Shown here one piece after another: positions 1 to 64,000 of a DNA stretch of 64,000 nt. Position numbers and translations under genes: made by a program. The stretch lies in the IMG/VR virus record IMGVR_UViG_3300020109_000011, positions 22,484 through 86,483 of that record; one strand, given 5' to 3'. The notes below the pieces were generated by a model. That model worked only from the letters and a program-made list of their open reading frames with translations, searched no databases and was not told the origin of the DNA. This stretch comes from a virus. Positions within the stretch are counted from its first letter, which is position 1, and each line of letters begins with the position of its first letter.

Positions 1-17
1 TCCTGCCGCCGAGCGCG

Positions 18-1883
18 ATGATCGCGGCCGTCCCGGCCGACCAGGTCACCGCCGCGCTGCCCGAGACGGTGGCCGTGGACAGCCAGGACGCGCTGGACCC
101 CGAGCTCGCATCCGAGCAGGGCTGGGTGGCCTACGCGGTCGTGGACGACCTGGACCCCGGTGCCGTGCTCGACCTCATCCGGCTGCGCCGGGGAGCGACC
201 GGGCCCGAGCTCGTGGCCTACCGCAACGGCGCCTGGAGCGAGGCGCCGGAGATCCTGGCCGACCTCCAGGGCGTGCAGCCCCCGCCGCTGGTGGAGCTCG
301 ACCAGGCCCAGCAGGCCAGCGTGCTGGAGCAGATCGGCGGCGTGCCCGAGGGCAGCGAGGACTCCGGCGACCCGGGCGAGGGCCTGGACGAGGCCGACAA
401 GGTTCCGCCGCTGGCCGCTGCCGCCTTCGGCCGGAAGACCCCGGACCGCCTGGGCGCCCTGCTGGCCGACGCGCCCCTGACCGTGAGCCCGGACCCGCGC
501 GCCGAGAAGCTGCGCCGGTACTGGACCACCGGGAAGGGCGCGGCGAAGATCCGCTGGGGCACCCCCGGCGACTGGACCCGGTGCTACCGCCAGCTGCGCA
601 AGCACATGGGGCTGCGGGCCAAGGGCTACTGCCAGAACCTGCACAAGCGCGCCACCGGCATGTGGGCCGGTGACCGAGGCAACCGGGGCGGCGGACGTGC
701 TGCCGCCCTGGCGGCGGCTGGAACCCCAGCTGCCCAGTCGATGGAGGTCGCGCTGGTCGCGGCCGTGTCAACCGGGCGCTGGTTCTGCCCGGAGGGAGGC
801 ACCACCATGCTGAAGGACGGCATCTACGTGGAGGGCGGCGAGAACGTCGCGCTGCTGCGGACGCTCACCGCCGGGGGCTTCCCGGTCGCGCCGCCGGACG
901 AGTGGTTCGAGAACCCCCAGCTGGACGGCCCGACGCCGCTCACGGTAGACGACGACGGCCGGGTCTACGGCCACATCGCCACCCGCGACGTGTCGCACAT
1001 CGGCCTGCCGGGCCGGGTCAAGGCGCCGATCTCGAAGACGGACTACGCCTACTTCAAGACCGGCCAGCTGGTGACCGCCAGCGGTCGGAAGGTCAACGTC
1101 GGGCAGCTGACCCTGGCCGGGGGCCACGCGCCCCTCCAGGCCGACGCAGCGGCGGCCGTGGCCCACTACGACAACACCGCCAGCGCGGTGGCCGACCTCA
1201 ACGCCGGGGACGACCAGTGGGGCATCTGGGTGGCCGGGGCCGTGCGCCCGGAGGTCACCCCCTCCCAGCTGCGCACGCTGCGCGCCAGCGCGCCGTCGGG
1301 CGACTGGCGGCCGATCAACGGTCGGCTGGAGCTCGTGGCCTGCTGCCAGGTCAACGTGCCCGGCTTCCCGGTCGTGCGCGCCCGGGTGGCCAGCGGCGCC
1401 ATCACCAGCCTGGTGGCGGCCGGTGCGGGGCCGCTCTACGCCCGGCGCCTGGCGCTGATGGCCGACGCGGCCACGGCCGAGCGCATCACCGCGCTGGAGA
1501 ACGCCGTCTTCGCCCAGCTGACCGCCGGGCTGGAGGACCCCAGCGAGGTCATCGTGGCCGACGGGGAGGGCGAGGGCCTGGATGGCGGGGAGCCGATCTC
1601 CGAGGAGCAGGCAGCGGCCGAGGGCCTGGAGGACGAGGACCCGGCGGCCGAGCCGGAGATCAGCGACGCCGTGAAGCGCGCACGGGAGGCCGTGGCCGCG
1701 CGGAAGGCGGCCCAGCCTGCTGAGGCGGCCGTGGAGGCCACGGAGGAGCCTCCGGCACCCGAGGAGACCAGCACCGACCCCGCCAAGGCCACGGACGAGG
1801 ACAAGGAGCGCGCCGACCGGCTGGCCGCGCTGCGCGCGCGGGTGCACGGCAACCGCGAGCCGGTCGCCGCCTCCGGCTCCTGA
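18..1883 (+). CDS. Capsid maturation protease / head morphogenesis protein (probably 5'-truncated by window edge)
   Basis: Actinophage head-protease-like segment (GRVYGHIA...GGHA...HYDNT...GIWVAG...SGDWR...VNVPGFP) plus an upstream RRYW..GKGAAKIRWGTPGD..RC module. The frame is open back to the window start and lies upstream of the capsid gene. Confidence 0.75.
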   Translation: MIAAVPADQVTAALPETVAVDSQDALDPELASEQGWVAYAVVDDLDPGAVLDLIRLRRGATGPELVAYRNGAWSEAPEILADLQGVQPPPLVELDQAQQASVLEQIGGVPEGSEDSGDPGEGLDEADKVPPLAAAAFGRKTPDRLGALLADAPLTVSPDPRAEKLRRYWTTGKGAAKIRWGTPGDWTRCYRQLRKHMGLRAKGYCQNLHKRATGMWAGDRGNRGGGRAAALAAAGTPAAQSMEVALVAAVSTGRWFCPEGGTTMLKDGIYVEGGENVALLRTLTAGGFPVAPPDEWFENPQLDGPTPLTVDDDGRVYGHIATRDVSHIGLPGRVKAPISKTDYAYFKTGQLVTASGRKVNVGQLTLAGGHAPLQADAAAAVAHYDNTASAVADLNAGDDQWGIWVAGAVRPEVTPSQLRTLRASAPSGDWRPINGRLELVACCQVNVPGFPVVRARVASGAITSLVAAGAGPLYARRLALMADAATAERITALENAVFAQLTAGLEDPSEVIVADGEGEGLDGGEPISEEQAAAEGLEDEDPAAEPEISDAVKRAREAVAARKAAQPAEAAVEATEEPPAPEETSTDPAKATDEDKERADRLAALRARVHGNREPVAASGS

Positions 1884-1920
1884 CCTCCGACCCGGCCTGC
1901 CCACCCCCGAGAGGACCCGC

Positions 1921-3957
1921 GTGCTGACGACCGCCGAGCGCCTGGATGTGCTGGAGCGCGCGGTGACCGCCGCCTTCGACCCCAGCCAGCCGCGCGACAA
2001 GAACGGCCGCTGGATCGACACGTTCTCCTCGGTGCACTTCTCCACCGGCCTCATGGGGAAGAAGCGGGCAGGCCGGGTCGCCGGTCCCACCGCCGGGAAG
2101 CCCGGCTACTTCGACGTGGTGGAGAGCGGCAGCGGCAAGCGCACCAGCATCCGCTCGGACAAGCTGGAGGTCATCGACGCCCGGGCCCGGCTGGACACCG
2201 GCCTGGACGAGGCGACTCGGGGGCTGATCGACCGGACCAGCCAGCGTCTGGGCCCTGGGGCACCGTCGGCGCCCGCGCCCGCGCCTGCACCGGCTCCCGT
2301 GCCGGAGGCGCCCCGGCCGGTTGACACGCCCGCCCCGGTCATCGACATGGCCCAGCGGGCCCCGAGCCTGCCCGGTCGCAAGACCGCCGAGGAGGCTCCG
2401 GCCGGGGAGCGGTTCCACGCGAAGGGACCCGACGGGCAGGGCCTCCAGCTGCTGCTGGCGGGCAAGGCCCGTCGGTCCGACGGCGGCTGGACGATCATCG
2501 GCCACGACCAGGAGGGCAACTCCCACCGCGTCGTGGTCCCGCCCGGCGGCACGCTGCGGACGATCCAGCCCGACGCACCCTGGCCGGACACCCGCAACGT
2601 GCCCGAGCCCCCGAAGGACCCCCAGAAGCCGGGCACGCCGCGCGGCAACGCCACGCTGGAGGATCTGGAGGCCGAGGCCGCCGCCAACGGCGAGATCGTG
2701 CTGTACCACGGCGGCCTGCCCGAGGGCACCGGGATGGACGACATCGACCTGGGCCGCGCCGGGAGCCAGCAGAACAAGAAGGGGAAGTCCTACGGCGGCT
2801 TCTACCTGACCGACCCCGGCTCGAAGGACTGGTCCACCGACTACGCGCGGGGCCGCAACGGGGTCATGCACGGCTTCCGGGTCAGCAAGGACGCGAAGGT
2901 CGGCGACCTGGGCAGCAAGAACATCGACCGCCTGTCGGCGAACGAGCGCGCGTCCCTGGCCGAGCAGTTCGACGTGGTCAAGGGCAAGGACACGATGGGC
3001 CGCGACCAGTACGTCCTGCTCAACAAGGACGCCATCTCGGGCGTGGGCGAGACCAACGTGGGGCTGGGCCGCACGGGCAACGTCGGGACCCGGCCGGTGG
3101 CCGCCGCACTGCTGGCTGCGCCGCCCCCGGCTGGGGGCCCGGCGCACCGGATCGCGGCCGACTACGGCGCCAAGAGCAAGAAGAAGGGCCGGAAGGTCGC
3201 CACGAAGGCCGGGGAGAAGCGCTACGGCCTGCCCATCGGCACCCCGCTGGGCCAGGGCAAGGCGAAGAACGAGCAGGACGCCTACAAGCGCTTCACCGAC
3301 CAGAAGACCCCGGCCGACCTCGCGCGAACCGCCTCGTACATGAGCAACGGCGACCTGGCCCTGACGGCCAAGGCCGTGTTCGGCGTGAAGGGCCAGAACG
3401 AGTGGGACAAGGCCGCGCAGATCGCGCTGGTGAAGGAGCTCGCCCAGCGGGGGATCGACCCGCACGGGCTGGGCTACGAGGGCGGCTTCGTCGCGCTGAA
3501 CCCGAACCCGAAGAAGGACCCGACGATCAAGGCGGCGAAGAAGCCGAAGGCCTCCGAGCTCCCTGACAGCGTGGACGCCGAGAAGCTGTCCGACGCGGAC
3601 CTGAGCGTGCTGGCCGAAGCTGGCTGGAAGGGCCGGGCCGACGACCAGCGCGAAGCTCTCTACGCCCCGGAGAATCCCGGACCGCTGCCGTCCGGCCGCC
3701 TGAGCCAGCCCGCCAAGGAGATGCTGCTGGCCCAGGGCTGGCGGACACAGGGCGACCAGCTGGTGCCGCCGAAGACGCAGGTCGAGAAGGAGAACGAGCG
3801 CCTGGCCCGGGAGGCCGAGAGCACGGCCAAGAAGGCCGAGACCGAGCGGAAGAAGGCCGAGGCCGAGGCCGAGAAGGCGCGCAAGGCGGCCGAGCGCCAG
3901 GCCGAGCGCGAGCGGCTGGCGGCCGAGGAGTTGGCGACCATCCCCCGGCGCCGCTGA
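1921..3957 (+). CDS. Head-associated multidomain protein with a putative ADP-ribosyltransferase-like domain
   Basis: N-terminal FDPSQPRDKNGRW motif typical of phage head proteins; central LYHGG...YGGFYLT...DYA ART-like pattern; GEKRYGLPIGT motif; C-terminal coiled coil; GAGGA RBS before the GTG start. Confidence 0.55.
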   Translation: MLTTAERLDVLERAVTAAFDPSQPRDKNGRWIDTFSSVHFSTGLMGKKRAGRVAGPTAGKPGYFDVVESGSGKRTSIRSDKLEVIDARARLDTGLDEATRGLIDRTSQRLGPGAPSAPAPAPAPAPVPEAPRPVDTPAPVIDMAQRAPSLPGRKTAEEAPAGERFHAKGPDGQGLQLLLAGKARRSDGGWTIIGHDQEGNSHRVVVPPGGTLRTIQPDAPWPDTRNVPEPPKDPQKPGTPRGNATLEDLEAEAAANGEIVLYHGGLPEGTGMDDIDLGRAGSQQNKKGKSYGGFYLTDPGSKDWSTDYARGRNGVMHGFRVSKDAKVGDLGSKNIDRLSANERASLAEQFDVVKGKDTMGRDQYVLLNKDAISGVGETNVGLGRTGNVGTRPVAAALLAAPPPAGGPAHRIAADYGAKSKKKGRKVATKAGEKRYGLPIGTPLGQGKAKNEQDAYKRFTDQKTPADLARTASYMSNGDLALTAKAVFGVKGQNEWDKAAQIALVKELAQRGIDPHGLGYEGGFVALNPNPKKDPTIKAAKKPKASELPDSVDAEKLSDADLSVLAEAGWKGRADDQREALYAPENPGPLPSGRLSQPAKEMLLAQGWRTQGDQLVPPKTQVEKENERLAREAESTAKKAETERKKAEAEAEKARKAAERQAERERLAAEELATIPRRR

Positions 3958-3970
3958 CCGGTTGACACGA

Positions 3971-4005
3971 CAGAGGCCCCCCGCCCGATGGGCGAGGGGC
4001 CTCTG
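3971..4005. terminator. Hairpin terminator between convergent genes
   Basis: CAGAGGCCCC-C-CGCCC-GAT-GGGCG-A-GGGGCCTCTG inverted repeat. Confidence 0.7.
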
Positions 4006-4023
4006 TGCTGAGAAGGGGGCTTA

Positions 4024-4443
4024 TCAGCCCTCGTCGGCCTGGTTGGCCTCGTCCAGCTTGGCCATCGCGGCCTCGTCGTCCTCGTTGACCTCCTCGGCGG
4101 TGAACTCGTACTCCCCCGCCTCGCCGGTCAGACCGGCCACGAGCGCGTCGAACGACGCCTGCTCGGCGGCGGTCAGCTTGCCCTCGGCGACGGCCTTCTT
4201 CGCCTCCAGGTAGGCCTCGTAGTCGCGGTTCTCCGCGAGCTCCAGCGCCTTCTGCGCGCCGGAGGCCATCTTGCGGAGCTCGCCGACCACGGCCTTCAGC
4301 ACGCGGACCTGCTTCTCCTGGGTCATGTTCGGCTTGCCGGAGACGGCCGCCGCGATGGCCAGCGCGGACTTCCGCAGCTTGTGCCGGTACGGGGTGAGGG
4401 TCTTCGGCTCGACCTTCGGCGTCTCGTTCGTGGGCTCGGTCAT
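4024..4443 (-). CDS. Hypothetical protein (helical, acidic C-terminus)
   Basis: Start MTEPTNE at 4443 with GAGAGGA RBS; strong GC3 codon bias; overlaps the upstream stop (ATGA). Confidence 0.75.
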   Translation of the reverse strand: MTEPTNETPKVEPKTLTPYRHKLRKSALAIAAAVSGKPNMTQEKQVRVLKAVVGELRKMASGAQKALELAENRDYEAYLEAKKAVAEGKLTAAEQASFDALVAGLTGEAGEYEFTAEEVNEDDEAAMAKLDEANQADEG

Positions 4444-4697
4444 CGGGCGGTCCTCTCGTCGGTGGTGCGGTCGCTGGTGGTCCCGGACTTCGGGGCGTAG
4501 TGCCCCGCCGCCCAGACGGCGGTCCCCAGGATCAGGACCACGCCCGCGAGGGGCGAGGCCTGGGCGAGCAGGAAGACCGTGATCGCCCAGAGGACCCACT
4601 TCGTCCTCGGGCTCTCGTCCTGTGCGGGCTTCCGCTCCCGGGTGCTGGCCACGAAGACGGGGCCGACCTGGACGCCCACGGTGCTGTGCTCGCTCAT
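4440..4697 (-). CDS. Small membrane protein
   Basis: Hydrophobic stretch WVLWAITVFLL...VVLILGTAVW; GGGAGGA RBS. Confidence 0.65.
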   Translation of the reverse strand: MSEHSTVGVQVGPVFVASTRERKPAQDESPRTKWVLWAITVFLLAQASPLAGVVLILGTAVWAAGHYAPKSGTTSDRTTDERTAR

Positions 4698-4736
4698 GCC
4701 GGTCCTCCCTCGGGGCTCTGCTTACCGTGCCTGCCA

Positions 4737-4765
4737 AGAATAGCAGGTCTCTCAACACTGTCAAC
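4737..4765 (-). promoter_or_regulatory. Family promoter TTGACA-GTG-TTGAGA-N7-TATTCT
   Basis: Variant of the repeated promoter; points at 4697. Confidence 0.6.
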
Positions 4766-4897
4766 TAGATCTTGCGGCGTGCCCTCACCCGGACGAGTGC
4801 TGTACCGTCTGCCAACGAGAAACGACGGTCGGTGACCACTCCCGATGCGCTCGGACCCTCCGGTGATGTAGCTGACCCTCTACCGGAGGACCCTTTC

Positions 4898-6613
4898 ATG
4901 GACCCCCTCGCCGACTTCCAGGGCGACCTGGACCGTCTGGCCGATCTCAGCGACGACGAGCTCCGCGACCTGGAGACCCGTCTGGTGGACGCCTTCGACG
5001 CGGCCGACCAGGGCGGGGACGACACCGCCGCCGGTCAGCTGGCCGACGCGCTGGACACCGTCCGCAACGAGATCAGCCAGCGTTCCGAGGCGCCCCCGGC
5101 CGAGCCGGTGGCCGCGTCCGTCCAGGCCCCCGACGGCCCGACGGAGCCCACCGAGCTCCCCTCCCCGGAGAGCCCCAACGCGGGCTCCCCCGACGGTCCG
5201 GCTCCCGAGACGCCGGTCGCCACCCCGCCCGCCACCCCCGCCCCCAACACCGAGCAGGAGAGCACCCCCGTGACCGCTTCCGTCGAGGTCATCGAGCCGC
5301 AGGTCCCCGAGGGCCGCGCGCCCGTCGCCGTCAGCACGGGCTTCACCAACACCATCGTCGCGGGCGCGGGTGTCCCCAACATGGAGACCGGCCAGGTCTT
5401 CAGCGACCTGCGCGACGTGGCCCTGAAGATGGGCCGCAAGATCGAGCAGCTGGCCGGTCTCGGCGGCAACGGCGAGAAGGTGCTGGTCGCCTCCATCCGC
5501 AACGACATCCCGCAGGACCGCTGGCTGTCCTTCGGCGACCCCATCGGCAACCGCGAGAAGATCGACGCGGCCATCAACCTGGACACCCTCCGGGCCAACG
5601 CCGAGCAGATGGGCATGACGGCGGCCGGTGGCTGCTGCGCGCCGCTGGAGACCCGCTACGACCTGTTCGGCATCGGCGACACCGACCGGCCGGTCAAGGC
5701 CTCCCTCACCGGCTTCGGCGCCGACCGGGGCGGCATCCGCTTCTTCGAGGGCCCGACGCTGGACCAGGTGGCCGCCGCCACCGGCTTCTGGACCTGCGCC
5801 GACGACGCCGCCGTGGACGCGGCCGACCCCGACACCTGGAAGGTCTGCGCCCGCGTGGACTGCCCGGACGAGGCCGAGGCGCTGGTCCAGGCCGTCACCT
5901 TCTGCCTCACCTTCGGCGTGATGCAGAGCCGGGTCTTCCCGGAGATGGTCACGGCCAACACGAACCTGGCGATGGTCTCCCAGGCCCGTCTGGCCGAGTC
6001 GGCCCTGCTGGCCCAGATCAAGGCCCAGTCCAAGGCCGTCAACGGCGGCACGGTGATCGCGGGGCTCTCCTTCCTGCGCTCGCTCCTGGTCACGGTGGAC
6101 CGCGCGGCGGCCTACTACCGCGACCGGCACCGCCTGGCCCCGGAGACCCCGCTGCGGGCCCGGTTCCCCGTCTGGATGCTGTCGGCCATCGACGCCGACC
6201 TGGTCCTCCAGCCGCCGTCCACGGCGCAGATGGCCGACAACTTCGGCATGAGCCGTGACGAGGTGCTGTCCTTCTTCGCGGACCGCAACATCAACGTCAC
6301 CTGGACCCTGGACACCCCGAACCCCGCCACGAACGGTGGCGGCCAGTACGGGGCGCTCGCGGCGGCCGGGACCATCCCGGACTTCCCGTCCACGATGGAG
6401 TGGTCGCTGTCCATCGAGGGCTCGTTCCTCTACCTGGACGGCGGCCAGCTGGACCTCGGCATCGTCCGGGACTCCACGCTGGTCCGGACCAACGACTACC
6501 AGACCTTCTCGGAGACCTTCGAGTCGGTCGCGCGCGTCGGCGGCGAGGCCCTGTGGGTCACCTCGCCGGTCCAGGTCACCGGCCGGTACGCCGGTCCGCT
6601 GGTCTACGCCTGA
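4898..6613 (+). CDS. Major capsid (hexamer-type) protein
   Basis: TAAGGCCAP.E..YDL...RGGIRF motif as in mycobacteriophage cluster-B-like capsid proteins; LDLGIVRDSTLVRTNDYQTFSETFE C-terminus; GGAGGA RBS before ATG 4898. Confidence 0.85.
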   Translation: MDPLADFQGDLDRLADLSDDELRDLETRLVDAFDAADQGGDDTAAGQLADALDTVRNEISQRSEAPPAEPVAASVQAPDGPTEPTELPSPESPNAGSPDGPAPETPVATPPATPAPNTEQESTPVTASVEVIEPQVPEGRAPVAVSTGFTNTIVAGAGVPNMETGQVFSDLRDVALKMGRKIEQLAGLGGNGEKVLVASIRNDIPQDRWLSFGDPIGNREKIDAAINLDTLRANAEQMGMTAAGGCCAPLETRYDLFGIGDTDRPVKASLTGFGADRGGIRFFEGPTLDQVAAATGFWTCADDAAVDAADPDTWKVCARVDCPDEAEALVQAVTFCLTFGVMQSRVFPEMVTANTNLAMVSQARLAESALLAQIKAQSKAVNGGTVIAGLSFLRSLLVTVDRAAAYYRDRHRLAPETPLRARFPVWMLSAIDADLVLQPPSTAQMADNFGMSRDEVLSFFADRNINVTWTLDTPNPATNGGGQYGALAAAGTIPDFPSTMEWSLSIEGSFLYLDGGQLDLGIVRDSTLVRTNDYQTFSETFESVARVGGEALWVTSPVQVTGRYAGPLVYA

Positions 6614-6660
6614 TCCGCCTCTCTGACCGGAGTGGTTGACACAGAGAGGAGAGGATCAGC

Positions 6661-7821
6661 GTGACGAGTCCGAACTACGTCCAGGACAACGCCGCGTCGG
6701 TCCGGGGTCGCGCGCTGCGCGTGACGGCCCTGGCCGACGACGGTGCCCCGGCCGTGGGCACCGAGTGCGACGTGTACCTGACCGGCGGCTTCATCTCGTT
6801 CCAGTTCACCCCGGAGTATTCGGACGGGGACGAGATCGAGGTCAAGAACGCGGCCGGTGAGACCTGCGTCTACTACAAGCTGCCCGACACCCTGAAGAAC
6901 GTCGGTCTCCAGCTGTCCATCTGCGACCCGGACCCCGTCCTGACGCAGATGCTGGTGGGTGGCACGGTGCTCACGGCGGCCGGGAACTCGGCCTACGCCC
7001 CGGCGGGGACCGACCCGGCCAGCGCGGTCGCGGTCGGCTACGCCTCCGGGCTGGCCGGTCAGGCGGCCACGCCCAACGGCGTGGCGGTCGAGGTCTGGGC
7101 CGACGCCATCGTCAACTCGCGCTCGGCCAGCCGGGCGCCGTTCTGGCACTACCTGTTCCCGTCGGCCCAGTTCAAGCTGGACGGCGACCGGGTGATCGAG
7201 AACGGCAACCTGGCCACGGCCTTCGCGGGCACGGGCGTCGGCAACGAGGCCTTCGGCACGGGTCCGAACATGGACCTGACCGGGGTCACCCCGACCCCGG
7301 CCGAGGGCATCTGGGACTGGCACTTCCCCGAGCACACGCAGAGCCCGTTCCTGTACGCCAGGACGTTCTCGGCGCCCATCGGGCTGAAGGGTCAGTTCGA
7401 CAACCTCGGCGTGCCCATCGTGGCGATCATCGCGGGCGACCCCGCGACGTTCAACCCGGTGAACGCCACCCGCCCGGCCGACATCGATGAGCTCGCCGAC
7501 CTCGGCGCGCTCGGCAACGTCGGTGCCTGGCAGTCCGGGCAGTACGTCACCCTGCGAGACGGGACCCAGGCCTACTGGGACGGCGACAGCTGGGAGGTCG
7601 GGGCTGCCCCGGCACCGGTCATCACCGCCACCGGGGCCAACGCGGGCTCGCCGGGTGCCTACACCCCCTCGGGTGCCACGCCCCCGGCCAACCTCGCGGC
7701 GCTGGACAGCGTCACGGCGAACCCGACCACGGCCTGGACCGCTGGTCAGTACGTCGTGCTCGCCAACAGCACGCTGGCGCACTGGGACGGCACCGACTGG
7801 GTGGCGGGCGCCGCCACCTGA
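6661..7821 (+). CDS. Major tail protein with duplicated C-terminal Trp-rich module
   Basis: RVT.L...G.P...YSDGDEIEVKNAAG..C...PDTLK pattern; follows the capsid gene. Confidence 0.8.
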   Translation: MTSPNYVQDNAASVRGRALRVTALADDGAPAVGTECDVYLTGGFISFQFTPEYSDGDEIEVKNAAGETCVYYKLPDTLKNVGLQLSICDPDPVLTQMLVGGTVLTAAGNSAYAPAGTDPASAVAVGYASGLAGQAATPNGVAVEVWADAIVNSRSASRAPFWHYLFPSAQFKLDGDRVIENGNLATAFAGTGVGNEAFGTGPNMDLTGVTPTPAEGIWDWHFPEHTQSPFLYARTFSAPIGLKGQFDNLGVPIVAIIAGDPATFNPVNATRPADIDELADLGALGNVGAWQSGQYVTLRDGTQAYWDGDSWEVGAAPAPVITATGANAGSPGAYTPSGATPPANLAALDSVTANPTTAWTAGQYVVLANSTLAHWDGTDWVAGAAT

Positions 7822-7872
7822 CCGCTCTGAGCGGTTGACACACCACGACGGCGGCGAGGACTGGAGGATCGG

Positions 7873-8580
7873 ATGCTCTGGGTGGACCCCACCGATCCCG
7901 AGGTCTTCGCCGCCGTCTCTGGTGTCGAGCTCGGCGAGGAGCCTGCGGACCCCGACCTCCAGCTGGAGGTCAACCGGGCCGTGGCCATCGCCAGCGAGCT
8001 CCTGACACTGGCCACCGGCCAGCTGATCCACCCCGCCGGGACCCGCACCGAGGAGTTCATCGGCCGGGGGACCAAGCGCTTCGCGCCCGTCTTCGGGCCC
8101 GTCATCGAGGTCGTGAGCCTGGTCCGTGTCGCGGCGGACGACACCGAGCGGCCCATGACTCACCGCCTGGTGGGCAACACCGTCTACCTGACCGGCGCGG
8201 CCGGAGGAGACACCGGCAGCGTGCCGCTGTGGCGGACCAACTGGGCGCCCAGCGGGAGCACCCAGGTGCACCGGCTGACCTACCGCTACGCCAGCACGCT
8301 CACCGCGACCGCGCGCGCGATGGCGCTGCACTACGCAGCCCAGTTCTTCGCCTGGCTGACCGGCGCCGACGACTGCGAGCTCCCCGACAACGTCACGAGC
8401 ATCGACCGTGAGGGCCTGGGGATCCAGCTGGCCACCCCGCAGGACTTCCTGGACCGGGGCCGCACCGGCATCGCCAAGATCGACACCTGGCTGGCCCAGG
8501 TCAACGCCAAGCGCGCGCTGCGCCCGTCGGCCGTCTACACGCCCGACAGCCCGCCCGGGGTGGCGGTGAGGCGCCAGTGA
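7873..8580 (+). CDS. Head-to-tail adaptor
   Basis: C.LP..VTSI.REGL...GRTGI..ID.WL..VN motif; synteny. Confidence 0.7.
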   Translation: MLWVDPTDPEVFAAVSGVELGEEPADPDLQLEVNRAVAIASELLTLATGQLIHPAGTRTEEFIGRGTKRFAPVFGPVIEVVSLVRVAADDTERPMTHRLVGNTVYLTGAAGGDTGSVPLWRTNWAPSGSTQVHRLTYRYASTLTATARAMALHYAAQFFAWLTGADDCELPDNVTSIDREGLGIQLATPQDFLDRGRTGIAKIDTWLAQVNAKRALRPSAVYTPDSPPGVAVRRQ

Positions 8581-9149
8581 GCGGCCCCATCTCCTACGCC
8601 CGCATGGACCCCTACTACGAGGCCCTGGCGGCCGAGCAGCAGGCCCAGGAGAACGAGGCGACCGGCACCAGCCAGAGCACTGGGGCGCCCGAGACGCTGG
8701 ACGCGATGGGTCACGCGCTGCTGGAGATCGTGGAGCAGGCGGCCGTCGCGCGCGGTGTGCAGCTGCCCGCCCGCCGCGTGGTCTACCCGGCGCCGATCCC
8801 GGCCGACTGCGAGCAGGTCGCGGTCCTGTTCACCGAGTGGTCCCCGACCCCCGGGCAGGACGGTCCGACCATCTGCCAGCCCTGGCGCTGGATCGCGCCG
8901 TTCTCCGTGGCCATCACCCGGTGCACCCCGGCCGCGCCGAAGATGAACAAGCCCCTGAGCTCGGTCACGGTCGAGGCGATGATGGCCGCCGCCAAGCTGG
9001 CCAGCGACGACGCCGAGGTCTTCCTGGAGGCCATGACCCGGCTGTCCGAGGTCGGCTCGGACGTGTCCATCGTGACCAACGCGCCCCAGGGCGGGATGCA
9101 GACGGTGGAGTGGAACGTGCCGCTGATCAGCGGCGGGAGCTTCCTCTGA
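8577..9149 (+). CDS. Neck / tail terminator-like protein
   Basis: Synteny, GTGA overlap, DC.Q..V...RC.P...QGG pattern. Confidence 0.5.
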   Translation: MSGPISYARMDPYYEALAAEQQAQENEATGTSQSTGAPETLDAMGHALLEIVEQAAVARGVQLPARRVVYPAPIPADCEQVAVLFTEWSPTPGQDGPTICQPWRWIAPFSVAITRCTPAAPKMNKPLSSVTVEAMMAAAKLASDDAEVFLEAMTRLSEVGSDVSIVTNAPQGGMQTVEWNVPLISGGSFL

Positions 9150-9565
9150 TGGCCGTGGACGTGGTGGTCGAGATCGATGAGGCCGCCCTGGCCAAGTTCC
9201 AGGGGTGGGAGGGTCCGGTCGGCAAGTCGGTCGAGCGGCTGGCCAAGGAGACGGTCTTCCGGCAGAAGGCCCTCCAGAAGAAGAAGTCCGGCGCGATGAC
9301 CCTGGGCACCCACTACATCAAGCGGACCTGGAAGCGGAACATCGGCTTCGACGCGGGCTCGGACGTGCCCTACGCGGCGGCCAACGACCAGGGCGCGAAG
9401 CCCCACAAGATCAAGGCGAAGAACGCCCCCGCGCTGGTCTTCTTCTGGCCCAAGGTCGGCCGCGTCGTGGCCTTCAAGTCGGTCAACCACCCCGGCAACA
9501 AGCCCTACAACTGGGCCATGCGGGGGCTGGAGCGCGCGCTCCGGATGTGGGAGCGGGGCGGTTGA
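9149..9565 (+). CDS. HK97 gp10-like neck/tail completion protein
   Basis: YAA....GAKPH.I..KN...L.F...VNHPG motif; TGATG coupling. Confidence 0.65.
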   Translation: MAVDVVVEIDEAALAKFQGWEGPVGKSVERLAKETVFRQKALQKKKSGAMTLGTHYIKRTWKRNIGFDAGSDVPYAAANDQGAKPHKIKAKNAPALVFFWPKVGRVVAFKSVNHPGNKPYNWAMRGLERALRMWERGG

Positions 9566-9616
9566 CACACTGAGCTCGTCCGCACGACCAGCACCACGCG
9601 ATGAGATGGAGATGAG

Positions 9617-10090
9617 ATGCCCCGCAAGAGCTTCCGGGTGGCCATCGCGGCCGAGCCGATCAGCTTCGACCTCCAGGGTGCCCTGAGCACCCAGAACTTC
9701 CACTGCCGGGACCGGATGTCGGCCGGGACCCTGATGAAGTTCGCCGAGACCTTCGCCAACCTGGAGGACGGGGACGAGAACCCCTCCTCGGCCAAGCAGG
9801 GCGCCGCCGCCATCCCGGCGCTGCGGGACTTCTTCAACTCGGCCCTGATGCCCGAGGGCAGGCCCCGCTTCTGGGCCATGATCAACTCCGACGACGAGGG
9901 CATCCCGATGGACACCCTCGTGGAGATCGCGGGCTGGCTCGCGGAGGTGTACGCCGGGGACCGCCCTACTGGGCCGACCTCGTCCGGTACGTCGGGGGCG
10001 ACATCCACTGGCGACGCTTCTCTGGGTTCGCAGGAGCAGCCGGACACGCAGACGTACTCGCGGCCGGAGCTGACTTCGTCTTCGACCTGA
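9617..10090 (+). CDS. Tail assembly chaperone
   Basis: Directly upstream of the tape measure gene; WL.E.Y..RPT motif followed by a Ser/Thr tail. Confidence 0.75.
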   Translation: MPRKSFRVAIAAEPISFDLQGALSTQNFHCRDRMSAGTLMKFAETFANLEDGDENPSSAKQGAAAIPALRDFFNSALMPEGRPRFWAMINSDDEGIPMDTLVEIAGWLAEVYAGDRPTGPTSSGTSGATSTGDASLGSQEQPDTQTYSRPELTSSST

Positions 10091-10248
10091 TCGAGCACTG
10101 GATGGAGGAGCGCGCCATCGAGGAGAAGGCCATCGGGGAGGCCCGGGACCGGGTCCGCTCCCAGCTGCACCGGGCCGAGAAGGTCCACCAGCAGCTGCAC
10201 AGCGACGAGGACATCAGCGACATCCCGCCCCACATGCTCGGCAGGTAA
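9964..10248 (+). CDS. -1 frame extension of tail assembly chaperone (probable programmed frameshift product)
   Basis: The -1 frame is open from CCC TAC (9964) to TAA 10248: PYWADLVRYVGGDIHWRRFSGF...DFVFDLIEHWMEERAIEE...LGR. Confidence 0.55.
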   Translation, partial: PYWADLVRYVGGDIHWRRFSGFAGAAGHADVLAAGADFVFDLIEHWMEERAIEEKAIGEARDRVRSQLHRAEKVHQQLHSDEDISDIPPHMLGR

Positions 10249-10320
10249 CCGCAGGTCAGGGCCGGTTGACACGGACCGCCCGGACAGGAATGGACGTTCA
10301 GGAGAGGAGGCAAGTCGCCG

Positions 10321-13300
10321 ATGGCCATCGTGGGCACTGCGTTCGTCCGGCTGCGGGTCATCGGCGACAAGCTGAAGAACGACATCTCCCAGGCGACCAA
10401 GGACGCCATCCAGGACGCCTCGCCCGACCTCAACGAGGCCGGGCGGGACGCCGGGCGTGATGTCGGCGATGGGATGGGCGATGGTGTCGAGGAGAGCACC
10501 GACCGCGACATGCCCCGCCGGGGCCAGCGCATCGCCCAGCGGATCAGCGAGGCGATGGCCAAGGCGCTGGCCCCGCTCATCCGGACCAAGGTGGGCGGGG
10601 CCTTCGCCCGGGGCTTCGACCGGATCAGCGACAGCCTGGGCGACCTCGGCAGCCGGGTCTCACCGGTCTTCGAGGGCTTCGGTGACCGGTGGGCCAAGGC
10701 CAGCGCGTTCAAGTTCAAGGGGATCTTCGGGAAGCTGCTGTCCAGCGCCGTAGGCCTGGCCGTGCTCGCGCTCCCGTCCATCCTGTCCTTCATCGGCGTG
10801 GCCATCGGCTCGGTCGTGGCCACGTCGATCACGGCCATCGCAGCGCTGGGCCCGGCCTTCGCCGGGGCCGGGATCGCGGGCGTCGCCGCCTTCTCGGCCG
10901 TGATGATCTCCACCAAGCTGCTGGGCCTGGCCATGAAGTACCCGTCAGACCAACTGACGGACTTCCAGGAGCGCGCGGAACGCTTCCGGGGCACCATCGC
11001 CCGGCCGATCCAGGCGGGGCTGCTGTCGGGCCTCAACGCGGCCATGCGCATCGCCCAGCCCGTGGTGAACGCCCTCCAGCCGCAGCTGACCCGGCTGGGC
11101 ATGGCGGCCGGGGACGTGGCCATCGGCTTCGCCGACGCCATGCGTCAGGGCGCCAACATGGAGCGCCTGGGCCGGATCCTGGACACGAACAACCAGTTCA
11201 TCACCGACGCAGGCGGTGGCATCAGCAAGCTGGGCCAGGCCTTCGTCATCGTGCTGGACGCCCTGCGGCCGATCACCACCGAGATCGGGCAGATGATCGG
11301 CCAGCTGGGGGACTTCGCCCTGCGCTCGGCCGAGGCCGGGTCGGCCAGCGGCGGGTTGGCAGCCGGGGTCGAGCGCTACTGGCGGGCCTTCACCTACTTC
11401 GTCGGCATCCTGGTGGACTACGCCAAGGGCATCGGCAACATCTTCAGCGCGGCCAGCCAGGCCAGCGGCGGGATGCTCCAGAACCTCCAGGCCAACGCGG
11501 ACGCCTTCAACCGCTGGACCGGGGACCCGGCCAACCAGGAGCGGATGGTCGGCTTCTTCGAGCGGATGCGCACCGCCGCAGGTCAGGTCTTCGACCTGCT
11601 CCAGCGCATCGGCGGGGCCTCCATCCGGGGCCTGGAGGGCACGAACATCGAGCGCTTCACGGGCGCCATCGAGGGCCTGATTGCGATGGGCGCGCCCATC
11701 GCCACGATGTTCTCGCAGATCAAGGAGGCGGCCGGGCCGTCCCTCCAGAACGCGCTCAACAACTTCACCACGATGATGGTCCACCTGGCCGAGTCCGGCG
11801 TGCTCACCGTCGTGGCCGACGCCCTGAGCATGGTCTTCGAGGCCATCTCGATGCTGCTGGCCATCCCGGGCATCGGTCAGCTGCTGGCGCTGGCCGCCGG
11901 GGCGCTGGCCATCTTCAAGGCCCTGAGCCTGCTGTGGACCCTGCTCGGGCCCGTCGTGCGGATCCTGATCCTGCTGGTGCAGGTCGTCGGTGGCGCGCTG
12001 GTCGCGGCCTTCGGCTGGATCCCGGTGATTATCGGCCTGGTCGTCGCGGCGCTGATCTGGTTCTTCACCCAGACCGAGATCGGCCGACAGATCATCGAGG
12101 CGGTCTGGAACGCCATCGTGGCGGCCTTCAACTGGGCCAAGGACGCGATCATGACCGCGCTGGAGGCGGTCTGGGGCTTCCTCCAGGAGACCTGGGACGT
12201 GATCTCCACGGTGGCGCAGGCCATCTGGGGGGTCGTGTCAACCGTCTTCGGCGCGATCCGGGACTTCTTCGTCACGGTCTTCACGGCCATCTGGAACGTG
12301 GTCTCGACCTACTTCAACATCGTCTGGACCGTCGTCAGCACGGTGATGAACGCGATCTGGACCGTGATCAGCACGATCCTGAACGTGATCTGGGTGATCT
12401 ACCGGACGATCATCATGACCATCGTCGCCTTCGTGGTGGCCTACTTCCAGCTGATGTGGGGCGTGATCTCCACGGTCATGCAGGCCATCTGGCTGGTCAT
12501 CAGCACCATCTGGGAGGCCATCTGGGGCTTCCTGGAGCCGATCATCTCGGCCATCTGGGAGTTCATCGTCGGGGCCTGGGAGGCCATCTCCGGAGCCATC
12601 AGCACGGCGATGGAGTTCGTGTGGGGCGTCATCTCCGGGGTCTGGAACCGGATCTGGGGCTTCATCAGCGGGATCCTCGGAGCCATCGGCGGCTTCATCT
12701 CCAGCGTGTGGAGCAGCGTCGCGGACTCGGTCGGCGGCTTCGTCTCCCGGATCTGGGAGCGGGTGCGCGACGGCTTCAACACCGTGGTGGACTTCATCCG
12801 GGGCATCCCGGGCCGGGTGATCGGGCTGGCCGGGGACTTCCTGTCGGCCGGTGGCCGGATCATCTCCGGGCTCATGGACGGCATCGCCGAGGGGATCAAC
12901 GCCGCCGGGGACTTCGCGCGGTCGGTGGTCAACCGCATCATCGACTTCCTGAACTCGGCCTTCATCGACGGTCTGAACGACCTACTGGAGTTCACCATCC
13001 CGGTGCCCGGCCTCCCGGACATCAACATCAACCCACCGGACATCCCACGCATCCCCCGCCTGGCCAAGGGCGGCACCATCTCCCCGACGACGGGCGGCAC
13101 GCTGGCGCTCATCGCCGAGGCCGGGCGCTCCGAGCGTGTCGAGCCGCTGGACCCCCAGGGCCTGTCCCGGCGCGACCGCGCGATGATCGACCTGCTGGCG
13201 GGCAGCGCTGGCGCGGGTGCGAACGTGCAGGTCTACATCGGCACGCGCGAGCTCACCGAGCTCGTGGACTTCGTGGTCGAGGACCGCGAGGAGCGGCTGG

Positions 13301-13332
13301 CCGACCGCATCCTGACCGGGACGAAGGGGTAG
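10321..13332 (+). CDS. Tape measure protein
   Basis: 1003 aa, Ala/Gly-rich helical, Trp-periodic repeats, C-terminal IPRLAKGG...EAG..E motif. Confidence 0.92.
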   Translation: MAIVGTAFVRLRVIGDKLKNDISQATKDAIQDASPDLNEAGRDAGRDVGDGMGDGVEESTDRDMPRRGQRIAQRISEAMAKALAPLIRTKVGGAFARGFDRISDSLGDLGSRVSPVFEGFGDRWAKASAFKFKGIFGKLLSSAVGLAVLALPSILSFIGVAIGSVVATSITAIAALGPAFAGAGIAGVAAFSAVMISTKLLGLAMKYPSDQLTDFQERAERFRGTIARPIQAGLLSGLNAAMRIAQPVVNALQPQLTRLGMAAGDVAIGFADAMRQGANMERLGRILDTNNQFITDAGGGISKLGQAFVIVLDALRPITTEIGQMIGQLGDFALRSAEAGSASGGLAAGVERYWRAFTYFVGILVDYAKGIGNIFSAASQASGGMLQNLQANADAFNRWTGDPANQERMVGFFERMRTAAGQVFDLLQRIGGASIRGLEGTNIERFTGAIEGLIAMGAPIATMFSQIKEAAGPSLQNALNNFTTMMVHLAESGVLTVVADALSMVFEAISMLLAIPGIGQLLALAAGALAIFKALSLLWTLLGPVVRILILLVQVVGGALVAAFGWIPVIIGLVVAALIWFFTQTEIGRQIIEAVWNAIVAAFNWAKDAIMTALEAVWGFLQETWDVISTVAQAIWGVVSTVFGAIRDFFVTVFTAIWNVVSTYFNIVWTVVSTVMNAIWTVISTILNVIWVIYRTIIMTIVAFVVAYFQLMWGVISTVMQAIWLVISTIWEAIWGFLEPIISAIWEFIVGAWEAISGAISTAMEFVWGVISGVWNRIWGFISGILGAIGGFISSVWSSVADSVGGFVSRIWERVRDGFNTVVDFIRGIPGRVIGLAGDFLSAGGRIISGLMDGIAEGINAAGDFARSVVNRIIDFLNSAFIDGLNDLLEFTIPVPGLPDININPPDIPRIPRLAKGGTISPTTGGTLALIAEAGRSERVEPLDPQGLSRRDRAMIDLLAGSAGAGANVQVYIGTRELTELVDFVVEDREERLADRILTGTKG

Positions 13333-13335
13333 CGC

Positions 13336-15555
13336 GTGGCCAAGGCCCTGACCGCCCAGCCGGACGTGATGCGCGGCCTGGTCCGCCTCGCGGCCCAGGG
13401 GGCGCCTCCGGGTGCGGGCATCATCACCCGTCGCACCGGGCGCCAGGTGGACACCATCCGGGGCGGCGTCTTCCCCATCACCGGGACCGGCGGCACGATC
13501 ATCACCGACGCCGAGGCCCACTTCGGCAACGAGCTCGTGTACCGCCTGGTTGACACGCCGACCGACCGGTACATCGGCAGCAACCGGGTCCTGAACCCGA
13601 AGGCCGCCACCGGGGTGGCCAACGTGACCAGCGGCCCCAGCCGCACGGTGACCCGCGAGACGGATCCGCTGCTGGCGCCCCCGCGCGACGCGGTCACGTC
13701 CTTCAAGGTCGGCCCGCACCCGACCGCGCCCACCTGGTGGACCGTCGAGGACCGGCTGCTGCTCTCGATGCTGCCCAGCGGCTTCGGTCCCGGCCGCTGG
13801 TACGTCTCCGGCCAGCTGCGCTACGACAGCCCCGACATCTGGCTGTGGGACGACGCCAAGGCCGCAGGGTCCTGGCAGACGGTGAAGGACAAGGGCACCT
13901 GGCAGCAGGTCAAGGCGTCGAACTCGCCGCTGGCCGGGCAGCCCTTCGCCAGCCTGTTCGCCACCGTGCTGGGCCCGGCCAAGACCACCCAGGAGCGGCG
14001 CCGCAACCTGGCCACCGACCCGCGCGTGGTCAGCGCCAGCCTGTGGATGAACTACGCCGGGGTCGGCGGCGCGGTCACCGCCTCCAAGCCCACCAGTGGT
14101 GGCCCGACGGCCGGGCTGCCCAACTACCGGCGGCTCCAGTGGACGACGGCGCCGACCAGCCAGGGCGGGCTGGTCCTGCACAACGCCACGGGTGCTCGGT
14201 TCGTCACCGAGCCTGGCGGGAAGCTGACCATCGGCTGCTGGGTGCGCTCCAGCGTGGCCAAGAACCTGACCATCCGGGCGGACTACCGCAACGCGGCAGA
14301 CAGCGCCGGGGTCGGCTCGGCCGAGTCCGCTCCCATCGCGGTCGCCGCGAACACCTGGACCTGGATCAAGGCCACCCTGACCACCCCCGCCGGGGGCTAC
14401 CGGGCGGTCCCCACCGTCTACGACGCGCCTACCGCTGCACGCTGGGCGGTCGGGAACACCCTGGACGGTGCCGGGCTGTTGGTCGAGTCCGGCGAGACCA
14501 GCGGCGACTACTTCGACGCCACGGCGGCGGCAACGGGCCCGGTGACCTACGCCTGGGCGGGAACGGTGGACGCGAGCGCCAGCATCCAGAACGTCCTGGA
14601 CTACCCGACCCACGTGGTGCCCTTCCAGATCCTCGGCGTGCAGGCCGGGGACAACGGCGGCTGGGCGACCTTCCAGGGCGTCGTGGAGGTCCCTGCGGGT
14701 ACCCCGGCCAACTCCCGGCTGGCCTTCCTGTCCGGGAAGGTCACGCGCGAGGCCACGGTCACCTGGTGGCTGTCCACGTTCATGGCCTGCCCCGAGGCCG
14801 AGGCCCTGCACGGCGGCGCGATCCTGCCCTACTTCGACGGGGACACGCCGATCAACTCCATCGGCCGCGACCCCGGGGACCGGCTGGCGCCCGGGTACGA
14901 CTGGCGAGCCCTGAGCGGCGACGCCGCGATCACCTGGCAGGGCACCCCGAACGCCAGCTGGAGCCAGTTCATCGGCCCCTCGCAGATCTTCGCCGAGGAC
15001 ACCACCTACATCGGGCGGCCCGACCGGCATCTGCTCCCCCGGGTCCGGATGCCGGTCTACCTGTCCGACCCGGTGGCTCCGCAGCTGGGGCAGTGGTTCG
15101 AGCTCATCGAGATGGGCGACCTGTCCTTCGCCGCACGCCAGCAGCTGTTCGACGTGCTCGGCCGGGGTGCGGCCATCGCTGTCAACCAGAAGCGCGGCTG
15201 GGCGACCGGCGAGCTCCAGCTGATGACCTACACCCTCTCCGAGGCCGAGATCGCGGAGCGGATGTTCGAGAGCGGCCGGATCCTCTACTGGCGCAACCCG
15301 GACCCGCGCTTCACCGAGAACGGCTGGTGGGTCGCCATCGGGAACATCACGCAGGGCCGCGTGGGCCCGCGTGCGGCCTTCCGGCCCGAGCGGCTGTGGC
15401 GGGTGCCCTTCGTGCGCGTCGAGCGTCCTGAGGGCCTGATCAACGCCTCCACCAGCATCGACTGGAACCTGGTGAAGAACAACTACACCTGGCAGCAGCT
15501 GCGCGACATGAAGAACGACTGGCTGGACGCGGCGCTCACGGGGCCCGGCGCATGA
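13336..15555 (+). CDS. Minor tail protein (distal-tail-like, with carbohydrate-binding-like insert)
   Basis: Follows TMP; RRNL..DP...W.W...T.T.PAG...GDYFD beta-rich insert. Confidence 0.7.
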   Translation: MAKALTAQPDVMRGLVRLAAQGAPPGAGIITRRTGRQVDTIRGGVFPITGTGGTIITDAEAHFGNELVYRLVDTPTDRYIGSNRVLNPKAATGVANVTSGPSRTVTRETDPLLAPPRDAVTSFKVGPHPTAPTWWTVEDRLLLSMLPSGFGPGRWYVSGQLRYDSPDIWLWDDAKAAGSWQTVKDKGTWQQVKASNSPLAGQPFASLFATVLGPAKTTQERRRNLATDPRVVSASLWMNYAGVGGAVTASKPTSGGPTAGLPNYRRLQWTTAPTSQGGLVLHNATGARFVTEPGGKLTIGCWVRSSVAKNLTIRADYRNAADSAGVGSAESAPIAVAANTWTWIKATLTTPAGGYRAVPTVYDAPTAARWAVGNTLDGAGLLVESGETSGDYFDATAAATGPVTYAWAGTVDASASIQNVLDYPTHVVPFQILGVQAGDNGGWATFQGVVEVPAGTPANSRLAFLSGKVTREATVTWWLSTFMACPEAEALHGGAILPYFDGDTPINSIGRDPGDRLAPGYDWRALSGDAAITWQGTPNASWSQFIGPSQIFAEDTTYIGRPDRHLLPRVRMPVYLSDPVAPQLGQWFELIEMGDLSFAARQQLFDVLGRGAAIAVNQKRGWATGELQLMTYTLSEAEIAERMFESGRILYWRNPDPRFTENGWWVAIGNITQGRVGPRAAFRPERLWRVPFVRVERPEGLINASTSIDWNLVKNNYTWQQLRDMKNDWLDAALTGPGA

Positions 15556-16646
15556 TCCCGCACAGCCAGCTGTTCGGGTCCGCCATGTCCTACTCGCGGA
15601 CGGTGTTCGCCGAGATGGACATCCTGAAGGGCGGCGTGGTCCTGGAGAACAACGTGCCGCTGACCGGCGGCTCGGTGTCAACCGACCGGACCCGCAACAC
15701 TCGGTACGAGGCCAGCGTCGAGATCGGCATGTACGACTGGGACAGCCTGCCGATCTCCTCGAAGGGCCACCGCATCCGGCTGTGGCACGGCGTGGAGAGC
15801 ATCGGCGTGCGCGAGCGCGTGCAGGTCGGCGAGTACCAGGTCTTCAGCTACCGCCGGAACGGCCGTGGGTCGGTGTCAACCACCCTGAAGGGCCTGGAGA
15901 ACTTCCTGATCGAGTCAGGCTTCATCCGGCCGCGCACCCCGCCCTACGGGCAGCCGATCATCACCGCGATCAGCGACCTGATCCACGAGGTGCTGCCCGA
16001 CGCCGAGGTGGTCAACCTGGCCTCCCAGAACGCCCTGGTGCGCTCCACCGGGGCCTGGGAGAAGGAGCGCTGGGACGAGGCCATCACCGCGATGGCGAAG
16101 GGCATCGACGCGGAGGTCTTCTGCGGGCACGACGGGCGCTTCTACATCGTGGACGCGCCCAACCTGGAGAACCTGGTCGGCCAGTACCAGATCGCGGGCG
16201 GCCAGGGCGGCGTGATGGTCACCGAGGACCGCTCGGACACCCGGGACCAGGTCTACAACGCCGTCAGCGTCTCGGCGAACTCCTCCGACCAGACGGTGCC
16301 CCCGCTGTGGGCCTGGGCCCGGGACAACGACCCGACCAGCCCGACGTACTTCTACGGCGACTACGGCCAGCGCGTCCGGTACTACTCCAGCCAGTTCTTC
16401 ACCACGACCTCCCAGTGCCAGGCCTACGCCGACCGGCTGCTGATCGAGTCCCTGGCGCCCAACCAGACCCTGTCCATCGGCTCGGCGCCGATCCCCTTCC
16501 TGGAGGCCGGTGACCCCATCCGGGTCATCTCCCAGCAGGGCGCGCCGGACGGCACCTTCCTGATCAACAAGACCGCGCTGCCGCTGGGCAACGCCGAGTG
16601 GTCCGCCGAGATGCTGACCGCTGGCGAGACGGTGGAGGCAGCCTGA
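15552..16646 (+). CDS. Minor tail protein (baseplate hub-like)
   Basis: GGSV..DR...R; YNAV.V...DP.SP..YG.YG....Y.S pattern; LEAGD motif. Confidence 0.75.
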   Translation: MIPHSQLFGSAMSYSRTVFAEMDILKGGVVLENNVPLTGGSVSTDRTRNTRYEASVEIGMYDWDSLPISSKGHRIRLWHGVESIGVRERVQVGEYQVFSYRRNGRGSVSTTLKGLENFLIESGFIRPRTPPYGQPIITAISDLIHEVLPDAEVVNLASQNALVRSTGAWEKERWDEAITAMAKGIDAEVFCGHDGRFYIVDAPNLENLVGQYQIAGGQGGVMVTEDRSDTRDQVYNAVSVSANSSDQTVPPLWAWARDNDPTSPTYFYGDYGQRVRYYSSQFFTTTSQCQAYADRLLIESLAPNQTLSIGSAPIPFLEAGDPIRVISQQGAPDGTFLINKTALPLGNAEWSAEMLTAGETVEAA

Positions 16647-17398
16647 TGCCCGACCTCGGCAACGCCCTGGAGGCACTGTTCTCCGGCGGCGACACGACCA
16701 TCTTCAAGGCCACCGTGGACGCATTCGACAGCTTCCAGGGCACCGTGGAGATCCACGTCAACGGGGGCAGCTTCACCGACGTGCCGGTGCTGGCCTCGGC
16801 CAACTACTGGGGCATCGACATCGGGGACCTGGTCTACGTGATCGGCAAGCAGGGCTGGGGGATGCTCTGCCTGGGCGAGGCCCTGCCCTCGGACCGGCCG
16901 CCCGTCGGGGACTCCAGCGTCTTCACCTGGGACCCCGCTGCGCTCGCGCGCTGGAACGCCAGCCCGGCCACCTGGACCGTGCCCGCCACTGACGAGGTGG
17001 TCCTGTCGGCCGCCGTCCCCGACCGCGCGGCGGTCTACTTCTTCAGCCCCAGCGACCTGACGGCGGCGGGCTGGCCCAACGACGCCGAGCTCGGCTCGTT
17101 GAGCTTCAAGCTGGGCGTCAAGAACCTGGTGCAGAACCCCGAGATGGCCGTGGACTACAGCTACGTGACCATCGGCCTGCACTCCTCGGCCAGCCCGGCG
17201 GGGACCTTCGCGCCGATGGCCAACCTGTCGGCCGAGTTCCGGGTCTGGATGAGCGGCAACAACGGCTACGTGACGGTCCCGCTGGACTGGTTCGCCCGGC
17301 TGATGAACGGCACGGCCAAGGGCATCTACGTGCGGCCCTCGGGCGGGCACGACCTCACCGTCTACGGCGATGGCGACCTGCGGGTCACCGCGCTGTGA
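16646..17398 (+). CDS. Minor tail protein
   Basis: TGATG-coupled to the hub gene; N-terminal OB-like V..LAS...GDLV.V segment. Confidence 0.6.
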   Translation: MPDLGNALEALFSGGDTTIFKATVDAFDSFQGTVEIHVNGGSFTDVPVLASANYWGIDIGDLVYVIGKQGWGMLCLGEALPSDRPPVGDSSVFTWDPAALARWNASPATWTVPATDEVVLSAAVPDRAAVYFFSPSDLTAAGWPNDAELGSLSFKLGVKNLVQNPEMAVDYSYVTIGLHSSASPAGTFAPMANLSAEFRVWMSGNNGYVTVPLDWFARLMNGTAKGIYVRPSGGHDLTVYGDGDLRVTAL

Positions 17399-17430
17399 CA
17401 CCCTGAACGCACCGTGACACGAAGGAGACC

Positions 17431-18216
17431 GTGGTGAAGCTGCTGGACGCCGCCGAGGTGGAGTGGGCCGCCCGAGGCAACTGGGAGCGCGGCTGGGACG
17501 GGGACACCCGGTCGTGCAGTGGGATCCACGTCTACCTGTCCGAGTGCGACCCGGATGTGACCGCCGACGTGATCAACACCGAGGGGACCGACTGCGGCTA
17601 CCGCGTCATCCCCTTCGGCATCGTGGCCACGATGGAGCGGACCGTCCGTGCGTCCAAGGACGACGACGACGAGTGGCTGGCCCGCACGCTGAAGGAGGCC
17701 GCCGAGATCCCGGTCTCGCGCGGCCTGCTGGTGCGCCAGGGCATGGGCAACGCGGTGGGGGAGACCTGGATCGGCAGCCCCGCCGGGCACGAGGTCCCCG
17801 CGCCCGTGCTCACCGACAACGCGGCCGTGGCCACGGCGGTCAGCGACGGCCGCCGGGAGTTCTTCCAGCGGACCCTGGGCCTCCAGCCGATCCTGCACGT
17901 CAACCCGGGCAACGCCCTGACGCTGAAGAACGCCGGGGTGCTCCAGCTGGACCCGACGACCGGCGACGACCGCACGGTCTGGGGCGACCCGGTGGTCATC
18001 TCCGAGGGCTACTACGACATCCCCGACCTGTCGGCGGTGCCGCTGGCCTTCTGGACCGGGCCGATCAAGATCAAGCTGTCCGATGTCAACCGCGAGGAGG
18101 TCGCGCGGGCCATCCGGCAGAACAAGGCCATGCACCAGGCCACGATGCTCGCGGCCATCGACTTCCTGCCCTGCTCCATCGTGCGCATCGGCCCCGCGCC
18201 TGCCCCGGAGGGGTGA
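17431..18216 (+). CDS. Probable major capsid pentamer protein
   Basis: WE.G...PF.I...ILHV...RT.WG.PVVI..GY...W.TGP pattern resembling pentamer proteins of cluster-B-like phages; AAGGAG RBS. Confidence 0.5.
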   Translation: MVKLLDAAEVEWAARGNWERGWDGDTRSCSGIHVYLSECDPDVTADVINTEGTDCGYRVIPFGIVATMERTVRASKDDDDEWLARTLKEAAEIPVSRGLLVRQGMGNAVGETWIGSPAGHEVPAPVLTDNAAVATAVSDGRREFFQRTLGLQPILHVNPGNALTLKNAGVLQLDPTTGDDRTVWGDPVVISEGYYDIPDLSAVPLAFWTGPIKIKLSDVNREEVARAIRQNKAMHQATMLAAIDFLPCSIVRIGPAPAPEG

Positions 18217-18228
18217 ACGGCCCCGGGC

Positions 18229-18259
18229 TGTTGAGTCCGACGGCTATTCTCAGACCATG
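18229..18259 (+). promoter_or_regulatory. Leaderless promoter variant TGTTGAGT-N8-TATTCT-N6-ATG
   Basis: Same geometry as the proximal box of the family promoters. Confidence 0.55.
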
Positions 18260-18556
18260 ACCGGCAAGATCGAGCTCCGTGAGCCCCCGCCCCGGGTCGC
18301 CACCGGGCGGCGGCCGATCATGCAGCTGGACGCCGCCATCCTGCGGGTCGCCACCGAGCACGCGCGGCGACCGGTGGAGATCGCGTCCTTCCTGCGGGAC
18401 AACGGCCACGCCGGGCTGACCACGCAGCGCGTCGCCAGCCGCCTGAAGGCCCTGGTGGCCCGTGGGCTGGCCGAGCGCATCAAGCCGGTCGGTGGGCCCG
18501 CCAACGGGCCAGGGACGAGCCTCTACAAGGCGGTGAAGCAGGACGGCGGTGGGTGA
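18257..18556 (+). CDS. Winged helix-turn-helix DNA-binding protein
   Basis: AILR......RPVEIA..L......TTQRVASRLKALVARGLAERI...LY pattern. Confidence 0.6.
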   Translation: MTGKIELREPPPRVATGRRPIMQLDAAILRVATEHARRPVEIASFLRDNGHAGLTTQRVASRLKALVARGLAERIKPVGGPANGPGTSLYKAVKQDGGG

Positions 18557-19073
18557 GGTCGGCCTGCGCCAGGTCCGGGACGGTGCGCGCGTGCTGCGCT
18601 TCCACGCCCGGGTCCTCGGTGCAGGCACCTCCCAGCGCGGGTCGGTGCCCCGCTGGTCGGAGCTCGTGGTCTACCAGCTGACCGACGGGACCTACCTGAT
18701 CTCGAAGATCGGGCGCTCCACCGTGGCCCACCGGCCGGACTGCCTGCGTGTCAACCACCGGATGGTCACCTGGGGGTCGGCCCAGTCCTCGGACGAGTTC
18801 ATCGGCCCCCGGAGCCCCTGCCCTGACTGCTGCCCCGACGTGGAGCACATGGCGGTCAGCACGCGGCTGGAGATCGACCGCTACCGGGCCATCGCCGCCC
18901 CGACAGCAGAGAGGGTCGCCCAGTCCCTCACCGGGGACCGGGCGACCCTCCTGATGCCTCAGCTGGTCAGCACCGTGCTCGCGCAGTGCGCTCAGGCGGA
19001 CCCGTGCTTCGCCAGGTACGCGGACGCGGCCATCGAGCCGAACCCCTTGGAGAAGACCACCCGCACCGGGTAG
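18549..19073 (+). CDS. Conserved actinophage hypothetical protein (Cys/His motif)
   Basis: RW.EL.VY....G.Y.....G.S...H...C...CP.C. Confidence 0.6.
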   Translation: MGEVGLRQVRDGARVLRFHARVLGAGTSQRGSVPRWSELVVYQLTDGTYLISKIGRSTVAHRPDCLRVNHRMVTWGSAQSSDEFIGPRSPCPDCCPDVEHMAVSTRLEIDRYRAIAAPTAERVAQSLTGDRATLLMPQLVSTVLAQCAQADPCFARYADAAIEPNPLEKTTRTG

Positions 19074-19375
19074 CCCGACCGGCCCGCGTGGTTGAAGACC
19101 TCGCGCACGGCCTCGGGCATGAGGTGCCCGGCCCGCTGGACGACCGTCCGCACCTCGGTGGGCTGGAGCAGGCCGCCCTGGTCCAGGACCGTGCACGCGG
19201 CGTCGCTGCTGGAGCTCCCAGGGGCCGCGCAGACGGCCTGGACCATGCTGGCCATGTCCGAGACGCTGACGCCGGTCCAGGGGGCGTTCTCCGGCGCCCA
19301 CAGCGTCCAGGCCGAGAAGTCGGCCGCCTTGCGCGTCTGGCTCTCCGGGTGGTCGGAGTAGATCTCGTAGCCCAT
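18992..19375 (-). CDS. Hypothetical protein
   Basis: GAGGAGG RBS before MGYEIY; 3' end overlaps the convergent gene. Confidence 0.55.
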   Translation of the reverse strand: MGYEIYSDHPESQTRKAADFSAWTLWAPENAPWTGVSVSDMASMVQAVCAAPGSSSSDAACTVLDQGGLLQPTEVRTVVQRAGHLMPEAVREVFNHAGRSGYPVRVVFSKGFGSMAASAYLAKHGSA

Positions 19376-19451
19376 GACGGCCTCCTCTCTGTGTGGTGAC
19401 ACAGTTGATAACGGCAAGAATAGTCCTCGACCTTAGCCGAGGGTTGGGAGT

Positions 19452-19766
19452 TCACCCCTCCAGGTGAGGCCTCAACCTCTGGTAGAGCCCGTCGGTCGCG
19501 GCTACGAGCAGCAGCCCGATGCGGTCCATCGTGCGCTGGCCCAGGCTGCCGTGGTTCCCGGCCGCGCGCTCGGCCTCGATGTCGCGCCGGATCTTGCGGC
19601 CCCAGTAGTGCCAGGACCACAGCATCAGCCGGATCTCCTCGCGCCGGTCCCGGCGGCAGGGCCCGTCGCTGGACCGGTAGACGGTCCCGTAGTCGTGGTA
19701 CCCGCCGACGACCGGCGGCGGTGCCTCCAGCCCCATCAGCTGCCAGGCCGGGGTCTTCTTCGCCAT
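19452..19766 (-). CDS. Hypothetical protein
   Basis: AAGGAG RBS before MAKKTP; GC3 bias. Confidence 0.6.
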   Translation of the reverse strand: MAKKTPAWQLMGLEAPPPVVGGYHDYGTVYRSSDGPCRRDRREEIRLMLWSWHYWGRKIRRDIEAERAAGNHGSLGQRTMDRIGLLLVAATDGLYQRLRPHLEG

Positions 19767-19791
19767 GCGGGGAGTCTCCTTCGTGGGCGTG

Positions 19792-19821
19792 ACGAAAGGG
19801 CCCCCGGTGTCCCGGGGGCCC
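19792..19821 (-). terminator. Intrinsic terminator
   Basis: GGGCCCCCGG-GACA-CCGGGGGCCC-TTTCGT on the minus strand. Confidence 0.7.
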
Positions 19822-19834
19822 CTCCGCGAGTGGA

Positions 19835-20521
19835 TCAGGACCAGTAGGTCTTGCAGACCGGCCCGATGCCGTCCGCGACGCTCTGCGGGTCGGTCAGCGT
19901 GGCGCCGCACCGGATGCAGAAGCCCATCACGTGACCCTGGGTCGCGGCCTGGGTCATGCTCATCGGCTTCGCGCCCGCCTGGACGGCCTCGGCCAGCACC
20001 TTGGGGACCGTGACGGTCTTGGTCACCGGGGCGGTGATGTAGCTCTTGCCCGCGTAGGGGGTCCAGGTGCCGGTGACCTTCGGGGCGGTCTTGAACTCGG
20101 CGTAGGGGGCGCTGTGCTTCTTCCAGCTGCCCTTGACGGCCCCGGTGTAGCTGGTGACCTTGGTCAGCTGGCGCAGGACCGGGAAGGCGTCCTTGCCGGT
20201 CACGTCCCAGTAGAAGACCTTTCCGTCGATCAGGTAGTAGCCGAACTCGGGGAGCTCGGTCAGGGCCATGACCTCGGCGGCCGAGGGCAGGACCGGCGAG
20301 GCCGGGGCCGCGAAGGTCTGGTGCTTCTTCTTCGGGGCCTTCAGCGCCTCATCGATCAGGCCGCTGGCGGCGCCCTTGGCCAGGAAGCCGATCTTGGTCG
20401 AGAAGCGGAACTTCTCGGCTACGGCCGGGCACTCGCGGTCCTTGACCAGGCTGGTCAGGAAGGCGATCTGCTTGTCGGTGGCCGGGGCGGCCGGGTCCTT
20501 GATGGTGATCGTCTGCGTCAT
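19835..20521 (-). CDS. MTQT-start protein with C-terminal DUF6011-like Zn motif
   Basis: ATDKQIAFL N-terminal motif; C..CGATLTD..S...GIGPVC C-terminus; leaderless start. Confidence 0.75.
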   Translation of the reverse strand: MTQTITIKDPAAPATDKQIAFLTSLVKDRECPAVAEKFRFSTKIGFLAKGAASGLIDEALKAPKKKHQTFAAPASPVLPSAAEVMALTELPEFGYYLIDGKVFYWDVTGKDAFPVLRQLTKVTSYTGAVKGSWKKHSAPYAEFKTAPKVTGTWTPYAGKSYITAPVTKTVTVPKVLAEAVQAGAKPMSMTQAATQGHVMGFCIRCGATLTDPQSVADGIGPVCKTYWS

Positions 20522-20558
20522 GGGAGAAGTATGCGCCTCGGGTGTCAACATTGTCAAC
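20511..20558 (-). promoter_or_regulatory. MTQT cassette 1: TTGACA-ATG-TTGACA-N9-CATACT-N6-ATGACGCAGAC
   Basis: Read directly from the sequence. Confidence 0.85.
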
Positions 20559-20588
20559 ACACTTTCTCGGCGTGTCCCCGGAACGGGT

Positions 20589-20624
20589 GAGGCCCCGTCC
20601 CCGGGGAAGCGGGAACGGGGCCTC
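20589..20624. terminator. Hairpin terminator
   Basis: GAGGCCCCGT...ACGGGGCCTC inverted repeat. Confidence 0.65.
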
Positions 20625-20642
20625 GGTGGGCGGTTACCCAGG

Positions 20643-20978
20643 TCAGTCGGTGCACTCGCGGCAGCCGCAGGGGTGCTCGCAGTCCCGGCAGCGCGTCTCG
20701 TCGTCGTGCCAGTCCTTCGTCATCGTGCAGTAGCAGCCGCGCTCGCCGCAGTCGCGGCACTCGACCTCGCCGTTCTCGGCGCCGCACTCGGTGCAGCAGA
20801 CTCCGAGCACGAAGTTCCGGGCGGCCTCCCAGCCGTCGCCGAACTCCTCGCGGGCGGCCTCGACGCTGGTCATGGCCACGAAGTGGAGCTTCACGAAGCG
20901 GTAGCCGGAGACGTTCCGGACGACGGTCATGGCGACCGTGGGGACGATGTCTGCGGGGGTGGAGAAGGTCTGCGTCAT
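20643..20978 (-). CDS. MTQT-start Cys-rich (multiple CxxC) protein
   Basis: CTECG, CRDCG, CRDCE and CREC motifs; leaderless start. Confidence 0.7.
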   Translation of the reverse strand: MTQTFSTPADIVPTVAMTVVRNVSGYRFVKLHFVAMTSVEAAREEFGDGWEAARNFVLGVCCTECGAENGEVECRDCGERGCYCTMTKDWHDDETRCRDCEHPCGCRECTD

Positions 20979-21014
20979 GGCACCAGTATGGGCACCGGTG
21001 TCAACAATGTCAAC
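20968..21014 (-). promoter_or_regulatory. MTQT cassette 2: TTGACA-TTG-TTGACA-N8-CATACT-N6-ATGACGCAGAC
   Basis: Read directly from the sequence. Confidence 0.85.
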
Positions 21015-21252
21015 TAGCGATGCACTCCAGCGTGCCGCAGACCGGGCAGGGATCCCCCGAGCACCACATCTCGATGCCCAGCACGCAGACCCGGCAGAAG
21101 TCCTCCAGCGGCGGGGGCGGGTCGGGAAGCTGGAGGAGGTCGCGGGCGTCCTGGCCGCACCAGGTCCGGTCCAGGGTGTCGCACGCGACGTGGTGGAGCT
21201 CGTCGTCATCGGCGCCCGTGTCAACCGGGCTGGGCAGCACCTCGGTGGCCAT
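21010..21252 (-). CDS. Small Cys-rich protein
   Basis: GAGGA RBS; H..C....WCG...C.VC...CPVCG; stop codon lies inside GTTGACA. Confidence 0.65.
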   Translation of the reverse strand: MATEVLPSPVDTGADDDELHHVACDTLDRTWCGQDARDLLQLPDPPPPLEDFCRVCVLGIEMWCSGDPCPVCGTLECIAS

Positions 21253-21319
21253 GACCGATCCTCGCACCAGACGCCGCGAGCCCGCTCCGAGGGCTGGAGC
21301 GGGCTCGCGGGTCGTGCTC

Positions 21320-21433
21320 TCAGCGGGCGAAGTAGACCATCACGGCCACCATCGCGCCGACGACGATGACGGCCTCCGCGACCATCGCCACCGCGATCCG
21401 CCACGTCGGCCGGAACCGGATCTTCAGGGGCAT
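21320..21433 (-). CDS. Small membrane peptide
   Basis: GGAGGA/GGAG upstream; one hydrophobic helix. Confidence 0.5.
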   Translation of the reverse strand: MPLKIRFRPTWRIAVAMVAEAVIVVGAMVAVMVYFAR

Positions 21434-21603
21434 GACTCCGTCCTCCCCGTGGTGCCTCGGGGCTGACAGCCCCCTCACAGGTGGGAACGGTACGGACCGG
21501 GACCGACGTTCCACGCCGATCCCGGTCCGTTGGAGAGGGATGTCGCAGGCCCCGATCCCGGGTGCCCCGTGCGCCCCTCCTGACGCAGCGAGTTGCCAGC
21601 CGG

Positions 21604-21987
21604 TCAGGCCCTGGCGGGCTCACCACTGGCAGGACTCGACAGCCGGGCCCGCATCTCCTCGGTCCACCTCCACGACGGCAGCAGGCCCATGACGGCGTGC
21701 ACGTCGCCCTCCACGACCTTGGCCGCCGCCTCCAGCGCGCAGGCCTCGGACTCCAGGGCGGCGCGCTGGGCGCGCAGGGCGTGGTTGGTCTCCTGGAGCG
21801 AGTAGCCCCCGGCGTACTCGGTCCGCCCGGCCGCGCAGGTGCGCAGCAGCGCGGCGAGCTCGGCCCGCTGGGTGGCCAGCGCCTGGGCGATCAGGTCCCG
21901 CTGGCGGGTCGGTGAGAGGTCCCCGCTGGACCACTCGATCACGACGGCCTCGGCGGCCTTCAGGTCAGCGGCGGTGGGCTCGGGCAT
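21604..21987 (-). CDS. Hypothetical protein
   Basis: TGATG coupling; GC3 bias. Confidence 0.6.
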   Translation of the reverse strand: MPEPTAADLKAAEAVVIEWSSGDLSPTRQRDLIAQALATQRAELAALLRTCAAGRTEYAGGYSLQETNHALRAQRAALESEACALEAAAKVVEGDVHAVMGLLPSWRWTEEMRARLSSPASGEPARA

Positions 21988-23585
21988 CACTTCTCCAGGT
22001 CGTCGGCGAGGCGGTCCAGCATGTTGGCCACGGCGTCCCGGGTGAACAGCATGACGCTGTCGGCCCGGAAGGCCTTGGCCGAGCGGCGGATCTCGACGGC
22101 CGCGCGCGCCCGGCCGACGGTGTCCACCGTGATGTGGCGGATGTCGGAGATCTCGGCCTCCCCGAGGAAGACCCGCACCGGGCCGGTTGACACCAGGCCG
22201 CCGTCCTCCGGCACCGGGGTCTCCTCCAGGATGTGCACGAGCTCCTGGTAGACCGAGCTCTCTTCCCAGCCCGAGTCCCGCAGGCGGGTGACCAGGTCGC
22301 GCAGCTTGGTCCGGCCCTCCCGGAGCGTCCGGGTGCGGTCGGCGAGCACCTGCTGGAGGCGCTGGCACTGCTCGCGCTCGCGGTCCCGCTGGCGGCGCAG
22401 CACCTCCTCGCTGGCCTCGGCCTGGGTGTTCAGCCGGGCCAGCTGGGCGTTCTTCTCGTGGATCATGCGGGCCTGCTCGGAGTTGGCCGACTGGAAGGTG
22501 TCCCGCTGCTCCCGGAGCTCCCCGGCCTCGGTCAACTTCGCCATCAGCGCCTGCTGGGCACGATCACGCTCGTCCCGAGCATCGGCCAGGTCGGAGCGCA
22601 GCTGGTTGTTGATCTCCTCCAGGTCGTGCACCAGCGACTCGGCCTCCCCGACCGCCTGGGCCTGCTCCTGCATCGCGCGCTGGGCCTCGCGGGCCTGCGT
22701 CACGAGCTCGCGCACCTTGTCCTCGGACGCGCGCCCGGCCGCCAGGGCCGCGTCGCGCTCCTCCACGGCCTCCTGGTTGAGCAGGTCCAGGTAGCCCGGG
22801 ATGGCCGCCAGACCGCCGCGCCGCAGCCACTCCAGCAGCCGCTCGGCGGGGGCCTGGTAGGGCGCGCGCAGCGCGTACCGACCGGCCCGGCCCAAGCCGT
22901 CGTCGGCCGCCCAGTCGCGGTCGAAGTCCACCCCGGCCATCGCCGCGATGATCCGGTCCACCAGGATCCGGCGCTGGCCGTCGGCCTGGACCTCCTCCTC
23001 GGCCGCGTCCTCGGGGTCAGTGCTCGGGGCGGCGCTGTGCAGCGCGATGTGCTGGGCGTAGACCTCGCGCACGTCGATGTCGCTGGTGGCCAGCCCGTGG
23101 GCCTCGTTCAGGTGGTAGGCCAGCGTCCGGCGGTCGGCGTTGCTGTGCCAGTCGGCGACGCTGCCGTGGTTGTGGCGGACGGTCCGGGCCTGGGGCTCGG
23201 CCTCCTCCTGGGCCAGCTGTCGGGCGGCGGCGTCCCCGTGCGCGTGGGCGCGAGCGTGCAGGCCGTGCCAGCTGGAGGTCGTTCCGGTGTCGATCCCGTG
23301 GTCCTGACGCAGGTGCCCGGCGAGGACCGCGTCCGGCGTCGTGTCGTGCCAGCGGGCCAGGTCGCCGTGGCTGTGGTCGGGCAGGTCGGGCACGGAGGTC
23401 TCCTCGATCTCGGGAGCCTGGTGGCTCTCCAGGTGAGCCTGGTGAAGGCGGCCGAGGTCCCAGGACATCGGGATGGTCATCTCGTGGACATCGCGCAGGT
23501 GCCGCCGCATCCGGTCGGCGCCCCAGCGGTAGAGGTGGTCCCCGCCGCTGGCGCTCTCGCTCTCATCGTGGACGTGCTGGCGCAT
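21987..23585 (-). CDS. His-rich repeat plus coiled-coil protein
   Basis: Three HL...H repeats at the N-terminus; long heptad region. Confidence 0.75.
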   Translation of the reverse strand: MRQHVHDESESASGGDHLYRWGADRMRRHLRDVHEMTIPMSWDLGRLHQAHLESHQAPEIEETSVPDLPDHSHGDLARWHDTTPDAVLAGHLRQDHGIDTGTTSSWHGLHARAHAHGDAAARQLAQEEAEPQARTVRHNHGSVADWHSNADRRTLAYHLNEAHGLATSDIDVREVYAQHIALHSAAPSTDPEDAAEEEVQADGQRRILVDRIIAAMAGVDFDRDWAADDGLGRAGRYALRAPYQAPAERLLEWLRRGGLAAIPGYLDLLNQEAVEERDAALAAGRASEDKVRELVTQAREAQRAMQEQAQAVGEAESLVHDLEEINNQLRSDLADARDERDRAQQALMAKLTEAGELREQRDTFQSANSEQARMIHEKNAQLARLNTQAEASEEVLRRQRDREREQCQRLQQVLADRTRTLREGRTKLRDLVTRLRDSGWEESSVYQELVHILEETPVPEDGGLVSTGPVRVFLGEAEISDIRHITVDTVGRARAAVEIRRSAKAFRADSVMLFTRDAVANMLDRLADDLEK

Positions 23586-23878
23586 CAGGCGCTCACCCGG
23601 GTGTCAACCGCGAGGTCCAGCGCTGCCCCGTGGGCCGCCATGACCTTGGCCAGCCAGCCGCGCCGGTCGCAGGGGTCCTCGGGCAGCCGGAGCTCGGCGA
23701 TCCAGGGGTGCTGGCGGACGATCTCGGCGCGCAGCTGGGACTGGACCACGGGCAGATTCTCGGGGGTCGCCGGGGACCCCAGGAGGTCGTGCATCAGCTG
23801 GAAGGCGCTGGTCAGCCCGGACAGCGGGATCCCGGTGGCCACGGTGAGCACCGTGGGCGTGTAGTAGGTCTGCGTCAT
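23585..23878 (-). CDS. MTQT-start hypothetical protein
   Basis: Leaderless start; TGATG coupling to the next gene. Confidence 0.7.
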   Translation of the reverse strand: MTQTYYTPTVLTVATGIPLSGLTSAFQLMHDLLGSPATPENLPVVQSQLRAEIVRQHPWIAELRLPEDPCDRRGWLAKVMAAHGAALDLAVDTRVSA

Positions 23879-23905
23879 GGCGCCGAGTATGGCACCTTTG
23901 TCAAC
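23868..23905 (-). promoter_or_regulatory. MTQT cassette 3 (single box): TTGACA-N7-CATACT-N7-ATGACGCAGAC
   Basis: Read directly from the sequence. Confidence 0.8.
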
Positions 23906-24075
23906 TAGACACCGGGAGGCCTGCCCTGTGGCCAGGGGCGCGCCGGGGCGCCCTGGAGGTCGCAGTCCGGGCAGACCCAGACGGCCGCAGTGCCGGGCAG
24001 GCTCAGGCCGCCCAGGCCGCCCTTCGGGACCCTGACCTTCGTCCGGTTGCAGCAGGTGCAGTCCGCGAGAGCCAC
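23905..24075 (-). CDS. Small Zn-ribbon protein (not in ORF track)
   Basis: VALADCTCCNRTK...WVCPDCDLQ...; fills the gap between two minus-strand genes. Confidence 0.5.
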   Translation of the reverse strand: MALADCTCCNRTKVRVPKGGLGGLSLPGTAAVWVCPDCDLQGAPARPWPQGRPPGV

Positions 24076-24079
24076 ATGA

Positions 24080-25084
24080 TCAGGATTGCAGCAGGGCCCG
24101 CTTGTGCTCGGCCGAGGTGGCCGGACGCAGCCAGCCGCCGGACTCGCAGCCCACCGGGTCGGCGGTGTGCCGCTCCCAGTGCACCTCGCAGCACGAGCAC
24201 CACCAGCCGTAGAGCGCCCGGTGCGCGGCGGACTCCGGGCCCACCGTGATGACCCAGCCGCCCTTCAGCGCGAACTCCCAGACCGCGCCGTCCGGCCCGA
24301 CGTGCTGGGTCCCGTCGGCTGGCCAGTGGCTGGTTGACACCGGCTTCGGCATGACCACGACCGGCTGGGCCTTCCCGAGCACGTCGAAGACCAGGGGCTT
24401 GTAAGAGGCCGAGACGTGCGGGAACAGGTCCCCGTCCCCCTCCAGGTGCTCGGGCTCGGGCTCGAAGCCGGTCACGGTCCCCAGCGGGGCCCAGTAGCCG
24501 GAGTCCTCCAGGTGGTCCAGCGGCGCGATGAAGCCCCCGCTGGCCACGATGGGCGCCTTCTTCGGCGAGGTGGTCACGGAGACCTCCGTCGGGCTCAGGT
24601 GCTGGATGGTGCCGTCGCTCATCTTCGCCACGAAGGTGGTCCCGTAGACCGCCAGATCGACCCCCACGGCCTCGATCACGGGCTGGTCCACCACCGGGTC
24701 GGCCACGAGCGACAGCGGGATGTCGAAGGCCTTGGCCACCTGCTCGGCGGTGATCTGCTGGCCGTGCTTGTGCTGGACCAGCAGCTTCCCGGGCTGGTTG
24801 GCCAGGTACTTGGCCTGCGCCTGGGCCACGGCCGCCGAGAAGCAGGCGTCGCCGGACCCGGGGTCCACCTTGCCGACGGGCTTCTGCCATTCGTGGTGCC
24901 AGGCGGGCTGGAGCGTGAAGTCGGCCTGCTCCAGGGCCTTCTTGAAGCCCTCGAAGGCTGGGGTGACCGCTTCGGCGAAGCCCCGGGCGATCTGGTCCAC
25001 CGTCTTGCCGATGACCGTGAACACCTCGGTGATCTGGGCCGTGTCGGCCTTCACGTAGGCCTGGAGCTCGGCGTTCTCAGGCAT
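24080..25084 (-). CDS. Hypothetical protein
   Basis: 334-aa ORF, GC3 bias, GAGGA RBS. Confidence 0.7.
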   Translation of the reverse strand: MPENAELQAYVKADTAQITEVFTVIGKTVDQIARGFAEAVTPAFEGFKKALEQADFTLQPAWHHEWQKPVGKVDPGSGDACFSAAVAQAQAKYLANQPGKLLVQHKHGQQITAEQVAKAFDIPLSLVADPVVDQPVIEAVGVDLAVYGTTFVAKMSDGTIQHLSPTEVSVTTSPKKAPIVASGGFIAPLDHLEDSGYWAPLGTVTGFEPEPEHLEGDGDLFPHVSASYKPLVFDVLGKAQPVVVMPKPVSTSHWPADGTQHVGPDGAVWEFALKGGWVITVGPESAAHRALYGWWCSCCEVHWERHTADPVGCESGGWLRPATSAEHKRALLQS

Positions 25085-25256
25085 CGGGGCACATCCTCGG
25101 CGGCTCGGCGGGCATCAGGGTCTGGAAGTCCTGGCAGACCGTGCAGCTGGTCAGCCGGTAGCTGGAGCTCTCGCCGCAGCTGCCGCAGGCCCGGGTCACG
25201 ATCACCCCGGGGTCCAGCCGGTGCATCCGGCAGCGCGTGTCAACCGCGTCGGGCAT
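25077..25256 (-). CDS. Small Zn-ribbon protein
   Basis: CGSCG...CTVC; GGGAGG RBS. Confidence 0.55.
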   Translation of the reverse strand: MPDAVDTRCRMHRLDPGVIVTRACGSCGESSSYRLTSCTVCQDFQTLMPAEPPRMCPDA

Positions 25257-25476
25257 CGGCCGCCTCCCGCTCGTCCTGGTGGGCACGGTAGGCCTCCTGG
25301 TAGTCGCGCTCGAAGTCGTCGCGGGGCTCGGCGCCTGCGCGCAGCGCAGCACGGCGCTCGGGCAGCAGCCAGCGGGCCTGGGCGTGCACGCACGCGCACC
25401 AGGCGCGCGAGAAGCAATCGGCGTGCGCCCCGGCGGTGCAGAAGTCGCAGATCCAGGGGTCAGTCAGTCTGGGCAC
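25240..25476 (-). CDS. Small Cys/His protein
   Basis: C.FC..G.H..C....C.C.H. Confidence 0.55.
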   Translation of the reverse strand: MPRLTDPWICDFCTAGAHADCFSRAWCACVHAQARWLLPERRAALRAGAEPRDDFERDYQEAYRAHQDEREAADARRG

Positions 25477-25720
25477 GCACGTAGTCCAGGTAGTCCTCGC
25501 GGTGCTCGGGCTCGATGACCAGCCAGACCGCGATGCAGGGCGCCGTGGGGTGGCCGTAGCCCTCGCAGAGCATCGGGGCCCCGCCGTCCAGCGTGCCGCG
25601 CCGGGTGTCGGCCTGGCACTCCGGGACGCAGCAGGGGTCCCCGGGAGCGGGCGGGCGGCGCGGCTCGGGCGCGGGACCCTCGGCGAGGATCTGCGAGATG
25701 CGCTCGGTGGGGCCGATCAT
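25460..25720 (-). CDS. Hypothetical protein, leaderless
   Basis: ATG 6 nt after CATACT. Confidence 0.55.
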   Translation of the reverse strand: MIGPTERISQILAEGPAPEPRRPPAPGDPCCVPECQADTRRGTLDGGAPMLCEGYGHPTAPCIAVWLVIEPEHREDYLDYVRAQTD

Positions 25721-25749
25721 GCAGCGAGTATGCATGGTCGGACTCAACA
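25718..25749 (-). promoter_or_regulatory. Leaderless promoter variant TGTTGAGT-N9-CATACT-N6-ATG
   Basis: Shares CTGTTGAGTCCGAC with the 18229 promoter. Confidence 0.6.
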
Positions 25750-25761
25750 GAGCGAGCAGGT

Positions 25762-26031
25762 TCAGGCGGCGAGGTCCGCGAGCTCGCGCTGGGCGCGCTT
25801 GTGGCGGCGCCAGGCCCGTCGGCGCGCGGCGCCGGTCAGCAGGTGTTCGGAGGTCCAGCCGCACTCACAGAGCGCGTGGCCGTGGCCGCCGACGCCCTGG
25901 TCCCGGACGGTACCGAACTTGTCCACCCGGCGGACGCCCGCGTGCAGGTCGCAGGGCCACTTCTGGCACGTCTGGCCGGTGTGGGGCGCGCCTCGGCCCT
26001 GGAGCCGGTGGCCGGGGACGCGCAGGCGCAT
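25762..26031 (-). CDS. Small Cys/His protein
   Basis: A.CECGW.S......RR.W...HK motif; TGATG coupling. Confidence 0.6.
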   Translation of the reverse strand: MRLRVPGHRLQGRGAPHTGQTCQKWPCDLHAGVRRVDKFGTVRDQGVGGHGHALCECGWTSEHLLTGAARRRAWRRHKRAQRELADLAA

Positions 26032-26386
26032 CAGAGCAGCGGCTGACCGCTGGTGGGCTCCTGGGAGCGCGTGAAGACGACGGTGATCCCGCCGAGCAGA
26101 CCGAGCATCAGGAGCAGCATGGCGACAGTCCTACCCCACTGGCGCGGTTCCATGCTCCTCGGGCTGGGCACTACGCGGGGCTGGGATGACGGTCTGATCG
26201 GCGGCGAGGGACCGGGCATCGTCCGGAGTCCGGGGCACCTGACGCACGGCTGACCTGGACAGAAGCCCGAAGACGGCCATGAACAGCAGGCCCTGGACGG
26301 ACTCCCAGAGGCTGATCACCCTCGGATTGTAGGCGCTGACAGGCTGTAGTACCCCTACCTCTGGGCGCGTCAAACCCCACAACGCA

Positions 26387-26423
26387 CCGAGCCCCCGACC
26401 CTGGGCGGGGGTCGGGGGCTCGG
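26387..26423. terminator. Hairpin terminator
   Basis: CCGAGCCCCCGACC...GGTCGGGGGCTCGG inverted repeat. Confidence 0.7.
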
Positions 26424-26456
26424 CGGAAGGGCAGGGGGGACGCTGCCGGGGTCAGC

Positions 26457-26717
26457 CTATCGGGTGGTCGTGATCTGGAAGGCCTTGCGGTGCTTCTGGT
26501 AGCCCTCCATGCGGGCCTTGCGGGCGGCGGCCTTGGTCCGGAAGGTCCGCACCGGCTCGTTCACGCGCGGGTGGCCGACGTGGTAGCGGACCTTGCTGCG
26601 GCGCCAGGCGGCCATCGCGCCGAGGACTCCCAGCGCGGGCAGGCCGTAGGTGAGGGCGATGACCCCGAGGCCCTGGAGGACGATCAGGATGTTGTCGAGG
26701 GTGATGGTCTGCGTCAT
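26457..26717 (-). CDS. MTQT-start membrane protein with basic C-terminus
   Basis: Hydrophobic N-terminal helix; leaderless start. Confidence 0.7.
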   Translation of the reverse strand: MTQTITLDNILIVLQGLGVIALTYGLPALGVLGAMAAWRRSKVRYHVGHPRVNEPVRTFRTKAAARKARMEGYQKHRKAFQITTTR

Positions 26718-26753
26718 GGGAGAAGTATGCAGGGCAGTGTCAACATTGTCAAC
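26707..26753 (-). promoter_or_regulatory. MTQT cassette 4: TTGACA-ATG-TTGACA-N8-CATACT-N6-ATGACGCAGAC
   Basis: Read directly; nearly identical to cassette 1. Confidence 0.85.
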
Positions 26754-26833
26754 ACGCGACACGCAGGCAACTTCTGACCCAGTGCGGGGCGCCGGAGAGC
26801 CACGGGGGGGAGCTCTCCGACGCGCGGGCGAGG

Positions 26834-27040
26834 CTACTCGTCCCGGGGCGGGCCCAGAGCGTGCTGGGCCGTGCAGAGCACCACGACCGCACCGAGGCTG
26901 CCGAGCACGAGCATCGCCCACCAGTAGGGCACCCCGAGCACCGGCACCAGCAGCACGAAGCCCGTGAGCATGGCGGGAAGGCCGTGCTCACGGGCGTCGC
27001 GGGTCCAGAGGGCTACCTGCTCCTCGTCCACGGTTGACAC
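26834..27040 (-). CDS. Small membrane protein
   Basis: Two hydrophobic segments. Confidence 0.5.
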   Translation of the reverse strand: MSTVDEEQVALWTRDAREHGLPAMLTGFVLLVPVLGVPYWWAMLVLGSLGAVVVLCTAQHALGPPRDE

Positions 27041-27041
27041 G

Positions 27042-27338
27042 CTACGGCGCGGGCCGCATCCGGTCGGGCCGCGCGAAGATGCCGGGCAGGAGCTCGAAGC
27101 CCGGCCCGATCAGGGCCTCCAGCTGGGTCCGATGCTGCTCGGCCCAGTGCGCGGCCAGGGCCACCCCGGCGACGTGCGGGCCGTCGATGGTGTCGCTCAG
27201 GTGCACCGTGGCGGGCATCGTGCCCGTCCAGCCGACCGGCAGGGGCTCCCCGGGCAGGTAGACCGCCCAGGGGGTCCCCGACCAGTCCAACGTCCAGTCG
27301 CACAGGACGCACTCGGTGGGCACCCACTCGCGGGCCAT
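27042..27338 (-). CDS. Hypothetical protein
   Basis: TGATG coupling; CVLC. Confidence 0.55.
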   Translation of the reverse strand: MAREWVPTECVLCDWTLDWSGTPWAVYLPGEPLPVGWTGTMPATVHLSDTIDGPHVAGVALAAHWAEQHRTQLEALIGPGFELLPGIFARPDRMRPAP

Positions 27339-27634
27339 CAGTCCGCGAAGGGGTCGTCCAGGCCCGAGGCCTCGCGGTCGGACCCAGCGTTGCGCCAGGG
27401 CCACCACTTCGCCCGGGAGTACCGGGGCGGGTCCGCGATGGAGTAGCCGTTCTGCGAGGACTCCTCCAACTCGGTGGCGTGCTCGATACACAGGCACGTC
27501 TCCCAGCCGGTGTCGCCCCGGGCCAGCAGGAAGCCCACCCGCTCGCAGTCCAGCCAGCAGATGTCGTAGGGCTCGGGGTCCCAGCCCAGCTTCTCCAGGA
27601 AGGCCGGGAGCGTCGGCGTGACGACGGTGACCAT
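27338..27634 (-). CDS. Hypothetical protein
   Basis: TGATG coupling. Confidence 0.55.
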   Translation of the reverse strand: MVTVVTPTLPAFLEKLGWDPEPYDICWLDCERVGFLLARGDTGWETCLCIEHATELEESSQNGYSIADPPRYSRAKWWPWRNAGSDREASGLDDPFAD

Positions 27635-27837
27635 CAGAGCACCGCCAGGGGGCCGCGCGAGTCCCACATGGCCTCCCAGCGGCCGAACGCGGGGCCGTCG
27701 GGCTGGCGGGCCCAGCCCGCCTCCGTGCGGACGTGCTGGGCGCCGAGGCGGTCGGTCACCCTGGTGCCCACCGGGGGCTCCTCGGGCGCTGGAGTCGGCT
27801 CGACGTGGACGGTGCAGTCGGGGCGGCAGGCCATCAC
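27634..27837 (-). CDS. Hypothetical protein
   Basis: Coupled ORF; EPPVGT.V.D..G motif. Confidence 0.55.
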   Translation of the reverse strand: MMACRPDCTVHVEPTPAPEEPPVGTRVTDRLGAQHVRTEAGWARQPDGPAFGRWEAMWDSRGPLAVL

Positions 27838-28031
27838 GCGCTCACCAGCGTGGCGATCAGGCCGTCCACCAGGTCACGGCCGTGCTGGCGGCAGAGCCGG
27901 TCGGCCTTGGCCGGGACCGGATCGTCCAGGTCGTAGTAGAGCGTCGTGCGGATCCCGCGCGTCCGGGTCCGGGCGCTGGCCACGGCCATAACGGCCTCGG
28001 CCGTGCAGACCTCGTTGGAGCAGGTGGTCAT
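27834..28031 (-). CDS. Small Cys protein
   Basis: GAGGAGG RBS; C....C...LC..H. Confidence 0.55.
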   Translation of the reverse strand: MTTCSNEVCTAEAVMAVASARTRTRGIRTTLYYDLDDPVPAKADRLCRQHGRDLVDGLIATLVSA

Positions 28032-28060
28032 GGGGGCCTCCTCAGGCAGCGGTTGACACA

Positions 28061-28342
28061 TCAGACGGGGAGGTCGGTGGGGATCTCGGTGGGCTCGATG
28101 CCGAGGACGCGGGTCACGCGCACCTGCACCGAACCCGTGCCACCCTCGGCCTTGCGCTTCTTCTCGTCGCGGCGGAACTCGGCGGCCACCGACCGGGCAC
28201 GCGCCCGGCCGATGAACGCCTCGACCTTGGTCCCCTCGGGGTCGTGCACGGGGCCCTCGCCCCAGGCGTGCACGACCCCGTTGTCGGCGATGGTCACCAC
28301 CACGTACAGGCCGTTGAGCTCGGCCTTCTCGCTGCCGGGCAT
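28061..28342 (-). CDS. Hypothetical protein
   Basis: TGATG coupling; GC3 bias. Confidence 0.6.
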   Translation of the reverse strand: MPGSEKAELNGLYVVVTIADNGVVHAWGEGPVHDPEGTKVEAFIGRARARSVAAEFRRDEKKRKAEGGTGSVQVRVTRVLGIEPTEIPTDLPV

Positions 28343-29262
28343 CAGGCCAGCCCGTTCCGGCGCCGCTCGGCCGTCTGCTTGTCCAGGTAGGCCTGCCGGT
28401 TGCGGGCCTCGCTGCCGTGCTTGCCGTCGCGGCGCTCCTGCTCGTAGCGCGCCTGGTCGGACGCGGCGCGCTCCTGGTTGTGCCGGTTCTTCCGGCCCTT
28501 GCGGGCCTTCCGGCGCTCGCGGCGGCTGCCCGGCCGGTTCATCGGCGCCGGGGAGACCACCAGGGCCCGCTGGGCGGCCTCGAACTCCTCCTCCATCTCC
28601 CGGCGGCGCAGGTCGGCCTCCTCGGCGTCCAGGTACTCGTCGCGCTCGTCGTCGGTCAGGGCGCTCCACCAGGCCTCGAACTCCTCGTCCGTGGCCCACG
28701 GGTCGGCGGCCTCGGGACGGGTGGTGGGCGAGACCGGGTCCGGGTGGCTGACCCCGCTGCCGCTGCCCCAGGCGTTGGCGTCCCAGTCGAACTCCGACGC
28801 CCGGCGGCTGCCCCCGGTGCCGAAGCCGATGGCCTGCTGGCCGGGACCCGGCTGGCGGCTGCCGCCGAGCACGCCGCCGCTGGCGTAGGTCTTCTTGACC
28901 GGCTCGGGGCGCGGGGTCTTCGAGTAGGGCGCGTAGGGCTGCATCTTGGCCAGCGAGCCCCACAGGGCGTAGTAGGCGTCCCGGCGGCTGCCGTGCTTGG
29001 GGACGGCGGACCGGCGGATGGCCTCGTCCTTGAAGTGGCTGGTGATCGTGGCGGCCATGATCAGCTTGGTCATCTGCTCGGCGAACTCGGCCTTGGAGAC
29101 CTTCGCCCGGAACAGGTAGTCCGCGCCCGGCTTCTCGTAGACGGCGACGCCGGGGAAGTTGCGCTCCAGGTCTTCGCGCAGGCGTGCCCGCAGGTGCAGG
29201 ACGTTGGAGTCCTTGCGGTCCACGACGAAGGAGATGAAGCCGTGCTCGGTGATGATCCACAT
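28342..29262 (-). CDS. Conserved phage hypothetical protein
   Basis: MWI.T..GFIS.V...L.RAR...DL...FP......ADY..RA N-terminus. Confidence 0.7.
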   Translation of the reverse strand: MWIITEHGFISFVVDRKDSNVLHLRARLREDLERNFPGVAVYEKPGADYLFRAKVSKAEFAEQMTKLIMAATITSHFKDEAIRRSAVPKHGSRRDAYYALWGSLAKMQPYAPYSKTPRPEPVKKTYASGGVLGGSRQPGPGQQAIGFGTGGSRRASEFDWDANAWGSGSGVSHPDPVSPTTRPEAADPWATDEEFEAWWSALTDDERDEYLDAEEADLRRREMEEEFEAAQRALVVSPAPMNRPGSRRERRKARKGRKNRHNQERAASDQARYEQERRDGKHGSEARNRQAYLDKQTAERRRNGLA

Positions 29263-29310
29263 GGTGGCGGGGGTGTCCGATCTGTCGGGGTGCGGTGGTC
29301 GCGTGAATGA

Positions 29311-29340
29311 AGAATAGCTGGCTTTGTCAACAACGTCAAC
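29311..29340 (-). promoter_or_regulatory. Family promoter TTGACG-TTG-TTGACA-N8-TATTCT (leadered)
   Basis: Read directly from the sequence. Confidence 0.7.
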
Positions 29341-29369
29341 ACGGGGACCCCCGGAGGGGCCCCCGTGTT
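29338..29369. terminator. Hairpin terminator abutting promoter
   Basis: AACACGGGG...CCCCGTGTT inverted repeat. Confidence 0.6.
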
Positions 29370-29373
29370 GCGG

Positions 29374-30006
29374 TCAGCGGGTGGAGCGGTTGCCGGTGCC
29401 CAGGAGGTTGACCAGGTTCTCCTCGGTCTCCTCGGCCAACCCCTGCCAGACGGTGAGCTCGTCCCGGAGCCGAGCGACCTCCTGCCGGGCCAGGTACAGC
29501 GCGCGCCGCGCCTCGTCCTCGGGCAGCGTGGCCTCGTCGTGGGTCAGCTGGTGCCGGGGCAGGTTGCCCGGGCTGAACGCCCCCGCGCAGATCGGGCAGT
29601 TGACACGGACGTGGGCCCGTACCCGGTGCACCGACATCGCCTGGAGCGTCCGGAACGGCTTGCCGCACTCCGTGCAGTCCACCGTCGGCTCGGGCTCGGC
29701 TGCCAGCGGCCGGGGCGGCATCACGGGCCAGGGCAGCCACTCGACCGGCCGGGGCGCCTCAGGCGCCTCCTGGGAGGCTGCGGCGGCCTCCTGCTCGCGC
29801 TGCCAGCGGCGGAACTCCATGCCGAGGTTCGCGGCGCGGAACGCGGCGCCGACCTTCGGGGACACCGAGCAGGTGGTCTGACCGTCGGGGGCCCGCATGA
29901 TCGCGTGGCCCTTGCGGGAGACCTTGCCCGTCCAGCCTGCCGCCTCCATCTCGCGGATCAGCTTGGTCGGGATCTCCTCGAAGGTGTTGGACAGCTTCAG
30001 CGCCAT
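29374..30006 (-). CDS. Protein with HicA-like N-terminus and two C2H2 zinc fingers
   Basis: GW......KGH......PDG; CTECGKPF.....M..H...H; CPIC...F....L..H...H. Confidence 0.6.
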   Translation of the reverse strand: MALKLSNTFEEIPTKLIREMEAAGWTGKVSRKGHAIMRAPDGQTTCSVSPKVGAAFRAANLGMEFRRWQREQEAAAASQEAPEAPRPVEWLPWPVMPPRPLAAEPEPTVDCTECGKPFRTLQAMSVHRVRAHVRVNCPICAGAFSPGNLPRHQLTHDEATLPEDEARRALYLARQEVARLRDELTVWQGLAEETEENLVNLLGTGNRSTR

Positions 30007-30329
30007 CAGGCTGCCACCGCCGCGACCTCGCGCCGGATCTGCTCGGCGGCCTGGTCCTTGACCTCGGCCTCGACCCGGTCCAGCCAGCCGTAGCCGCCCT
30101 CGAACTCGTGGGCCTCGGCGGCGTTGCGGGCCTTCTGGGCCTGGGCGGCCAGGTCGGCGGCTGCGGCCTCGGTGATGCCCTGGGCCCGCACGACCTTGGC
30201 GGCTGTGCTCCAGGCGAAGTAGCGGGTGGTGGCGGCGCGGTCGCTGCCATCGTTGCCGTAGTCGGCCCAGCGGGCCGACTCCATGAACCGGGTGGCTACC
30301 TGCTCTGCGGTGGTGCTGGTCTGCGTCAT
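30006..30329 (-). CDS. MTQT-start hypothetical protein
   Basis: Leaderless start; TGATG coupling. Confidence 0.7.
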   Translation of the reverse strand: MTQTSTTAEQVATRFMESARWADYGNDGSDRAATTRYFAWSTAAKVVRAQGITEAAAADLAAQAQKARNAAEAHEFEGGYGWLDRVEAEVKDQAAEQIRREVAAVAA

Positions 30330-30365
30330 GGGACCAGTATCGCAGACCTTGTCAACACTGTCAAC
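30319..30365 (-). promoter_or_regulatory. MTQT cassette 5: TTGACA-GTG-TTGACA-N8-GATACT-N6-ATGACGCAGAC
   Basis: Read directly from the sequence. Confidence 0.85.
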
Positions 30366-30867
30366 TAATGGCTGGCTCGGGTTCCTCGTCCGGATCGCGC
30401 GGTGAGCCGTTGACCTGCGGCATTGCCTGGGTGTCGGTGCGCGGTGCGCGCCACGGGATGCGCAGCGGCGGGGGTGTCGGGATGTCCCCCGGACGCACGC
30501 CGCGCTGGATCAGGGTCTGGACGACATCGTGGTCCCAGCCCATGTGCTCGCGGATCACGCGCTGGAGGGCGTCCCGGTCGTCCAGGGTCTCGTCCAGCTG
30601 GCGCCGCAGGCTCTCGATCTCCTGGTCGGCGAAGGCCCGGCCCTCGGTGGCCTGGGCGATCATCTGCTCGCGGCGCTTCCGCCGCTCCTCGACCTCGCGG
30701 TTGACACGCCGCTCGCCGAGGGACTGGAACCACCGCGCCACCTTGCCGAAGGGGCCCTTCAGGTTCGTGGCCGCGTTCGTGCCCACGGTCAGGATCACGA
30801 CGACGACCAGGAACCACTGGACGACGACGTTGTCCTTGACCAGGTCTAGCAGCGCGGTGGGGTCCAT
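30361..30867 (-). CDS. Membrane protein with coiled coil (lysis-cassette type)
   Basis: N-terminal TM helix, coiled coil, Pro-rich end. Confidence 0.65.
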   Translation of the reverse strand: MDPTALLDLVKDNVVVQWFLVVVVILTVGTNAATNLKGPFGKVARWFQSLGERRVNREVEERRKRREQMIAQATEGRAFADQEIESLRRQLDETLDDRDALQRVIREHMGWDHDVVQTLIQRGVRPGDIPTPPPLRIPWRAPRTDTQAMPQVNGSPRDPDEEPEPAIS

Positions 30868-30870
30868 GCG

Positions 30871-31551
30871 TCAACGGAGGGCAGCGACCCGTGCCAGGGC
30901 CTTGAAGTCCTCGTCCTCCTCTCGCTTCAGGCGCTCGGAACGGCGGGCCAGCACCTGCGTGCCGAATCCGAAGATGAAGTGCAGCGCCGCGCCGCCCAGG
31001 AAGCCGTTACCGGTCCGGTAGCCGTAGCCGAGGCCGTGACTGGCCAGGTAGCCCCCGGCGACCATCGCGGCCACCCCGAGCACGAGCGCGAGGATGTCGG
31101 GCACGAAGCGGGAGTCGCTGGCCAGCAGGACGGCGGCGAACAGCAGCAGGGAGCACCCCGCACCGGCCAGCCACCAGCTGTCCAACGGCGCATCCCGCAG
31201 GAAGGTGATGCCCAGGATCAGATAGCTCGCGCCGACGAACAGGTGGCCCATGCTCAGGGCCCGCATCCAGCCCATCGCCAGCCCGACGAAGCCGACCCCG
31301 GCCGGGATCAGGAAGGCCAGGCCGAGCACCCGCAGCGGCACGTCGGCCTCGATGCCCGACAGCACGGGGTTGAGCTCGGGCCCGTCGTTCACCACGTCCG
31401 GCAGGTTGAAGTAGTCCATGCCGCGCTGGGCGGCGGTCCACAGCACGACGATCTGGGCCATCAGCAGCACCACGTTGGCCGCGCCGGGCTTCCAGTTGCC
31501 TCGGAGGCGGACGGCGGCCAGGCGGCGCAGGGCGTGCACGGGGGAGGTCAT
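30871..31551 (-). CDS. Multi-pass membrane protein
   Basis: About six hydrophobic segments. Confidence 0.7.
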   Translation of the reverse strand: MTSPVHALRRLAAVRLRGNWKPGAANVVLLMAQIVVLWTAAQRGMDYFNLPDVVNDGPELNPVLSGIEADVPLRVLGLAFLIPAGVGFVGLAMGWMRALSMGHLFVGASYLILGITFLRDAPLDSWWLAGAGCSLLLFAAVLLASDSRFVPDILALVLGVAAMVAGGYLASHGLGYGYRTGNGFLGGAALHFIFGFGTQVLARRSERLKREEDEDFKALARVAALR

Positions 31552-32000
31552 GGCTCCTCGATGGGGGTCAGCTTGCGGCCGAGGGTGTCCCGGGGGTCGG
31601 ACAGCGGCGTGACCTTGTCCCGGGCGCGCAGGCGGGCCATCAGCCAGGGGCCGACCAGGCTCCAGGCACCGGCCAGGGCCAGCACCACGTTGCCCGCCTG
31701 GTCCGCGATGGCGTCCAGGTCATAGTCCTCGGGGAGCGTGACTCCGACCAGCTTCAGCAGGCCGCCGATGGCCAGGATCACCGCGCTGACCACACCAGCC
31801 ACACGCGCCGCACTCAGGACGGGCTCGGGGCGGGGCGCCAGCACCTCGCCCGACAGCGCGGTGTCGCTCAGGTCGTTGGGGACCTCGATGACCAGGCGGC
31901 CGTCCCGGGATAGCTCGTCCGTCTGGGTAGCAGGGGTCTCGGGCTCGGGCGCCGCGTGCTGCGGGATGCCGTCGTTGCCGGAGTGCAGGGGTTCGCTCAT
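31548..32000 (-). CDS. Holin-like membrane protein
   Basis: EPVL...two TM helices...AR.KVTP..DP motif typical of actinophage holins. Confidence 0.55.
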   Translation of the reverse strand: MSEPLHSGNDGIPQHAAPEPETPATQTDELSRDGRLVIEVPNDLSDTALSGEVLAPRPEPVLSAARVAGVVSAVILAIGGLLKLVGVTLPEDYDLDAIADQAGNVVLALAGAWSLVGPWLMARLRARDKVTPLSDPRDTLGRKLTPIEEP

Positions 32001-32056
32001 CGTGTCAACCGGTCAGGCCCGGGGCGCCGGTTGACCCAGCGCCCCGAGCTCGGACC

Positions 32057-32626
32057 TCAGGCCTCGTCGGCCCCGGAGCGGGCCTCGGCCTGCTCGCGCG
32101 CAGCGGCCAGCTGCTGCTGCTTGCGCTGCTGGGACAGGCCCTGGAGCACCTCGGCGTGGTGGGTGCCCCGGCTGGTGCGCTGGATGCCCCCGTTCTCGAC
32201 CGTGCTGGGGTCCACCGAGGCGGTGGGCACCTGGGAGGCGTCCCCGCCAGCGGCCTGCTGGGCGTCGTTCTCGCGCAGGCGCGCGATGAGCTCGTCCCGC
32301 TCCCCGCCGCCGTTGAGGCCGCGCTGCTTGGCCTCCTGCTGGAGCGCCCGGTAGCGCCAGGCGTTCTCGTCGTCGTAGTTGTCGGTGGGGCCGTCGGTGT
32401 CGTTGCTGGCGACCCCTCCGGTGCCCGGGTCGGCGTTCTCGTCGCCGGTCCCGATGGTGGGGTCCTGGTTGATCGTCACGTCGGCCTGCTGGGTCTGGCC
32501 CTCGCTGGCACGGCTGACGTTGGACTCCACGGACTCCTGCGTCGGCGCAGGGGCCGCGTCGGCCGGGGTGGCGCTCGGGGTCGCGGTGGTGGGGCTGGTC
32601 TGCTGGTCCAGGGACTGGTCGGGCAC
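32057..32626 (-). CDS. Low-complexity protein with SAP/HeH-like motif
   Basis: W.Y..LQ.EAK.RGL...G.RDELIARL; GAGGAG RBS. Confidence 0.6.
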   Translation of the reverse strand: MPDQSLDQQTSPTTATPSATPADAAPAPTQESVESNVSRASEGQTQQADVTINQDPTIGTGDENADPGTGGVASNDTDGPTDNYDDENAWRYRALQQEAKQRGLNGGGERDELIARLRENDAQQAAGGDASQVPTASVDPSTVENGGIQRTSRGTHHAEVLQGLSQQRKQQQLAAAREQAEARSGADEA

Positions 32627-32684
32627 GGGGTGCTCCTCGCTGCGGACGGTGGTGATGGGCGTGCTCACGGTACCGACGAGTCTG

Positions 32685-33071
32685 CTATGCAGAGAGGTAG
32701 GCGATGGCCTTCTGGAACAGCGTCGGGTCGTCGCGGAACAGCCCCAGACCGTTGTTGCAGCTGGTACAGAGCCAGCCTCGGACATCTCCTGAGCGGTGGC
32801 AGTGGTCCAGGACCAGCTTGTCGCCCTTGCCGCAGATGGCACATCCATCGCCGTAGCGGGCCTGGATCTCATCCATCTGCTCAGTGGTCAGCCCGTGCTT
32901 CGCCTTCCTGACCCGCCTGGCCTTGTTCTCCTTCGACTCGCGCGGCTCGCCCGGTCGGCGGCAGACCCAGGTCGTGCTTCCGGTCTTGGTCTTGCGCGGA
33001 CGGATAGGCGTGTCTGGCCCGCACTCGGCGCAGGTGCCTCGGCGGGTCTCGGTGTTCTTCTCGGTCAGCAC
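32685..33071 (-). CDS. Endonuclease VII-family (HNH-like) nuclease
   Basis: CAICG...LVLDHCH.SG.VRGWLC..CN.GLG.F.D.P. Confidence 0.85.
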   Translation of the reverse strand: MLTEKNTETRRGTCAECGPDTPIRPRKTKTGSTTWVCRRPGEPRESKENKARRVRKAKHGLTTEQMDEIQARYGDGCAICGKGDKLVLDHCHRSGDVRGWLCTSCNNGLGLFRDDPTLFQKAIAYLSA

Positions 33072-33076
33072 ATGAC

Positions 33077-33116
33077 AACGCCCCATCCTCCAACCGTAGC
33101 TGGAGGATGGGGCGTT
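33077..33116. terminator. Hairpin terminator
   Basis: AACGCCCCATCCTCCA...TGGAGGATGGGGCGTT, 16-bp stem. Confidence 0.75.
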
Positions 33117-33132
33117 ATCGGGGACGGGCTGG

Positions 33133-33450
33133 TCAGGCCTTGGCGGGCGGCACGGGCACGAAGCGCAGGTAGACCTCCACCTCGTGCTGGCGGCCCTCCA
33201 CCCGCTGGTCGGTGGACACCTGGATCTCCCAGCGCCCGCCCTCCGGCTCGGCGAAGGCCTTGATCTGGCCCCGGCGGATCCGGTGGGCGGTCTGCGAGAA
33301 GACGCCGTAGCGGGCCTTCTCGCCGCCGCCGACCAGATGCCAGGCGCCAGGGTTCTCGCGGACGGTCTGGGCGGTCGTCTCGAAGTCCTCGAACAGCACC
33401 CGGGACCGGGTGCGCCGGGGCTCCTTCACGGTCAGCGTGGGCGCAGTCAT
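33133..33450 (-). CDS. Hypothetical protein, leaderless (MTAPT)
   Basis: ATG 6 nt after CATACT; R.NPG.W...RI..G...AF...VY.RF motif. Confidence 0.7.
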   Translation of the reverse strand: MTAPTLTVKEPRRTRSRVLFEDFETTAQTVRENPGAWHLVGGGEKARYGVFSQTAHRIRRGQIKAFAEPEGGRWEIQVSTDQRVEGRQHEVEVYLRFVPVPPAKA

Positions 33451-33486
33451 GCAGCCAGTATGGGCATCGTGGTCAACAATGTCAAC
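33440..33486 (-). promoter_or_regulatory. Family promoter TTGACA-TTG-TTGACC-N8-CATACT-N6-ATGACTGCG
   Basis: Read directly from the sequence. Confidence 0.8.
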
Positions 33487-33591
33487 TCTGTGACACCCCG
33501 GACAGCGCGAGGGGCGGGCCCCGGTGTCCACCGGGAACTCCCGCCCCTCACTTCCACCCGCGTCCGCAGACCGGAGGCCTCACCGCCGAAA

Positions 33592-35547
33592 CTACTCCCC
33601 GCCGAACAGCGCGGCCAGCTTCTCCCCGTCGTTGACCAGGGACTCCAGCACCTCGGCGTTCTCGCCCTGGCGGGTCAGCTGGCGCTCCTCGATGGTCCCG
33701 GCCGTCACGTAGTCGATGACCTTGACGTGCTGGTGACGCTCCGAGCCGATCCGGTGCACTCGGTCCAGGCCCTGCTTCCACAGGATCGGGCTCCACGGCC
33801 GCTGGACGCGCATCAGCGTGCTGGCAGCCGTCAGCGTGGTCCCGGTGCCCCCGGCGGCGTAGGTGTAGGCGATCAGCCGCTTCTTCCCGGCCTGGAAGTC
33901 CTGAATGGCGATGTCGCACAGCTGGTGCGTGCGGTCGCCCGCGATCACGTCCAGCTGCTCGTGGAGCTCGGGGTGGCGCTTCAGCAACTCGGCCTCCCAC
34001 AGCCGCAGCAGCCGCCGGGACTCGAAGGCCAGCGCGATCTGCTCGCCGTCGAACTCGCCCGAGACCAAGTCCTCGATGACCTGGTCGATCTTCCCGCTGG
34101 GCATCCGCAGCAGCATCTTCACGGGCACGTCGTCCTCGGTGCTCGCGCTGACCGCGTCGGGGTCCTCGGGGTAGCCGGTGGCGCTGGCCAGCATGGTGAG
34201 GCGCCCGGCCGCGATCATGGCGTTCTGGGCCACGATCACGCCCTCGGCGACCTTCAGGACCATCTCGTCGCGCATCTGGAGGTAGGCGGTCGCCTGCTCC
34301 TTCGGCATGAAGCACTCGCGCCGGAGCTCGCCGCCCATCAGCAGCGGCGGCAGGTCCAGCACCTCGGCCTTCAGGCGGCGCCGGGTGATCCCGCTGAAGA
34401 CCTGCTGGAACTCCTCGACCCGGTCGGCCCGGAAGCCGTTGGTCTCGAAGAAGCCCGCCATGTTGTAGCCGGACTCGGCGTAGTAGCCGATCCAGGTGGT
34501 CTTCACCGGCCAGGCCTCGGCGTCCGCGTAGTGCAGGATCGTCCAGGCCTGCTCGACCTTCCGGCTGACCGGCGTGCCGGTCAGGCCCCAGCGCAGGGCG
34601 TTCGGCGCCGACCGGACCAGGCCCCACAGCGCCAGGGTGTTCTGGCTGGTGTTGTTCATCGCCCGGTGGACCTCGTCGGCGACGATGAGGCCCCAGTCGA
34701 TGGCGTTGAGCTCCTTCTCGTGGGCCTGGCACTTGGCCTCGGTGACCGTGTTCTCCTCGGACTGGTTCGGGCCGCCGCAGGCCTCGCACTTCTTCAGCGC
34801 GTGCCCGGGCTGGGCCTTGAACCGGGTGTGGGTCTTCAGCGACTCCCAGCCGATGATGCCGATCTGCGTCTCACCAGCGGCGATGCGCTCGATGACCTTG
34901 CGGCGCTGGGTCGGGGTGCCACGGATGAGCTCGGCGGTGGCCTCGGGCATGAAGTCGGCGAGGTCGTCCAGCCAGGCGGTCTTCAGGGTCTTCTGCGGCG
35001 CCACGATCAGCACCGGCTTGCCGGTTGACACGGGGATCCCGAGCTCGCGCATCCCGGCGATGATCGAGATGGTCTTGCCGGTGCCGGTCTCGTTCAGCAG
35101 CAGCCGGGCGGGCACCGGAGCGGTCCCACCGCCGTAGGCCAGCCACGCGGCGTCGTCCACCTGGTGCGGGTAGAGCTCGGCGTCGGGCTCCTTGCGCGCG
35201 GCGGGGTCCACCTTGGCCGAGAGCTCGCGCATGGCCTTCCAGTGCGCGGTCTGCTCGTTCACCCAGGCCATGAGCTCGGGGTGCGGCAGGATCCGCAGCC
35301 CGGTCTCCTTGGCCATCACCCCGAGGCTCAGGACGGCCGGGTAGGCCTTCGGCAGCGTCCAGACCTCGTCGGCCTTCGAGTAGAGCGCGCCGGGGATGAG
35401 CTCCAGCCGCTTCATGTACGTCGGGGGCACGTAGACCCCCATCCGGCCCGCGTAGCGGCCGTCAGCGATCTCCCAGGGGTAGATGCCCGGGGAGGCCCCG
35501 GCCAGCTTCGCGGCCATCTTCAGCGGGGCGGTCAGGGTCGCGGTCAT
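33592..35547 (-). CDS. SNF2-family helicase
   Basis: NETGTGKT, DEVH, LTGTP, Q..DRVHRIG motifs; CxxC insert. Confidence 0.9.
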   Translation of the reverse strand: MTATLTAPLKMAAKLAGASPGIYPWEIADGRYAGRMGVYVPPTYMKRLELIPGALYSKADEVWTLPKAYPAVLSLGVMAKETGLRILPHPELMAWVNEQTAHWKAMRELSAKVDPAARKEPDAELYPHQVDDAAWLAYGGGTAPVPARLLLNETGTGKTISIIAGMRELGIPVSTGKPVLIVAPQKTLKTAWLDDLADFMPEATAELIRGTPTQRRKVIERIAAGETQIGIIGWESLKTHTRFKAQPGHALKKCEACGGPNQSEENTVTEAKCQAHEKELNAIDWGLIVADEVHRAMNNTSQNTLALWGLVRSAPNALRWGLTGTPVSRKVEQAWTILHYADAEAWPVKTTWIGYYAESGYNMAGFFETNGFRADRVEEFQQVFSGITRRRLKAEVLDLPPLLMGGELRRECFMPKEQATAYLQMRDEMVLKVAEGVIVAQNAMIAAGRLTMLASATGYPEDPDAVSASTEDDVPVKMLLRMPSGKIDQVIEDLVSGEFDGEQIALAFESRRLLRLWEAELLKRHPELHEQLDVIAGDRTHQLCDIAIQDFQAGKKRLIAYTYAAGGTGTTLTAASTLMRVQRPWSPILWKQGLDRVHRIGSERHQHVKVIDYVTAGTIEERQLTRQGENAEVLESLVNDGEKLAALFGGE

Positions 35548-35825
35548 CGGATCTCCTCCATCACGCGGGCCAGCACATCCGCGACGTGCGCGGGGCCGGA
35601 CAGGGCGAGTTCAACGGGGTCCAGGCGCGCCATCAGCTGCTCCTGGGCGGTGTCCTTCACGCGCTCGCGCTCGGCGCGGCGCAGGCGGGCAGCGCGGTCC
35701 ACGGTCCGCAGCAGCCGGTCGTTCAGGGTGTGGATCTTGACCCCGGCAGCGTCCAGGCCGGGGCACATGGCCTCGAAGGCGGCCTGGTAGTCCAGACCGG
35801 TCGGGGTGGGCTCCGTCGTGGTCAC
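35544..35825 (-). CDS. Hypothetical protein
   Basis: GTGA/ATGA coupling within the replication operon. Confidence 0.55.
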   Translation of the reverse strand: MTTTEPTPTGLDYQAAFEAMCPGLDAAGVKIHTLNDRLLRTVDRAARLRRAERERVKDTAQEQLMARLDPVELALSGPAHVADVLARVMEEIR

Positions 35826-36310
35826 TCGGGCCTCCAGCGGGTGCTCGCCCACAGCAGGGCGTGCCTCAGGGCCTGGACGGCATGGCCCTCGCCGCCCTTG
35901 CCCACGTTGTTGGGCCGGTCCCGGTTCTCCCGGTACCGGCGGATCTTCTCGGGGGTGGACCACTCGCGCTCCGACGGCTTCTGGACGTAGAACCGGCCGG
36001 GCTCGCCGTCCATCAGCCACCGGCAGAAGCCGATGACCTCGACGGCCTCGGGCTGCCAGGTGCGCACGCCCTCGCGCGGCCACCAGCCCTCGATGACGAT
36101 GCCGCTGATCCGCTCCGAGGGGAGCCGAGCGTTCGTGCACTGCATGGCGAAGTCCATGAAGCGCAGGTGGTTGGGCTGCTCGCCCCAGTCGGCGATCTCC
36201 AGCCCGACGTTGGCCAGCTGGGTCGTGTCAACCACCGGCCGGAACAGCACCCAGCCGGTCACACCGCCTGGGTCCACGGCCAGCCACAGCCCGGGCCCGC
36301 GCGCGATCAC
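35822..36310 (-). CDS. RNase H-fold / RuvC-like nuclease
   Basis: LAVDPGGVTGW...IVIE...E.IG...H...A.RH. Confidence 0.6.
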   Translation of the reverse strand: MIARGPGLWLAVDPGGVTGWVLFRPVVDTTQLANVGLEIADWGEQPNHLRFMDFAMQCTNARLPSERISGIVIEGWWPREGVRTWQPEAVEVIGFCRWLMDGEPGRFYVQKPSEREWSTPEKIRRYRENRDRPNNVGKGGEGHAVQALRHALLWASTRWRPE

Positions 36311-38115
36311 TTCGCCTCGGCCCAGTTCGCGCCCATGCCGGGCTCGGCCTGCACGTCCACCAGCCAGCCGGTCTGCTCGTTGACCACCTGGTCCATGACC
36401 TCCTTGATCTCCTGCATGGCGTCCTCGGCCTCGGCCTTCGGGCAGCTGAACAGCACCTCGTCGTGCACCGGCAGCAGCATGTGCGGGCTGAAGCCCGCCG
36501 CGTCCAGCCCGACCAGGGCCTTCTTCAGCGCGATGGCGGCGCTGCCCTGGGTCACGTAGTTGGGCAGCACGCGGCGCTGGGATGGGTCGGCGACCTGGAA
36601 CCGACGGCCGAAGGGGCTGTCCAGGTAGTGCACGAGGCCCCGGGGCGTCTGCTCGGTCTGCACCAGGTCCATCCCGACCTCGCGCAGGCTCGGGTAGGAC
36701 TGCTCCAGCTTCTTCCAGGTCGGGACCAGCTGGTAGACACCGACCCCGGCGGTGGCCGCCGCCGTCTCGATCCCGCCGCCGAACAGCTTGGCGTAGACGG
36801 TGGACTTCAGCAGGGTCCGGCGGGCGTCCTTCTTCACGAAGTCCGGCTCGCCGTAGACCACCTTGCCGAGCTCCACGAAGAAGTCGCCGCCCGTGGCGTC
36901 GGCCTGCTTCAGGGCCGCGATCATCGCGGTGTCCTTGTTCCAGCTGGCCCACATCCGGAGCTCGATCTGGCCGTAGTCGGCCGAGATGATGACCTCGTCG
37001 GGGTTGCGCGGGATGACGGCCGTGCGCACGGTCGGGTCGTTGCTGGGCAGCTGCTGGAGCGGCGGGTTCTCCACCGACATGCGGCCGGTGCGCGCCTCGA
37101 AGGGCTTGATCCCGGGGTGCAGCACGGCGCCCTCCTCGGGCACCACGCCGTTCTCGAAGTCGCCCCCGGCGCCCCGCAGCATGGCCTCCAGGTAGCTGGT
37201 CCGGGTCTTGTAGAGCCCCCGGAACTCCAGCACGTCCTGGGCGGCCGGGTGCTCGATGTGCTCCAGCACCTCGGCGTCCAGCTTGACCTTGCCCTTCTCG
37301 GTCTTGGCCGGGAGCGGGATGCCCGCCTCGTGCAGCACGAGCTCCAGCTGGCCGTTCTGGTGCGGGTTGGTCACGCCGATGCTGGCCAGCCGCGCGCGGA
37401 CCTCGTTCTCCTGCTCCAGGTGCTCGTGGATCTTGTCCATCAGGTAGGGGCCGTCCACCGGCAGGCCGCGCCAGGACATCTCCCCGGTGATCCGGAGGCT
37501 GGCGATCTCCAGGGCGTGGTCGGCCGCCCACTTCTTCCGGCGATCGGCCCACTGCTCCCACAGGGCTGCGGTGACGCAGGTGTCCACCACGCCGTAGAGG
37601 GGGTAGGGCTTCCAGCCCAGCGGCACGTCCGCCCAGGTCCAGCCCGCGTTCTTCATGCCCTCGTGCAGCACGCGCTCGCCCGCGCCCGCCCACGGGCCGA
37701 ACTCGCGCATGGCCAGCGTCTTCAGGCCTCGGGGCTGCTCGGCGAAGCCGCCCAGCGCCGCCCAGGTGAAGGTGTCCTCGACCACCGACCAGTCCACGGT
37801 GATGCCCTTGGACCGCAGCGAGAGGATGTCGTACCCGGCGTTGTGGAAGACGATCTTCACGCGCGCCCGGGAGCACCAGTCCAGCGCGCCCTGGACCATC
37901 GCGGGCCAGCCCTCGAAGGGGATGGCCCAGCCGCCTGCCACGTCGCCGAACTGGATCAGCCGGACCTTGAAGGCCGGGGAGTACCAGTCCAGGCCGGTGT
38001 TCTCCGTGTCAACCGCGACCATCCGGCGCCCGGGCAGGGTCAGCCACTCCCAGAAGGCGGCCATCTGGTCGGGGGAGGTGAGCACCCGGATCTTCAGGTT
38101 GGGCACGGCGGACAT
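36307..38115 (-). CDS. polA: DNA polymerase I (family A) with 3'-5' exonuclease
   Basis: DTE, FHNAGYD, RTGRMS..NPPLQQLP, DYGQIELR, R...K...Y, QGSAA, VHDE motifs. Confidence 0.93.
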   Translation of the reverse strand: MSAVPNLKIRVLTSPDQMAAFWEWLTLPGRRMVAVDTENTGLDWYSPAFKVRLIQFGDVAGGWAIPFEGWPAMVQGALDWCSRARVKIVFHNAGYDILSLRSKGITVDWSVVEDTFTWAALGGFAEQPRGLKTLAMREFGPWAGAGERVLHEGMKNAGWTWADVPLGWKPYPLYGVVDTCVTAALWEQWADRRKKWAADHALEIASLRITGEMSWRGLPVDGPYLMDKIHEHLEQENEVRARLASIGVTNPHQNGQLELVLHEAGIPLPAKTEKGKVKLDAEVLEHIEHPAAQDVLEFRGLYKTRTSYLEAMLRGAGGDFENGVVPEEGAVLHPGIKPFEARTGRMSVENPPLQQLPSNDPTVRTAVIPRNPDEVIISADYGQIELRMWASWNKDTAMIAALKQADATGGDFFVELGKVVYGEPDFVKKDARRTLLKSTVYAKLFGGGIETAAATAGVGVYQLVPTWKKLEQSYPSLREVGMDLVQTEQTPRGLVHYLDSPFGRRFQVADPSQRRVLPNYVTQGSAAIALKKALVGLDAAGFSPHMLLPVHDEVLFSCPKAEAEDAMQEIKEVMDQVVNEQTGWLVDVQAEPGMGANWAEAK

Positions 38116-38151
38116 CGGCGCTCCTGGGGGACGGAAGGTCTGGAGATGGTG

Positions 38152-38186
38152 CAGGGCGGGCCCCGGGGGAGGTGGGGCCCGCCCTG
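38152..38186. terminator. Hairpin between SSB and polA
   Basis: CAGGGCGGGCCCC...GGGGCCCGCCCTG inverted repeat. Confidence 0.55.
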
Positions 38187-38201
38187 CGGATCAGGTGGGG
38201 A

Positions 38202-38771
38202 TCAGCCCCACGGGTTGTTGCTGCTGGCGCTCGCACCGGCCGTCGCGGGCTCGGTGTCGGGGTCACCGGCAGCGGCGCTGGCCGCGTCGGCCTCGTCGTC
38301 CAGCGAGACGGCCTGGGAGGCCGACTTGCCGCCGCCCGGGGTGGCCGTGGCCGCCTTGGACGAGACGGTGGACCGGTAGGTCACCCGGGTCTGCGGCTGG
38401 CCGTTGAACTCGTCGGCCTTCAGCCGGGCCTCGAAGACCGTGCCGGTGATCTGCTCGGCGATCTGGTCCGGGGTCGGGCGGGCCGACATGATCCACTCCT
38501 GGCTGGCCCCGAGGGTGCGCAGCGTCTGGGCGAAGATCCGGGCGGCCGTGTCGGACTCCGGGGACCAGTAGAGCCGGTCCTGGATCTCCTTGTTCTTCGC
38601 GGCGTGCGGGCCGGACTTGAAGCCGAGGGTCAGCGTGAACATCCGCTTGCCCTTCGGGCTGGTCCCGGCCACGGCCTTCTTCACGAACATGGTGTGGTCG
38701 CCCTCGTAGGCGACGCCCTTCAGGTCGTCACCGAAGGCCGCGAACTCCGCGCCGAAGTCGAACTCGCTCAT
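38202..38771 (-). CDS. Single-stranded DNA-binding protein (DUF669-like)
   Basis: S.KGK.M......GP pattern; acidic tail ending NPWG; synteny. Confidence 0.65.
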   Translation of the reverse strand: MSEFDFGAEFAAFGDDLKGVAYEGDHTMFVKKAVAGTSPKGKRMFTLTLGFKSGPHAAKNKEIQDRLYWSPESDTAARIFAQTLRTLGASQEWIMSARPTPDQIAEQITGTVFEARLKADEFNGQPQTRVTYRSTVSSKAATATPGGGKSASQAVSLDDEADAASAAAGDPDTEPATAGASASSNNPWG

Positions 38772-38774
38772 GGG

Positions 38775-39659
38775 TCAGTTCTCCTGCTTCTCGGGGGTGG
38801 GGGTGGGCTGCTCGCCCTGGTTGACAGGCGCGCTGGCCTGGTCCTGCTGCTGGGAGTGCGGCACGCCCGTCTGCGCGGGCTGGGAGATGCCACGGCCCTT
38901 GAACACCATCTTGATCAACTTCTCGAAGGTGGTGTTCTTCGCGCGGATCTCGTCCTCCGTCTGACCCACGACCTGGGGCAGCTGGATGATCGGCGGGATC
39001 CGGCCGCCGACCCGCTCCTTGGCCTCCTTGCCGTTCATGCGGCGGGTCTGGAGGTAGCGGGTCTCGGTGCCGTCCGCGTCGGGCTCGACGTACAGCCAGG
39101 CGCACACGTCGAACAGGTACGGGATCACGTCCCGCAGCTGACCCTGGAGGTAGGGCCGCATGATGCCCTGGTTGTCCTCCTTGGTCATCGACGTGAAGAC
39201 GACGGCCTCCAGGGGCTTGGTCGGGTGCTCGGTGAGGTCCCGGAGGTCCCGGCAGAAGCCGCCGACCTCCCGGAGCGCGGCGCCCCAGTCCTGGATCTTC
39301 ATCTGGTCGCGCCCGGCGACCTTCTCGACGTACCGGTACTGGAGCTCGGAGATCGAGTCCACCGTGGCCGAGCGGAAGGGGTGCTCGCCCTGCTTCAGCC
39401 AGTCCAGGCCGTTCAGGGCGTCCTGCCAGGTCCGGACGATGATGACGGCGGTGTCCCACTCGGGCTCGCCGTTCTTGTCGATCTTCGGGGGCTCGGGGGG
39501 CGGGTTCGCGGGGTCCCAGATCTTCACCTTCACCGGCAGGAACCGGTGGGCGGCCTCGCAGTCGAACAGGACCCTGGGCCACGGGGTGGAGGACCCCAGC
39601 AGCGACTTCCCCGCGCCCGACGGCCCATGCACCAGCATGGACAGTGCAGGCACCTTCAT
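38775..39659 (-). CDS. AAA ATPase (Sak4-like recombinase)
   Basis: HGPSGAGKS Walker A; VDSISELQ; QDWG; AKER. Confidence 0.8.
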   Translation of the reverse strand: MKVPALSMLVHGPSGAGKSLLGSSTPWPRVLFDCEAAHRFLPVKVKIWDPANPPPEPPKIDKNGEPEWDTAVIIVRTWQDALNGLDWLKQGEHPFRSATVDSISELQYRYVEKVAGRDQMKIQDWGAALREVGGFCRDLRDLTEHPTKPLEAVVFTSMTKEDNQGIMRPYLQGQLRDVIPYLFDVCAWLYVEPDADGTETRYLQTRRMNGKEAKERVGGRIPPIIQLPQVVGQTEDEIRAKNTTFEKLIKMVFKGRGISQPAQTGVPHSQQQDQASAPVNQGEQPTPTPEKQEN

Positions 39660-39801
39660 GTGACTCCCTCCCAAGCCGCTGACCAGCCGCTTCGCACAGA
39701 GGGATCCACCGGAATCTCAGATGCTCAGGGTCGCTCAGATGGCTTAGATGTTGTTGTGGGTGTTGACAGAACCTACCACTCTCGGGTGACAGGCACCAGC
39801 C

Positions 39802-39990
39802 TCAGGACCGGTGTCGCCAGCCCGGGAGCAGCAGCCACCAGAGGGTGCGCCCCTCCAGCTTCCGCATCCGGCGCTCGCGCCTGCGGAGGATCCGGTTGTC
39901 GTTGCCGTGCAGGCCGATGGCGAAGGCGATGTTGGACAGCACGGTGCCGATGGCGACCCCGGACAGCAGCCAGGCGTACCAGGTCATCAC
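39802..39990 (-). CDS. Small membrane protein
   Basis: TM helix followed by an Arg-rich tail. Confidence 0.5.
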   Translation of the reverse strand: MMTWYAWLLSGVAIGTVLSNIAFAIGLHGNDNRILRRRERRMRKLEGRTLWWLLLPGWRHRS

Positions 39991-40331
39991 GGGCCCCAGA
40001 CCGAGAAGGGCTGGTTGGGCGGGTAGACGGCCACGCCCGAGGTGGTGGCGACGTGGACGTTGCCCTTCGCGGTGAGCTCGGTGCTGCGCAGGTAGCCCCG
40101 GTGCCCGGGGGTCTGCACGATCCGGCCGTGCTCGGCGGTTGACAGGGCGTCGGCCGCCACCGTCAGCACCTGCTCGCCGGAGCGCCGGGCGCGCGGGAAG
40201 GCGTAGACCCTGCCCTCGATGAGGTAGCTGGCGGCCATCCGGCAGCCGTAGCAGCTGACGCCGGGGTCGTCCGGGTGGTGAGCGGCGTGGAGCTCGCGGG
40301 CCTTGCGCCCGACCGGGCCGATGGCGGCCAT
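39987..40331 (-). CDS. Hypothetical protein
   Basis: GAGGAGG RBS, TGATG coupling. Confidence 0.55.
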   Translation of the reverse strand: MAAIGPVGRKARELHAAHHPDDPGVSCYGCRMAASYLIEGRVYAFPRARRSGEQVLTVAADALSTAEHGRIVQTPGHRGYLRSTELTAKGNVHVATTSGVAVYPPNQPFSVWGP

Positions 40332-40519
40332 CAGCCCTCCTCGGCCGGGTTGGCGTGGTTCGGGCACAGGATCGGCACGTCCGGACGGTGCGGGTTGTAC
40401 CGCCAGCCGTCCTCCATCAGCTGGGCCCAGTTGCTGGCCAGCGCCTCGTACCAGTCCAGGGTCCAGTTGGGGCACCCGGACTCGTCGTCGCAGGTGATGA
40501 TCGGGAAGGTGGCCTTCAT
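40331..40519 (-). CDS. Small Cys protein
   Basis: TCD...C...GW...LCP.H; TGATG coupling. Confidence 0.55.
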   Translation of the reverse strand: MKATFPIITCDDESGCPNWTLDWYEALASNWAQLMEDGWRYNPHRPDVPILCPNHANPAEEG

Positions 40520-41532
40520 CAGGCGGGCCCGCCCGAGATCTCCGAGTCGGCGCCCTGGTCGGCCATGTACCGGGCCCACGGGTCGCCCTCGGTGTAGAGG
40601 TCGTCCAGCATCGCCTCGGCGGACTGGGGGGTGTGCTGCATCAGCCCGCACGGCAGCTTGAACGGGCAGGTGGCGCAGTGCCAGCCCGGGGTGAAGTAGG
40701 CGACCCGCCGGGGGTCAGCGCCAGCGTCCAGCGCGAACTTGGTCCGGGCCAGGTCGGTGACCGCGCCCTCCAGGCGGACGTTGTAGGCCTCCTGCTCGGC
40801 GTCGTTGATCTCGATGGTCACCCGCTTGTAGAACGGCGGCTTCGCGGTCGGCGTGCGCAGCACCTTGCGCAGCAGCGTGAAGCTGACCCCGGCGGTCCAC
40901 TGGTCGGCGGGGGCCTGCTGCTGCTCCAGCATCCGGTAGAGCCGGGGCTGCGGGCTCATCTCCAGCGACAGCATCGCGGGCTCGCCGAAGTTGCCCATCG
41001 TCTTGAAGTCGTCCACGTAGACGGCGCCGTCGGACTTCCGGCGGCGGCGGCGGTCCAGCTTGCCCCGGACCAGCACGGTGACCTCGGCGTCCCCGTCGGG
41101 CGTGTCAACCACCAGGGTCAGGAAGTGGGACAGCTTGGTCTCGACCCCGACGATGTCCCAGTAGGCGTCCTCGCCCTCGGCCTCCAGCCACTCCATGTAG
41201 CCCTCCAGCATCCGGAAGCCCAGCTTCGACTCCTTGTCCAGGTCCAGGACGAAGGGGGAGTTGCTGGCCTCGGCCACGGCGAACTCGTGGGCCATCAGCT
41301 GCTTCCAGGCGATGGCGGGGTCGGGGACGGTGCCGTCGTAGAAGGCCTCCAGCGCGCTGTGGATCCGGGAGCCGAACGGCAGCGCGCCCGTCGGGGGCTC
41401 CTCGATCTTGCGCAGGCGCCGGTAGTCCCCGAGCCACCAGCGGCGGCGGCACTGGTGGAACTGGCCGAGGGAGGAGAAGGACGCCACCGTGTTGTCAGGA
41501 ACGTGGGCGGTGGTCGCCGGGGGAGAGGTCAC
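40519..41532 (-). CDS. Cas4/RecB-like PD-(D/E)xK exonuclease
   Basis: S.S....F..C.R.W; GS.IH..LE; GKLD...DDFKT; Q...Y; C..CPF...C. Confidence 0.85.
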   Translation of the reverse strand: MTSPPATTAHVPDNTVASFSSLGQFHQCRRRWWLGDYRRLRKIEEPPTGALPFGSRIHSALEAFYDGTVPDPAIAWKQLMAHEFAVAEASNSPFVLDLDKESKLGFRMLEGYMEWLEAEGEDAYWDIVGVETKLSHFLTLVVDTPDGDAEVTVLVRGKLDRRRRRKSDGAVYVDDFKTMGNFGEPAMLSLEMSPQPRLYRMLEQQQAPADQWTAGVSFTLLRKVLRTPTAKPPFYKRVTIEINDAEQEAYNVRLEGAVTDLARTKFALDAGADPRRVAYFTPGWHCATCPFKLPCGLMQHTPQSAEAMLDDLYTEGDPWARYMADQGADSEISGGPA

Positions 41533-41593
41533 AGGGTCTCCGTAACTGGTTGATGTAGTTGAGTCAACGGACTATACCCGTTAGAGTGACCGC

Positions 41594-41944
41594 ATGGCCA
41601 CCAGCGACAGGCTCCCACCGGGGTCCGACAGTTCCGACCGGCTCAACCGGCTGACCTCGGGGGACGACTCCGACGCGCACCTGGTGCGGGTCTTCCGGCG
41701 GCGCGTGAAGGTCCAGCCCGACCAGCCCGTCTGGGTGGCCTACCGCTACCGCACGACCCGGAACGGGGACCGGCTGGTGCGCCCGCAGCGGGCCTACCGC
41801 CTGATGGTGCACCTGCCCGGGCACGGGGAGCTCACCGGCTTCGAGCGGAAGTTCCCGGGCACCCCACTGGGCTGGGCGGCCTGGCGGTTCGCGGTCGCGC
41901 TGTGCGGGGTGCACCCGGTGCTGCGGCAGGCGCGGTGGCCCTGA
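41594..41944 (+). CDS. Hypothetical protein
   Basis: Divergent from the exonuclease; TAGAGT 6 nt upstream of ATG (leaderless). Confidence 0.6.
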   Translation: MATSDRLPPGSDSSDRLNRLTSGDDSDAHLVRVFRRRVKVQPDQPVWVAYRYRTTRNGDRLVRPQRAYRLMVHLPGHGELTGFERKFPGTPLGWAAWRFAVALCGVHPVLRQARWP

Positions 41945-42561
41945 TGCCGCCGAGGGGGAAGATCACCGCGCCCGGACCGGTGCTGTACCCGGTCTGCGGC
42001 ACGGCGCAGGGCATCTACCAGCACCGCAAGCACGGCACACCGCGCTGCGCACCCTGCCGGGCGTTCAACGCCGAGCAGACCGAGCAGATCAAGCGGGACA
42101 TCTACCTGCGGCGCCCGAGGCTGGTCCCGGCGCGCGGGTCGCAGCGGCGGCTGCGCGCGCTGATGGCCATCGGCTGGCCGCTGGAGGAGATGGCCCGGAT
42201 GTGGGGCATCGGGCGCACGGTGCTTCAGCGGGTGCTGCACCCGGACACCGTGAAGGTCTCCCGGGCCCGTGCCGAGCTCATCGAGCGCGAGTACCGGCGG
42301 CTGGCCTTCGCGGGGGCCGGGCCCTCGGCACGGGCGCGAACCTGGGCGCGCAACCGGGGCTTTCCCGGGCCGATGGACTGGGACGACATCGACCGGCAGG
42401 AGCGGGAGCCGGTGCCGGGCTACGTCATCGAGCGGGACCACCAGGAGGCCCTGGTCATCGACCGCGCGGTGAAGAAGATGCTGGCCAAGCGGGAGCGCCG
42501 GTCCCGGTTGACACCGGCCGACCGGCAGGCCGCCCGGGCTCGCCGGGAGTCTGCGGCGTGA
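41944..42561 (+). CDS. HTH DNA-binding protein with N-terminal Cys/His motif
   Basis: CGT..G...H...G...C.PC; RRLRALMAIGW....A; P..WDDID. Confidence 0.65.
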   Translation: MPPRGKITAPGPVLYPVCGTAQGIYQHRKHGTPRCAPCRAFNAEQTEQIKRDIYLRRPRLVPARGSQRRLRALMAIGWPLEEMARMWGIGRTVLQRVLHPDTVKVSRARAELIEREYRRLAFAGAGPSARARTWARNRGFPGPMDWDDIDRQEREPVPGYVIERDHQEALVIDRAVKKMLAKRERRSRLTPADRQAARARRESAA

Positions 42562-42608
42562 GGCTCTACGGTTCTCGGACGGGACTTCGTTGAGCAGGGG
42601 GACAGACA

Positions 42609-42908
42609 GTGGGGGCACGGACCTGGGAGCGCAAGCCGCCCGACGCCTGGCGCCCGCTGTTCACCTCCCGGCTGGCGTGCGGGTGCTGGACCGACGACTG
42701 GACCGGTCAGGTGCGGGAGCCGTGCGTGGCACATGAGAGCGAGGGCCACGTCTCGGTGGTCTCGCCGGACCAGGACGGGGTGGCGGTGGCGCGCTGCCTG
42801 GTTCGGGAGTGCCGGTGGCAGGAGTCGCGGGCGACGGAGGGCTGGGCGGTCGAGGCCGCCCAGCGGCACTGGGCTGACACCCGTGTGGCGGGTGTGGCTG
42901 ACACCTGA
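42609..42908 (+). CDS. Hypothetical Cys-containing protein
   Basis: ORF in the operon; C....C.W......A..H motif. Confidence 0.45.
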   Translation: MGARTWERKPPDAWRPLFTSRLACGCWTDDWTGQVREPCVAHESEGHVSVVSPDQDGVAVARCLVRECRWQESRATEGWAVEAAQRHWADTRVAGVADT

Positions 42909-42980
42909 CCAGGGAGGGTCGGGTCCGTAAGGTCGAAGGTCCCCGTTGGAGCAGGGCTCGCGGGGACGGGGGGAGAACTC

Positions 42981-44126
42981 ATGGGCAAGGGCATCGTGGT
43001 CGAGCCGTCCCTGGCGCAGGGCTGGCCTGGGAGATCGCTGGACGGAGGAGCAGGGCAGGAGCAGCCGGAGGCGGGACCCGTTCCGGGGGACGGGGTGCTC
43101 GGGGGTGAGCGCTGGTTCCTGGTGTGGAACCGGGGCCCGGACGGCGAGTGCTGCTGCTGGCGCGGGTCGGTGCGCGGCGACGGCTGGGGCGCGGCGGGGT
43201 CCTGCCAGCGTCCCGGGAAGCACCCGTGGATCACCCGGGTGGACGGGGAGCTCTACGGCTTCGTGCACGGCGCGGCCGACGCGCTGACGTGGGACGCGCT
43301 GGTGGACCTCTACGGGCCGCCCGGGGGCGCACGGCAGCTGGCCGTGGTGCTGGACGGGCTGCTGCTGATCGACATCGACGGGCCCCGGGCCCTGCGGGAC
43401 TTCGCGCGGGTCAGCTACACCGTGCCGAAGGAGAAGATCCTGGGGGTCAGCACCTCACCCCGGGGCTTCCACGTCTGGCTGGACCAGGGCGGCTGGGACC
43501 AGAAGTCGCTGAACACCTGGCTGGCGCAGTGGCTCGGCAAGGCGGGCGGCTGGCACAACACCGATGCCGAGAAGGCCGGTCGGCGGGGCCTGCTGCTGGA
43601 CGTGCGCACCGGGGTCAACCGCTACGCGGTCTGGCCCGGGGAGGACGCGCTGGGGCAGCGCAGGTGGCTGTCGCGGCGCGAGTTCGGTGAAGTCCTGCGG
43701 GGCCAGCTGGTCGGGATGCCCGCCTGGCGGATGGTCGGCGGCGAGGGTGCGCCCTGGGCGGTTGACACGCGGGAGCCCGGGATGGCCGCCTGGATCGAGG
43801 GGCACCGGGGCGGTGCCGAGATCGATCTTCAGGGCTGGCAGCTGGACGGGTCGGACTCCGAGATGGACGTGGCCTGGGCCGAGATGGAGCGCTGGCTGGC
43901 GCGCCTGGAGGGCATGGGCGCGGGGTCCGGGCGCAACAACCGGCTGAACCAGATCGCGTACTACAGCGGGGCGAAGGCCGTCGCCGCTGGTCACAGCCTC
44001 GAAGCCGTCCGGGCTCGGCTGGTGGAGGTGGGGGAGAGCGTGGGGACGCACGGCGTGGAGGCCACCGTGGCCTCGGGTCTGAACTCGGGTCTGCTGACGA
44101 TCAAGAAGCAGCAGGGCAAGGGCTGA
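42981..44126 (+). CDS. Bifunctional DNA primase/polymerase (Prim-Pol)
   Basis: C.C...C..PGKHP; IDIDG; TSPRGFHVW; LDVR; GRNN.LN. Confidence 0.8.
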   Translation: MGKGIVVEPSLAQGWPGRSLDGGAGQEQPEAGPVPGDGVLGGERWFLVWNRGPDGECCCWRGSVRGDGWGAAGSCQRPGKHPWITRVDGELYGFVHGAADALTWDALVDLYGPPGGARQLAVVLDGLLLIDIDGPRALRDFARVSYTVPKEKILGVSTSPRGFHVWLDQGGWDQKSLNTWLAQWLGKAGGWHNTDAEKAGRRGLLLDVRTGVNRYAVWPGEDALGQRRWLSRREFGEVLRGQLVGMPAWRMVGGEGAPWAVDTREPGMAAWIEGHRGGAEIDLQGWQLDGSDSEMDVAWAEMERWLARLEGMGAGSGRNNRLNQIAYYSGAKAVAAGHSLEAVRARLVEVGESVGTHGVEATVASGLNSGLLTIKKQQGKG

Positions 44127-45850
44127 TGGCCGGGCAGGGGGACGCCTGGTCAGCAGCAACGGCGCGGATCACGACGATGATCAAGAAGGGCGTCGATCCG
44201 CTGGAGGGCCTGCTCGGGGAGGGCTACGGCACCGACAGGGTGGTCGAGAAGCACGCGCGGCTGTTCGCCGAGGCCAACTCGGTGGACGTGGCGATGATCT
44301 TCCCGGTGCTGCTCACGGCCTTCAGCGGCGCGACGCAGGGGGCCTTCCTGGCGCCGGTCTACGCCGAGGACTGGTCGGGGGCGCACGTGCCGCTGGTGTT
44401 CCAGTTCCTGGGCATCGCGGACTCGGGTGCCCGCAAGTCCACCGTGATCCGCGAGGGCAAGATCCCGCTGGAGATGGCGCTGAACAAGGGCGTCATCGAG
44501 CGGCGGTCGGCGGTGCTCGCGCTGCGGCAGCAGGCGATGGACGCGGCCGGGCACTCGGGCGGCAAGATGGACGAGCACGCCGGGGTCTACCAGAAGGTCT
44601 ACGACGGCGGGATCTGTGCGTCCACGCTGACCGACGGCGGTACGCAGGAGGGCATCCGGAACAAGCTGATCACCAACGGCGGGCACCGCGTGCTGATCAC
44701 CGGGGAATCGGACGTGCTCCAGGAGGTCTCGAAGTACCAGAAGGGCTCGGGGTCGCTCGGGCTGTTCGTGCGCACCTGGGACCAGGAGACCATCTCGGTG
44801 GACCGGGCCAGTGAGACCTCGCACCTCTACATGCCCGAGGCCAGCCTGCCGTTCCTGATCTTCGTGCAGCCCAACGCCTTCGCCGAGCACACGGCGCCCG
44901 GGCCGAAGGGCTACGACGAGTTCACCGACAAGGGCGTGTTCGGCCGGGCCTGGCTGTGGCGGATGCCGAAGCCGGAGATCCCCGAGGGCTTCGCGTTCAA
45001 GCCAAAGCCGCAGCCGGGGGAGAGCTCGGAGCTCCTGGCGGCGCGGCTGAAGACGCTGGACCGGATGACGGCGCTGGTGGAGCGCTCCAACTCCTACCGG
45101 ATGACCAAGGGCATCCGGTACGCCTGGGAGACCACGGCCGGGGCCACGGTGGCGCTGAAGGAGCCCGCCGAGGTCAAGCGCGAGCTCATCGACCTGGACC
45201 ACGAGGCGGGGGGCGTGGAGGCCTTCGTCCGGGTGCAGAACATGCTGCTGGACCTGCGGCGGGCACTGGCTGAAGCCGACGAGGAGGACCCCGGCCTGGC
45301 GCACCAGTACCACCCGCTCGTGGCCCGCTTCACCGACCACGTCATGCGGCTGGCGGTGCTGTTGACCTTGGCCGACGACCCCGGCGCGCTGACGGTTGAC
45401 ACCGGGCACGTCGAGGACGTGGCCACGAGGCTGGTGCCCTGGCTGTGGTCCGGCTGGGTCGCGGTCATGGGCGAGCGGCGCGCGGCGAACATCGCCGAGA
45501 TCGTGGAGGAGCAGACCCTGAAGAACCCGAAGGGGATGGACCTGTCGATGCAGGCGGCCATCCTGCGGGTGATGGGGCAGATGACCGAGGACGACGGCCC
45601 GGTGGGCACGCTGGTGGGCTGGCCGAAGCGGGAGATCACCGTGAAGGCGCGCTACCGGATCCGGGGCTGGAAGAAGGTCTCCGGGCTGGCCGGGATGCTG
45701 GGGCAGACCCTGGAGGAGATGGCCAACGAGCAGACGCTGGTCGCGCGGGTGGCCGGGGACGGTCCGCCGAACGCCTCGGGGCAGGTGGCGCCGACCTACA
45801 AGCTGACGGCGCAGGGGATCGCAGCGGCCAAGGGGCTGGACAAGCAGTAG
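44126..45850 (+). CDS. DUF3987/YfjI-like helicase
   Basis: ADSGARKS Walker A; W.....VDR; QP; G..GR; coupled to Prim-Pol. Confidence 0.7.
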   Translation: MAGQGDAWSAATARITTMIKKGVDPLEGLLGEGYGTDRVVEKHARLFAEANSVDVAMIFPVLLTAFSGATQGAFLAPVYAEDWSGAHVPLVFQFLGIADSGARKSTVIREGKIPLEMALNKGVIERRSAVLALRQQAMDAAGHSGGKMDEHAGVYQKVYDGGICASTLTDGGTQEGIRNKLITNGGHRVLITGESDVLQEVSKYQKGSGSLGLFVRTWDQETISVDRASETSHLYMPEASLPFLIFVQPNAFAEHTAPGPKGYDEFTDKGVFGRAWLWRMPKPEIPEGFAFKPKPQPGESSELLAARLKTLDRMTALVERSNSYRMTKGIRYAWETTAGATVALKEPAEVKRELIDLDHEAGGVEAFVRVQNMLLDLRRALAEADEEDPGLAHQYHPLVARFTDHVMRLAVLLTLADDPGALTVDTGHVEDVATRLVPWLWSGWVAVMGERRAANIAEIVEEQTLKNPKGMDLSMQAAILRVMGQMTEDDGPVGTLVGWPKREITVKARYRIRGWKKVSGLAGMLGQTLEEMANEQTLVARVAGDGPPNASGQVAPTYKLTAQGIAAAKGLDKQ

Positions 45851-45926
45851 AAGCAGTAACGCTGGGTGACGGTGGCTCCTGATCTGTCGGTGGACGGATC
45901 GGGGGCCATTCGTCCATCTGAGGGGG

Positions 45927-46210
45927 AAACGTGCAGGTCAGACGGTGCACACCGTGGGGTGTGCCGGGTGTGCTCGGTGTGCAGGGCCGAGTGTGCGGAG
46001 AAACCGCAGGTCAGAGCAGTGGTGGGCCAGAGTGGGCCAGATGTGCCGAGGACAGAGGCGGGGATCAAGATCCGTCACACACAGTGACTCGCGCGCACGT
46101 CATGCGTGTTGAGAGAGAGAGAGAATACTTATCTACCAGATCTCCGACACCGTAAGCACAATCCGCACATTCTGGCCCACACCAGCGCTGACCTGCACAT
46201 TTTCGGCACA
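45927..46210. other. Candidate replication origin
   Basis: Intergenic after the helicase; GCAGGTCAG x2 plus an inverted copy; GTGTGC iterons; GTGGGCCAGA x2 plus an inverted copy; central (GA)n/AT-rich tract. Confidence 0.5.
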
Positions 46211-46237
46211 CCAGAGGGCACAACGAGGGGCACAGCG

Positions 46238-46651
46238 ATGGCACGCAACGGGCGAGGACGGCAGGTGCAGCGGCGGGGGACGCCTGCCGAGCGGGCCGAG
46301 CGGCGGGTGGGGTCCCTGGATCGGCTGGGGGTGCCGGGGTCGAGGGAGGCCTACGCCCATGCCCGGCAGGTCTGGGAGGACGCCAGGCGGGCGGTGGCGG
46401 CGAGGGCCGACCAGCTGGCGCTGGAGACGCAGCGGGATCCGACGGGGCAGGCGTTCAACGGCCAGGTGGACCTGGTGCTCGTGGCAGCGCTGGGGGCGCA
46501 CCTGGCCCGCTGCGAGGTCTGCTGGGTGCGCTGGGTCGATGGCTGGCGGCCCGGGGACATCCTCACCGGGGCAGTGCGGCGGCGACCGGCTGGACAGGTG
46601 CTGAGGGCGGCAGAGCTCGAAGCGAGGGCGAGGAGGGGGCGGGGCAAGTGA
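46238..46651 (+). CDS. Hypothetical protein
   Basis: GAGGGG RBS; H...C..C. Confidence 0.5.
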   Translation: MARNGRGRQVQRRGTPAERAERRVGSLDRLGVPGSREAYAHARQVWEDARRAVAARADQLALETQRDPTGQAFNGQVDLVLVAALGAHLARCEVCWVRWVDGWRPGDILTGAVRRRPAGQVLRAAELEARARRGRGK

Positions 46652-47031
46652 CGGAGATGGGCAACGCGGGGCAGGAGCGGGCCGAGGACGGCCTGGAGGG
46701 GGCTGGCGGGTATCCCGGTAACCCCCAGAGCGTCCTGGAGGCGCTGAGGGGGTCGGGCGTGCACGTCGAGACGGAGGTGCACGGGGCCCTGACGGTGGTG
46801 ACCGCCGGGCCCGTCCCCGAGGGCCTGCCGCTGGCGCCGCTGGTCGGGGTGACCGACTGGGGACCCTGGGCGCAGCACAACGTGCCGTGCCCGGTCTGCA
46901 AGGAGCGGCACGCGGTGGTCAACCTGGCGGGCTGGGTGTTCGGGCCCTGCGGCGAGTGTCGGCGGGAGGGCTGGGAGCTCCGGCCGCCGGGGCGAAAGCG
47001 CTGGTGGGAGCGGTTGACACGGCGCCGTTGA
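46648..47031 (+). CDS. Zn-ribbon hypothetical protein
   Basis: HN.PCPVC...PC..C...GW; stop codon inside GTTGACA. Confidence 0.55.
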   Translation: MTEMGNAGQERAEDGLEGAGGYPGNPQSVLEALRGSGVHVETEVHGALTVVTAGPVPEGLPLAPLVGVTDWGPWAQHNVPCPVCKERHAVVNLAGWVFGPCGECRREGWELRPPGRKRWWERLTRRR

Positions 47032-47056
47032 CACCGGCTGCCATACTCGGAAGATG
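47011..47056 (+). promoter_or_regulatory. Family promoter GTTGACA-N7-GTTGACA-N8-CATACT-N6-ATG
   Basis: Read directly from the sequence. Confidence 0.75.
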
Positions 47057-47329
47057 CCGCCGAACGACGCACAGACCCATCCCCGTGCCGCCGATCCCGA
47101 GCTCCCCGAGTGGGCGCAGCGCGCGGTCGGGACCCTGGTGACCTGGCAGGAGACCGAGGGCGCCGATGAGACGCCCGCGCTGGTGCTGGGGGCCCGCTGG
47201 GCCCGGGACGTGGACGGCAAGCCGCTGATGGGCGGCTACGTGGCGGTCCAGTTCCTGCTGGAGCGCGTGGACGGGAGCTCACGCTGGTCGGCGCCGCAGC
47301 TGGCGCCCGAGGGCACGGTGCCCGCATGA
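47054..47329 (+). CDS. Hypothetical protein, leaderless
   Basis: ATG 6 nt after CATACT. Confidence 0.6.
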   Translation: MPPNDAQTHPRAADPELPEWAQRAVGTLVTWQETEGADETPALVLGARWARDVDGKPLMGGYVAVQFLLERVDGSSRWSAPQLAPEGTVPA

Positions 47330-47907
47330 AGGTCCGGGTCAACCAGGGCGGCACCACGCTGGCGCTGCTGGACGAGGAGACCGGGGTCTGGCGGACCACG
47401 CAGGGCCAGCCGCTGGAGGAGCGCTACGTGGCCAGCTGGACGCCGCTGGTGCCCGCCGAGCCGACGACCGACGCCGCCCCGGCACCTCGGCAGGGGCCCG
47501 AGCCCACCGACTGGTGGTGCGGCAACTGCGGCGCCAGCGGGGACATCCCGGCGCCGGAGGCCTGCCCGAACTGCGAGGTGGGGCGCATCCACGAGGGCAG
47601 CAACGCCGCGCGCGAGGCCGACGAGGTCAGCAAGCTGTGGGGGATGTGGCCGGTCCAGGAGGTCGCGGTGGTGGTCTTCGTGCGGTCGAGGGGCGCCGAC
47701 CGCGCTGACGCCCGCGACAGGGCCGTGGCGGCCGTGCAGCGGGCCGTGGCGCTGGGCAGCGAGAACTCCGGCCGCCTGGAGGTCATGCACCGGGGCCAGG
47801 TGGTGGCCGGGGGATCGTTCATCACCGTGGACGGCGTGAGCGAGCTCGGGCGAGCGGCGGGCAACGGCCTGATCACCGTGCAGCCGACCAGCCGGGGCTT
47901 CGAGTGA
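47326..47907 (+). CDS. Hypothetical protein with CxxC pair
   Basis: ATGA coupling; CGNCG...CPNC. Confidence 0.6.
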   Translation: MKVRVNQGGTTLALLDEETGVWRTTQGQPLEERYVASWTPLVPAEPTTDAAPAPRQGPEPTDWWCGNCGASGDIPAPEACPNCEVGRIHEGSNAAREADEVSKLWGMWPVQEVAVVVFVRSRGADRADARDRAVAAVQRAVALGSENSGRLEVMHRGQVVAGGSFITVDGVSELGRAAGNGLITVQPTSRGFE

Positions 47908-48440
47908 GCGGCGGCGAGCCGGGCTCGGTGGACCTGGACGAGGCGACCTTCGAGCTCGTGGGGCCCGTGGTCGGGGTGGCGCTCACGCTGCTGGAGATCC
48001 GCGAGAAGCTGGAGACCCTGGACGAGCTCGTGCGCGACGCGCGCCTGGACGATCCCCGCTGGGCGGCCGACCTGCGTGAGCGCATGAGCTCCGACCTAGG
48101 GGAGATGCTGGACCAGATGCGCCGCGAGGCGCGCAAGGTCGAGAAGTCCCTGGTCAGGCGCGTGTCAACCGCTGACCAGGAGGGCCCGGAGATGGGCCAC
48201 ACCTGGCGGTTCACCGTGCAGAGCAGGACCGCGAGCGGCACCTGGGACGAGGAGACGCAGCGCGCCACGGGTTACGCCGACGCCGAGGCGTTCACCGGGG
48301 TGCCCTGGAGCCTGGAGGTCCGGGGCTGGTCGCTGGTCGAGGGCCTGGAACGGGCTGTCCAGCTGGGCATGGGCGCCTGGCGCTGGCCCGACGGGCGGCG
48401 CCTGGACCACGACCCGGACGCCGAGGAGGGCCAGGAGTGA
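47904..48440 (+). CDS. Hypothetical protein
   Basis: GTGA coupling. Confidence 0.6.
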   Translation: MSGGEPGSVDLDEATFELVGPVVGVALTLLEIREKLETLDELVRDARLDDPRWAADLRERMSSDLGEMLDQMRREARKVEKSLVRRVSTADQEGPEMGHTWRFTVQSRTASGTWDEETQRATGYADAEAFTGVPWSLEVRGWSLVEGLERAVQLGMGAWRWPDGRRLDHDPDAEEGQE

Positions 48441-48856
48441 GCGCTGTGGAGCACCGCCGGGTCGGGCGGGGGAAGTGCTCGTGTGGCGAGGAGGCCCCGC
48501 TGGGGACCGACATCCACCGCTGGTGGGACGTGCACCTGCTGGGCGAGCGTCCCGAGGGCTGCCGGTCGGTGCACTGCCTGGGCATCGAGTGCATGAACGA
48601 GTGCGAGAGCTCGCACCGGCTGGCCATGTTCGCGGCCCGCTGCGCGGCGGCCGAGGGCGTGCCGGTTGACAGCGTGCGTGCCGTCGAGCTCCAGCCCGAG
48701 CCGCTGGCGGTGGACCCGGGCTGGGCGGCCGTGGACCAGCTGCTGGACGCCATCCAGATCCGCTGCCGCGAGGGCGACAAGCGCTCGGACTGGCTGCCGG
48801 TGATCGACCGGCTGGCCACCGAGGCGCGCGAGCGGCTGCGCAAGATGGTGCCGTGA
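48437..48856 (+). CDS. Hypothetical protein
   Basis: GTGA coupling; CSCG. Confidence 0.55.
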   Translation: MSAVEHRRVGRGKCSCGEEAPLGTDIHRWWDVHLLGERPEGCRSVHCLGIECMNECESSHRLAMFAARCAAAEGVPVDSVRAVELQPEPLAVDPGWAAVDQLLDAIQIRCREGDKRSDWLPVIDRLATEARERLRKMVP

Positions 48857-49183
48857 GGCGCGGGATCCTGGTCAGCGTGGAGTGCGGCCGGTGCGGCGAG
48901 GTCGTGCGGGGCCGCAGGCGGGGCTGGCGCACCCGGGCGGCCTGGCGCTGGCACCGGCTGCGCAGGCACGGCCAGCTGTCGGCGTGGAGCGCCTGGTGAG
49001 CGCCGTCTACGCCCCTACCGAGCCCGCCGATCTCCCGGCGGCCTACCAGGAGGCCGTGCAGGACTACCTGACCCGCCGCGAGACCGGCCAGCCCACCGGC
49101 CTGGCCCGGCTGCGGCAGCTGCACCCCGACCCTCTCTGCCACACCCCGGGCGAGGGCCGCTTCCCGTGCACGAGGTGCGGCGG

Positions 49184-49366
49184 GTGAGCCGGGGCAAGTG
49201 CAGCTTCCCGGCCAAGGAGGCGCTGACCCACGCCGAGGCCAAGGCGCGCGCGGGCAAGCTGAACCGGCTCCAGCCGCACTCCGGGCGCCTGGAGTCCTAC
49301 CGCTGCCCGGCGGGCGGGCACTGGCACGTCGGGCACCGCCGGGGCCGGAAGCGGCAGCGCTGGTGA
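49184..49366 (+). CDS. Small Cys/His protein
   Basis: YRCP...HWHVG motif common in actinophages. Confidence 0.55.
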   Translation: MSRGKCSFPAKEALTHAEAKARAGKLNRLQPHSGRLESYRCPAGGHWHVGHRRGRKRQRW

Positions 49367-49794
49367 GCACGCTGCTGTGCCCGGAGTGCGGCAGCGGCGG
49401 CGCGCACGAGGCCTGGTGCAGCTGGCGGCCGGAGTGCCTGGTGTTCTGGGGCAGCCACGGCTGCTCCCTGCCCAAGGGCCACGACGACCCCGAGCGGCAC
49501 GTCTGCGGGCACGACGACCCCGACGGGCCGTGCAGCAAGATCGAGCGCGAGTTGGACGAGGTCACCGGCACCGAGGTCTGGGTCTGGCGGTTCGCCGACT
49601 ACGACATCGCTGAGGACCGCGACACCTGGGGCGACGACGCCTTCACGGTGGCGCCGTTCGGCGAGGACGTGCCCGAGAAGTACCAGGTCACCGCCGAGGA
49701 GGAGCAGGCCCTGCGCGAGGCCTGGCGGGCGGCCGGGAAGGTGGCCACCTGGGTGGAGGGCTCCGGCTGGGTCAAGCTGACCCCCGGTGGTTGA
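49363..49794 (+). CDS. Cys/His-rich hypothetical protein
   Basis: WGSHGC.L..GH....H.C; stop codon inside GTTGACA. Confidence 0.6.
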   Translation: MSTLLCPECGSGGAHEAWCSWRPECLVFWGSHGCSLPKGHDDPERHVCGHDDPDGPCSKIERELDEVTGTEVWVWRFADYDIAEDRDTWGDDAFTVAPFGEDVPEKYQVTAEEEQALREAWRAAGKVATWVEGSGWVKLTPGG

Positions 49795-49820
49795 CACACC
49801 TGGGCCATACTCGCCGTGTG
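49788..49820 (+). promoter_or_regulatory. Family promoter TTGACA-N9-CATACT-N6-GTG
   Basis: Read directly from the sequence. Confidence 0.65.
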
Positions 49821-49970
49821 CCCCGGACCCAAGACGCCGGTAGACGGCGCAAGACCGGCCGCCGCCGACGCTGGCGGTGGGCCGAGCGGGACACCTACCT
49901 TGCCCTGTTCTGGCTGGGGGTCGGCTTCGCCGCCGGGGCCTGGCACGTCTCCCACGGAGGTACCTGGTGA
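49818..49970 (+). CDS. Leaderless 50-aa basic/TM peptide (not in ORF track)
   Basis: MPRTQDAGRRRKTGRRRRWRWAERDTYLALFWLGVGFAAGAWHVSHGGTW. Confidence 0.5.
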   Translation: MPRTQDAGRRRKTGRRRRWRWAERDTYLALFWLGVGFAAGAWHVSHGGTW

Positions 49971-49972
49971 CC

Positions 49973-50356
49973 ATGAGCTCCAGCCCGCTGACCGGGCCGC
50001 TCTCCGTCCAGAACACCGGCCACGGCCACGTTCGTCCCCGGCCGGACAACGTGAAGGCGCGCTGCGGCGGCCCGGCGGTGTGCTCGGTCTGCCAGCGCGA
50101 GCAGGCCGAGCTCACCGGCAGCCTGAAGCTGCGCGAGGGCGACCAGCCGCTGCCCACCCCGCACGGGGACGCCGTGACCGACATCCAGACCCTGGTCATC
50201 GCCGACATCACCGCCCGCCGGGAGGTGGGCATCTCCCGGTACGGCACCGCGCTCCAGCCGCACAACGGCCGCGACGCCTTGCGGGACGCCTACGAGGAGG
50301 CCATCGACCTGGCCATGTACCTGAAGCAGCTGCTGGTGGAGCGCGACGGTGCCTGA
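49973..50356 (+). CDS. Conserved phage protein, possible all-alpha NTP pyrophosphatase fold
   Basis: R..VG..RYGT.L...NGRD...DAYEE..D...Y. Confidence 0.55.
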   Translation: MSSSPLTGPLSVQNTGHGHVRPRPDNVKARCGGPAVCSVCQREQAELTGSLKLREGDQPLPTPHGDAVTDIQTLVIADITARREVGISRYGTALQPHNGRDALRDAYEEAIDLAMYLKQLLVERDGA

Positions 50357-50777
50357 CGCCGAGCACGCCGTGCCCGACGGCTGGGAGGGCTGCGGCTGGC
50401 ACGGCTGTCGGCTGTGCTACCCCGACCCGATGCCCGACGGCGGGCCCTGCCCGCTGTGCGGCAGGCAGGTTGCGCGCGTGCTGCTGGACGGGCACCTGGC
50501 CGTGCACGAGCTCCGGGGCGACCAGCTGACCGGACCGCAGCGGGTGCGCGCCGCCATCGCCCGGGACCGGGGGCAGGTCGCGCCGCAGCGGCCGGTCACG
50601 CTGTGCGGGCCCGACCGTCCGGCCCCCGGGGGCTACGGCGACAACCGGCTGGACTGGGCGGGCCTGTCCTGGCGGCGCCTGCGGGGCTGGTTCCGGGACA
50701 GCCAGTGCCTGGCCCGCTGCGACGAGGGGCACACCTACGGCCGCTGGTGCCTGCTGGGACCGAGGAGGACGCGATGA
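50349..50777 (+). CDS. Hypothetical protein
   Basis: Coupled ORF; Cys motifs. Confidence 0.45.
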   Translation: MPDAEHAVPDGWEGCGWHGCRLCYPDPMPDGGPCPLCGRQVARVLLDGHLAVHELRGDQLTGPQRVRAAIARDRGQVAPQRPVTLCGPDRPAPGGYGDNRLDWAGLSWRRLRGWFRDSQCLARCDEGHTYGRWCLLGPRRTR

Positions 50778-51196
50778 CCAACGAGGCCAACCGGCGACCC
50801 ACCGGGGACTACCGGCCGCGCGCCCTGATCGACTTCGACGGGGTGATCCACGCCTACGGCAGGGGCTGGCACGACGGCACCGCCTACGACGGGCCGATCC
50901 CCGGCGCCCAGAGCGCGCTGGACCAGCTGACCGAGGCGGGCTGGGAGGTGGTGATCTTCTCGACCCGCGATGCCGAGCAGATCCGCCAGTGGCTGGTCCA
51001 GCACGGCTTCCCCGCCTACCGGGTGACCAACGTCAAGGAGCCCGCCCAGTTCCTGCTGGACGACCGCGCGATCCGCTTCGAGCGCTGGAGCCAGGCGATG
51101 GCCGACATCCGCCGCCAGTACCCGATGACCACCGCCGACGCCGCCGAGGCGCGCCGGATCCACGGCTTCGCCGGGCCGCCGGTCCTGAACCGCTGA
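50774..51196 (+). CDS. HAD-superfamily phosphatase-like protein
   Basis: IDFDGVI motif I; FSTR; K.PA...LDDRA. Confidence 0.75.
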   Translation: MTNEANRRPTGDYRPRALIDFDGVIHAYGRGWHDGTAYDGPIPGAQSALDQLTEAGWEVVIFSTRDAEQIRQWLVQHGFPAYRVTNVKEPAQFLLDDRAIRFERWSQAMADIRRQYPMTTADAAEARRIHGFAGPPVLNR

Positions 51197-51345
51197 TGCG
51201 CTGGTGGAGGCGCTGGCGGGCCCAGCGGGAGTGCTTCCACCACGACCACACCCGGGGCATCTCGTGGATCCGGAGCGAGCTCATCGACCTGGGACGGCGC
51301 AAGATGTTCTGGTGCGCGGTCTGCGACCGCACCTGGTTCACCTGA
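51196..51345 (+). CDS. Small hypothetical protein
   Basis: TGATG coupling; C.H...C..C. Confidence 0.45.
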   Translation: MRWWRRWRAQRECFHHDHTRGISWIRSELIDLGRRKMFWCAVCDRTWFT

Positions 51346-51354
51346 GGAGACCCC

Positions 51355-51849
51355 GTGGCTGAAGCCTCCGGCATGGCCGGGAAGTACCCCGTGTCAACCG
51401 GCGGTCCCGAGGACATCCAGACCGCCTGGAAGATCCTGGCCGGGGGCGCGCCCGTGGCGGCTGCCTCGCTGGTGGACATCGCCGAGAACGGGAAGTCCGA
51501 GATGGCCCGGGTGACGGCCAGCATGGCCGTGCTGGACCGGGTGGGCCTGGCCACGCCGAAGGAGCGCCCCTCGGTCACCTTCGCGGTCATCCCGAAGGAG
51601 GCCCAGGAGTACGGGATCACCCAGCAGATCTCGGCCGCCGAGGTGATCCGGGACCGCCTGAAGGCCCTGGGCGCCGCCGTGCCGGGAGGCGGCAACTCCC
51701 ACCCGCACGTCCAGCCGCAGACGCAGACACCGCCGCTGGCCGAGGTCCCGGCCGGGGACCCGTCCTGGGCGTCCGACGACAGCGACATCGTGGACGCCCA
51801 GATCGTGGACGACGACGGCGACTGGGACGACGGCAACCCGTGGGGCTGA
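51355..51849 (+). CDS. Hypothetical protein, possibly terminase small subunit-like
   Basis: AP.AA..LV.IA....SE.ARV.A...VLDR.GL; GAGGAG RBS. Confidence 0.45.
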   Translation: MAEASGMAGKYPVSTGGPEDIQTAWKILAGGAPVAAASLVDIAENGKSEMARVTASMAVLDRVGLATPKERPSVTFAVIPKEAQEYGITQQISAAEVIRDRLKALGAAVPGGGNSHPHVQPQTQTPPLAEVPAGDPSWASDDSDIVDAQIVDDDGDWDDGNPWG

Positions 51850-51943
51850 TCCTGGCCTTCCTGGCCGTGGCCGCGCTGGCTGGCCTGCTGGGCTTCTGGT
51901 GCGCGCTGGCGCTGCCCTGCCCGCACTGCGGGCGGCTGCGCTG

Positions 51944-52156
51944 ATGGACCTGATCCAGGGCTTCTGGCTGTTCCTGTGGGCGGTCACGGTCCTGCTGGCC
52001 GCCTTCGCCGGGTACGGGGCGGGCTGGGCAGTCGGCTGGCGCCGTGGCGCGCGCTGGCGGGACAGCCGCCCCTGGGACGGCGTGGAGCGGCGCGGTGCGC
52101 CCCGGCTGCCGCTGGACCCTCCGGCACCCCGGCAACGGCGGCACGGTGGCTCGTAG
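51944..52156 (+). CDS. Small membrane protein
   Basis: N-terminal TM helix. Confidence 0.5.
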   Translation: MDLIQGFWLFLWAVTVLLAAFAGYGAGWAVGWRRGARWRDSRPWDGVERRGAPRLPLDPPAPRQRRHGGS

Positions 52157-52165
52157 GGTCGGGAC

Positions 52166-52561
52166 GTGGACTTCACCTGGACCGGAGCGGACTGGCTGGT
52201 CGCGCTGCTGCTGTGCTGGCTGGCGCTGGGGATCGGCTTCGTCATGGGCTGGGCCGGGCGGGTGTCCTTCGAGCGGCACCACCGGGGCAGCGTCCCCGTG
52301 GAGGCTGCTCCCGCGCCGAAGACTGCGCCCTCCCCTACCCCGCACACCCAGAAGATCGACTTCAGCCAGGCGCCCCCGCCTGTGTCAACCGCCGGGCACC
52401 CGCTGCGCCGGGCCAGCGACCGCCCGGGCGGCCCGGAGCCCGAGGTCCGGCCCGGGGGCCGACGCCGGTCCGACGCCCCCGCGATGACCCGGGCCGAGGC
52501 GCGCAGGCTGCGGGAGCAGGGCTATCCGGACCCGGACACAGAACGGCCCCGCCAGCCGTAG
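52166..52561 (+). CDS. Membrane-anchored Pro/Arg-rich protein
   Basis: N-terminal TM helix. Confidence 0.5.
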   Translation: MDFTWTGADWLVALLLCWLALGIGFVMGWAGRVSFERHHRGSVPVEAAPAPKTAPSPTPHTQKIDFSQAPPPVSTAGHPLRRASDRPGGPEPEVRPGGRRRSDAPAMTRAEARRLREQGYPDPDTERPRQP

Positions 52562-52647
52562 CCAGCGGGGCCGTCTCGCGGGGGCTACCCCTGTGGGGCG
52601 CTTGGGCCGCGTGCATCCCTGATGCGGGGAGGCTACGCGCGCCGGGG

Positions 52648-53145
52648 TCACCAGGTGAAGACCTCCCGGATGAGCGCCACGATCCGGTCCAGCAGGGCCT
52701 GGAGCGAGCTCACAGCCTGCCCGGCGGGGGCAGCGTCGAGGACGGGGGCGCTGGCGGGCTGGGGAGCAGGCCGCACGGGCGCTGCCGTGGCGGACGGCTG
52801 GGCGCCCACCGGAGCCTGCTGCGCAACGGGCGCCTGCGGGGCGGGCTGCGGCGCGGGAGCAGGTGCACTCGGGGTCTCCTCGGGCTGGGGCCCCCAGATG
52901 ATCTCGGCCGGGCCGCACACGTCAGGGTCCACCGAGATGATGACCTCGGCCGGGTCGGGGCACCGGTAGGAGCCGATCCGCTCCTCGGGCAGCTGGACGG
53001 CCACGCAGCCGAACTCGCCCTGGAACTCCTCGCCGGGAGCGCAGGTCGGCTCGCTGGGGCCGTCGGCCAGCGCGGGGCTGGCGGTGAGCAGGACCGCGCC
53101 AGCGGCGGTCACCGTGATGAGCGCTCGGAGCGCGGTCTTCGTCAT
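52648..53145 (-). CDS. Secreted Pro-rich protein, leaderless (MTKT)
   Basis: Signal peptide ending SPALA; four Cys; ATGACGAAGAC start. Confidence 0.7.
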   Translation of the reverse strand: MTKTALRALITVTAAGAVLLTASPALADGPSEPTCAPGEEFQGEFGCVAVQLPEERIGSYRCPDPAEVIISVDPDVCGPAEIIWGPQPEETPSAPAPAPQPAPQAPVAQQAPVGAQPSATAAPVRPAPQPASAPVLDAAPAGQAVSSLQALLDRIVALIREVFTW

Positions 53146-53172
53146 GCACCCAGTATCGTCACATTTGTCAAC
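53135..53172 (-). promoter_or_regulatory. Cassette variant TTGACA-N8-GATACT-N6-ATGACGAAGAC
   Basis: One mismatch to the MTQT 11-mer. Confidence 0.8.
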
Positions 53173-53245
53173 AAACTTGAGCGGCGCGCCGAAGAAATGT
53201 CTCTGGGCCGTGGTAGTCCACCCCTCCGGGTGACCCCGGGCACGA

Positions 53246-53280
53246 CGAAGGCCCGCTCCCCGGAGGGGAACGGGCCTTCG
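53246..53280. terminator. Hairpin terminator
   Basis: CGAAGGCCCG...CGGGCCTTCG inverted repeat. Confidence 0.7.
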
Positions 53281-53310
53281 CGGCTGCCTGAGGATGCGAG
53301 CCCGGCCAGG

Positions 53311-53502
53311 CTACCCGAGCAGCGTGCGGGCGTCGGCCACCTCGGTGCCCAGGGCCTCCAGCTGGTCAGGGTCGATCAGGAAGTCCTGGCCGCCGATGCA
53401 GAGCCGGAACGCGGTCCAGCCCTCCTGCGGGTCGTAGGTGATCTCGGGGTTCTCCCCGCTGTCCCGGATGTCGGTGGTCGGGTGGTCCGGCTCGTCGGCC
53501 AT
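53311..53502 (-). CDS. Small acidic protein
   Basis: GGAGG RBS; TGATG coupling. Confidence 0.55.
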   Translation of the reverse strand: MADEPDHPTTDIRDSGENPEITYDPQEGWTAFRLCIGGQDFLIDPDQLEALGTEVADARTLLG

Positions 53503-53723
53503 CACGCCTCCACGCTCACGATCCGGACCTCGGTCACCATCGGCCCCAGCCGGTGCCAGCACATCCAGGCGGCCAGGTTGCGGGCCTCGTTCTCGACGCG
53601 GCTCCAGCCCGGGCGGTCCTCGACCGCGACCCGGACGTGGTGGGTCCGGGTGTTGGCCGGGGTGGGCGGGCGCTGGCGCGCCACGTCCACCTCCAGGTCG
53701 AAGATCAGCTGCTGGGCCATCAC
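53502..53723 (-). CDS. Hypothetical protein
   Basis: Coupled ORF. Confidence 0.55.
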   Translation of the reverse strand: MMAQQLIFDLEVDVARQRPPTPANTRTHHVRVAVEDRPGWSRVENEARNLAAWMCWHRLGPMVTEVRIVSVEA

Positions 53724-54493
53724 AGGGTCCTCTCGGCGGGCGGGGAGCCCAGGAGCTCGGGGCGGTCGTTCTCGTCGGCGGCCTCGTCCAGCACCTCCAC
53801 GTCGGTGTCAACCGGCACGGCCGGGAGCTCGACCAGGGTCCGGGTCTCCCCCGCCTCGATGCCCAGCCGGGTGGCCTCGGCCTGGACCATCGCCTCGATG
53901 TCGGCGCGGGCCTTCTGCACGACGTTCTCGGTGTGCTCGACCAGCGTCTTCGCCGCGTGGTGGATGTTGGGCGCGGAGTTCTCGATGGCGTAGTGCAGCG
54001 CGCGCAGCGCCTCGTTGCGCACCTTGGCGGGCGCCTTGTCGGTCAGCGCCTTCTCGTAGGCGTCGCGCGCCTCGCGGATCTTCACGAAGGCCGCCGCCGC
54101 CGCGCCCTTGACCTCGCCCATCGAGTGCGCGAGCCGGGGCGCGTACTCCACGCCGGGGACGTTCCAGTCGGTCTCGGTGCGCCGGATGGTGCACGGGACC
54201 CCGGAGGTGTTCATGGACGAGACGAAGCTGGCCCACTGGGCCTCGCTCATCTCGACCTCGATCAGGTCCGGCCCGGAGCCGTGGATGTAGTCGTGGCTGC
54301 CCTCCCGCGAGCGGGTGGCGCGCTGGACGGTGACCCGCACGGTGCGGCCGTGCTTGATGTCGCTGTCGAACAGGACGACCCCCGGGGTGGCCGAGACCCG
54401 GTGCGCCACGATGCTGCCCCAGGCGGGGTGCTCCTCGGAGCCGTACTCGGTCTTGGTCGGGGGCTGCGGGGCGTGCCAGACGGTGTCGCGCAT
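53720..54493 (-). CDS. Conserved phage hypothetical protein
   Basis: HPAWG...RV....LFDS...H...LIEVEMSEAQWA.FVSS.N..GVPCT; GAGGAG RBS. Confidence 0.75.
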   Translation of the reverse strand: MRDTVWHAPQPPTKTEYGSEEHPAWGSIVAHRVSATPGVVLFDSDIKHGRTVRVTVQRATRSREGSHDYIHGSGPDLIEVEMSEAQWASFVSSMNTSGVPCTIRRTETDWNVPGVEYAPRLAHSMGEVKGAAAAAFVKIREARDAYEKALTDKAPAKVRNEALRALHYAIENSAPNIHHAAKTLVEHTENVVQKARADIEAMVQAEATRLGIEAGETRTLVELPAVPVDTDVEVLDEAADENDRPELLGSPPAERTL

Positions 54494-54562
54494 GGGGGTT
54501 CTCCTCAGGCTGTGGAAAGGGCTGTGGGCCCGGCCCCGAAGGGCCGGGCCGGTTGACAGGGG

Positions 54563-54739
54563 TCAGCCGTTCAGGCGCTCGGCCAGGTAGACCGCGTCGC
54601 CCTCGAAGCTGCCGAGGACGAAGGCCAGGCGCCCGGCGGGGATGAGCTCCACGCCTGCGGGGGTCTGCACGGCGGGGCCCTGCTCCTGGGCTGCGAGCAG
54701 CTGGGCGGGGGTGACCGGGGTGGTGAGCGTCTGCGTCAT
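54563..54739 (-). CDS. MTQT-start 58-aa protein
   Basis: Leaderless start; followed by a hairpin at 54527-54550. Confidence 0.65.
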   Translation of the reverse strand: MTQTLTTPVTPAQLLAAQEQGPAVQTPAGVELIPAGRLAFVLGSFEGDAVYLAERLNG

Positions 54740-54775
54740 GGGCCAAGTATGCATGGCCGTGTCAACAGTGTCAAC
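54729..54775 (-). promoter_or_regulatory. MTQT cassette 6: TTGACA-CTG-TTGACA-N8-CATACT-N6-ATGACGCAGAC
   Basis: Read directly from the sequence. Confidence 0.85.
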
Positions 54776-54797
54776 AAGACACGCCCGGGACACACCA

Positions 54798-54948
54798 CGG
54801 GCCCGGCTACCGAGGCTTGAACGCCTTGGGCCGGGCCCGGGTGCTGCGGTGCGGGAAGCGTGGCCGAACGTCCCCGGATCCGTGCGTGTGACCAGCGCGC
54901 CGGTCACGCCCGTAGGTGGGGTGGAAGGCCAGTGGCCCCTGCTGCCGC
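54798..54948 (-). ncRNA. Candidate structured non-coding RNA
   Basis: Family promoter at 54955-54974 with no start codon at +1; several stems; terminal 10-bp hairpin. Confidence 0.4.
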
Positions 54949-54969
54949 GAGCTCAGTATGGCAACCGTG

Positions 54970-56034
54970 TCAACGGTGGAGCGCGTAGACCTTGTCGGTC
55001 ACGACCAGCGGCTTGCCCTCGGGGCCCTTCACGTAGGGCGCCCGCCAGATCCGGGCCATGAAGCGCCCGGGCGCGACCTCCTGCGCCAGCGGGTGGTCCG
55101 GCCCGACGTGGTACCAGGCCCAGTGGCCGCGCACGACCCAGCGGTGCGACCACTCCACCAGAGTCTCCCCCTCGGCGCGGGCGCTCTCCTTGCGGCGCAG
55201 CTGGACCACGGTGACGCGGTGCGGGATGCCCATCCGGCCGGTCCGCTTCCGCCGGGCCCTGTCAACCGGGGCGTCGGAGGTGTCGGCGACCGTCTGGCCC
55301 AGCAGCAGCCAGAAGGCGTGCATCAGGCGGACCGGGTTCGTGAACTCGTGCGGCGTGTCGCCCTCGGCGAGGATCTGTGCGGCGTGCTCCTCGCGCGTGG
55401 TCATCATCGCCGGGCCCAGCCGCATCCCCTCGTAGAGGTTGTTGCAGCCGATCAGGCCCCAGCGGCCCAGCGTGCGCTCGACCTCGTCCACGGCCGACTG
55501 CGGGAAGCCCTTGCTCTCGGCGTCCTTCGGGAGCAGCGCGTAGATCTCGTCGGGCTCCTCGCGGTGGTCGTTGAACAGGTAGATCACCGTGCCGGTCATC
55601 GGCTCGCCCGTGTCGTGCTGGGCGTACTGCACCAGCACCGGGGCCCAGCAGGCCCAGCTGATCAGCATCTTCCGGCCGCGCACGTCGTGGAACGGCAGCC
55701 CGCCCTCGAACCGCGCGATGCCCGAGCGGGTCGGCATGATCGAGTGCTGGATCCGGTCCAGGCCGTCCAGCTGGCTGGCCGCGTACTGGATCAGCGTGCC
55801 CATCTCGGCCGAGACGTGGTAGGCGGCAGCGTTGGGCAGGGTCTGGCGCAGCGCGTCCACCACGGCCGCACCCTGTGCGCGGGCCAGCGGCGGGCTCTCG
55901 ATGGCCTCCTGCACGGCCGCACGCGGGTTGTGGATGTCCAGGGCCACCTGACCGGTCCACATGCGCCGCAGCAGCGGGTTCTCCAGCCGGACCATCAGGT
56001 CGGCCTTGTGGTCCAGCACCTCGGGCGCCCTCAC
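54970..56034 (-). CDS. Conserved phage protein with C-terminal VRGHW motif
   Basis: HRW.VRGHW...IW..PYVKGP..KP; stop codon inside GTTGACA. Confidence 0.7.
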   Translation of the reverse strand: MRAPEVLDHKADLMVRLENPLLRRMWTGQVALDIHNPRAAVQEAIESPPLARAQGAAVVDALRQTLPNAAAYHVSAEMGTLIQYAASQLDGLDRIQHSIMPTRSGIARFEGGLPFHDVRGRKMLISWACWAPVLVQYAQHDTGEPMTGTVIYLFNDHREEPDEIYALLPKDAESKGFPQSAVDEVERTLGRWGLIGCNNLYEGMRLGPAMMTTREEHAAQILAEGDTPHEFTNPVRLMHAFWLLLGQTVADTSDAPVDRARRKRTGRMGIPHRVTVVQLRRKESARAEGETLVEWSHRWVVRGHWAWYHVGPDHPLAQEVAPGRFMARIWRAPYVKGPEGKPLVVTDKVYALHR

Positions 56035-56255
56035 AGGAGCATCCGGGGGAAGGGCAGCTGCTTGGTCTCCAGCGCGGCGGCGGCCAGGTAGCCCGCCTGG
56101 GCGTTGGACCCGGCGATGGCCTCCAGCACGCCCTCCCACAGCCCGTGCTCCAGGATGGTGGCCGAGACGTAGTCGGCGGCGGCGGCGGCCTTGGCCACCA
56201 GGCCCACCTCGCGGCGGACCTCGGCCACGGACGAGAACGGCACGGCGGCGGTCAC
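56031..56255 (-). CDS. Small hypothetical protein
   Basis: GTGA coupling at both ends. Confidence 0.55.
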   Translation of the reverse strand: MTAAVPFSSVAEVRREVGLVAKAAAAADYVSATILEHGLWEGVLEAIAGSNAQAGYLAAAALETKQLPFPRMLL

Positions 56256-56593
56256 GCCCGCACCGTCCCGCCCAGCGCGCCGCGCACGGCCACGACCGCG
56301 AAGATCGCGCGGCCCTCGGCGTCCATCCGGGCCCGCACCGCGCGGGCGTCGGCCGGGAGGACGTAGGAGTCCAGCTTCGCGGCCCAGCGCGGGCCGCGCG
56401 GGTCGTCGGCCAGCCGCTCGGTCTCGAAGCGGATCAGCGCGCCGTAGGTGGCGCCGGAGCGGCCGTTGATCAGGGTGGCGGGCTCGGTCGTCTCGATGCG
56501 CTCGGCCTGGAGGAGGGCCAGCCACAGGGCGTCGTTGACCTCGCCCTGTGCGAGGGCTCCGGTCGGGGTGCTGGGGATCAGGGTCTGCGTCAT
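56252..56593 (-). CDS. MTQT-start hypothetical protein
   Basis: Leaderless start. Confidence 0.7.
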   Translation of the reverse strand: MTQTLIPSTPTGALAQGEVNDALWLALLQAERIETTEPATLINGRSGATYGALIRFETERLADDPRGPRWAAKLDSYVLPADARAVRARMDAEGRAIFAVVAVRGALGGTVRA

Positions 56594-56629
56594 GGCTCTA
56601 GTATGCACTCCGTTGTCAACAGTGTCAAC
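56583..56629 (-). promoter_or_regulatory. MTQT cassette 7: TTGACA-CTG-TTGACA-N8-CATACT-N6-ATGACGCAGAC
   Basis: Read directly from the sequence. Confidence 0.85.
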
Positions 56630-56633
56630 AGGG

Positions 56634-57032
56634 TCAGCAGTGCGTGTTGCCGACCTGGTTGACGAAGTCCCGGGCCTCGGTGTCGGTCAGGCCGAAGTTC
56701 CAGACCAGCGAGTCGGCCATGTTGACCACCGGCACCCCGGCGGTGAAGCCCTCGCAGATCAGGTCGGCGGTCTGCTCGACCAGCGCGACCTGCTCGGGGG
56801 TGAGGTCCGCGCCGGGCACGAGCTCGACGGCCACCGACTGGTAGACCGGGATCGCGTCGATGCGCTGGAACTCCACGGCCGGGGTGTCAACCACCTGGGC
56901 CTGGGTGCCGGGGTTCGGCATCAGCAGCAGGGCCATCAGGCCGAAGGCCAGCGTGGCCAGGACGACCAGGGCGCCACGAGCGGCGGCCTGGGTGCGGGTG
57001 AGGGCGGGGGCGAGGGCGAAGGTCTGCGTCAT
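56634..57032 (-). CDS. MTQT-start membrane-anchored protein (DUF732-like C-terminus)
   Basis: TM helix; A..IC.....G.........GL....A..FV......C. Confidence 0.65.
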   Translation of the reverse strand: MTQTFALAPALTRTQAAARGALVVLATLAFGLMALLLMPNPGTQAQVVDTPAVEFQRIDAIPVYQSVAVELVPGADLTPEQVALVEQTADLICEGFTAGVPVVNMADSLVWNFGLTDTEARDFVNQVGNTHC

Positions 57033-57069
57033 GCCCAGAGTCTCGGCTATCTCGTTGACAATGTTGAGC
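57022..57069 (-). promoter_or_regulatory. MTQT cassette 8 with inverted box pair (GTTGACA-AT-GTTGAG on +)
   Basis: GAGACT-N6-ATGACGCAGAC on minus; boxes on plus; divergent gene pair. Confidence 0.7.
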
Positions 57070-57155
57070 CGACGCGCCGAAGTTCTTTCGCGCGTCGCCG
57101 GACAACGCGCCGAGGTGCGACGTTCTGGGTCACCGGGGGCTCCTACGCTCGCGGC

Positions 57156-57674
57156 GTGGAGCTCATCGACCTGGACGACCTCACCGACCGGGGCCTGCTG
57201 AAGCAGGTGCTCCGATCTGTCAACCGCATGGAGGAACGCATGACCGCGCTCACCGACGCCATCGGCCGCCTGGCCGGGGCCATCACCGACCGGATCGGCA
57301 CGCTGGAGGACACCATCGCGCGCGAGCGTGAGGCGGCCGAGGCGCTGGCCGCCGCCGAGGCGGCCGAGGACGTGGAGCAGAACGCCGAGCGCGACCGGCT
57401 CATCAGCGAGCGGGACGCGGCGCGCGCCGAGACCGACCGCGTGCTGGCCGAGGCCACCGAGCAGGTGGATGCGCTCACCGCGCAGGTGCAGGGTTCCCAG
57501 GAGGCGCCGGGCACCGAGGAGCCGGACGCCCCGACCGAGCCGGAGACCCCGGCGGGCGGCGGCGGCACGGTGGACGGCAGCGAGGGCGAGGTCCCCGGGG
57601 TGACCCCGGTGGAGACCGAGCCGGTCGCCAGCGAGCCGGTCGGCGAGGGCGACCAGCCGCAGCAGCAGGGCTGA
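57156..57674 (+). CDS. Coiled-coil protein with acidic tail
   Basis: TACGCT-N6-GTG leaderless start; GC3 bias. Confidence 0.65.
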   Translation: MELIDLDDLTDRGLLKQVLRSVNRMEERMTALTDAIGRLAGAITDRIGTLEDTIAREREAAEALAAAEAAEDVEQNAERDRLISERDAARAETDRVLAEATEQVDALTAQVQGSQEAPGTEEPDAPTEPETPAGGGGTVDGSEGEVPGVTPVETEPVASEPVGEGDQPQQQG

Positions 57675-57680
57675 CGCAGC

Positions 57681-57710
57681 GAGGCCCGGACCCATGCGGG
57701 TCCGGGCCTC
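57681..57710. terminator. Bidirectional hairpin terminator
   Basis: GAGGCCCGGACCC-ATGC-GGGTCCGGGCCTC between convergent genes. Confidence 0.75.
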
Positions 57711-57921
57711 GTGTCAACCAGCCTGCTGGTCGCGCTTCTCGGTGGAGATCTCGGCCAGCGCGTCGCGGCGGCCGTCCCGGCGCCCGACCTTGTAGGCCGC
57801 CTTCAGCGCCTCGTGCAGGAAGTCCACCCGCTTGACCGTCCCGGCCGAGTGCATCCGGCGCAGGAGGCGGGCACTCTCCTCGATGCTCGGCTCGGCCACA
57901 AGCCCACTCTGCGGGGTCTGC

Positions 57922-58275
57922 TCAGGCCCCGCTCTGCTGCTGTGACCAGGGCAGTAACAGCCCGTCATCGGGGTACCGGGGCACCACGTGGACGTGCAGG
58001 TGGAAGACCGTCTGGGTCGCCGCCCGACCGGCTGAGGTGATCAGGTTCACATCCGCCCCGACCATCTCCTGGGCGAGCTCGGCCGCCCGGCGGAAGACCT
58101 CCCCGGTCACGTAGGGCGCCGTCCGGGCGTCGGCCACGTGCTGGTGAGGCACCACGAGCACGTGTCCGGGCACCACCGGGTTGAGCGGCCGGAAGGCGAT
58201 GTCGTCCGGCCAGCGCCGGATGATCTCGGCCTCGGCCTCGCCCCGGACGATCTTGCAGAACACGCACTCGCCCAT
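57922..58275 (-). CDS. HIT-family nucleotide hydrolase
   Basis: CVFC.I; P..PGHVLVVP..H; QTVFHLHVHVVPR histidine triad. Confidence 0.9.
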   Translation of the reverse strand: MGECVFCKIVRGEAEAEIIRRWPDDIAFRPLNPVVPGHVLVVPHQHVADARTAPYVTGEVFRRAAELAQEMVGADVNLITSAGRAATQTVFHLHVHVVPRYPDDGLLLPWSQQQSGA

Positions 58276-58688
58276 CAGCCCGGCCACCTCTCGTCGTGCA
58301 CCTCGATGTCGGCGTAGCTGCCGAACAGCCCGGCGAAGGTCGGCAGCCGCTGCCCGGTCACCCGGGACTCGAAGGTCCGCACCGGTACCGACCGCAGCTG
58401 GCCCGAGCGGTACTCCTCGTGCGCGGCCGTCAGGGCCTGGTAGACCGCGTCCTCGTTCGGCCCCTGGTTGACACGCCACTTCCGGCCGCAGCCCGGACAG
58501 CGGAGCTCCCCAGCCGTCGGGCCCATCTCGACCTCGACGTGCGGACGGTCGTGCAGGAAGTAGTGCGGGCTGGGCGGCCAGACCAGGCGCTGGATCCGGA
58601 ACGCGATCTCGTTGCGCCCGTCCTCGTCCAGGTCCAGCGACTTCGCCAGCTGGACGGCGGTCTCCATGATGTCGTCGTCGGTGATCAC
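58275..58688 (-). CDS. Hypothetical protein
   Basis: Coupled ORF; CPGCG. Confidence 0.6.
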   Translation of the reverse strand: MITDDDIMETAVQLAKSLDLDEDGRNEIAFRIQRLVWPPSPHYFLHDRPHVEVEMGPTAGELRCPGCGRKWRVNQGPNEDAVYQALTAAHEEYRSGQLRSVPVRTFESRVTGQRLPTFAGLFGSYADIEVHDERWPG

Positions 58689-59083
58689 GCGACCCCCGCC
58701 CGCCGTGCAGCCGCCCGCGCCTCGCGCTCCCGCTGGGCGTCGTCCAGCGTCCAGATCCACAGCTGGCGGTCGGCGTCCTCGGGCTGGTTGAAGATGATCC
58801 GGCGCCGAGCCTGGGACGGCCGCCGCACGCCGTGCGCGTACCCGAGCGAGAAGACCCGGTGCCCCTCGGCGGTCAGCGCGCCCCCGAGCACGTCGAAGAC
58901 CGTGCCGTAGATCCCGAACGGCCAGATGAACATCTTGATCCGCAGGTAGCTGCCCCGGGGCCCCAGCCGCAGCGAGCCGTTGGGCTTGGCCACCCGGTCC
59001 CGGAGCTCGGCCAGCGTCACCAGGCGGGCGCCCGCAGGCACCCCGCCCGGCCGCTTGTCCGGGGTCTGCACCGGCTCCAGCAT
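58685..59083 (-). CDS. Hypothetical protein
   Basis: TGATG coupling. Confidence 0.6.
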   Translation of the reverse strand: MLEPVQTPDKRPGGVPAGARLVTLAELRDRVAKPNGSLRLGPRGSYLRIKMFIWPFGIYGTVFDVLGGALTAEGHRVFSLGYAHGVRRPSQARRRIIFNQPEDADRQLWIWTLDDAQREREARAAARRAGVA

Positions 59084-59436
59084 CACTCCACCACCTGCCA
59101 GTCCCCGACCAGACGCCGGACGATCTCGAAGTGCTTGTGGTCCTCGGGGTCGTGCCCCGCGATCTTCGTCAGGTGCCACTGGGCGGCCTCCAGCGTGCCG
59201 CGCTTCCCGTAGAGCGCCTTCGGGATGATCCGGGGCAGGGCGTAGACCCAGTCCTCGGACTTGGACCGGACGCACCACTCGTAGCGCAGGCCCTCCTCCT
59301 CCCGCAGCACCGCCAGCGCGCGCTCGGCGCGGCCGGGCTCCCCGGTGAACTCCCCCATGTCAACCGGGCACTGGGGGTCGCCGTAGGCGCACCGGGCGCG
59401 CGTGCAGTGGCCCCGGTGGATGGCCTCGTCACCCAC
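59083..59436 (-). CDS. Hypothetical protein
   Basis: H..HC....C.YG...CPV; VRRLVG.W end motif. Confidence 0.6.
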   Translation of the reverse strand: MGDEAIHRGHCTRARCAYGDPQCPVDMGEFTGEPGRAERALAVLREEEGLRYEWCVRSKSEDWVYALPRIIPKALYGKRGTLEAAQWHLTKIAGHDPEDHKHFEIVRRLVGDWQVVE

Positions 59437-59818
59437 GGGCCCGGTCCGCCTTCCAGCTCTCCAGCACCTGATCCAGCGGCTGGCCGGTCATCCCCTCGGT
59501 GTCCCGCAGGATCACCAGCTGGTTGGGCCGCAGCCACTGGAGGAAGTCGTGCACGGCCTCGGACCCGGCGGTTGACAGGTGCCGGGCCAGCAGCGAGATC
59601 GCGCCGTCCTGGCTGTGCCCGCCGAAGGTCAGGTCGTCCAGGATCGCGCTGGCCTGCGCGCGCTGGCTGGCCGTGCTCGGCGGCACCGCGTGCTGGAGGG
59701 CGCCCTTCTCCCGCTCGTCGGCCAGCGCCTGCGCGATGGCCCAGACGGTGGGCTGGTAGCCGTCCTCGCCCAGCAACTCCTCGGCGTGGTCCTGGTCGGC
59801 CTGGGTCGGCTTCGCCAT
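59429..59818 (-). CDS. Hypothetical protein
   Basis: TGATG coupling. Confidence 0.6.
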   Translation of the reverse strand: MAKPTQADQDHAEELLGEDGYQPTVWAIAQALADEREKGALQHAVPPSTASQRAQASAILDDLTFGGHSQDGAISLLARHLSTAGSEAVHDFLQWLRPNQLVILRDTEGMTGQPLDQVLESWKADRARG

Positions 59819-60162
59819 CAGCCCAGCACCTCCACCGGCAGCACGGTGGACCGCAGGGTCATGCCCGCGCGCGGGCTGTAGACGCCCTGCACGGCCCAGC
59901 GGGCCCGGTCCTCGGCCATCGCCCGGGCGTCGGGGTAGACGTACTCGATCAGCCGCAGCACGCGCACGCCGCCCTTCGCCCGGGCCAGGCCGCGCGCCTC
60001 CGCGTCGGCGATGGCCTGGGCCAGCAGCCCGGCCACCTCGCCGCGCTCGGGGTAGTCCTGGGGCAGCAGGTCGTTGGCCACGTCCCAGTGCTCGGTGGTC
60101 GGCTCGATCTCGTTGATGCTCGCGCTGCCCATCTGCATGGTGATGCGCTCGGTGTCGGCCAT
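59818..60162 (-). CDS. Hypothetical protein
   Basis: TGATG coupling; GGAGG RBS. Confidence 0.6.
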   Translation of the reverse strand: MADTERITMQMGSASINEIEPTTEHWDVANDLLPQDYPERGEVAGLLAQAIADAEARGLARAKGGVRVLRLIEYVYPDARAMAEDRARWAVQGVYSPRAGMTLRSTVLPVEVLG

Positions 60163-60569
60163 CAGGCCATCGCCTCCTCAGGCTTGCTGTCCATCCACCA
60201 CAGGCCCTTGCTGGGCGCCGCGTGGTCCCACTCGGTGTCGTGCATGACCAGGCCCCCGGGAGTCCCCCTGCGCCCGAGGACCGGGGCGTGCCCCCGGGGG
60301 TACTCGCAGCGCGCCTCCAGGTAGGCCCCCTTCGGGTTGTCGATCTCGTGCACCGCCGCGCACCTGCGCTCGTCCTGGATGGCCAGCGCGCGCTGGAGGA
60401 CCAGGTCATCGATCTTGCGCTGGGCGTTGCGCATCCGGGTGCGCGCGGACCGGACCAGCGGGCGCTGGTCGCTCTGGTCCACCCGCACCCCGGCGATGCC
60501 CGAGGCCATCCGCCAGACGTAGGTCGGCTTCAGCAGCTGGCTCATGAAGCCCTCGAAGGTCAGCATCAC
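60162..60569 (-). CDS. Hypothetical protein
   Basis: Coupled ORF; C...C....GH. Confidence 0.55.
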   Translation of the reverse strand: MMLTFEGFMSQLLKPTYVWRMASGIAGVRVDQSDQRPLVRSARTRMRNAQRKIDDLVLQRALAIQDERRCAAVHEIDNPKGAYLEARCEYPRGHAPVLGRRGTPGGLVMHDTEWDHAAPSKGLWWMDSKPEEAMA

Positions 60570-60823
60570 GAGCCCTCCAGCGACGGCACGGACTTCCAGG
60601 TCCGGCCGCCGTTCAGGGCGGTCCCGGCGACCACGGCCAGCCCCTGCCGCTCCAGGGCCTTCATGGCCACCAGGGTCTGGCCCGGTGGCAGCTTCAGCGC
60701 CTGCGCGATCTCGGTGATGGTCTCCGGGGACCAGCCCAGGTTCCGGGCCCGTCGGAGGCGGTCCAGGACGGCCTGCTGCCGGGCGTTGAGCTCGCGCCGC
60801 TGACGGCCGTCGGGAGCGGTCAC
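60566..60823 (-). CDS. Winged HTH protein (LexA-DBD-like)
   Basis: LNARQQAVLD.L......P.TI.EIA.AL.......MKALERQGL. Confidence 0.65.
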   Translation of the reverse strand: MTAPDGRQRRELNARQQAVLDRLRRARNLGWSPETITEIAQALKLPPGQTLVAMKALERQGLAVVAGTALNGGRTWKSVPSLEGS

Positions 60824-61158
60824 AGGTACATCCCGGCGAGCTCGAAGGTCAGCGCCACGAGCTCGGTCTTCTCGCCGCCGTCCTCGGTCCACACCACCCG
60901 GAAGGACTCCGGGACCAGCAGGTTGTCCAGCATCAGCGAGGACGGCATCTCGTCCTCGAACAGGGTGACCGTCCAGGCCGGGGCCTTGGCCGGGGAGAAC
61001 ATCGACGGGGCCGGACGGTCCAGGTACTGCACGGTCCGCACGCCGGGCCGCAGGGCCAGCATCTGCTCGGCCGCCGCGAGCACGCGGGGATCGCCCCAGC
61101 CGACCGACCGGGCCTGGAAGACCTCGGCGTTCAGCTGGACGACGACGGTGGTGATCAT
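60820..61158 (-). CDS. Hypothetical protein
   Basis: GAGGAGG RBS. Confidence 0.6.
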   Translation of the reverse strand: MITTVVVQLNAEVFQARSVGWGDPRVLAAAEQMLALRPGVRTVQYLDRPAPSMFSPAKAPAWTVTLFEDEMPSSLMLDNLLVPESFRVVWTEDGGEKTELVALTFELAGMYL

Positions 61159-61316
61159 GTGCGCCTCCTCAGGCGGTTGACACGGCGACGCCAGCGCCAG
61201 CGGGACCAGAAGCCCGCGTGCAGCGCCACGTCCTCGGAGCAGACCAGGCAGCGCCAGGACCAGTAGAGGGGCCCTGGCGCTGCCGCGTGGTCGTAGATCA
61301 GGCCGTTGCGGATCAC
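61155..61316 (-). CDS. Small hypothetical protein
   Basis: GTGA/ATGA coupling; W.C.VC. Confidence 0.45.
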   Translation of the reverse strand: MIRNGLIYDHAAAPGPLYWSWRCLVCSEDVALHAGFWSRWRWRRRVNRLRRRT

Positions 61317-61951
61317 AGCAGCGCGGTGGTGGTGAGCACCGCGCCCTGCTGCTCCAGCTGGGCCAGGGCGTCCTGGCTGCTCTGGAGGGCCACCCCGGCC
61401 ACCAGGTCGGTGATGACCCGGACCTGCGCCAGCCGCTGGCTGCGGACCAGGCCCAGCGCGTGCAGCGCGGACTCCTTCACGCAGTAGTCGGTGGCGATGC
61501 CGACCACGTCCAGGGCCTCGATCTGGTCCACGCCCAGCTGGTAGGACAGCGGCGCGTTGCCGCGCGCCGTGCGCCCCTGGAAGGCCGAGTAGTCCGGCCG
61601 ACCCTGGCCCTTGCGGATGACCTTGATCGGCGTGCCCTCCCAGCCCAGGACGAGCTCGGGGTGCAGCTGGGACCCCTCGGTGCCGGACACGCAGTGCACC
61701 GGCCAGGTGGTCACGTAGTCGGGGTCGGTGCCCGGCGCGGCGAAGTGGCCGCCGTTGAGGCTGGGCAGCGGGTCGTGCCAGTCCTGCGACACGTAGATGC
61801 GCGAGTAGCGGTCCTGGTGGGCCGCCATGATCTTCGTGGAGATGTCGCGGGCCACCTGGGCCCCGCCGGTCACCGCGAGGGCGCCGCCCTCGCAGAAGTC
61901 CCTCTGCACGTCCACGATCAGGAGCCCTCGGCGGGCCTGGGTCTGCGTCAT
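61313..61951 (-). CDS. pncA: Nicotinamidase/pyrazinamidase (isochorismatase family), MTQT start
   Basis: IVDVQ.DFCEGGALAV.GG; QDWH; WP.HCV.GT.G; KG....YSAF; GIATDYCV. Confidence 0.88.
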   Translation of the reverse strand: MTQTQARRGLLIVDVQRDFCEGGALAVTGGAQVARDISTKIMAAHQDRYSRIYVSQDWHDPLPSLNGGHFAAPGTDPDYVTTWPVHCVSGTEGSQLHPELVLGWEGTPIKVIRKGQGRPDYSAFQGRTARGNAPLSYQLGVDQIEALDVVGIATDYCVKESALHALGLVRSQRLAQVRVITDLVAGVALQSSQDALAQLEQQGAVLTTTALL

Positions 61952-61987
61952 GGAACAAGTATGGGCCCCGCTGTCAACTGTGTCAAC
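61941..61987 (-). promoter_or_regulatory. MTQT cassette 9: TTGACA-CAG-TTGACA-N8-CATACT-N6-ATGACGCAGAC
   Basis: Read directly; flanked by the inverted repeat TATGGGCCCCG/CGGGGCCCATA. Confidence 0.85.
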
Positions 61988-62016
61988 AACGGGGCCCATA
62001 CGGGTGAGCGTGCCGC

Positions 62017-62310
62017 TCAGAAGGCGACGACCTTCGGGCCGTCGTCCAGCACCTTCTCGGCCTCGAACACGGCCTCGGTGGCGTCGGGCGCGAACACCCG
62101 GATGACCATCCGGCCGGTCTTGCCGCGCGCCATGACCTCCACCGGGACCGGCAGGTTCCAGACGCGCTTGCCGTAGGCGTTGAGCACGGCCCGGTACTGG
62201 GCGAGCCAGGTGTCCACGGCCTCGGGGCCGGTCGGGCCGAAGTCCACCAGGAAGTTCTCGGGCTGGATGACGGGAGCCTCGGTCCCGTCGCTCAGGGTCT
62301 TGGTCTGCAT
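62017..62310 (-). CDS. Hypothetical protein
   Basis: GGAGGA RBS; GC3 bias. Confidence 0.7.
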   Translation of the reverse strand: MQTKTLSDGTEAPVIQPENFLVDFGPTGPEAVDTWLAQYRAVLNAYGKRVWNLPVPVEVMARGKTGRMVIRVFAPDATEAVFEAEKVLDDGPKVVAF

Positions 62311-62320
62311 GGGGTCCTCC

Positions 62321-62461
62321 TCAGACGGTCAGGGAACGGACGCGGCGCGCCTGGAGCCGCCACATCAGCAGGGCGACGCGGACCGGGCCCATGCTCGGCG
62401 CGGTGGCCGGGGTCTGGAAAGCGGCGGGCCGGGTGCGGATCGCCTGCCAGGTCTGCGTCAT
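62321..62461 (-). CDS. MTQT-start 46-aa peptide (not in ORF track)
   Basis: MTQTWQAIRTRPAAFQTPATAPSMGPVRVALLMWRLQARRVRSLTV; stop directly before the RBS of the next gene. Confidence 0.6.
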   Translation of the reverse strand: MTQTWQAIRTRPAAFQTPATAPSMGPVRVALLMWRLQARRVRSLTV

Positions 62462-62497
62462 GGAGAAAGTATGGCGCGCCGTGTCAACAGTGTCAAC
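62451..62497 (-). promoter_or_regulatory. MTQT cassette 10: TTGACA-CTG-TTGACA-N8-CATACT-N6-ATGACGCAGAC
   Basis: Read directly from the sequence. Confidence 0.85.
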
Positions 62498-62519
62498 ACG
62501 GCGCGCTCTACCGGGTGAG

Positions 62520-62891
62520 TCAGATGCCGATGTCCTCGGGCTCGGTCACCCAGCGGCGGACCACCCGGACGGTCAGGTGCCAGCCCTCCTCCCGCAGCTT
62601 GACCACCCGGGCGTTGGCCGGGCCCTGGTGCTGGTTCCACGGCGTCAGCGCCTGCCAGAACCCGGACCGGGTGAGCTCCTGGGCCTGGTACTCGGCGCGG
62701 AAGTCGGTGGTCCCCAGCGAGCGGACCGTGTTGACGGCCAGCACGGCCTCGGCGGCATCGTTCGCCGCCACGTCCCGGGCGCCCAGGAAGCTGGCCACGG
62801 GCTGGTCGTCGTGGTGGTTGTCGGTGCCCGCGCCCTCGTAGACGTGCTCGGCCCGGTTCCGGCCGACCCGCCACTCCCCGGCGGCGGTCAC
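62520..62891 (-). CDS. Hypothetical protein
   Basis: WRVGR....VYE; VVRRWVT; GTGA coupling. Confidence 0.6.
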   Translation of the reverse strand: MTAAGEWRVGRNRAEHVYEGAGTDNHHDDQPVASFLGARDVAANDAAEAVLAVNTVRSLGTTDFRAEYQAQELTRSGFWQALTPWNQHQGPANARVVKLREEGWHLTVRVVRRWVTEPEDIGI

Positions 62892-63187
62892 GCGGCCAGG
62901 CTCTCGGGGTCGTAGCGCCAGGACCCGTCCGGGTCCTGCACCATCGCGTCACGCCAGATGCCGTGGGCGTCCCGGGCCAGGCCCTGGCAGGCCAGACCGG
63001 ACTCCAGGGTCTGGCGGATGATGCCCAGGAACTCGTCCCCGTTCAGCATCTCCAGCGCGTCCAGGGCCTCGGCCTTCATCGCGTCGTCCTCGTCCCACTC
63101 CAGGATGGCGCGCAGCTGGACGGGGCTGACATGCGCACGGGGCTCGGAGAGGTCCCGGCGCTCGTAGTCGGGCAGCGGGGCGGTCAC
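62888..63187 (-). CDS. Hypothetical protein
   Basis: GTGA coupling at both ends. Confidence 0.6.
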   Translation of the reverse strand: MTAPLPDYERRDLSEPRAHVSPVQLRAILEWDEDDAMKAEALDALEMLNGDEFLGIIRQTLESGLACQGLARDAHGIWRDAMVQDPDGSWRYDPESLAA

Positions 63188-63354
63188 GCGGGCACCGGGG
63201 TGATCAGGGCGTCCATCTCCGGGCCCCGGACCAGGAAGGCCCGGCGGTCGGCCCACAGCTGGCACTCGCCGTAGGACCCCACGAAGGTGGTCCACTGGTC
63301 GAACAGGCGGTCCTTGCCCCGGACCTCGTACTGCGGCTCTGCGGTCTGCGTCAT
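63184..63354 (-). CDS. MTQT-start 56-aa protein
   Basis: TATCTT-N6-ATGACGCAGAC. Confidence 0.65.
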   Translation of the reverse strand: MTQTAEPQYEVRGKDRLFDQWTTFVGSYGECQLWADRRAFLVRGPEMDALITPVPA

Positions 63355-63397
63355 GAGTCCAAGATAGTTGACAGTGTTGACAAATGCAAGCCATACC
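63344..63397. promoter_or_regulatory. MTQT cassette 11, divergent: boxes on + (TTGACA-GTG-TTGACA-N9-CATACC), -10 TATCTT on -
   Basis: Read directly from the sequence. Confidence 0.75.
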
Positions 63398-63423
63398 CCG
63401 GCGAGTCCTGCCACCATCGAGGG

Positions 63424-63666
63424 ATGTACGAGATCCCCGACCCGCTGACCGAGGCCCGCCAGCAGGCCGCACAGGGCTGGACCCAGACCATCCTGGCCCG
63501 GACCTCCGAGCTTTCGCCGAGCACGCCGCTGCCCGACCGCATCGCGCACGCCGACCTGCCCGAGCTCCCGGAGTGGCTGACGAAGCTGATCTGGATCGAG
63601 CTCGTGGCCTGGCGCGGCCAGGCCCTGGTCGAGCGGGTCGTGGCCCGCGCGGGCGCCCACGGTTGA
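63424..63666 (+). CDS. Hypothetical protein
   Basis: GAGG upstream; stop codon inside GTTGACA. Confidence 0.55.
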   Translation: MYEIPDPLTEARQQAAQGWTQTILARTSELSPSTPLPDRIAHADLPELPEWLTKLIWIELVAWRGQALVERVVARAGAHG

Positions 63667-63691
63667 CACGGCTGGCTATAGCCTGACCGCC

Positions 63692-64000
63692 ATGAGCGAG
63701 CTCCCCGAAGACCCGCCCCCGCACCTCGTCAACCCGCCCGTGATGCGCCCGCTGGAGGGCGTGAACATCCACGTCCGGCACGGTGACCGCTGCCTGGCCG
63801 CCCAGGTCGTGAACGTGGACAGCGAGGACCCGCTGGGCGGGGTCTTCGTCGTGGACGCGGTGATCTTCCAGCCGCCGGTCAAGAACTCGAACGACAAGTT
63901 CCAGAAGGCCAACACCCGGCCCGGATCCGTGCGCTGGGCGAACAACATGCAGCACGCGCCGGTCGAGGAGAACACCCAGCTGACCTGGCACTACCCGGGC
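63692..64000 (+). CDS. Hypothetical protein (3'-truncated)
   Basis: MSELPEDPPPHLVNPPVMRP...CLAAQV..V...TWHYP; open to the window end. Confidence 0.6.
   Translation, partial: MSELPEDPPPHLVNPPVMRPLEGVNIHVRHGDRCLAAQVVNVDSEDPLGGVFVVDAVIFQPPVKNSNDKFQKANTRPGSVRWANNMQHAPVEENTQLTWHYPG

Follow-up and report, generated by a model that had tools for sequence, protein, structure and literature searches.

What is a short, asymmetric word doing when it recurs along the whole chromosome of a phage, in essential genes as well as at promoters, and what might read it? The window analysed here comprises 64 kb of the 86.5-kb IMG/VR record of an uncultured actinobacterial phage with high GC content, and the word reads in full Y-GGTTGACA-C-S. 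A sequence-only reading had claimed the genome-wide enrichment of a YGGTTGACAC-type word, and counting bears this out: the window holds 39 exact GGTTGACAC against 0.41 expected and a maximum of 3 in 100 dinucleotide shuffles, together with 49 copies of GGTTGACA. Over all 86,483 bp of the record there are 55 copies of GGTTGACAC, 26 on the forward strand and 29 on the reverse, and none of the reversed control. Of the 48 coordinates first listed, 46 lie within 3 bp of GGTTGACA; the other two mark variant words (AGTTGACAC at 29598, promoter-type TGTTGACAG at 39763), and the sites at 47012, 49789 and 63661 had been missed. The earlier total of about 75 with promoter copies agrees with the 77 TTGACA of the window, each with a G before it, as have all 95 in the whole record. 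The array sites of the window, and one isolated non-GG copy, are as follows, with sense and antisense relative to the gene.

766-773 (-): CGGTTGACACGG, inside CDS, antisense
2319-2326 (+): CGGTTGACACGC, inside CDS, sense
3960-3967 (+): CGGTTGACACGA, intergenic
6634-6641 (+): TGGTTGACACAG, intergenic, ahead of the gene for the major tail protein
7833-7840 (+): CGGTTGACACAC, intergenic
9560-9567 (+): CGGTTGACACAC, whose TGA serves as stop codon to the gene ending at 9565
10264-10271 (+): CGGTTGACACGG, intergenic
12236-12243 (-): inside CDS (1003-aa gene), antisense
13548-13555 (+): inside CDS, sense; exact at homologous G003 place
15180-15187 (-): variant GGTTGACAG, inside CDS, antisense
15676-15683 (-): inside CDS, antisense; exact in G001
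15874-15881 (-): inside CDS, antisense; 198 bp after the 15676 site
18084-18091 (-): variant GGTTGACAT, inside CDS, antisense
18749-18756 (-): intergenic, convergent gap after winged-helix gene
21219-21226 (-): inside CDS, sense; exact in G001
22185-22192 (+): inside CDS, antisense
23602-23609 (-): inside CDS, sense
24332-24339 (+): inside CDS, antisense
25238-25245 (-): inside CDS, sense
27032-27039 (+): GTG TCA ACC on gene strand, from called start codon
28051-28058 (+): intergenic
29598-29605 (+): AGTTGACAC, sole isolated non-GG copy in the window; first given as 29588
30699-30706 (+): inside CDS, antisense; exact in G003 and G002
32003-32010 (-): intergenic
35023-35030 (+): inside SNF2 helicase gene, antisense
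36226-36233 (-): inside CDS, sense
38007-38014 (-): PolA 3'-5' exonuclease domain; absent there in G001 and G003
38819-38826 (+): variant GGTTGACAG, inside CDS; inverted in G001
40137-40144 (+): variant GGTTGACAG, inside CDS, antisense
41103-41110 (-): inside PD-(D/E)XK nuclease gene, sense; exact in G001
42506-42513 (+): inside CDS, sense
43760-43767 (+): inside CDS, sense; exact in G001 and G003
45394-45401 (+): inside DUF3987 helicase gene, sense; exact in G001
47012-47019 (+): 14 bp upstream of a promoter-type copy
48163-48170 (-): inside CDS, antisense
48664-48671 (+): variant GGTTGACAG, inside CDS, sense
49780-49811 (+): GG-type site in promoter geometry (GGTTGACA-N9-CATACT); TGA ends upstream gene
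51392-51399 (-): inside CDS, antisense
52383-52390 (-): inside CDS, antisense
53806-53813 (-): inside CDS, sense
54551-54558 (+): variant GGTTGACAG, intergenic
55260-55267 (-): variant GGTTGACAG, inside CDS; exact in G001
56885-56892 (-): inside CDS, sense
57218-57225 (-): variant GGTTGACAG, inside CDS, antisense
57712-57719 (-): overlaps gene end
58466-58473 (+): inside CDS, antisense
59358-59365 (-): variant GGTTGACAT, inside CDS, sense
59570-59577 (+): variant GGTTGACAG, inside CDS, antisense
61175-61182 (+): intergenic
63661-63668 (+): TGA is a stop codon; TATAGC 8 bp downstream, promoter-like geometry

Selection acts on this word at the DNA level. The enrichment persists against codon-aware nulls: the whole record has 49 sites in coding sequences, where 200 synonymous shuffles yield 2.4 +/- 1.4 (maximum 6) and 200 codon permutations yield 0.5 +/- 0.7 (maximum 3), the gene coordinates being those of our own heuristic codon-usage caller (128 genes called) rather than of a validated gene finder. 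Rare codons spell these sites in the only usable frames, with xxG GTT GAC AC in 19 of the 21 sense sites, and GTG TCA ACC (19/28) or GTC AAC C (9/28) in the antisense ones. The word had been described as forced into essential genes, even the PolA exonuclease, and the site at 38007 indeed reads GTT GAC ACG GAG and adjoins D36 and E38, residues that are invariant in the exonuclease domain.

The copies are also evenly spaced. From one end of the chromosome to the other they recur about every 1.0-1.5 kb (approximately 1.3 kb), through early and late genes and mostly inside genes. The gap CV is 0.49 where random placement gives 0.99, and none of 20,000 placements was equally even. Only 3 gaps are below 400 bp where 17.2 are expected, the shortest (198 bp) separating the 15676 and 15874 sites, and no site-free stretch exceeds about 3-4 kb. 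A largest gap of about 2.2 kb, as first reported, is recovered when promoter-type loci are counted (2210 bp), but GG-type sites alone leave 3020 bp in the window. Since a single 3009-aa gene holds seven sites, this evenness follows distance and not genes.

Orientation is random, both along the chromosome and relative to genes. The occurrence of both orientations relative to transcription was confirmed on the 66 sites of the record, 32 in the same direction and 34 in the opposite one, when coding sites are assigned by their enclosing gene and the 17 others by the nearest gene. Coding sites alone give 21 and 28, and 116 sense against 103 antisense when pooled over four genomes. In each of the four records tested, the strand labels resembled permuted ones both in their runs and in the CV calculated strand by strand (observed 0.72-0.94, permuted 0.75-0.79), and regularity emerges only when both strands are pooled.

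A one-letter variant of the word, with T or A for the first G, sits at -26 of leaderless early promoters, where it constitutes an invariant -26 to -21 box and often forms the -35 box as well. At 17 loci TTGACA lies 7-9 bp from a CATACT-like -10 box, upstream of leaderless genes, and the distinction previously drawn between GG at isolated sites and TG or AG at promoter sites is upheld. The promoter-type loci and related upstream copies of the window are listed below.

20528-20559 (-): tandem TGTTGACA x2, N9, CATACT, then leaderless ATGACGCAGAC gene
20985-21015 (-): tandem, N8, CATACT, leaderless ATGACG gene
23886-23915 (-): single AGTTGACA, N7, CATACT
26724-26754 (-): tandem, N8, CATACT
29311-29341 (-): TGTTGACA, N8, TATTCT; upstream copy degenerate
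30336-30366 (-): tandem, N8, GATACT
39752-39782 (+): single TGTTGACA, N8, CACTCT; first given as 39761
47017-47047 (+): CGTTGACA, N8, CATACT
53152-53182 (-): single TGTTGACA, N8, GATACT
54746-54776 (-): tandem, N8, CATACT
54955-54984 (-): CGTTGACA, N7, CATACT
56600-56630 (-): tandem, N8, CATACT
61958-61988 (-): tandem, N8, CATACT
62468-62498 (-): tandem, N8, CATACT
63366-63382 (+): tandem AGTTGACA/TGTTGACA, upstream of gene at 63424
4759-4766 (-): AGTTGACA then degenerate second copy, divergent intergenic region
33480-33487 (-): AGTTGACA then degenerate second copy, upstream of conserved 105-aa gene
57053-57060 (+): CGTTGACA then degenerate second copy, upstream of + strand gene at 57156

The array sites are not themselves promoters, as none of 274 has a TANNNT at a spacer of 16-18 and 7 have a -10-like box at a spacer of 7-9. 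Promoter copies count toward the spacing, with a combined-spacing test giving P = 0.026 in the present record (G000) and P = 0.001 in G001, and non-significant values in G003 (0.198) and G411 (0.65). The two types exclude each other: promoter-type loci stand a median 444 bp from array sites, against 334 bp for random points (p = 0.0009), and an array site occurs in 4 of the 70 intergenic regions with a promoter-type locus against 45 of the 148 without (Fisher p = 2e-5 over four genomes, a pooled value treating homologous regions of related genomes as independent). Exclusion of this kind would accord with one reader for both types, though between genes it may stem from interference instead.

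The word recurs with like spacing in four related records (gap CV 0.56, 0.59, 0.53 and 0.54). Median protein identity to G000 is 54% for G001 and 50% for G003; 16 of the 32 G000 sites aligning gap-free in G001 are exact (one further site falls in an alignment gap), as are 6 of 17 in G003. Among sites that can be aligned, about half occupy homologous places, a pattern of purifying selection with turnover, and at the G001 place homologous to the 38819 site the word reads inverted (TGTCAACC). Enrichment was not seen in three cultured distant phages, in the nearest non-array relatives or in 401 sampled Actinomycetota genomes. In the latter, CGGTTGACAC reaches at most 13 copies per genome, similar to its reversed control, against 40 in the 86-kb record. 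Host chromosomes of equal density were likewise absent from the 406 actinobacterial genomes, a host-phylum sample that may not include the host. On these genomes, the word is phage-specific.

Of the readings first proposed, a protein-binding grid spanning the whole chromosome fits best, and Chi-like signalling, pure titration, WhiA binding and lysogenic silencing fit poorly. A Chi-like signal should be regular on each strand, and this reading, like those of priming sites and polar stoperators, is disfavoured because the sites are regular only when the two strands are taken together. If the array purely titrated a host factor, the number of sites would matter and not their evenness, so the CV of 0.49-0.59 in five records speaks against it. 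Even spacing and motif grammar also speak against a WhiA decoy: only 176 of 242 sites match the WhiA motif, the variants GGTTGACC and GGTTGACG are common (43 and 24 copies), and the 5 bp of that motif, for which PMC3781837 reports no extension by MEME, would leave the invariant GGTT part unexplained. Lysogenic silencing is unsupported, with no integrase or partition gene in a Pfam scan of 70 of the 128 called genes and no prophage relative in the GTDB species genomes searched.

We consider the chances evenly balanced that the word serves, on double-stranded DNA, to dock one sequence-specific protein that covers the whole chromosome. Such a reader would probably be monomeric, of helix-turn-helix type and blind to orientation. 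Two known systems offer parallels. In actinobacterial "sigma adaptation", the winged-helix protein PafBC reads a -26 promoter element (PMC8635444), the position held here by the word variant at leaderless promoters; in Cluster A phages, a monomeric repressor reads dispersed asymmetric sites (PMC9283540), and the present word is also asymmetric and dispersed.

The best candidate for the reader within the phage is a weak one, and we rate it as rather unlikely.

18257-18556 (+): encodes a basic winged-helix protein of 99 aa and closes the tail operon; weak candidate for the reader

Its model is a winged helix (pLDDT 82.8) with PadR/MarR/Fur-like neighbours, and the basic N-terminal arm, recognition helix and wing are nearly invariant in 39 close homologues (55-76% identical; 41-row alignment). 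The word is present on all 11 contigs with a homologue at least 49% identical, several of them near-identical, and this link of gene and array is a clade-level co-occurrence, phylogenetically confounded. The family also exists in relatives without the array, as 37-38% identical homologues differing in arm, recognition helix and wing, and in L243, a homologue of 49% identity, the recognition helix differs although 3 sites stand on the 5-kb contig that encodes it. PadR/MarR-type proteins are moreover usually dimers on dyad sites, whereas the array word is asymmetric. A conserved host protein would fit at least as well as a phage reader: in its core the word equals the -35 hexamer of host sigma-A, and it is unchanged among phages sharing only about 50% protein identity.

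Whichever protein reads it, we infer that a single reader would serve the early promoters and also occupy the phage chromosome from end to end. The array would in that case be an "address tag", of which selection keeps a copy every 1.0-1.5 kb or so in early and late genes alike. The array could thereby nucleate a phage-specific nucleoprotein state, in the form of a coat, roadblocks or compaction, or could alternatively just mark phage DNA as distinct from that of the host.

The window contains 39 copies of the word GGTTGACAC, where 0.41 would be expected, and the whole record (G000) contains 55 and no copy of the reversed control word. With the last base left free, GGTTGACA is found at 66 places in the record, 49 of them in the window, and each of the record's 95 TTGACA hexamers is preceded by G (95/95). 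Alignment of 242 sites from four records yields the consensus Y-GGTTGACA-C-S, with 11 informative positions. The Y position (-1) is occupied by C in 169 sites, by T in 63 and by G in one; the base after GGTTGACA is C in 176 (absent in 27%), and the next one is G or C in 222. The variants GGTTGACC and GGTTGACG contribute 43 and 24 copies. No dyad, second half-site or flanking conservation could be detected within 20 bp on either side of the 242 aligned sites. The sequence-only reading had listed 48 isolated copies, of which 46 are array sites as defined here, with GG before the TTGACA core; the other two are variants, and three sites had been missed.

According to our own heuristic gene calls (128 genes), which underlie all gene coordinates and all coding and intergenic counts, 49 of the 66 sites of the record fall in coding sequence. 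Shuffling synonymous codons, with every protein and the codon usage of each gene preserved, leaves 2.4 ± 1.4 sites, and codon permutation leaves 0.5, so that the enrichment proposed from the sequence alone outlasts a codon-preserving null. Sense sites use the frame xxG GTT GAC AC and antisense sites GTG TCA ACC or GTC AAC C, and the sense frame reading TGA is never used within genes. A site overlaps the gene end in four cases, and in three of them (9560, 49789 and 63661) its own TGA serves as the stop codon. Likewise, three genes (window 27032; record 2133 and 4292) have their called start at the GTG of a site's complement; one such start belongs to a conserved 537-aa gene at record 4291, a putative large terminase, and its site is exact in the related record G001 too. 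Selection thus acts at the level of the DNA.

Two further features of the word were considered and dropped. Base composition suggested that TTGACA without a preceding G had been purged (1 copy against 26.7 expected in 344 kb), but codon-aware nulls expect only 1.1-1.8 copies against 0 observed in the record (P = 0.17-0.33); as this expectation is small, no avoidance of near-cognate words is claimed. Hairpins were rejected with flanking stems of at least 7 bp at 6.2% of 274 sites versus 4.7% of 6,000 control positions. One site forms the loop of a 9-bp inverted repeat (record position 70646).

The spacing of the array is strikingly even, as the sequence-only reading had suspected. In the record, the mean gap is 1312 bp with a coefficient of variation (CV) of 0.49, and none of 20,000 random placements was equally even. 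The largest gap measures 3020 bp (null mean 6147), gaps shorter than 400 bp number only 3 where 17 are expected, and the maximum gap remains between 3.0 and 4.2 kb across the array-bearing record and its four array-bearing relatives. Site density is equal in early and late regions, and seven sites lie within a single gene encoding 3009 aa, which excludes a rule of one site per gene. It is distance that governs the spacing.

Orientation, on the other hand, appears to be left to chance. Forward and reverse sites number 32/34, 32/38, 34/45 and 13/14 in four records, runs of strand labels are as many as in permuted labels, and no strand switch is observed along the genome. The gap CV of each strand taken alone (0.72-0.94) compares with that of random thinning (0.75-0.79), versus 0.49-0.59 for the pooled strands, so the regularity is present only when both strands are pooled. 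Over four genomes, 219 of 274 sites (80%) lie within coding sequence, 116 sense and 103 antisense, in agreement with the earlier remark that both orientations relative to transcription are used. Random strand labels and pooled-only regularity argue against any signal that is polar or read on one strand, such as Chi, KOPS, primase sites or stoperators of the Cluster A type. The Chi-like protective signal that had also been suggested finds no per-strand order here.

The array is carried by a tailed phage of actinobacteria without close cultured relative. The record (86,483 bp, 71.3% G+C) is estimated to be complete. Its nucleotides 18-143 repeat its last 126 nt (window 63875-64000), and one gene spans the junction; although listed as linear, the assembly therefore closes on itself. 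The related records are circularly permuted relative to this one. Both observations are as expected if a terminally redundant genome, packaged by the headful mechanism, was assembled as a circle. Six sequencing runs are listed as containing this DNA, none of them of RNA; the one that contains it in full is a lake-water metagenome and may be its source. The major tail protein and PolA have only distant relatives (at most 47% identity) among Gordonia, Microbacterium, Arthrobacter, Mycobacterium and Streptomyces phages, PolA reaches at most 35% identity with cultured actinophages, and megablast returned zero matches in 50,697 phage records. With the 537-aa putative large terminase, conserved at about 70% identity, as the query of one search, no prophage relative was found in GTDB species genomes.

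The replication module comprises a SNF2 helicase, PolA, an AAA_24 protein, a PD-(D/E)XK nuclease and a DUF3987 helicase, the latter adjoining a 343-aa gene without family match. The window contains no detected tRNA genes. A Pfam scan covered 70 of the 128 called genes, the other 58 being mostly structural or very small; among those 70, there was no methyltransferase, HNH/nickase, ParB, sigma factor, integrase or partition gene, nor a recognisable repressor gene. In the left arm of the record, outside the window, a 98-aa protein (L001:571-867, +) carries an Acb2/Tad1 hairpin domain (Pfam E = 1.1e-08) and is likely, judging from this domain, a sponge for cyclic-nucleotide immune signals (anti-CBASS/Thoeris). 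The genes of the window that are discussed here are the following.

Selected genes of the window (window coordinates, strand where recorded).
18257-18556 (+): winged-helix candidate reader of the word, last gene of the tail operon, 99 aa, pI 11.4
29374-30006 (-): 210-aa protein with a significant C2H2 zinc-finger match at residues 111-132 (Pfam E = 4.7e-07), possibly followed by a second similar finger, judged by eye on the sequence
32057-32668 (-): protein with a SAP DNA-binding motif, auxiliary gene
32685-33071 (-): endonuclease VII, auxiliary gene
33133-33450: 105-aa protein
41935-42561 (+): 208-aa protein, very basic, Cys-rich at the N terminus, helix-turn-helix-like in the middle and bearing a conserved ...G.PP.AWDD... 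motif, found in all four related records at about 35% identity
43095-45850: putative primase-polymerase/helicase pair
57922-58287 (-): HIT-family hydrolase, auxiliary gene
60566-60823: winged-helix gene
61313-61951 (-): isochorismatase-family protein, 50-51% identical to genes of Brevibacterium, Nocardioides and other Actinomycetota

PolA searches combined with a pattern scan recovered four related records with the same array.

Related records that carry the array.
G001: 85.4 kb, 70 GGTTGACA sites, gap CV 0.56, median protein identity 54%
G003: 82.7 kb, 79 GGTTGACA sites, gap CV 0.59, median protein identity 50%
G002: 31.4 kb, 27 GGTTGACA sites, gap CV 0.53, median protein identity 51%
G411: 89.6 kb, 59 GGTTGACA sites, gap CV 0.54

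The word is identical in all five records despite a protein identity of about 50%, and the individual sites turn over. Half of the coding sites that align without gap in G001 are exact (16/32), one further site falling in an alignment gap, and 6 of the 17 alignable ones are exact in G003. The others are lost in the relatives, which have new sites in other places; in one case, the homologous place of G001 carries the word in inverted orientation. The next relatives, with PolA 43-47% identical and about 61% G+C, have 0, 1 and 2 copies over 20-38 kb, and a search for another regularly spaced word in them was negative. The array is a character of this clade. GGTGATC was considered as a substitute word in three relatives without the array (L013, L017 and L226) and rejected: it is frequent, but their DNA is rich in GATC and its gaps are irregular (CV 0.95-1.58). 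GATC itself reaches 234 copies in L226, 160 in L017 and 161 in L013 (21.3, 19.7 and 18.4 kb, respectively, at about 61% G+C), an excess of about threefold by a rough composition estimate.

Actinobacterial chromosomes do not share this enrichment in our sample. Across 401 Actinomycetota genomes from the whole phylum, CGGTTGACAC occurs at most 13 times per genome, about as often as its reversed control, and 40 times in this record; in five more actinobacterial genomes, GGTTGACAC occurs 6-17 times. The word is about 200 times denser here than in the sampled actinobacterial genomes. An equal density in host chromosomes, which would have spoken against a phage signal, was not seen in these 406 genomes, although the phage's host may lie outside the sample. 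The cultured distant relatives GodonK, Mimi and Pumpernickel have no array, and their 21, 77 and 43 copies of GTTGACA in 123-193 kb represent a modest excess only. These copies are biased in strand in Mimi (51/26) and Pumpernickel (33/10), and divide 7/14 in GodonK; in the two former, they are probably consensus -35 promoters oriented with transcription. The reversed control word is found 20 times in Mimi (MN234211.2) and 14 times in Pumpernickel (NC_073468.1), both cultured jumbo actinophages, next to the 77 and 43 copies of GTTGACA. A literature search by word and for evenly spaced over-represented phage motifs found no printed description of the array, and four 9-letter forms of the word appeared in primer lists only.

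Another set of copies is found at promoters. Seventeen loci of the record, 15 of them in the window (20528-62498), combine TTGACA, 7-9 bp and a CATACT-like box. In 11 of the 17, a gene starting with ATGACGCAGAC (M-T-Q-T) begins about six bases after the -10 box, and nine have a second copy 9 bp upstream, that is 17 bp from the -10 box. Since TTGACA stands just 7-9 bp from the -10 box, the invariant box lies at -26 to -21. By their sequence arrangement, these loci form a family of leaderless promoters with a -26 box. The preference noticed earlier, GG in isolated sites and TG or AG at promoters, was borne out: promoter copies mostly carry T or A in place of the array's first G, with the exception of three GG-type sites in promoter geometry. 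The array sites are not promoters themselves, with a TANNNT at a spacer of 16-18 in 0/274 and a -10-like box at a spacer of 7-9 in 7/274.

The two classes of sites keep their distance from each other. Promoter-type loci lie at a median of 444 bp from the nearest array site, versus 334 bp for random points (p = 0.0009, four genomes pooled). An array site is co-present in 4 of 70 intergenic regions with a promoter-type locus versus 45 of 148 without (Fisher p = 2e-5), in a test that pools related, non-independent genomes and uses our own gene calls. In G000 (P = 0.026) and G001 (P = 0.001), the gap CV is lower with promoter loci added than with random points added; the difference is not significant in G003 (0.198) or G411 (0.65). 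Because promoter-type and array copies obey one spacing rule, we read them as served by one reader, the alternative being interference between two readers.

A parallel for the promoter arrangement exists in the "sigma adaptation" by PafBC, in which, according to PMC8635444, a box at about -28 to -21 accompanies a canonical -10 box and a winged-helix domain is placed between the DNA and sigma-A region 4. The invariant box of the phage early promoters occupies the same place. Differences are also apparent: nine of the 17 phage promoters have the second copy at 17 bp, whereas PafBC promoters are without a -35 box, and the PafBC consensus tGTCgg(N10)tA(N3)T is unlike the phage word, with sites that are not known to be spread through genes.

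Which protein could read the word? The 99-aa product of 18257-18556 is modelled by AlphaFold2 as a winged helix (pLDDT 82.8). It has no sequence match in Pfam, NCBIfam or the PDB, nor in 50,697 phage records; the structures nearest to the model are PadR, MarR and Fur-type regulators (TM about 0.6), whose dimerisation parts it does not have, and its basic N-terminal arm is conserved. BLASTP gave 55 database relatives at 54-100% identity, one of them the window's own protein. Across 39 close homologues, almost no change is seen in the arm, the wing and the recognition helix (T-T-Q-R-V-A-S-R-L-K), unlike the rest of the protein, which is variable. The word is present in all 11 fetched contigs with a homologue at least 49% identical, several of these contigs being near-identical, and the relatives without array have 37-38% homologues in which arm, helix and wing are all different. 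This correlation between candidate and array is phylogenetic. A counterexample is provided by L243, a 5-kb contig whose 49% homologue has a different recognition helix and which yet holds 3 sites. Moreover, a winged-helix fold of this type usually binds dyads, as a dimer. From the structural model and this distribution, we would give the 99-aa protein about one chance in four of being the reader.

Four other proteins were rejected as readers. The 208-aa protein (41935-42561) has a weak WhiB-like PHROG match, an insignificant Hin-like stretch (E = 0.98) and a poorly conserved putative recognition helix. The zinc-finger part of the 210-aa protein (29374-30006) does not align in G003 or G002. The 105-aa protein (33133-33450) is equally conserved in relatives without the array, and the winged-helix gene at 60566-60823 is without homologue in G001 or G003. 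A classical C2H2 finger such as that of the 210-aa protein is, in itself, unusual in a bacterial virus.

From these elements we infer the following scheme, binding included. A small protein would recognise the word, with its 11 specified positions, on the duplex and whichever way it points. At early promoters, it would sit on the -26 box, and also on the -35 box where a second copy exists, either as a repressor in the spacer or as an adaptor between DNA and sigma-A in the manner of PafBC (PMC8635444). Elsewhere, the evenly spaced copies would hold the protein along the entire chromosome. A coverage function, which we favour, would predict even spacing, a capped gap, equal early and late density and no preferred orientation. 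Its job could be to nucleate a coat or compaction, to place roadblocks before DNA-tracking enzymes, or to mark phage versus host DNA. ParB, KorB and Noc similarly use many copies of one word over a replicon for protein coverage; their sites are, however, palindromes read by dimers of ParB-family proteins, whereas the present word is asymmetric and no ParB-family domain occurs in the 70 scanned genes. A more specific proposal, which we consider possible but doubtful, is that of an evenly spaced, orientation-blind "address tag", an undescribed signal of phage chromosomes. The monomeric winged-helix protein of the tail operon (18257-18556) would be placed at intervals of about 1.5 kb or less and might even accompany the DNA on infection of the next cell. 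The array would act as shield, roadblock or phage mark, and the same protein would read the -26 box.

Other readers of the word deserve consideration, starting with those of the host. The sites might capture a conserved actinobacterial protein with a helix-turn-helix of the sigma-region-4 type, whether sigma-A region 4 in RNA polymerase or WhiA, and thereby concentrate the transcription machinery or titrate a regulator such as the cell-division activator WhiA. The consensus -35 hexamer is TTGACA and, with the next C, the core also includes the WhiA motif GACAC; both belong to small helix-turn-helix domains that read the major groove. According to PMC10243135 and PMC3781837, GACA is read alike by the WhiA C-terminal domain and sigma-A region 4, and WhiA is a monomer binding in either orientation. 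A slowly evolving host reader would also explain a word kept identical in five records at about 50% protein identity. The grammar of the array is nonetheless another one: neither -35 elements nor WhiA sites are known for the bases that precede TTGACA here (G at -1 without exception, a strongly preferred G at -2, and Y at -3), the final C of GACAC is found in 176 of 242 sites only, with GGTTGACC and GGTTGACG common, and a -10 partner at 16-18 bp never occurs. Beyond the array, GACAC shows no excess (826 versus 659 expected). WhiA touches this final C by its sole base-specific hydrogen bond according to PMC10243135, and PMC3781837 reports no extension of the 5-mer by MEME. Of the link to WhiA drawn in the sequence-only reading, the shared core stands while the WhiA grammar does not. 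Titration, also raised there, and recruitment require copy number only, yet the spacing is strongly regular in five records; we regard a host reader as distinctly unlikely. A quite improbable alternative is a self-tag with the logic of DNA uptake sequences (DUS) or Chi, by which the terminase would package only tagged DNA or a nuclease would spare it. Even spacing with gaps capped at 3.0-4.2 kb is what "every fragment carries one" predicts, the word is about 200 times denser than in the sampled actinobacterial genomes, the permuted relatives and self-closing record are as in headful packaging, and the phage encodes a PD-(D/E)XK nuclease and endonuclease VII. However, nothing ties terminase or nuclease to the word, headful packaging as known needs one pac site per concatemer, and the promoter link is not foreseen. 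DUS of Neisseria and USS of Pasteurellaceae are tags of bacterial chromosomes read by the competence machinery; they resemble the array as asymmetric words of 9-12 bases, about one per kb, in both orientations and largely in genes, read on the duplex. Here the tag is instead on a phage, is unenriched in 406 sampled actinobacterial genomes and involves no uptake machinery. Since random strand labels exclude a single-strand signal of the Chi type, any such tag would be read on the duplex, and this alternative merges with coverage of the chromosome by a bound protein.

Immunity of the stoperator type, in which a repressor silences the prophage through an early-promoter operator and many dispersed transcription-blocking sites, would explain why an asymmetric site is found at promoters (17 configured loci here) as well as scattered over the genome (66 GG-type sites). 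In PMC9283540, the monomeric helix-turn-helix repressor of Cluster A phages (L5 gp71, TipsytheTRex) binds more than 20 asymmetric 13-bp sites, at the early promoter and dispersed in short intergenic spaces, in an orientation that tracks transcription and is needed for function; the motifs drift with the repressors between subclusters according to PMC6550527. The present array is regularly spaced, 219 of its 274 sites are inside coding sequence without preferred sense (116/103), and its word is invariant across the clade. No integrase, partition gene or recognisable repressor was found in the 70 scanned genes (of 128), nor a prophage relative in one search of GTDB species genomes; on the whole, we find this reading very unlikely. 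Replication signals have an even slighter probability. Sites for the putative primase-polymerase/helicase pair (43095-45850), used for priming or as multiple origins, would suit a spacing close to the usual length of bacterial Okazaki fragments and a DUF3987 helicase beside a 343-aa gene without family match. A template-strand signal should, however, be regular per strand, and here the per-strand CV matches that of labels thinned at random; the genome shows no strand switch, and the promoter link is left unexplained. Equally hard to credit is a target for a sequence-specific modification or nicking enzyme. Such enzymes typically target short asymmetric words, and nicked phage genomes exist, but methyltransferases usually recognise fewer than the 11 positions specified here. 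The Pfam scan of 70 of 128 genes detected no domain of a methyltransferase, HNH enzyme or nickase, and neither the even spacing nor the promoter link would be expected of such targets. Contigs from four of the sequencing runs gave no pile-up of ends over 30001-50000, an observation that weighs neither way, as contigs do not preserve ends, nicks or modified bases.

An evenly spaced array written within genes means that something reads the whole chromosome as DNA, with a force that prevails over codon choice even in essential genes, the DNA polymerase gene among them. To our knowledge, the stoperator array is the only well-studied analogue in phages, and it is polar and intergenic. An array that is blind to orientation and ruled by distance would point to another job, such as coating, shielding, compaction or self-marking. 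It also calls for caution in annotation: in these phages, a DNA signal can be the cause of rare-codon clusters and of conserved "protein motifs" like V-D-T or V-S-T. With one word, one clade and few candidate readers, the array offers a testable handle on this job, and it bears on how common promoters with a -26 box, and with them "sigma adaptation", are in actinobacteria.

Follow-up and report, generated by a model that had tools for sequence, protein, structure and literature searches.

Tagged genes and their promoters

The DNA analysed here, called the window below, is a 64,000-nt stretch (positions 22,484–86,483 of record IMGVR_UViG_3300020109_000011) of a genome that measures 86,483 bp as a whole. 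Its source is an uncultured, siphovirus-like phage, and the host is probably an actinobacterium. Eleven exact copies of ATGACGCAGAC lie in the window, all on the minus strand, and each begins with the start codon of a gene. The A of the ATG is at 20521, 20978, 23878, 26717, 30329, 54739, 56593, 57032, 61951, 62461 and 63354, as a first-pass annotation had reported. One hundred dinucleotide-preserving shuffles gave 0.04 copies on average and never more than one, and an exact search of the whole genome added none to the eleven. All of them open reading frames of 46–228 aa whose products start with MTQT; these frames look coding because their GC3 is 0.94–0.99. Literature searches found no account of such a tag.

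The start tag is real, but the unit to which it belongs is larger than first described, since it includes GTTGACA sites and a –10 box. From upstream to downstream, a cassette consists of one or more GTTGACA sites, then after 7–9 nt a –10 box, in most cases CATACT, and 6 nt further on ATGACGCAGA. The hexamer had been placed correctly: it ends 6 nt before each ATG (7 nt at 23878) and always has A as its second and T as its sixth base (CATACT eight times; GATACT, GAGACT and TATCTT once each). No Shine-Dalgarno-like run was seen in the 6–7 nt between hexamer and ATG at any of the 11 starts.

Most cassettes have tandem GTTGACA sites. At 20511–20558 these are at 20552–20558 and 20543–20549, followed by CATACT at 20528–20533, 6 nt and the tag at 20511–20521; the gene is 19835–20521 (228 aa, DUF6011). 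The same arrangement with CATACT is found at 20968–21014 (also with 6 nt before the tag; gene 20643–20978, 111 aa, Cys-rich), 26707–26753 (26457–26717, 86 aa), 54729–54775 (54563–54739, 58 aa) and 56583–56629 (56252–56593, 113 aa). At 61941–61987 the tandem sites are flanked by an 8-bp inverted repeat (gene 61313–61951, 212 aa, isochorismatase/PncA-like), and at 62451–62497 they lie within a 15-pair hairpin at 62474–62506 (gene 62321–62461, 46 aa). The tandem cassette at 30319–30365 has GATACT and heads 30006–30329 (107 aa); the next gene, 29374–30006, encodes a two-finger C2H2 protein.

Three cassettes are built differently. The one at 23868–23905 has a single GTTGACA, 7 nt, CATACT and a 7-nt discriminator (gene 23585–23878, 97 aa). 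At 57022–57069 there are two inverted sites (GCTCAAC and TGTCAAC on the minus strand), GAGACT and 6 nt before the tag (gene 56634–57032, 132 aa). At 63344–63389 a –35 box TTGCAT, a 17-nt spacer, TATCTT and 6 nt precede the tag (gene 63184–63354, 56 aa). This cassette belongs to a divergent control region. Two inverted sites (63367–63382) lie in its spacer, and on the plus strand they form part of a leadered promoter that serves the gene starting at 63424, a layout kept in four genomes. The two near-variants in the annotation were found as described. A cassette at 53135–53172 (GTTGACA, GATACT, 6 nt) carries the one-mismatch tag ATGACGAAGAC at 53145 (gene 52648–53145, 165 aa), and one at 33440–33486 (GTTGACA and GTTGACC, CATACT, 6 nt) is tagless, with ATGACTGCG at 33450 (gene 33133–33450, 105 aa, its own N-terminus kept in three relatives). 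All of these cassettes and genes are on the minus strand.

The products are unrelated, as had been noted. BLASTP among the 13 gave a best pairwise E-value of 0.025, and most matches cover merely the first 6–9 residues. Pfam searches with 10 products returned DUF6011, isochorismatase and a sub-threshold DUF7736, with no match for the remaining seven. Predicted membrane, cytosolic and tiny proteins are all represented. That the tag marks early host-takeover genes stays a conjecture. The replication-module region is among the tagged operons, and ATGACGCAGCC, a tag with one mismatch, stands at the head of the terminase operon.

A generic sigma-70 scan returned 11 promoter-like sites (0.4 + 0.1 expected), and nine of them are tag cassettes whose –10 box ends 6 nt ahead of the ATG. 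With a –10 box 6–7 nt ahead of the ATG, transcripts should begin at the AUG, so that the mRNA 5' end would be the A of the start codon and the messages leaderless. Made by host RNA polymerase with its primary sigma factor, they should begin AUGACGCAGA. Neither an RNA polymerase nor a sigma factor of the phage's own was recognised. T7 class III promoters are conserved to +6, and the N4 virion polymerase uses hairpin promoters; the cassettes resemble such phage-polymerase promoters in having initial transcribed bases within the conserved part, and differ from them in having boxes of host sigma-70 type. They also resemble actinobacterial leaderless promoters, in which a TANNNT-type –10 box is placed so that transcription starts at the start codon; the cassettes have their –10 box, with A second and T sixth, 6–7 nt before an ATG that lacks a Shine-Dalgarno sequence. 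In the cited passages on Mycobacterium tuberculosis, leaderless transcripts are abundant and TANNNT precedes 73% of primary start sites at a distance of 7–12 bp, with no –35 consensus, whereas the phage cassettes have a perfect TTGACA (PMC3898074). A fixed sequence shared at +4 to +10, such as the phage tag has, is not reported for cellular leaderless genes.

Conservation of the tag in related genomes

We compared the phage (G000) with related genomes G001, G002, G003, G005, L042 and L061. Relatives share about 70–74% nucleotide identity with it over an aligned part of 37–58% of its length, and metagenomic relatives retain the cassette with ATGACGCAGA at +1 to +10. Five related IMG/VR contigs have 11, 10, 7, 3 and 1 copies of ATGACGCAGA against 0–1 for the reversed pattern, and 38 of the 40 copies in G000–G003 and G005 are at leaderless starts. 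In relatives the invariant part stops at +10 rather than +11. No tag copies were found in relatives whose DNA polymerase is 44% identical or in a comparable Streptomyces phage (93.6 kb, 72.6% GC).

Within cassettes, spacer and discriminator have diverged freely while the GTTGACA sites, the –10 box and +1 to +10 are fixed. The tag is retained in the inverted-site class, which has differing –35 and –10 boxes (four genomes). About one third of tandem-site promoters (14 of 43) have no tag, so the tag is not needed for expression. From these patterns it is near-certain that this clade has a portable cassette for leaderless expression, of which the 11-mer is the +1 to +10 (or +11) part. The PncA-like gene, whose homologues the annotation had proposed to compare, illustrates the portability. 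In three relatives it follows a Shine-Dalgarno sequence, begins MAR (G002), VTR (G003) or MTR (G001) and lacks MTQTQA; in G000 it has both the promoter and MTQTQA.

Codon 2 is ACG in all 11 tagged genes, as had been observed, in a genome that uses ACC 1139 times, ACG 472, ACT 26 and ACA 19 times for threonine. Leaderless genes that start M-T-Q use ACG for the threonine in 42 of 44 cases; among 213 genes led by a Shine-Dalgarno sequence, threonine at this codon is ACC in 41, ACG in 4 and ACT in 2. This difference argues for conservation at the nucleotide level. Information content is 1.0–1.6 bits at each of +4 to +10, then 0.64 at +11 and 0.38 at +12. The gene at 20978 keeps +1 to +11 in its orthologues in three relatives, with C, A, G and C at the codon-4 wobble position. 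At codon 4 the wobble base is free to vary. Residue 4 in relatives is Thr, Asn, Ser, Met or Ile, and one-base tag variants are mostly non-synonymous (MAQT, MPQI, MTKT, MTHT, MTQP and MTQR; the remainder are one synonymous ACT and one GTG start). We regard it as near-certain that the tag is conserved as nucleotides and not as peptide. The idea of a nucleotide-level 5' tag on predicted leaderless mRNAs, tied to a promoter family, is thus supported by cassette geometry and by the relatives.

A complementary hairpin loop

A strong hairpin lies at genome positions 3305–3351, about 19.1 kb left of the window, between the lysin and terminase operons. Its stem is 13 bp, and its loop carries GTCTGCGTCA, the complement of tag positions +2 to +11. 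Syntenic hairpins occur in G001, G002, G003, L042 and L061, in every case upstream of terL and in the same orientation as the operons that flank them. The stems differ among all six (9–13 bp) while the loop core CTGCGTC stays; since the hairpins are orthologous, they do not count as independent samples. A loop with this core is expected 0.10–0.16 times per genome, and one was seen in each of the four genomes. When every loop 7-mer of hairpins with a perfect stem of 9 bp or longer was compared without bias (84, 86, 64 and 66 hairpins), only CTGCGTC and its complement proved common to all four genomes.

The loop complement covers +3 to +9, extends to +10 in four of the six hairpins and to +11 in two of them, and its end coincides with the end of tag conservation. 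Contiguous pairing with a genome's own tags spans 8–14 nt in G000 (mean 11.1, n = 12) and 7–11 nt in G003, but only 7 nt in both G001 and G002; at 62461, +2 to +15 form a 14-nt perfect complement of the G000 loop. Tagged starts have a duplex energy of –22.5 kcal/mol, other gene starts one of –12.5. Own and foreign pairing are only weakly separated (11.1 vs 9.5–9.8 for G000; 9.4 vs 8.5–9.1 for G003). In the predicted G000 fold, the 21-nt loop is partly self-paired and about 5 nt of the core are open; some relatives have a second core copy in the single-stranded 5' part of the candidate RNA. A promoter of the cassette type (GGTTGAC, then CATACT after 9 nt and a G after 6 nt more) is aimed at the L061 hairpin in anti-tag orientation. 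At the other five hairpins, –10-like boxes found by eye lie 6–7 nt ahead of a G (GTCGG in four of the six).

The shared start letters and the mirrored loop suggest one RNA switch common to all of these genes. The reading that we favour, tentatively and at slightly less than an even chance, is that the tag is a 5' address label on leaderless mRNAs and the target of a phage small RNA. A putative phage RNA of about 80 nt, spanning 3305–3351 with a –10-like box upstream, would form a strong GC hairpin whose loop displays the tag complement. Its core CUGCGUC would pair with +3 to +9, extended in G000 to +2 to +11 and beyond, and so cover the 5'-terminal start region that the 70S ribosome needs on a leaderless mRNA. 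By covering that region, one RNA could silence all tagged messages jointly, either switching them off or marking them for cleavage. The transcription start sites, the existence and orientation of this RNA, its pairing in vivo and the sign of its effect are what we infer from the motifs, geometry, conservation and complementarity observed. An antisense factor was one of several roles first proposed for the tag, and the conserved loop lends that proposal specific support. Two counterpoints belong here: a single RNA gene would need to keep pace with a dozen strong promoters, and the tag may have arisen on other grounds, the loop being a secondary user of it.

RoxS and RsaE of Firmicutes are multi-target sRNAs that pair through hairpin loops. 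The 6C sRNA of high-GC Gram-positives is also described as having multiple targets and a loop-borne seed (PMC6486639). The phage hairpin resembles these in its GC hairpin loop with a short invariant seed and in the complementarity of unrelated mRNAs at the translation start. As described, their seeds are C-rich and target pre-existing G-rich ribosome-binding sites, whereas the phage target word seems to be written into the first codons of leaderless genes and the putative regulator would be phage-encoded. The SAS/ESAS repeats of Cluster K mycobacteriophages are likewise short, asymmetric and at the starts of unrelated, non-structural genes. According to the cited passages, they are of unknown function, thought to concern translation initiation, and are kept across subclusters and absent from other phages and the host (PMC3203893). 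The annotation had placed such repeats upstream of the start codon, which agrees with the same source: SAS is a 13-mer, GGGATAGGAGCCC, 3–7 bp upstream (PMC3203893). It contains a Shine-Dalgarno core, whereas the phage tag opens with the start codon, within the coding sequence of genes that lack a Shine-Dalgarno sequence, and, unlike SAS, is matched by a complementary hairpin loop at another place in the genome.

Other explanations

It is possible, if unlikely, that ATGACGCAGA is simply the best leaderless start in this host, the hairpin loop being incidental or a secondary exploiter. Such an optimum would give easy escape from very strong promoters and good 70S contacts at +4 to +8. The conserved stretch of about 10 nt is as long as the RNA at promoter escape, and also as long as the mRNA that occupies the ribosome's P and A sites plus the first part of the entry channel. 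Over their first 45 nt, tagged genes are much less structured than other starts (mean MFE –6.4 vs –12.6 kcal/mol), and their first 10 nt are more often unpaired (probability 0.68 vs 0.53). In the cited part of a cryo-EM preprint on leaderless lambda cI mRNA, +4 to +8 stack on h44 and sequence is suggested to matter (PMC10491246). The passages cited for Actinobacteriota describe AT-rich initial transcribed regions and a Y-R-Y 'start element' (PMC12641261), which C–1 A+1 T+2 of the tagged starts fits. Use of the tag with several promoter architectures and a near-variant on the terminase operon would also follow. However, a generic optimum should be degenerate: swapping in ACC leaves the 5' end equally open (0.75), yet ACG is nearly invariant. 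The absence of copies from the Streptomyces phage and the more distant relatives also speaks against it, and it leaves unexplained the conserved complementary loop, the sole loop 7-mer common to four genomes.

A small chance goes to a phage or host protein, a translational repressor or endoribonuclease of the T4 RegA/RegB kind, that binds single-stranded GACGCAG(A) RNA. The hairpin's opposite strand would then be a decoy or autoregulatory site. That strand carries a copy of the tag (GACGCAG, +3 to +9) in every loop, and both strands are predicted to fold equally well. It may also be transcribed, because a small convergent gene ends 13–20 nt from the hairpin in G000, G001 and G002. But G003 and L061 have no called convergent gene or room for one (about 64 nt to the next gene in L061), and the L061 cassette-type promoter runs in the anti-tag direction. 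Pfam recognised no RNA-binding family among 89 proteins, mostly ORFans.

We consider it quite improbable that double-stranded +3 to +10 is an operator at which a phage repressor blocks initiation or early elongation. The cassettes already bear one clear family of protein sites, GTTGACA; ATGACGC agrees with TTGACAC at five of seven bases, and downstream of +1 is a classical operator position. But the tag persists where GTTGACA sites are inverted or single and so is not part of one fixed composite operator. The motif is non-palindromic, and a DNA site has no reason to occupy a variable-stem hairpin loop in six of six lineages.

Very little weight falls on a functionless tag that spreads with its cassette, promoters multiplying as a copied unit that includes the first codons, in modular shuffling like that of PeSLs, and gene conversion keeping the copies alike. 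The PncA-like gene did gain a cassette with extra N-terminal codons. Some cassettes lie within stem-loops (the 15-pair hairpin; flanking inverted repeats of at least 6 bp at 4 of 45), recalling the PeSLs of T4-type phages, which are promoter/stem-loop cassettes (PMC2839356). In the passages cited, PeSLs are likewise near-identical strong sigma-70-type promoters before small accessory genes, some with stem-loops, and a gene has gained one; they are defined by recombination-driven shuffling and mini-circles. By contrast, ends of homology blocks near the phage cassettes are not enriched in what is a weak test (6 vs 3.5 ± 2.4 expected), which also gives no support to the earlier suggestion of a recombination handle. 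Unlike PeSLs, the phage cassettes head leaderless genes, and their conserved part extends into coding sequence. Fixed blocks amid diverged spacers point to block-wise selection, not homogenisation of a unit.

A common N-terminal peptide, MTQ(T), with a role in processing, modification or targeting is scarcely credible: although MTQT opens all 11 products and threonine is common at position 2 in these genomes, the near-exclusive ACG of tagged starts contrasts with ACC in 41 of 47 Shine-Dalgarno-led genes with threonine there, residue 4 varies, most one-base variants change the amino acid, and the products mix predicted membrane, cytosolic and tiny proteins.

The start tag and the phages that carry it

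Eleven exact copies of the 11-mer ATGACGCAGAC lie in the window, always on the minus strand and each time opening a gene (A of ATG at 20521, 20978, 23878, 26717, 30329, 54739, 56593, 57032, 61951, 62461 and 63354), as the first-pass annotation had listed. In 100 dinucleotide-preserving shuffles of the window, the word appeared 0.04 times on average and never more than once. An exact search of the full genome, a single 86,483-bp contig whose last 64 kb are the window, adds no further copy. The ORFs opened by this tag are 46–228 aa long and look coding, since their GC3 of 0.94–0.99 is the coding signature of a 71% GC genome. Their products had been judged unrelated, and this holds: the 11 tagged proteins and those of two near-variants (53145 and 33450) resemble one another only in their first residues, with a best pairwise E-value of 0.025. 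Pfam searches of 10 of these products identified DUF6011 and an isochorismatase (PncA-like) domain, along with a sub-threshold match to DUF7736, and returned nothing for the remaining seven.

The whole genome (G000) probably belongs to an uncultured siphovirus-like phage of an actinobacterium; the host assignment follows from its GC content and from capsid matches to actinobacterial phages. PHROGs profiles identify the major head protein, major tail protein, tape measure, portal, DNA polymerase, helicase and exonuclease, and Pfam identifies the large terminase. The capsid's closest relatives come from Arthrobacter, Microbacterium, Gordonia, Mycobacterium and Streptomyces phages, none above 42% identity. 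No tRNAs were found. The contig start repeats a stretch near the contig end (the VIFQPPVKNSNDKFQKANT coding stretch lies at window 63692–64000 on the plus strand and at genome 1–130), which suggests an assembly that was closed into a circle or that is terminally redundant. The last ORF, at the window end, encodes 104 aa.

Megablast with a 25 kb query found no near match among 50,697 phage and 72,556 plasmid records, and a 61-nt promoter cassette searched in blastn mode returned only chance 21-mers in E. coli phages. Prophage or host origin was rejected, as 185,579 species genomes (one each) yielded a single chance match to the tandem cassette, in a Clostridia MAG. Scanning IMG/VR for the tandem-cassette pattern yielded six contigs, five of which were taken whole. 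Counts of ATGACGCAGA in these five are 11, 10, 7, 3 and 1 (0–1 for the reversed pattern). Leaderless starts account for 38 of 40 ATGACGCAGA copies in G000 and its relatives G001–G003 and G005; one exception is non-genic and the other is at a gene led by a Shine–Dalgarno (SD) sequence. These relatives align to 37–58% of the G000 length at 70–74% identity, and a metagenome scan added 27 further stretches. The tag is absent from distant relatives (L036–L041; DNA polymerase 44% identical, GC 61%), and a terL search of viral contigs for intermediate relatives returned the same clade only. Nor is it general to high-GC actinophages: TurkishDelight, a Streptomyces phage matched in size and GC, contains no copy and just 5 TTGACA. 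Two other viral contigs with a tandem-site match are unrelated (GC 55% and 40%).

Across the clade the tag is a real, selected nucleotide signal. Information content over 74 unique tandem-site cassettes, a set biased by metagenome loci that were found via the tag, is 1.0–1.6 bits at +4 to +10, 0.64 at +11 and 0.38 at +12, and then falls to background. In whole genomes alone, 29 of 43 tandem promoters have the exact 10-mer start. The invariant ACG at codon 2, read earlier as a sign of nucleotide-level conservation, recurs in 42 of 44 leaderless M-T-Q starts; G000 overall has 1139 ACC and 472 ACG. Among 213 SD-led genes of four genomes (from our own crude gene calls), threonine at codon 2 is ACC in 41, ACG in 4 and ACT in 2. 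Codon 4 in the relatives is ACC, ACA, ACG, AAC, AGC, ATG or ATC, with the rare ACA used 16 times. Four orthologues of the gene at 20978 keep +1 to +11 and have C, A, G and C at the codon-4 wobble position. One-base variants of the tag are mostly non-synonymous (MAQT, MPQI, MTKT, MTHT, MTQP and MTQR); one is synonymous and one has GTG for ATG with the rest intact. Together, codon usage and variants indicate that selection on the tag is acting at the nucleotide level.

The tag also appears grafted on, a point for which the first-pass annotation had proposed a comparison with homologues such as cellular PncA. The PncA-like gene is internal and SD-led in G002, G003 and G001, where it starts MAR, VTR and MTR; in G000 it has its own cassette and starts MTQTQARRG. 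DUF6011 orthologues start MTQTITIK, MPQIK, MMIK or MTQSTENLSPAFKI. The spacing between the tag and the conserved core of the protein is therefore not fixed, and these comparisons indicate that the tag travels together with the promoter.

The first-pass annotation had also supposed that the tag marks early host-takeover genes. This part gained no support: the tag is not confined to presumed early genes, and the terminase operon is headed by a single-site cassette with the one-mismatch tag ATGACGCAGCC (genome 3547–3583, left of the window). The orthologous start reads ATGACGCAGCCC in G001 and ATGACGCAGAAC in the related metagenome contig L061.

Promoter cassettes and the GTTGACA word

Each tagged gene has a -10 box (CATACT in eight, and GATACT, GAGACT and TATCTT), as first reported. 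From there, six variable pyrimidine-rich bases, the last one C, lead to ATGACGCAGAC. In eight of the 11 cassettes GTTGACA occurs twice in direct orientation, 9 bp apart, with the distal site 17–18 nt from the -10 box, which is the canonical -35 position, and the proximal site within the spacer, 8–9 nt from the -10. The cassette of 23878 (minus strand) has only the proximal site. Those of 57032 and 63354 (minus strand) have both sites inverted, with other -35 and -10 hexamers.

All 13 cassettes in the window have a -10 whose second base is A and whose sixth is T, and which ends 6–7 nt before the start. Over the 74 unique cassettes, the discriminator is 6 nt in 68 and 7 nt in 6. The tandem class (9 cassettes) has a TTGACA-like -35 hexamer separated from the -10 by a 17–18 nt spacer; the single-site cassettes (23878, 53145) have none at that spacing, their sole TTGACA being 7–8 nt from the -10. 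A generic sigma-70 scan of two 20-kb stretches found 11 promoter-like sites, against 0.4 and 0.1 expected, and nine of them are these cassettes. No SD-like run was seen in the 6–7 nt preceding the tagged ATGs. With the T of the -10 at -7, the A of ATG falls at +1. We strongly infer from this layout that the tagged genes are transcribed as leaderless messages whose 5' end is the A of the start codon. Actinobacterial leaderless sigma-70 promoters likewise have a -10 with A2 and T6 lying 6–7 nt before the predicted start. In M. tuberculosis, 73% of primary start sites have a TANNNT -10 situated 7–12 bp upstream, and many transcripts are leaderless (PMC3898074).

Several promoters depart from this layout. 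A second -10 type, TATTCT, follows tandem or degenerate sites at window 29311–29340, 4735–4770 and 19403–19451 (minus strand) and precedes leaders and not the tag; the sequence after the copy at 29311, ACGCGACC, looks like the tag minus its ATG. In relatives, TATTCT is combined with an intact tag. Plus-strand single-site promoters consist of GGTTGACAC, 8–9 nt, CATACT or CATAGT and 6–7 nt (window 47014–47065 and 49791–49830; genome 6707–6745), followed by the starts ATGCCGCCG, GTGCCCCGG and GTGCCGCGC. RTGCC is possibly a second class of leaderless start, present in relatives too, in a sample too small to judge.

One tandem GTTGACA pair sits inside a 15-pair hairpin (window 62474–62506, minus strand) followed by CATACTTTCT, and the cassette of 61951 (window 61955–61990, minus strand) has an 8-bp flanking repeat. 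Two copies of GUUGAC are complementary to each other if two G-U pairs are counted, so that every tandem pair has the potential to fold into an RNA hairpin of 8 bp with a 3-nt loop. Inverted repeats flanking the tandem sites were rejected as a general feature, since only 4 of 45 cassettes have one of at least 6 bp. In a divergent control region (window 63355–63423), the two inverted GTTGACA sites within the spacer of the minus-strand tagged promoter precede, on the plus strand, CATACC and a leadered, SD-led 80-aa gene (63424–63666). The plus-strand operon from 63424 appears to cross the contig junction to a lysin gene and a hairpin described below. The divergent layout is kept in G001–G003.

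The GTTGACA word is also dispersed beyond promoters. G000 has 95 TTGACA on both strands, all preceded by G and 55 of them reading GGTTGACAC; examples are at window 771, 2321, 3962, 6636, 7835 and 10266. Within genes, 30 GTTGACA are antisense and 21 sense, 26 are intergenic and 18 are in tandem pairs. By our own gene calls, 17 of 28 GTT codons lie in the word. Five relatives show the same pattern with 84–112 GTTGACA each; the Streptomyces control phage lacks it. Cluster A stoperators are asymmetric repressor sites that keep one orientation with respect to transcription and lie mostly between genes. The dispersed GTTGACA sites of G000, as distinct from the tag, differ from them in both orientation and placement.

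Because dispersed and promoter sites have a common GTTGACA core, one DNA-binding factor may read both. A purely conjectural candidate reader of this asymmetric word is a 210-aa protein with two C2H2 fingers (window 29374–30006, minus strand; Pfam zf-C2H2_4, E = 4.7e-07). It is encoded by the second gene of a tagged operon and is conserved in G001–G003 (37–51% identity). One LexA-like winged-helix match and one SAP-domain match were also obtained among 51 proteins scanned together.

A hairpin loop complementary to the tag

Left of the window, at genome 3305–3351 (19,132–19,178 bases from the window; locus L071), G000 has a hairpin with a perfect 13-bp stem and a 21-nt loop. The loop includes GTCTGCGTCA, the complement of tag positions +2 to +11. 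The amidase (lysin) gene stops 41 nt ahead of the hairpin, and the terminase-operon promoter follows about 220 nt after it. The region folds with a z-score of -3.0. Rfam gave one chance match to it (E = 0.94, well below the gathering score) and no family in the window at gathering thresholds.

Syntenic hairpins on the same sense strand occur in G001, G002, G003 and the metagenome contigs L042 and L061. We compared them by a relaxed, structure-aware search with stems taken per sequence. The six hairpins have differing perfect stems of 9–13 bp and loops of 10–21 nt, and CTGCGTC is present in all six loops, which are orthologous and not independent draws. L042 and L061 share the longer form TCTGCGTC, and G000 and G003 share GTCTGCGTC; when the six regions are aligned, no run of columns other than the heptamer is invariant. 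From the number of strong hairpins per genome (84, 86, 64 and 66) and the genome-wide word frequency, 0.10–0.16 loops with this word are expected per genome; each of the four genomes has one. In a word-free comparison of loop 7-mers, only CTGCGTC and its complement are common to all four.

The G000 loop can pair contiguously with its 12 tagged starts over 8–14 nt (mean 11.1), the longest being with the 46-aa gene at 62461. Pairing extends over 7–11 nt in G003 and 7 nt in G001 and G002. At tag positions +10 to +13 and in the 5' extension of the loop, G000 combines ACC with GGU, G003 ACAG with CUGU and L061 AAC with GUU. Mean duplex energy is -22.5 kcal/mol for tagged starts versus -12.5 for other gene starts.

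The hairpin RNA could be a transcript of its own, about 80 nt long, or else form the 3' end of the lysin operon. A cassette-type promoter (GGTTGAC, 9 nt, CATACT, 6 nt, G) is directed into the hairpin in L061. The other five hairpins have -10-like hexamers 6–7 nt before a G, and this G belongs to GTCGG in four of the six regions, as read by eye and without a statistic. A second CTGCGT copy lies 3–12 nt before the stem in G001, G002 and L042. The opposite strand of the hairpin, which carries a copy of the tag, may be transcribed, as a small convergent gene ends beside it in three genomes.

Candidate functions of the tag

The first-pass interpretation, a shared 5' mRNA tag with five candidate functions, was largely right in kind, and the best-supported of its functions is an RNA handle, here matched by a conserved hairpin loop. 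Placed at the 5' end, the tag would serve leaderless mRNAs as an RNA address label with which the hairpin RNA would pair through its loop. A duplex over +2/+3 to +10 should block initiation or create a nuclease site, a block being expected because a leaderless mRNA must present its 5'-AUG to the 70S ribosome. Pairing would then be a common off-switch for tagged genes. The model would account for the nucleotide-level constraint, for the presence of the tag on unrelated genes and its independence from promoter architecture, and for the joint occurrence of hairpin and tag in every clade member. It would also account for the extent of conservation, since the loop complement stops at +9 to +11, where conservation of the tag stops. 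Its weak points are that own-versus-foreign co-variation is weak and that the seed is just 7 nt in two lineages; the common descent of the six hairpins and the possible transcription of their opposite strand also count against it. We give this mechanism slightly less than an even chance. That one small RNA, its invariant loop heptamer reading a ten-base label in the opening codons of a dozen unrelated leaderless genes, silences or processes a whole temporal gene class at the 5' end is a somewhat more tentative proposal.

Among alternatives, the tag may be an optimum of the host machinery for leaderless expression, which could hold alongside pairing. A preprint shows that +4 to +8 of the leaderless lambda cI message stack on helix 44 of 16S rRNA (PMC10491246), and C-1/A+1/T+2 here fits the 'start element' (PMC12641261). 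Low RNA structure was rejected as the full explanation: the first 45 nt fold at -6.4 kcal/mol versus -12.6 for other gene starts, but an ACC synonym is equally open. Alternatively, a protein may bind the tag as a single-stranded motif, in which case the hairpin would serve as a decoy. A DNA operator is a further candidate; the tag is kept where the GTTGACA sites are inverted, single or degenerate, which ties it to the message start rather than to one operator geometry. A T7- or N4-type promoter would call for a phage-encoded RNA polymerase. We found no RNA polymerase or sigma family in 89 proteins searched with Pfam and 18 with PHROGs, a scan that leaves about 30 genes outside and in which ORFans could hide one. 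An N4-type polymerase in the 3009-aa head-region protein was rejected, as this matched only a 2H phosphoesterase domain and gave a best PDB match of E = 0.12. Origin as a by-product of cassette spread is a weak explanation, as is a peptide tag, set beside the mostly non-synonymous variants. The proposed recombination handle gains no support: homology-block ends fall near cassettes 6 times versus 3.5 +/- 2.4 expected, without enrichment.

The closest described start-linked repeats are those of Cluster K phages (SAS), a 13-mer, GGGATAGGAGCCC, 3–7 bp upstream of the start codon that includes the SD core (PMC3203893). Unlike SAS, the present tag begins at the start codon, and the 6–7 nt before it are variable and pyrimidine-rich. 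The design of many promoters before small genes is the same as in the PeSL cassettes of T4-type phages (PMC2839356); as to PeSL-like shuffling of the genes between cassettes, one cassette gain is seen, at the PncA-like gene, beside the count of block ends given above. Loop-seeded multi-target sRNAs exist in high-GC Gram-positives (as outlined in PMC6486639). With trans-acting multi-target sRNAs the present system shares a stable hairpin, in six lineages, and an invariant seed complementary to many targets. The phage would combine known kinds, an sRNA regulon and leaderless promoter cassettes. In the literature covered, which leaves out most subscription journals, we found neither a fixed intragenic 5' tag on leaderless phage genes nor a tag/anti-tag pair described.

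Leaderless mRNAs account for much of the message pool in Actinobacteria, Deinococcus and archaea, and which features beyond a 5'-terminal AUG govern their expression is an old question. In phages otherwise about 70% identical, selection kept +4 to +10 fixed in dozens of unrelated leaderless genes and a complementary word fixed in one hairpin loop, which gives a concrete sequence pair to mutate. If the one-RNA proposal is true, it would provide the first defined sequence determinant past the 5'-AUG by which leaderless translation is controlled, and an orthogonal switch ready for use in engineering actinobacteria. A real pairing would offer compact phage timing of a gene class and, to synthetic biology in Streptomyces or mycobacteria, a portable promoter-plus-tag and anti-tag module. 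Should the pairing not be real, the tag would remain a candidate for enhancing leaderless expression. Start tags may be a wider actinophage habit; compare the different, unchecked fixed start AUGGGAACA in another high-GC phage.

Every tagged message begins with A and so falls in the class open to NAD or Np4A capping, which makes some connection with 5'-end chemistry conceivable. The idea of a 5'-NAD cap, prompted by PncA-like and HIT-domain genes, is left as a remark; in E. coli, leaderless cI mRNA with an NAD cap shows normal translation (PMC11514452). Both genes lie in the tagged region on the minus strand: a HIT-domain protein, also matching the DcpS C-terminal family, at window 57922–58287, and the PncA-like nicotinamidase at 61313–61951.
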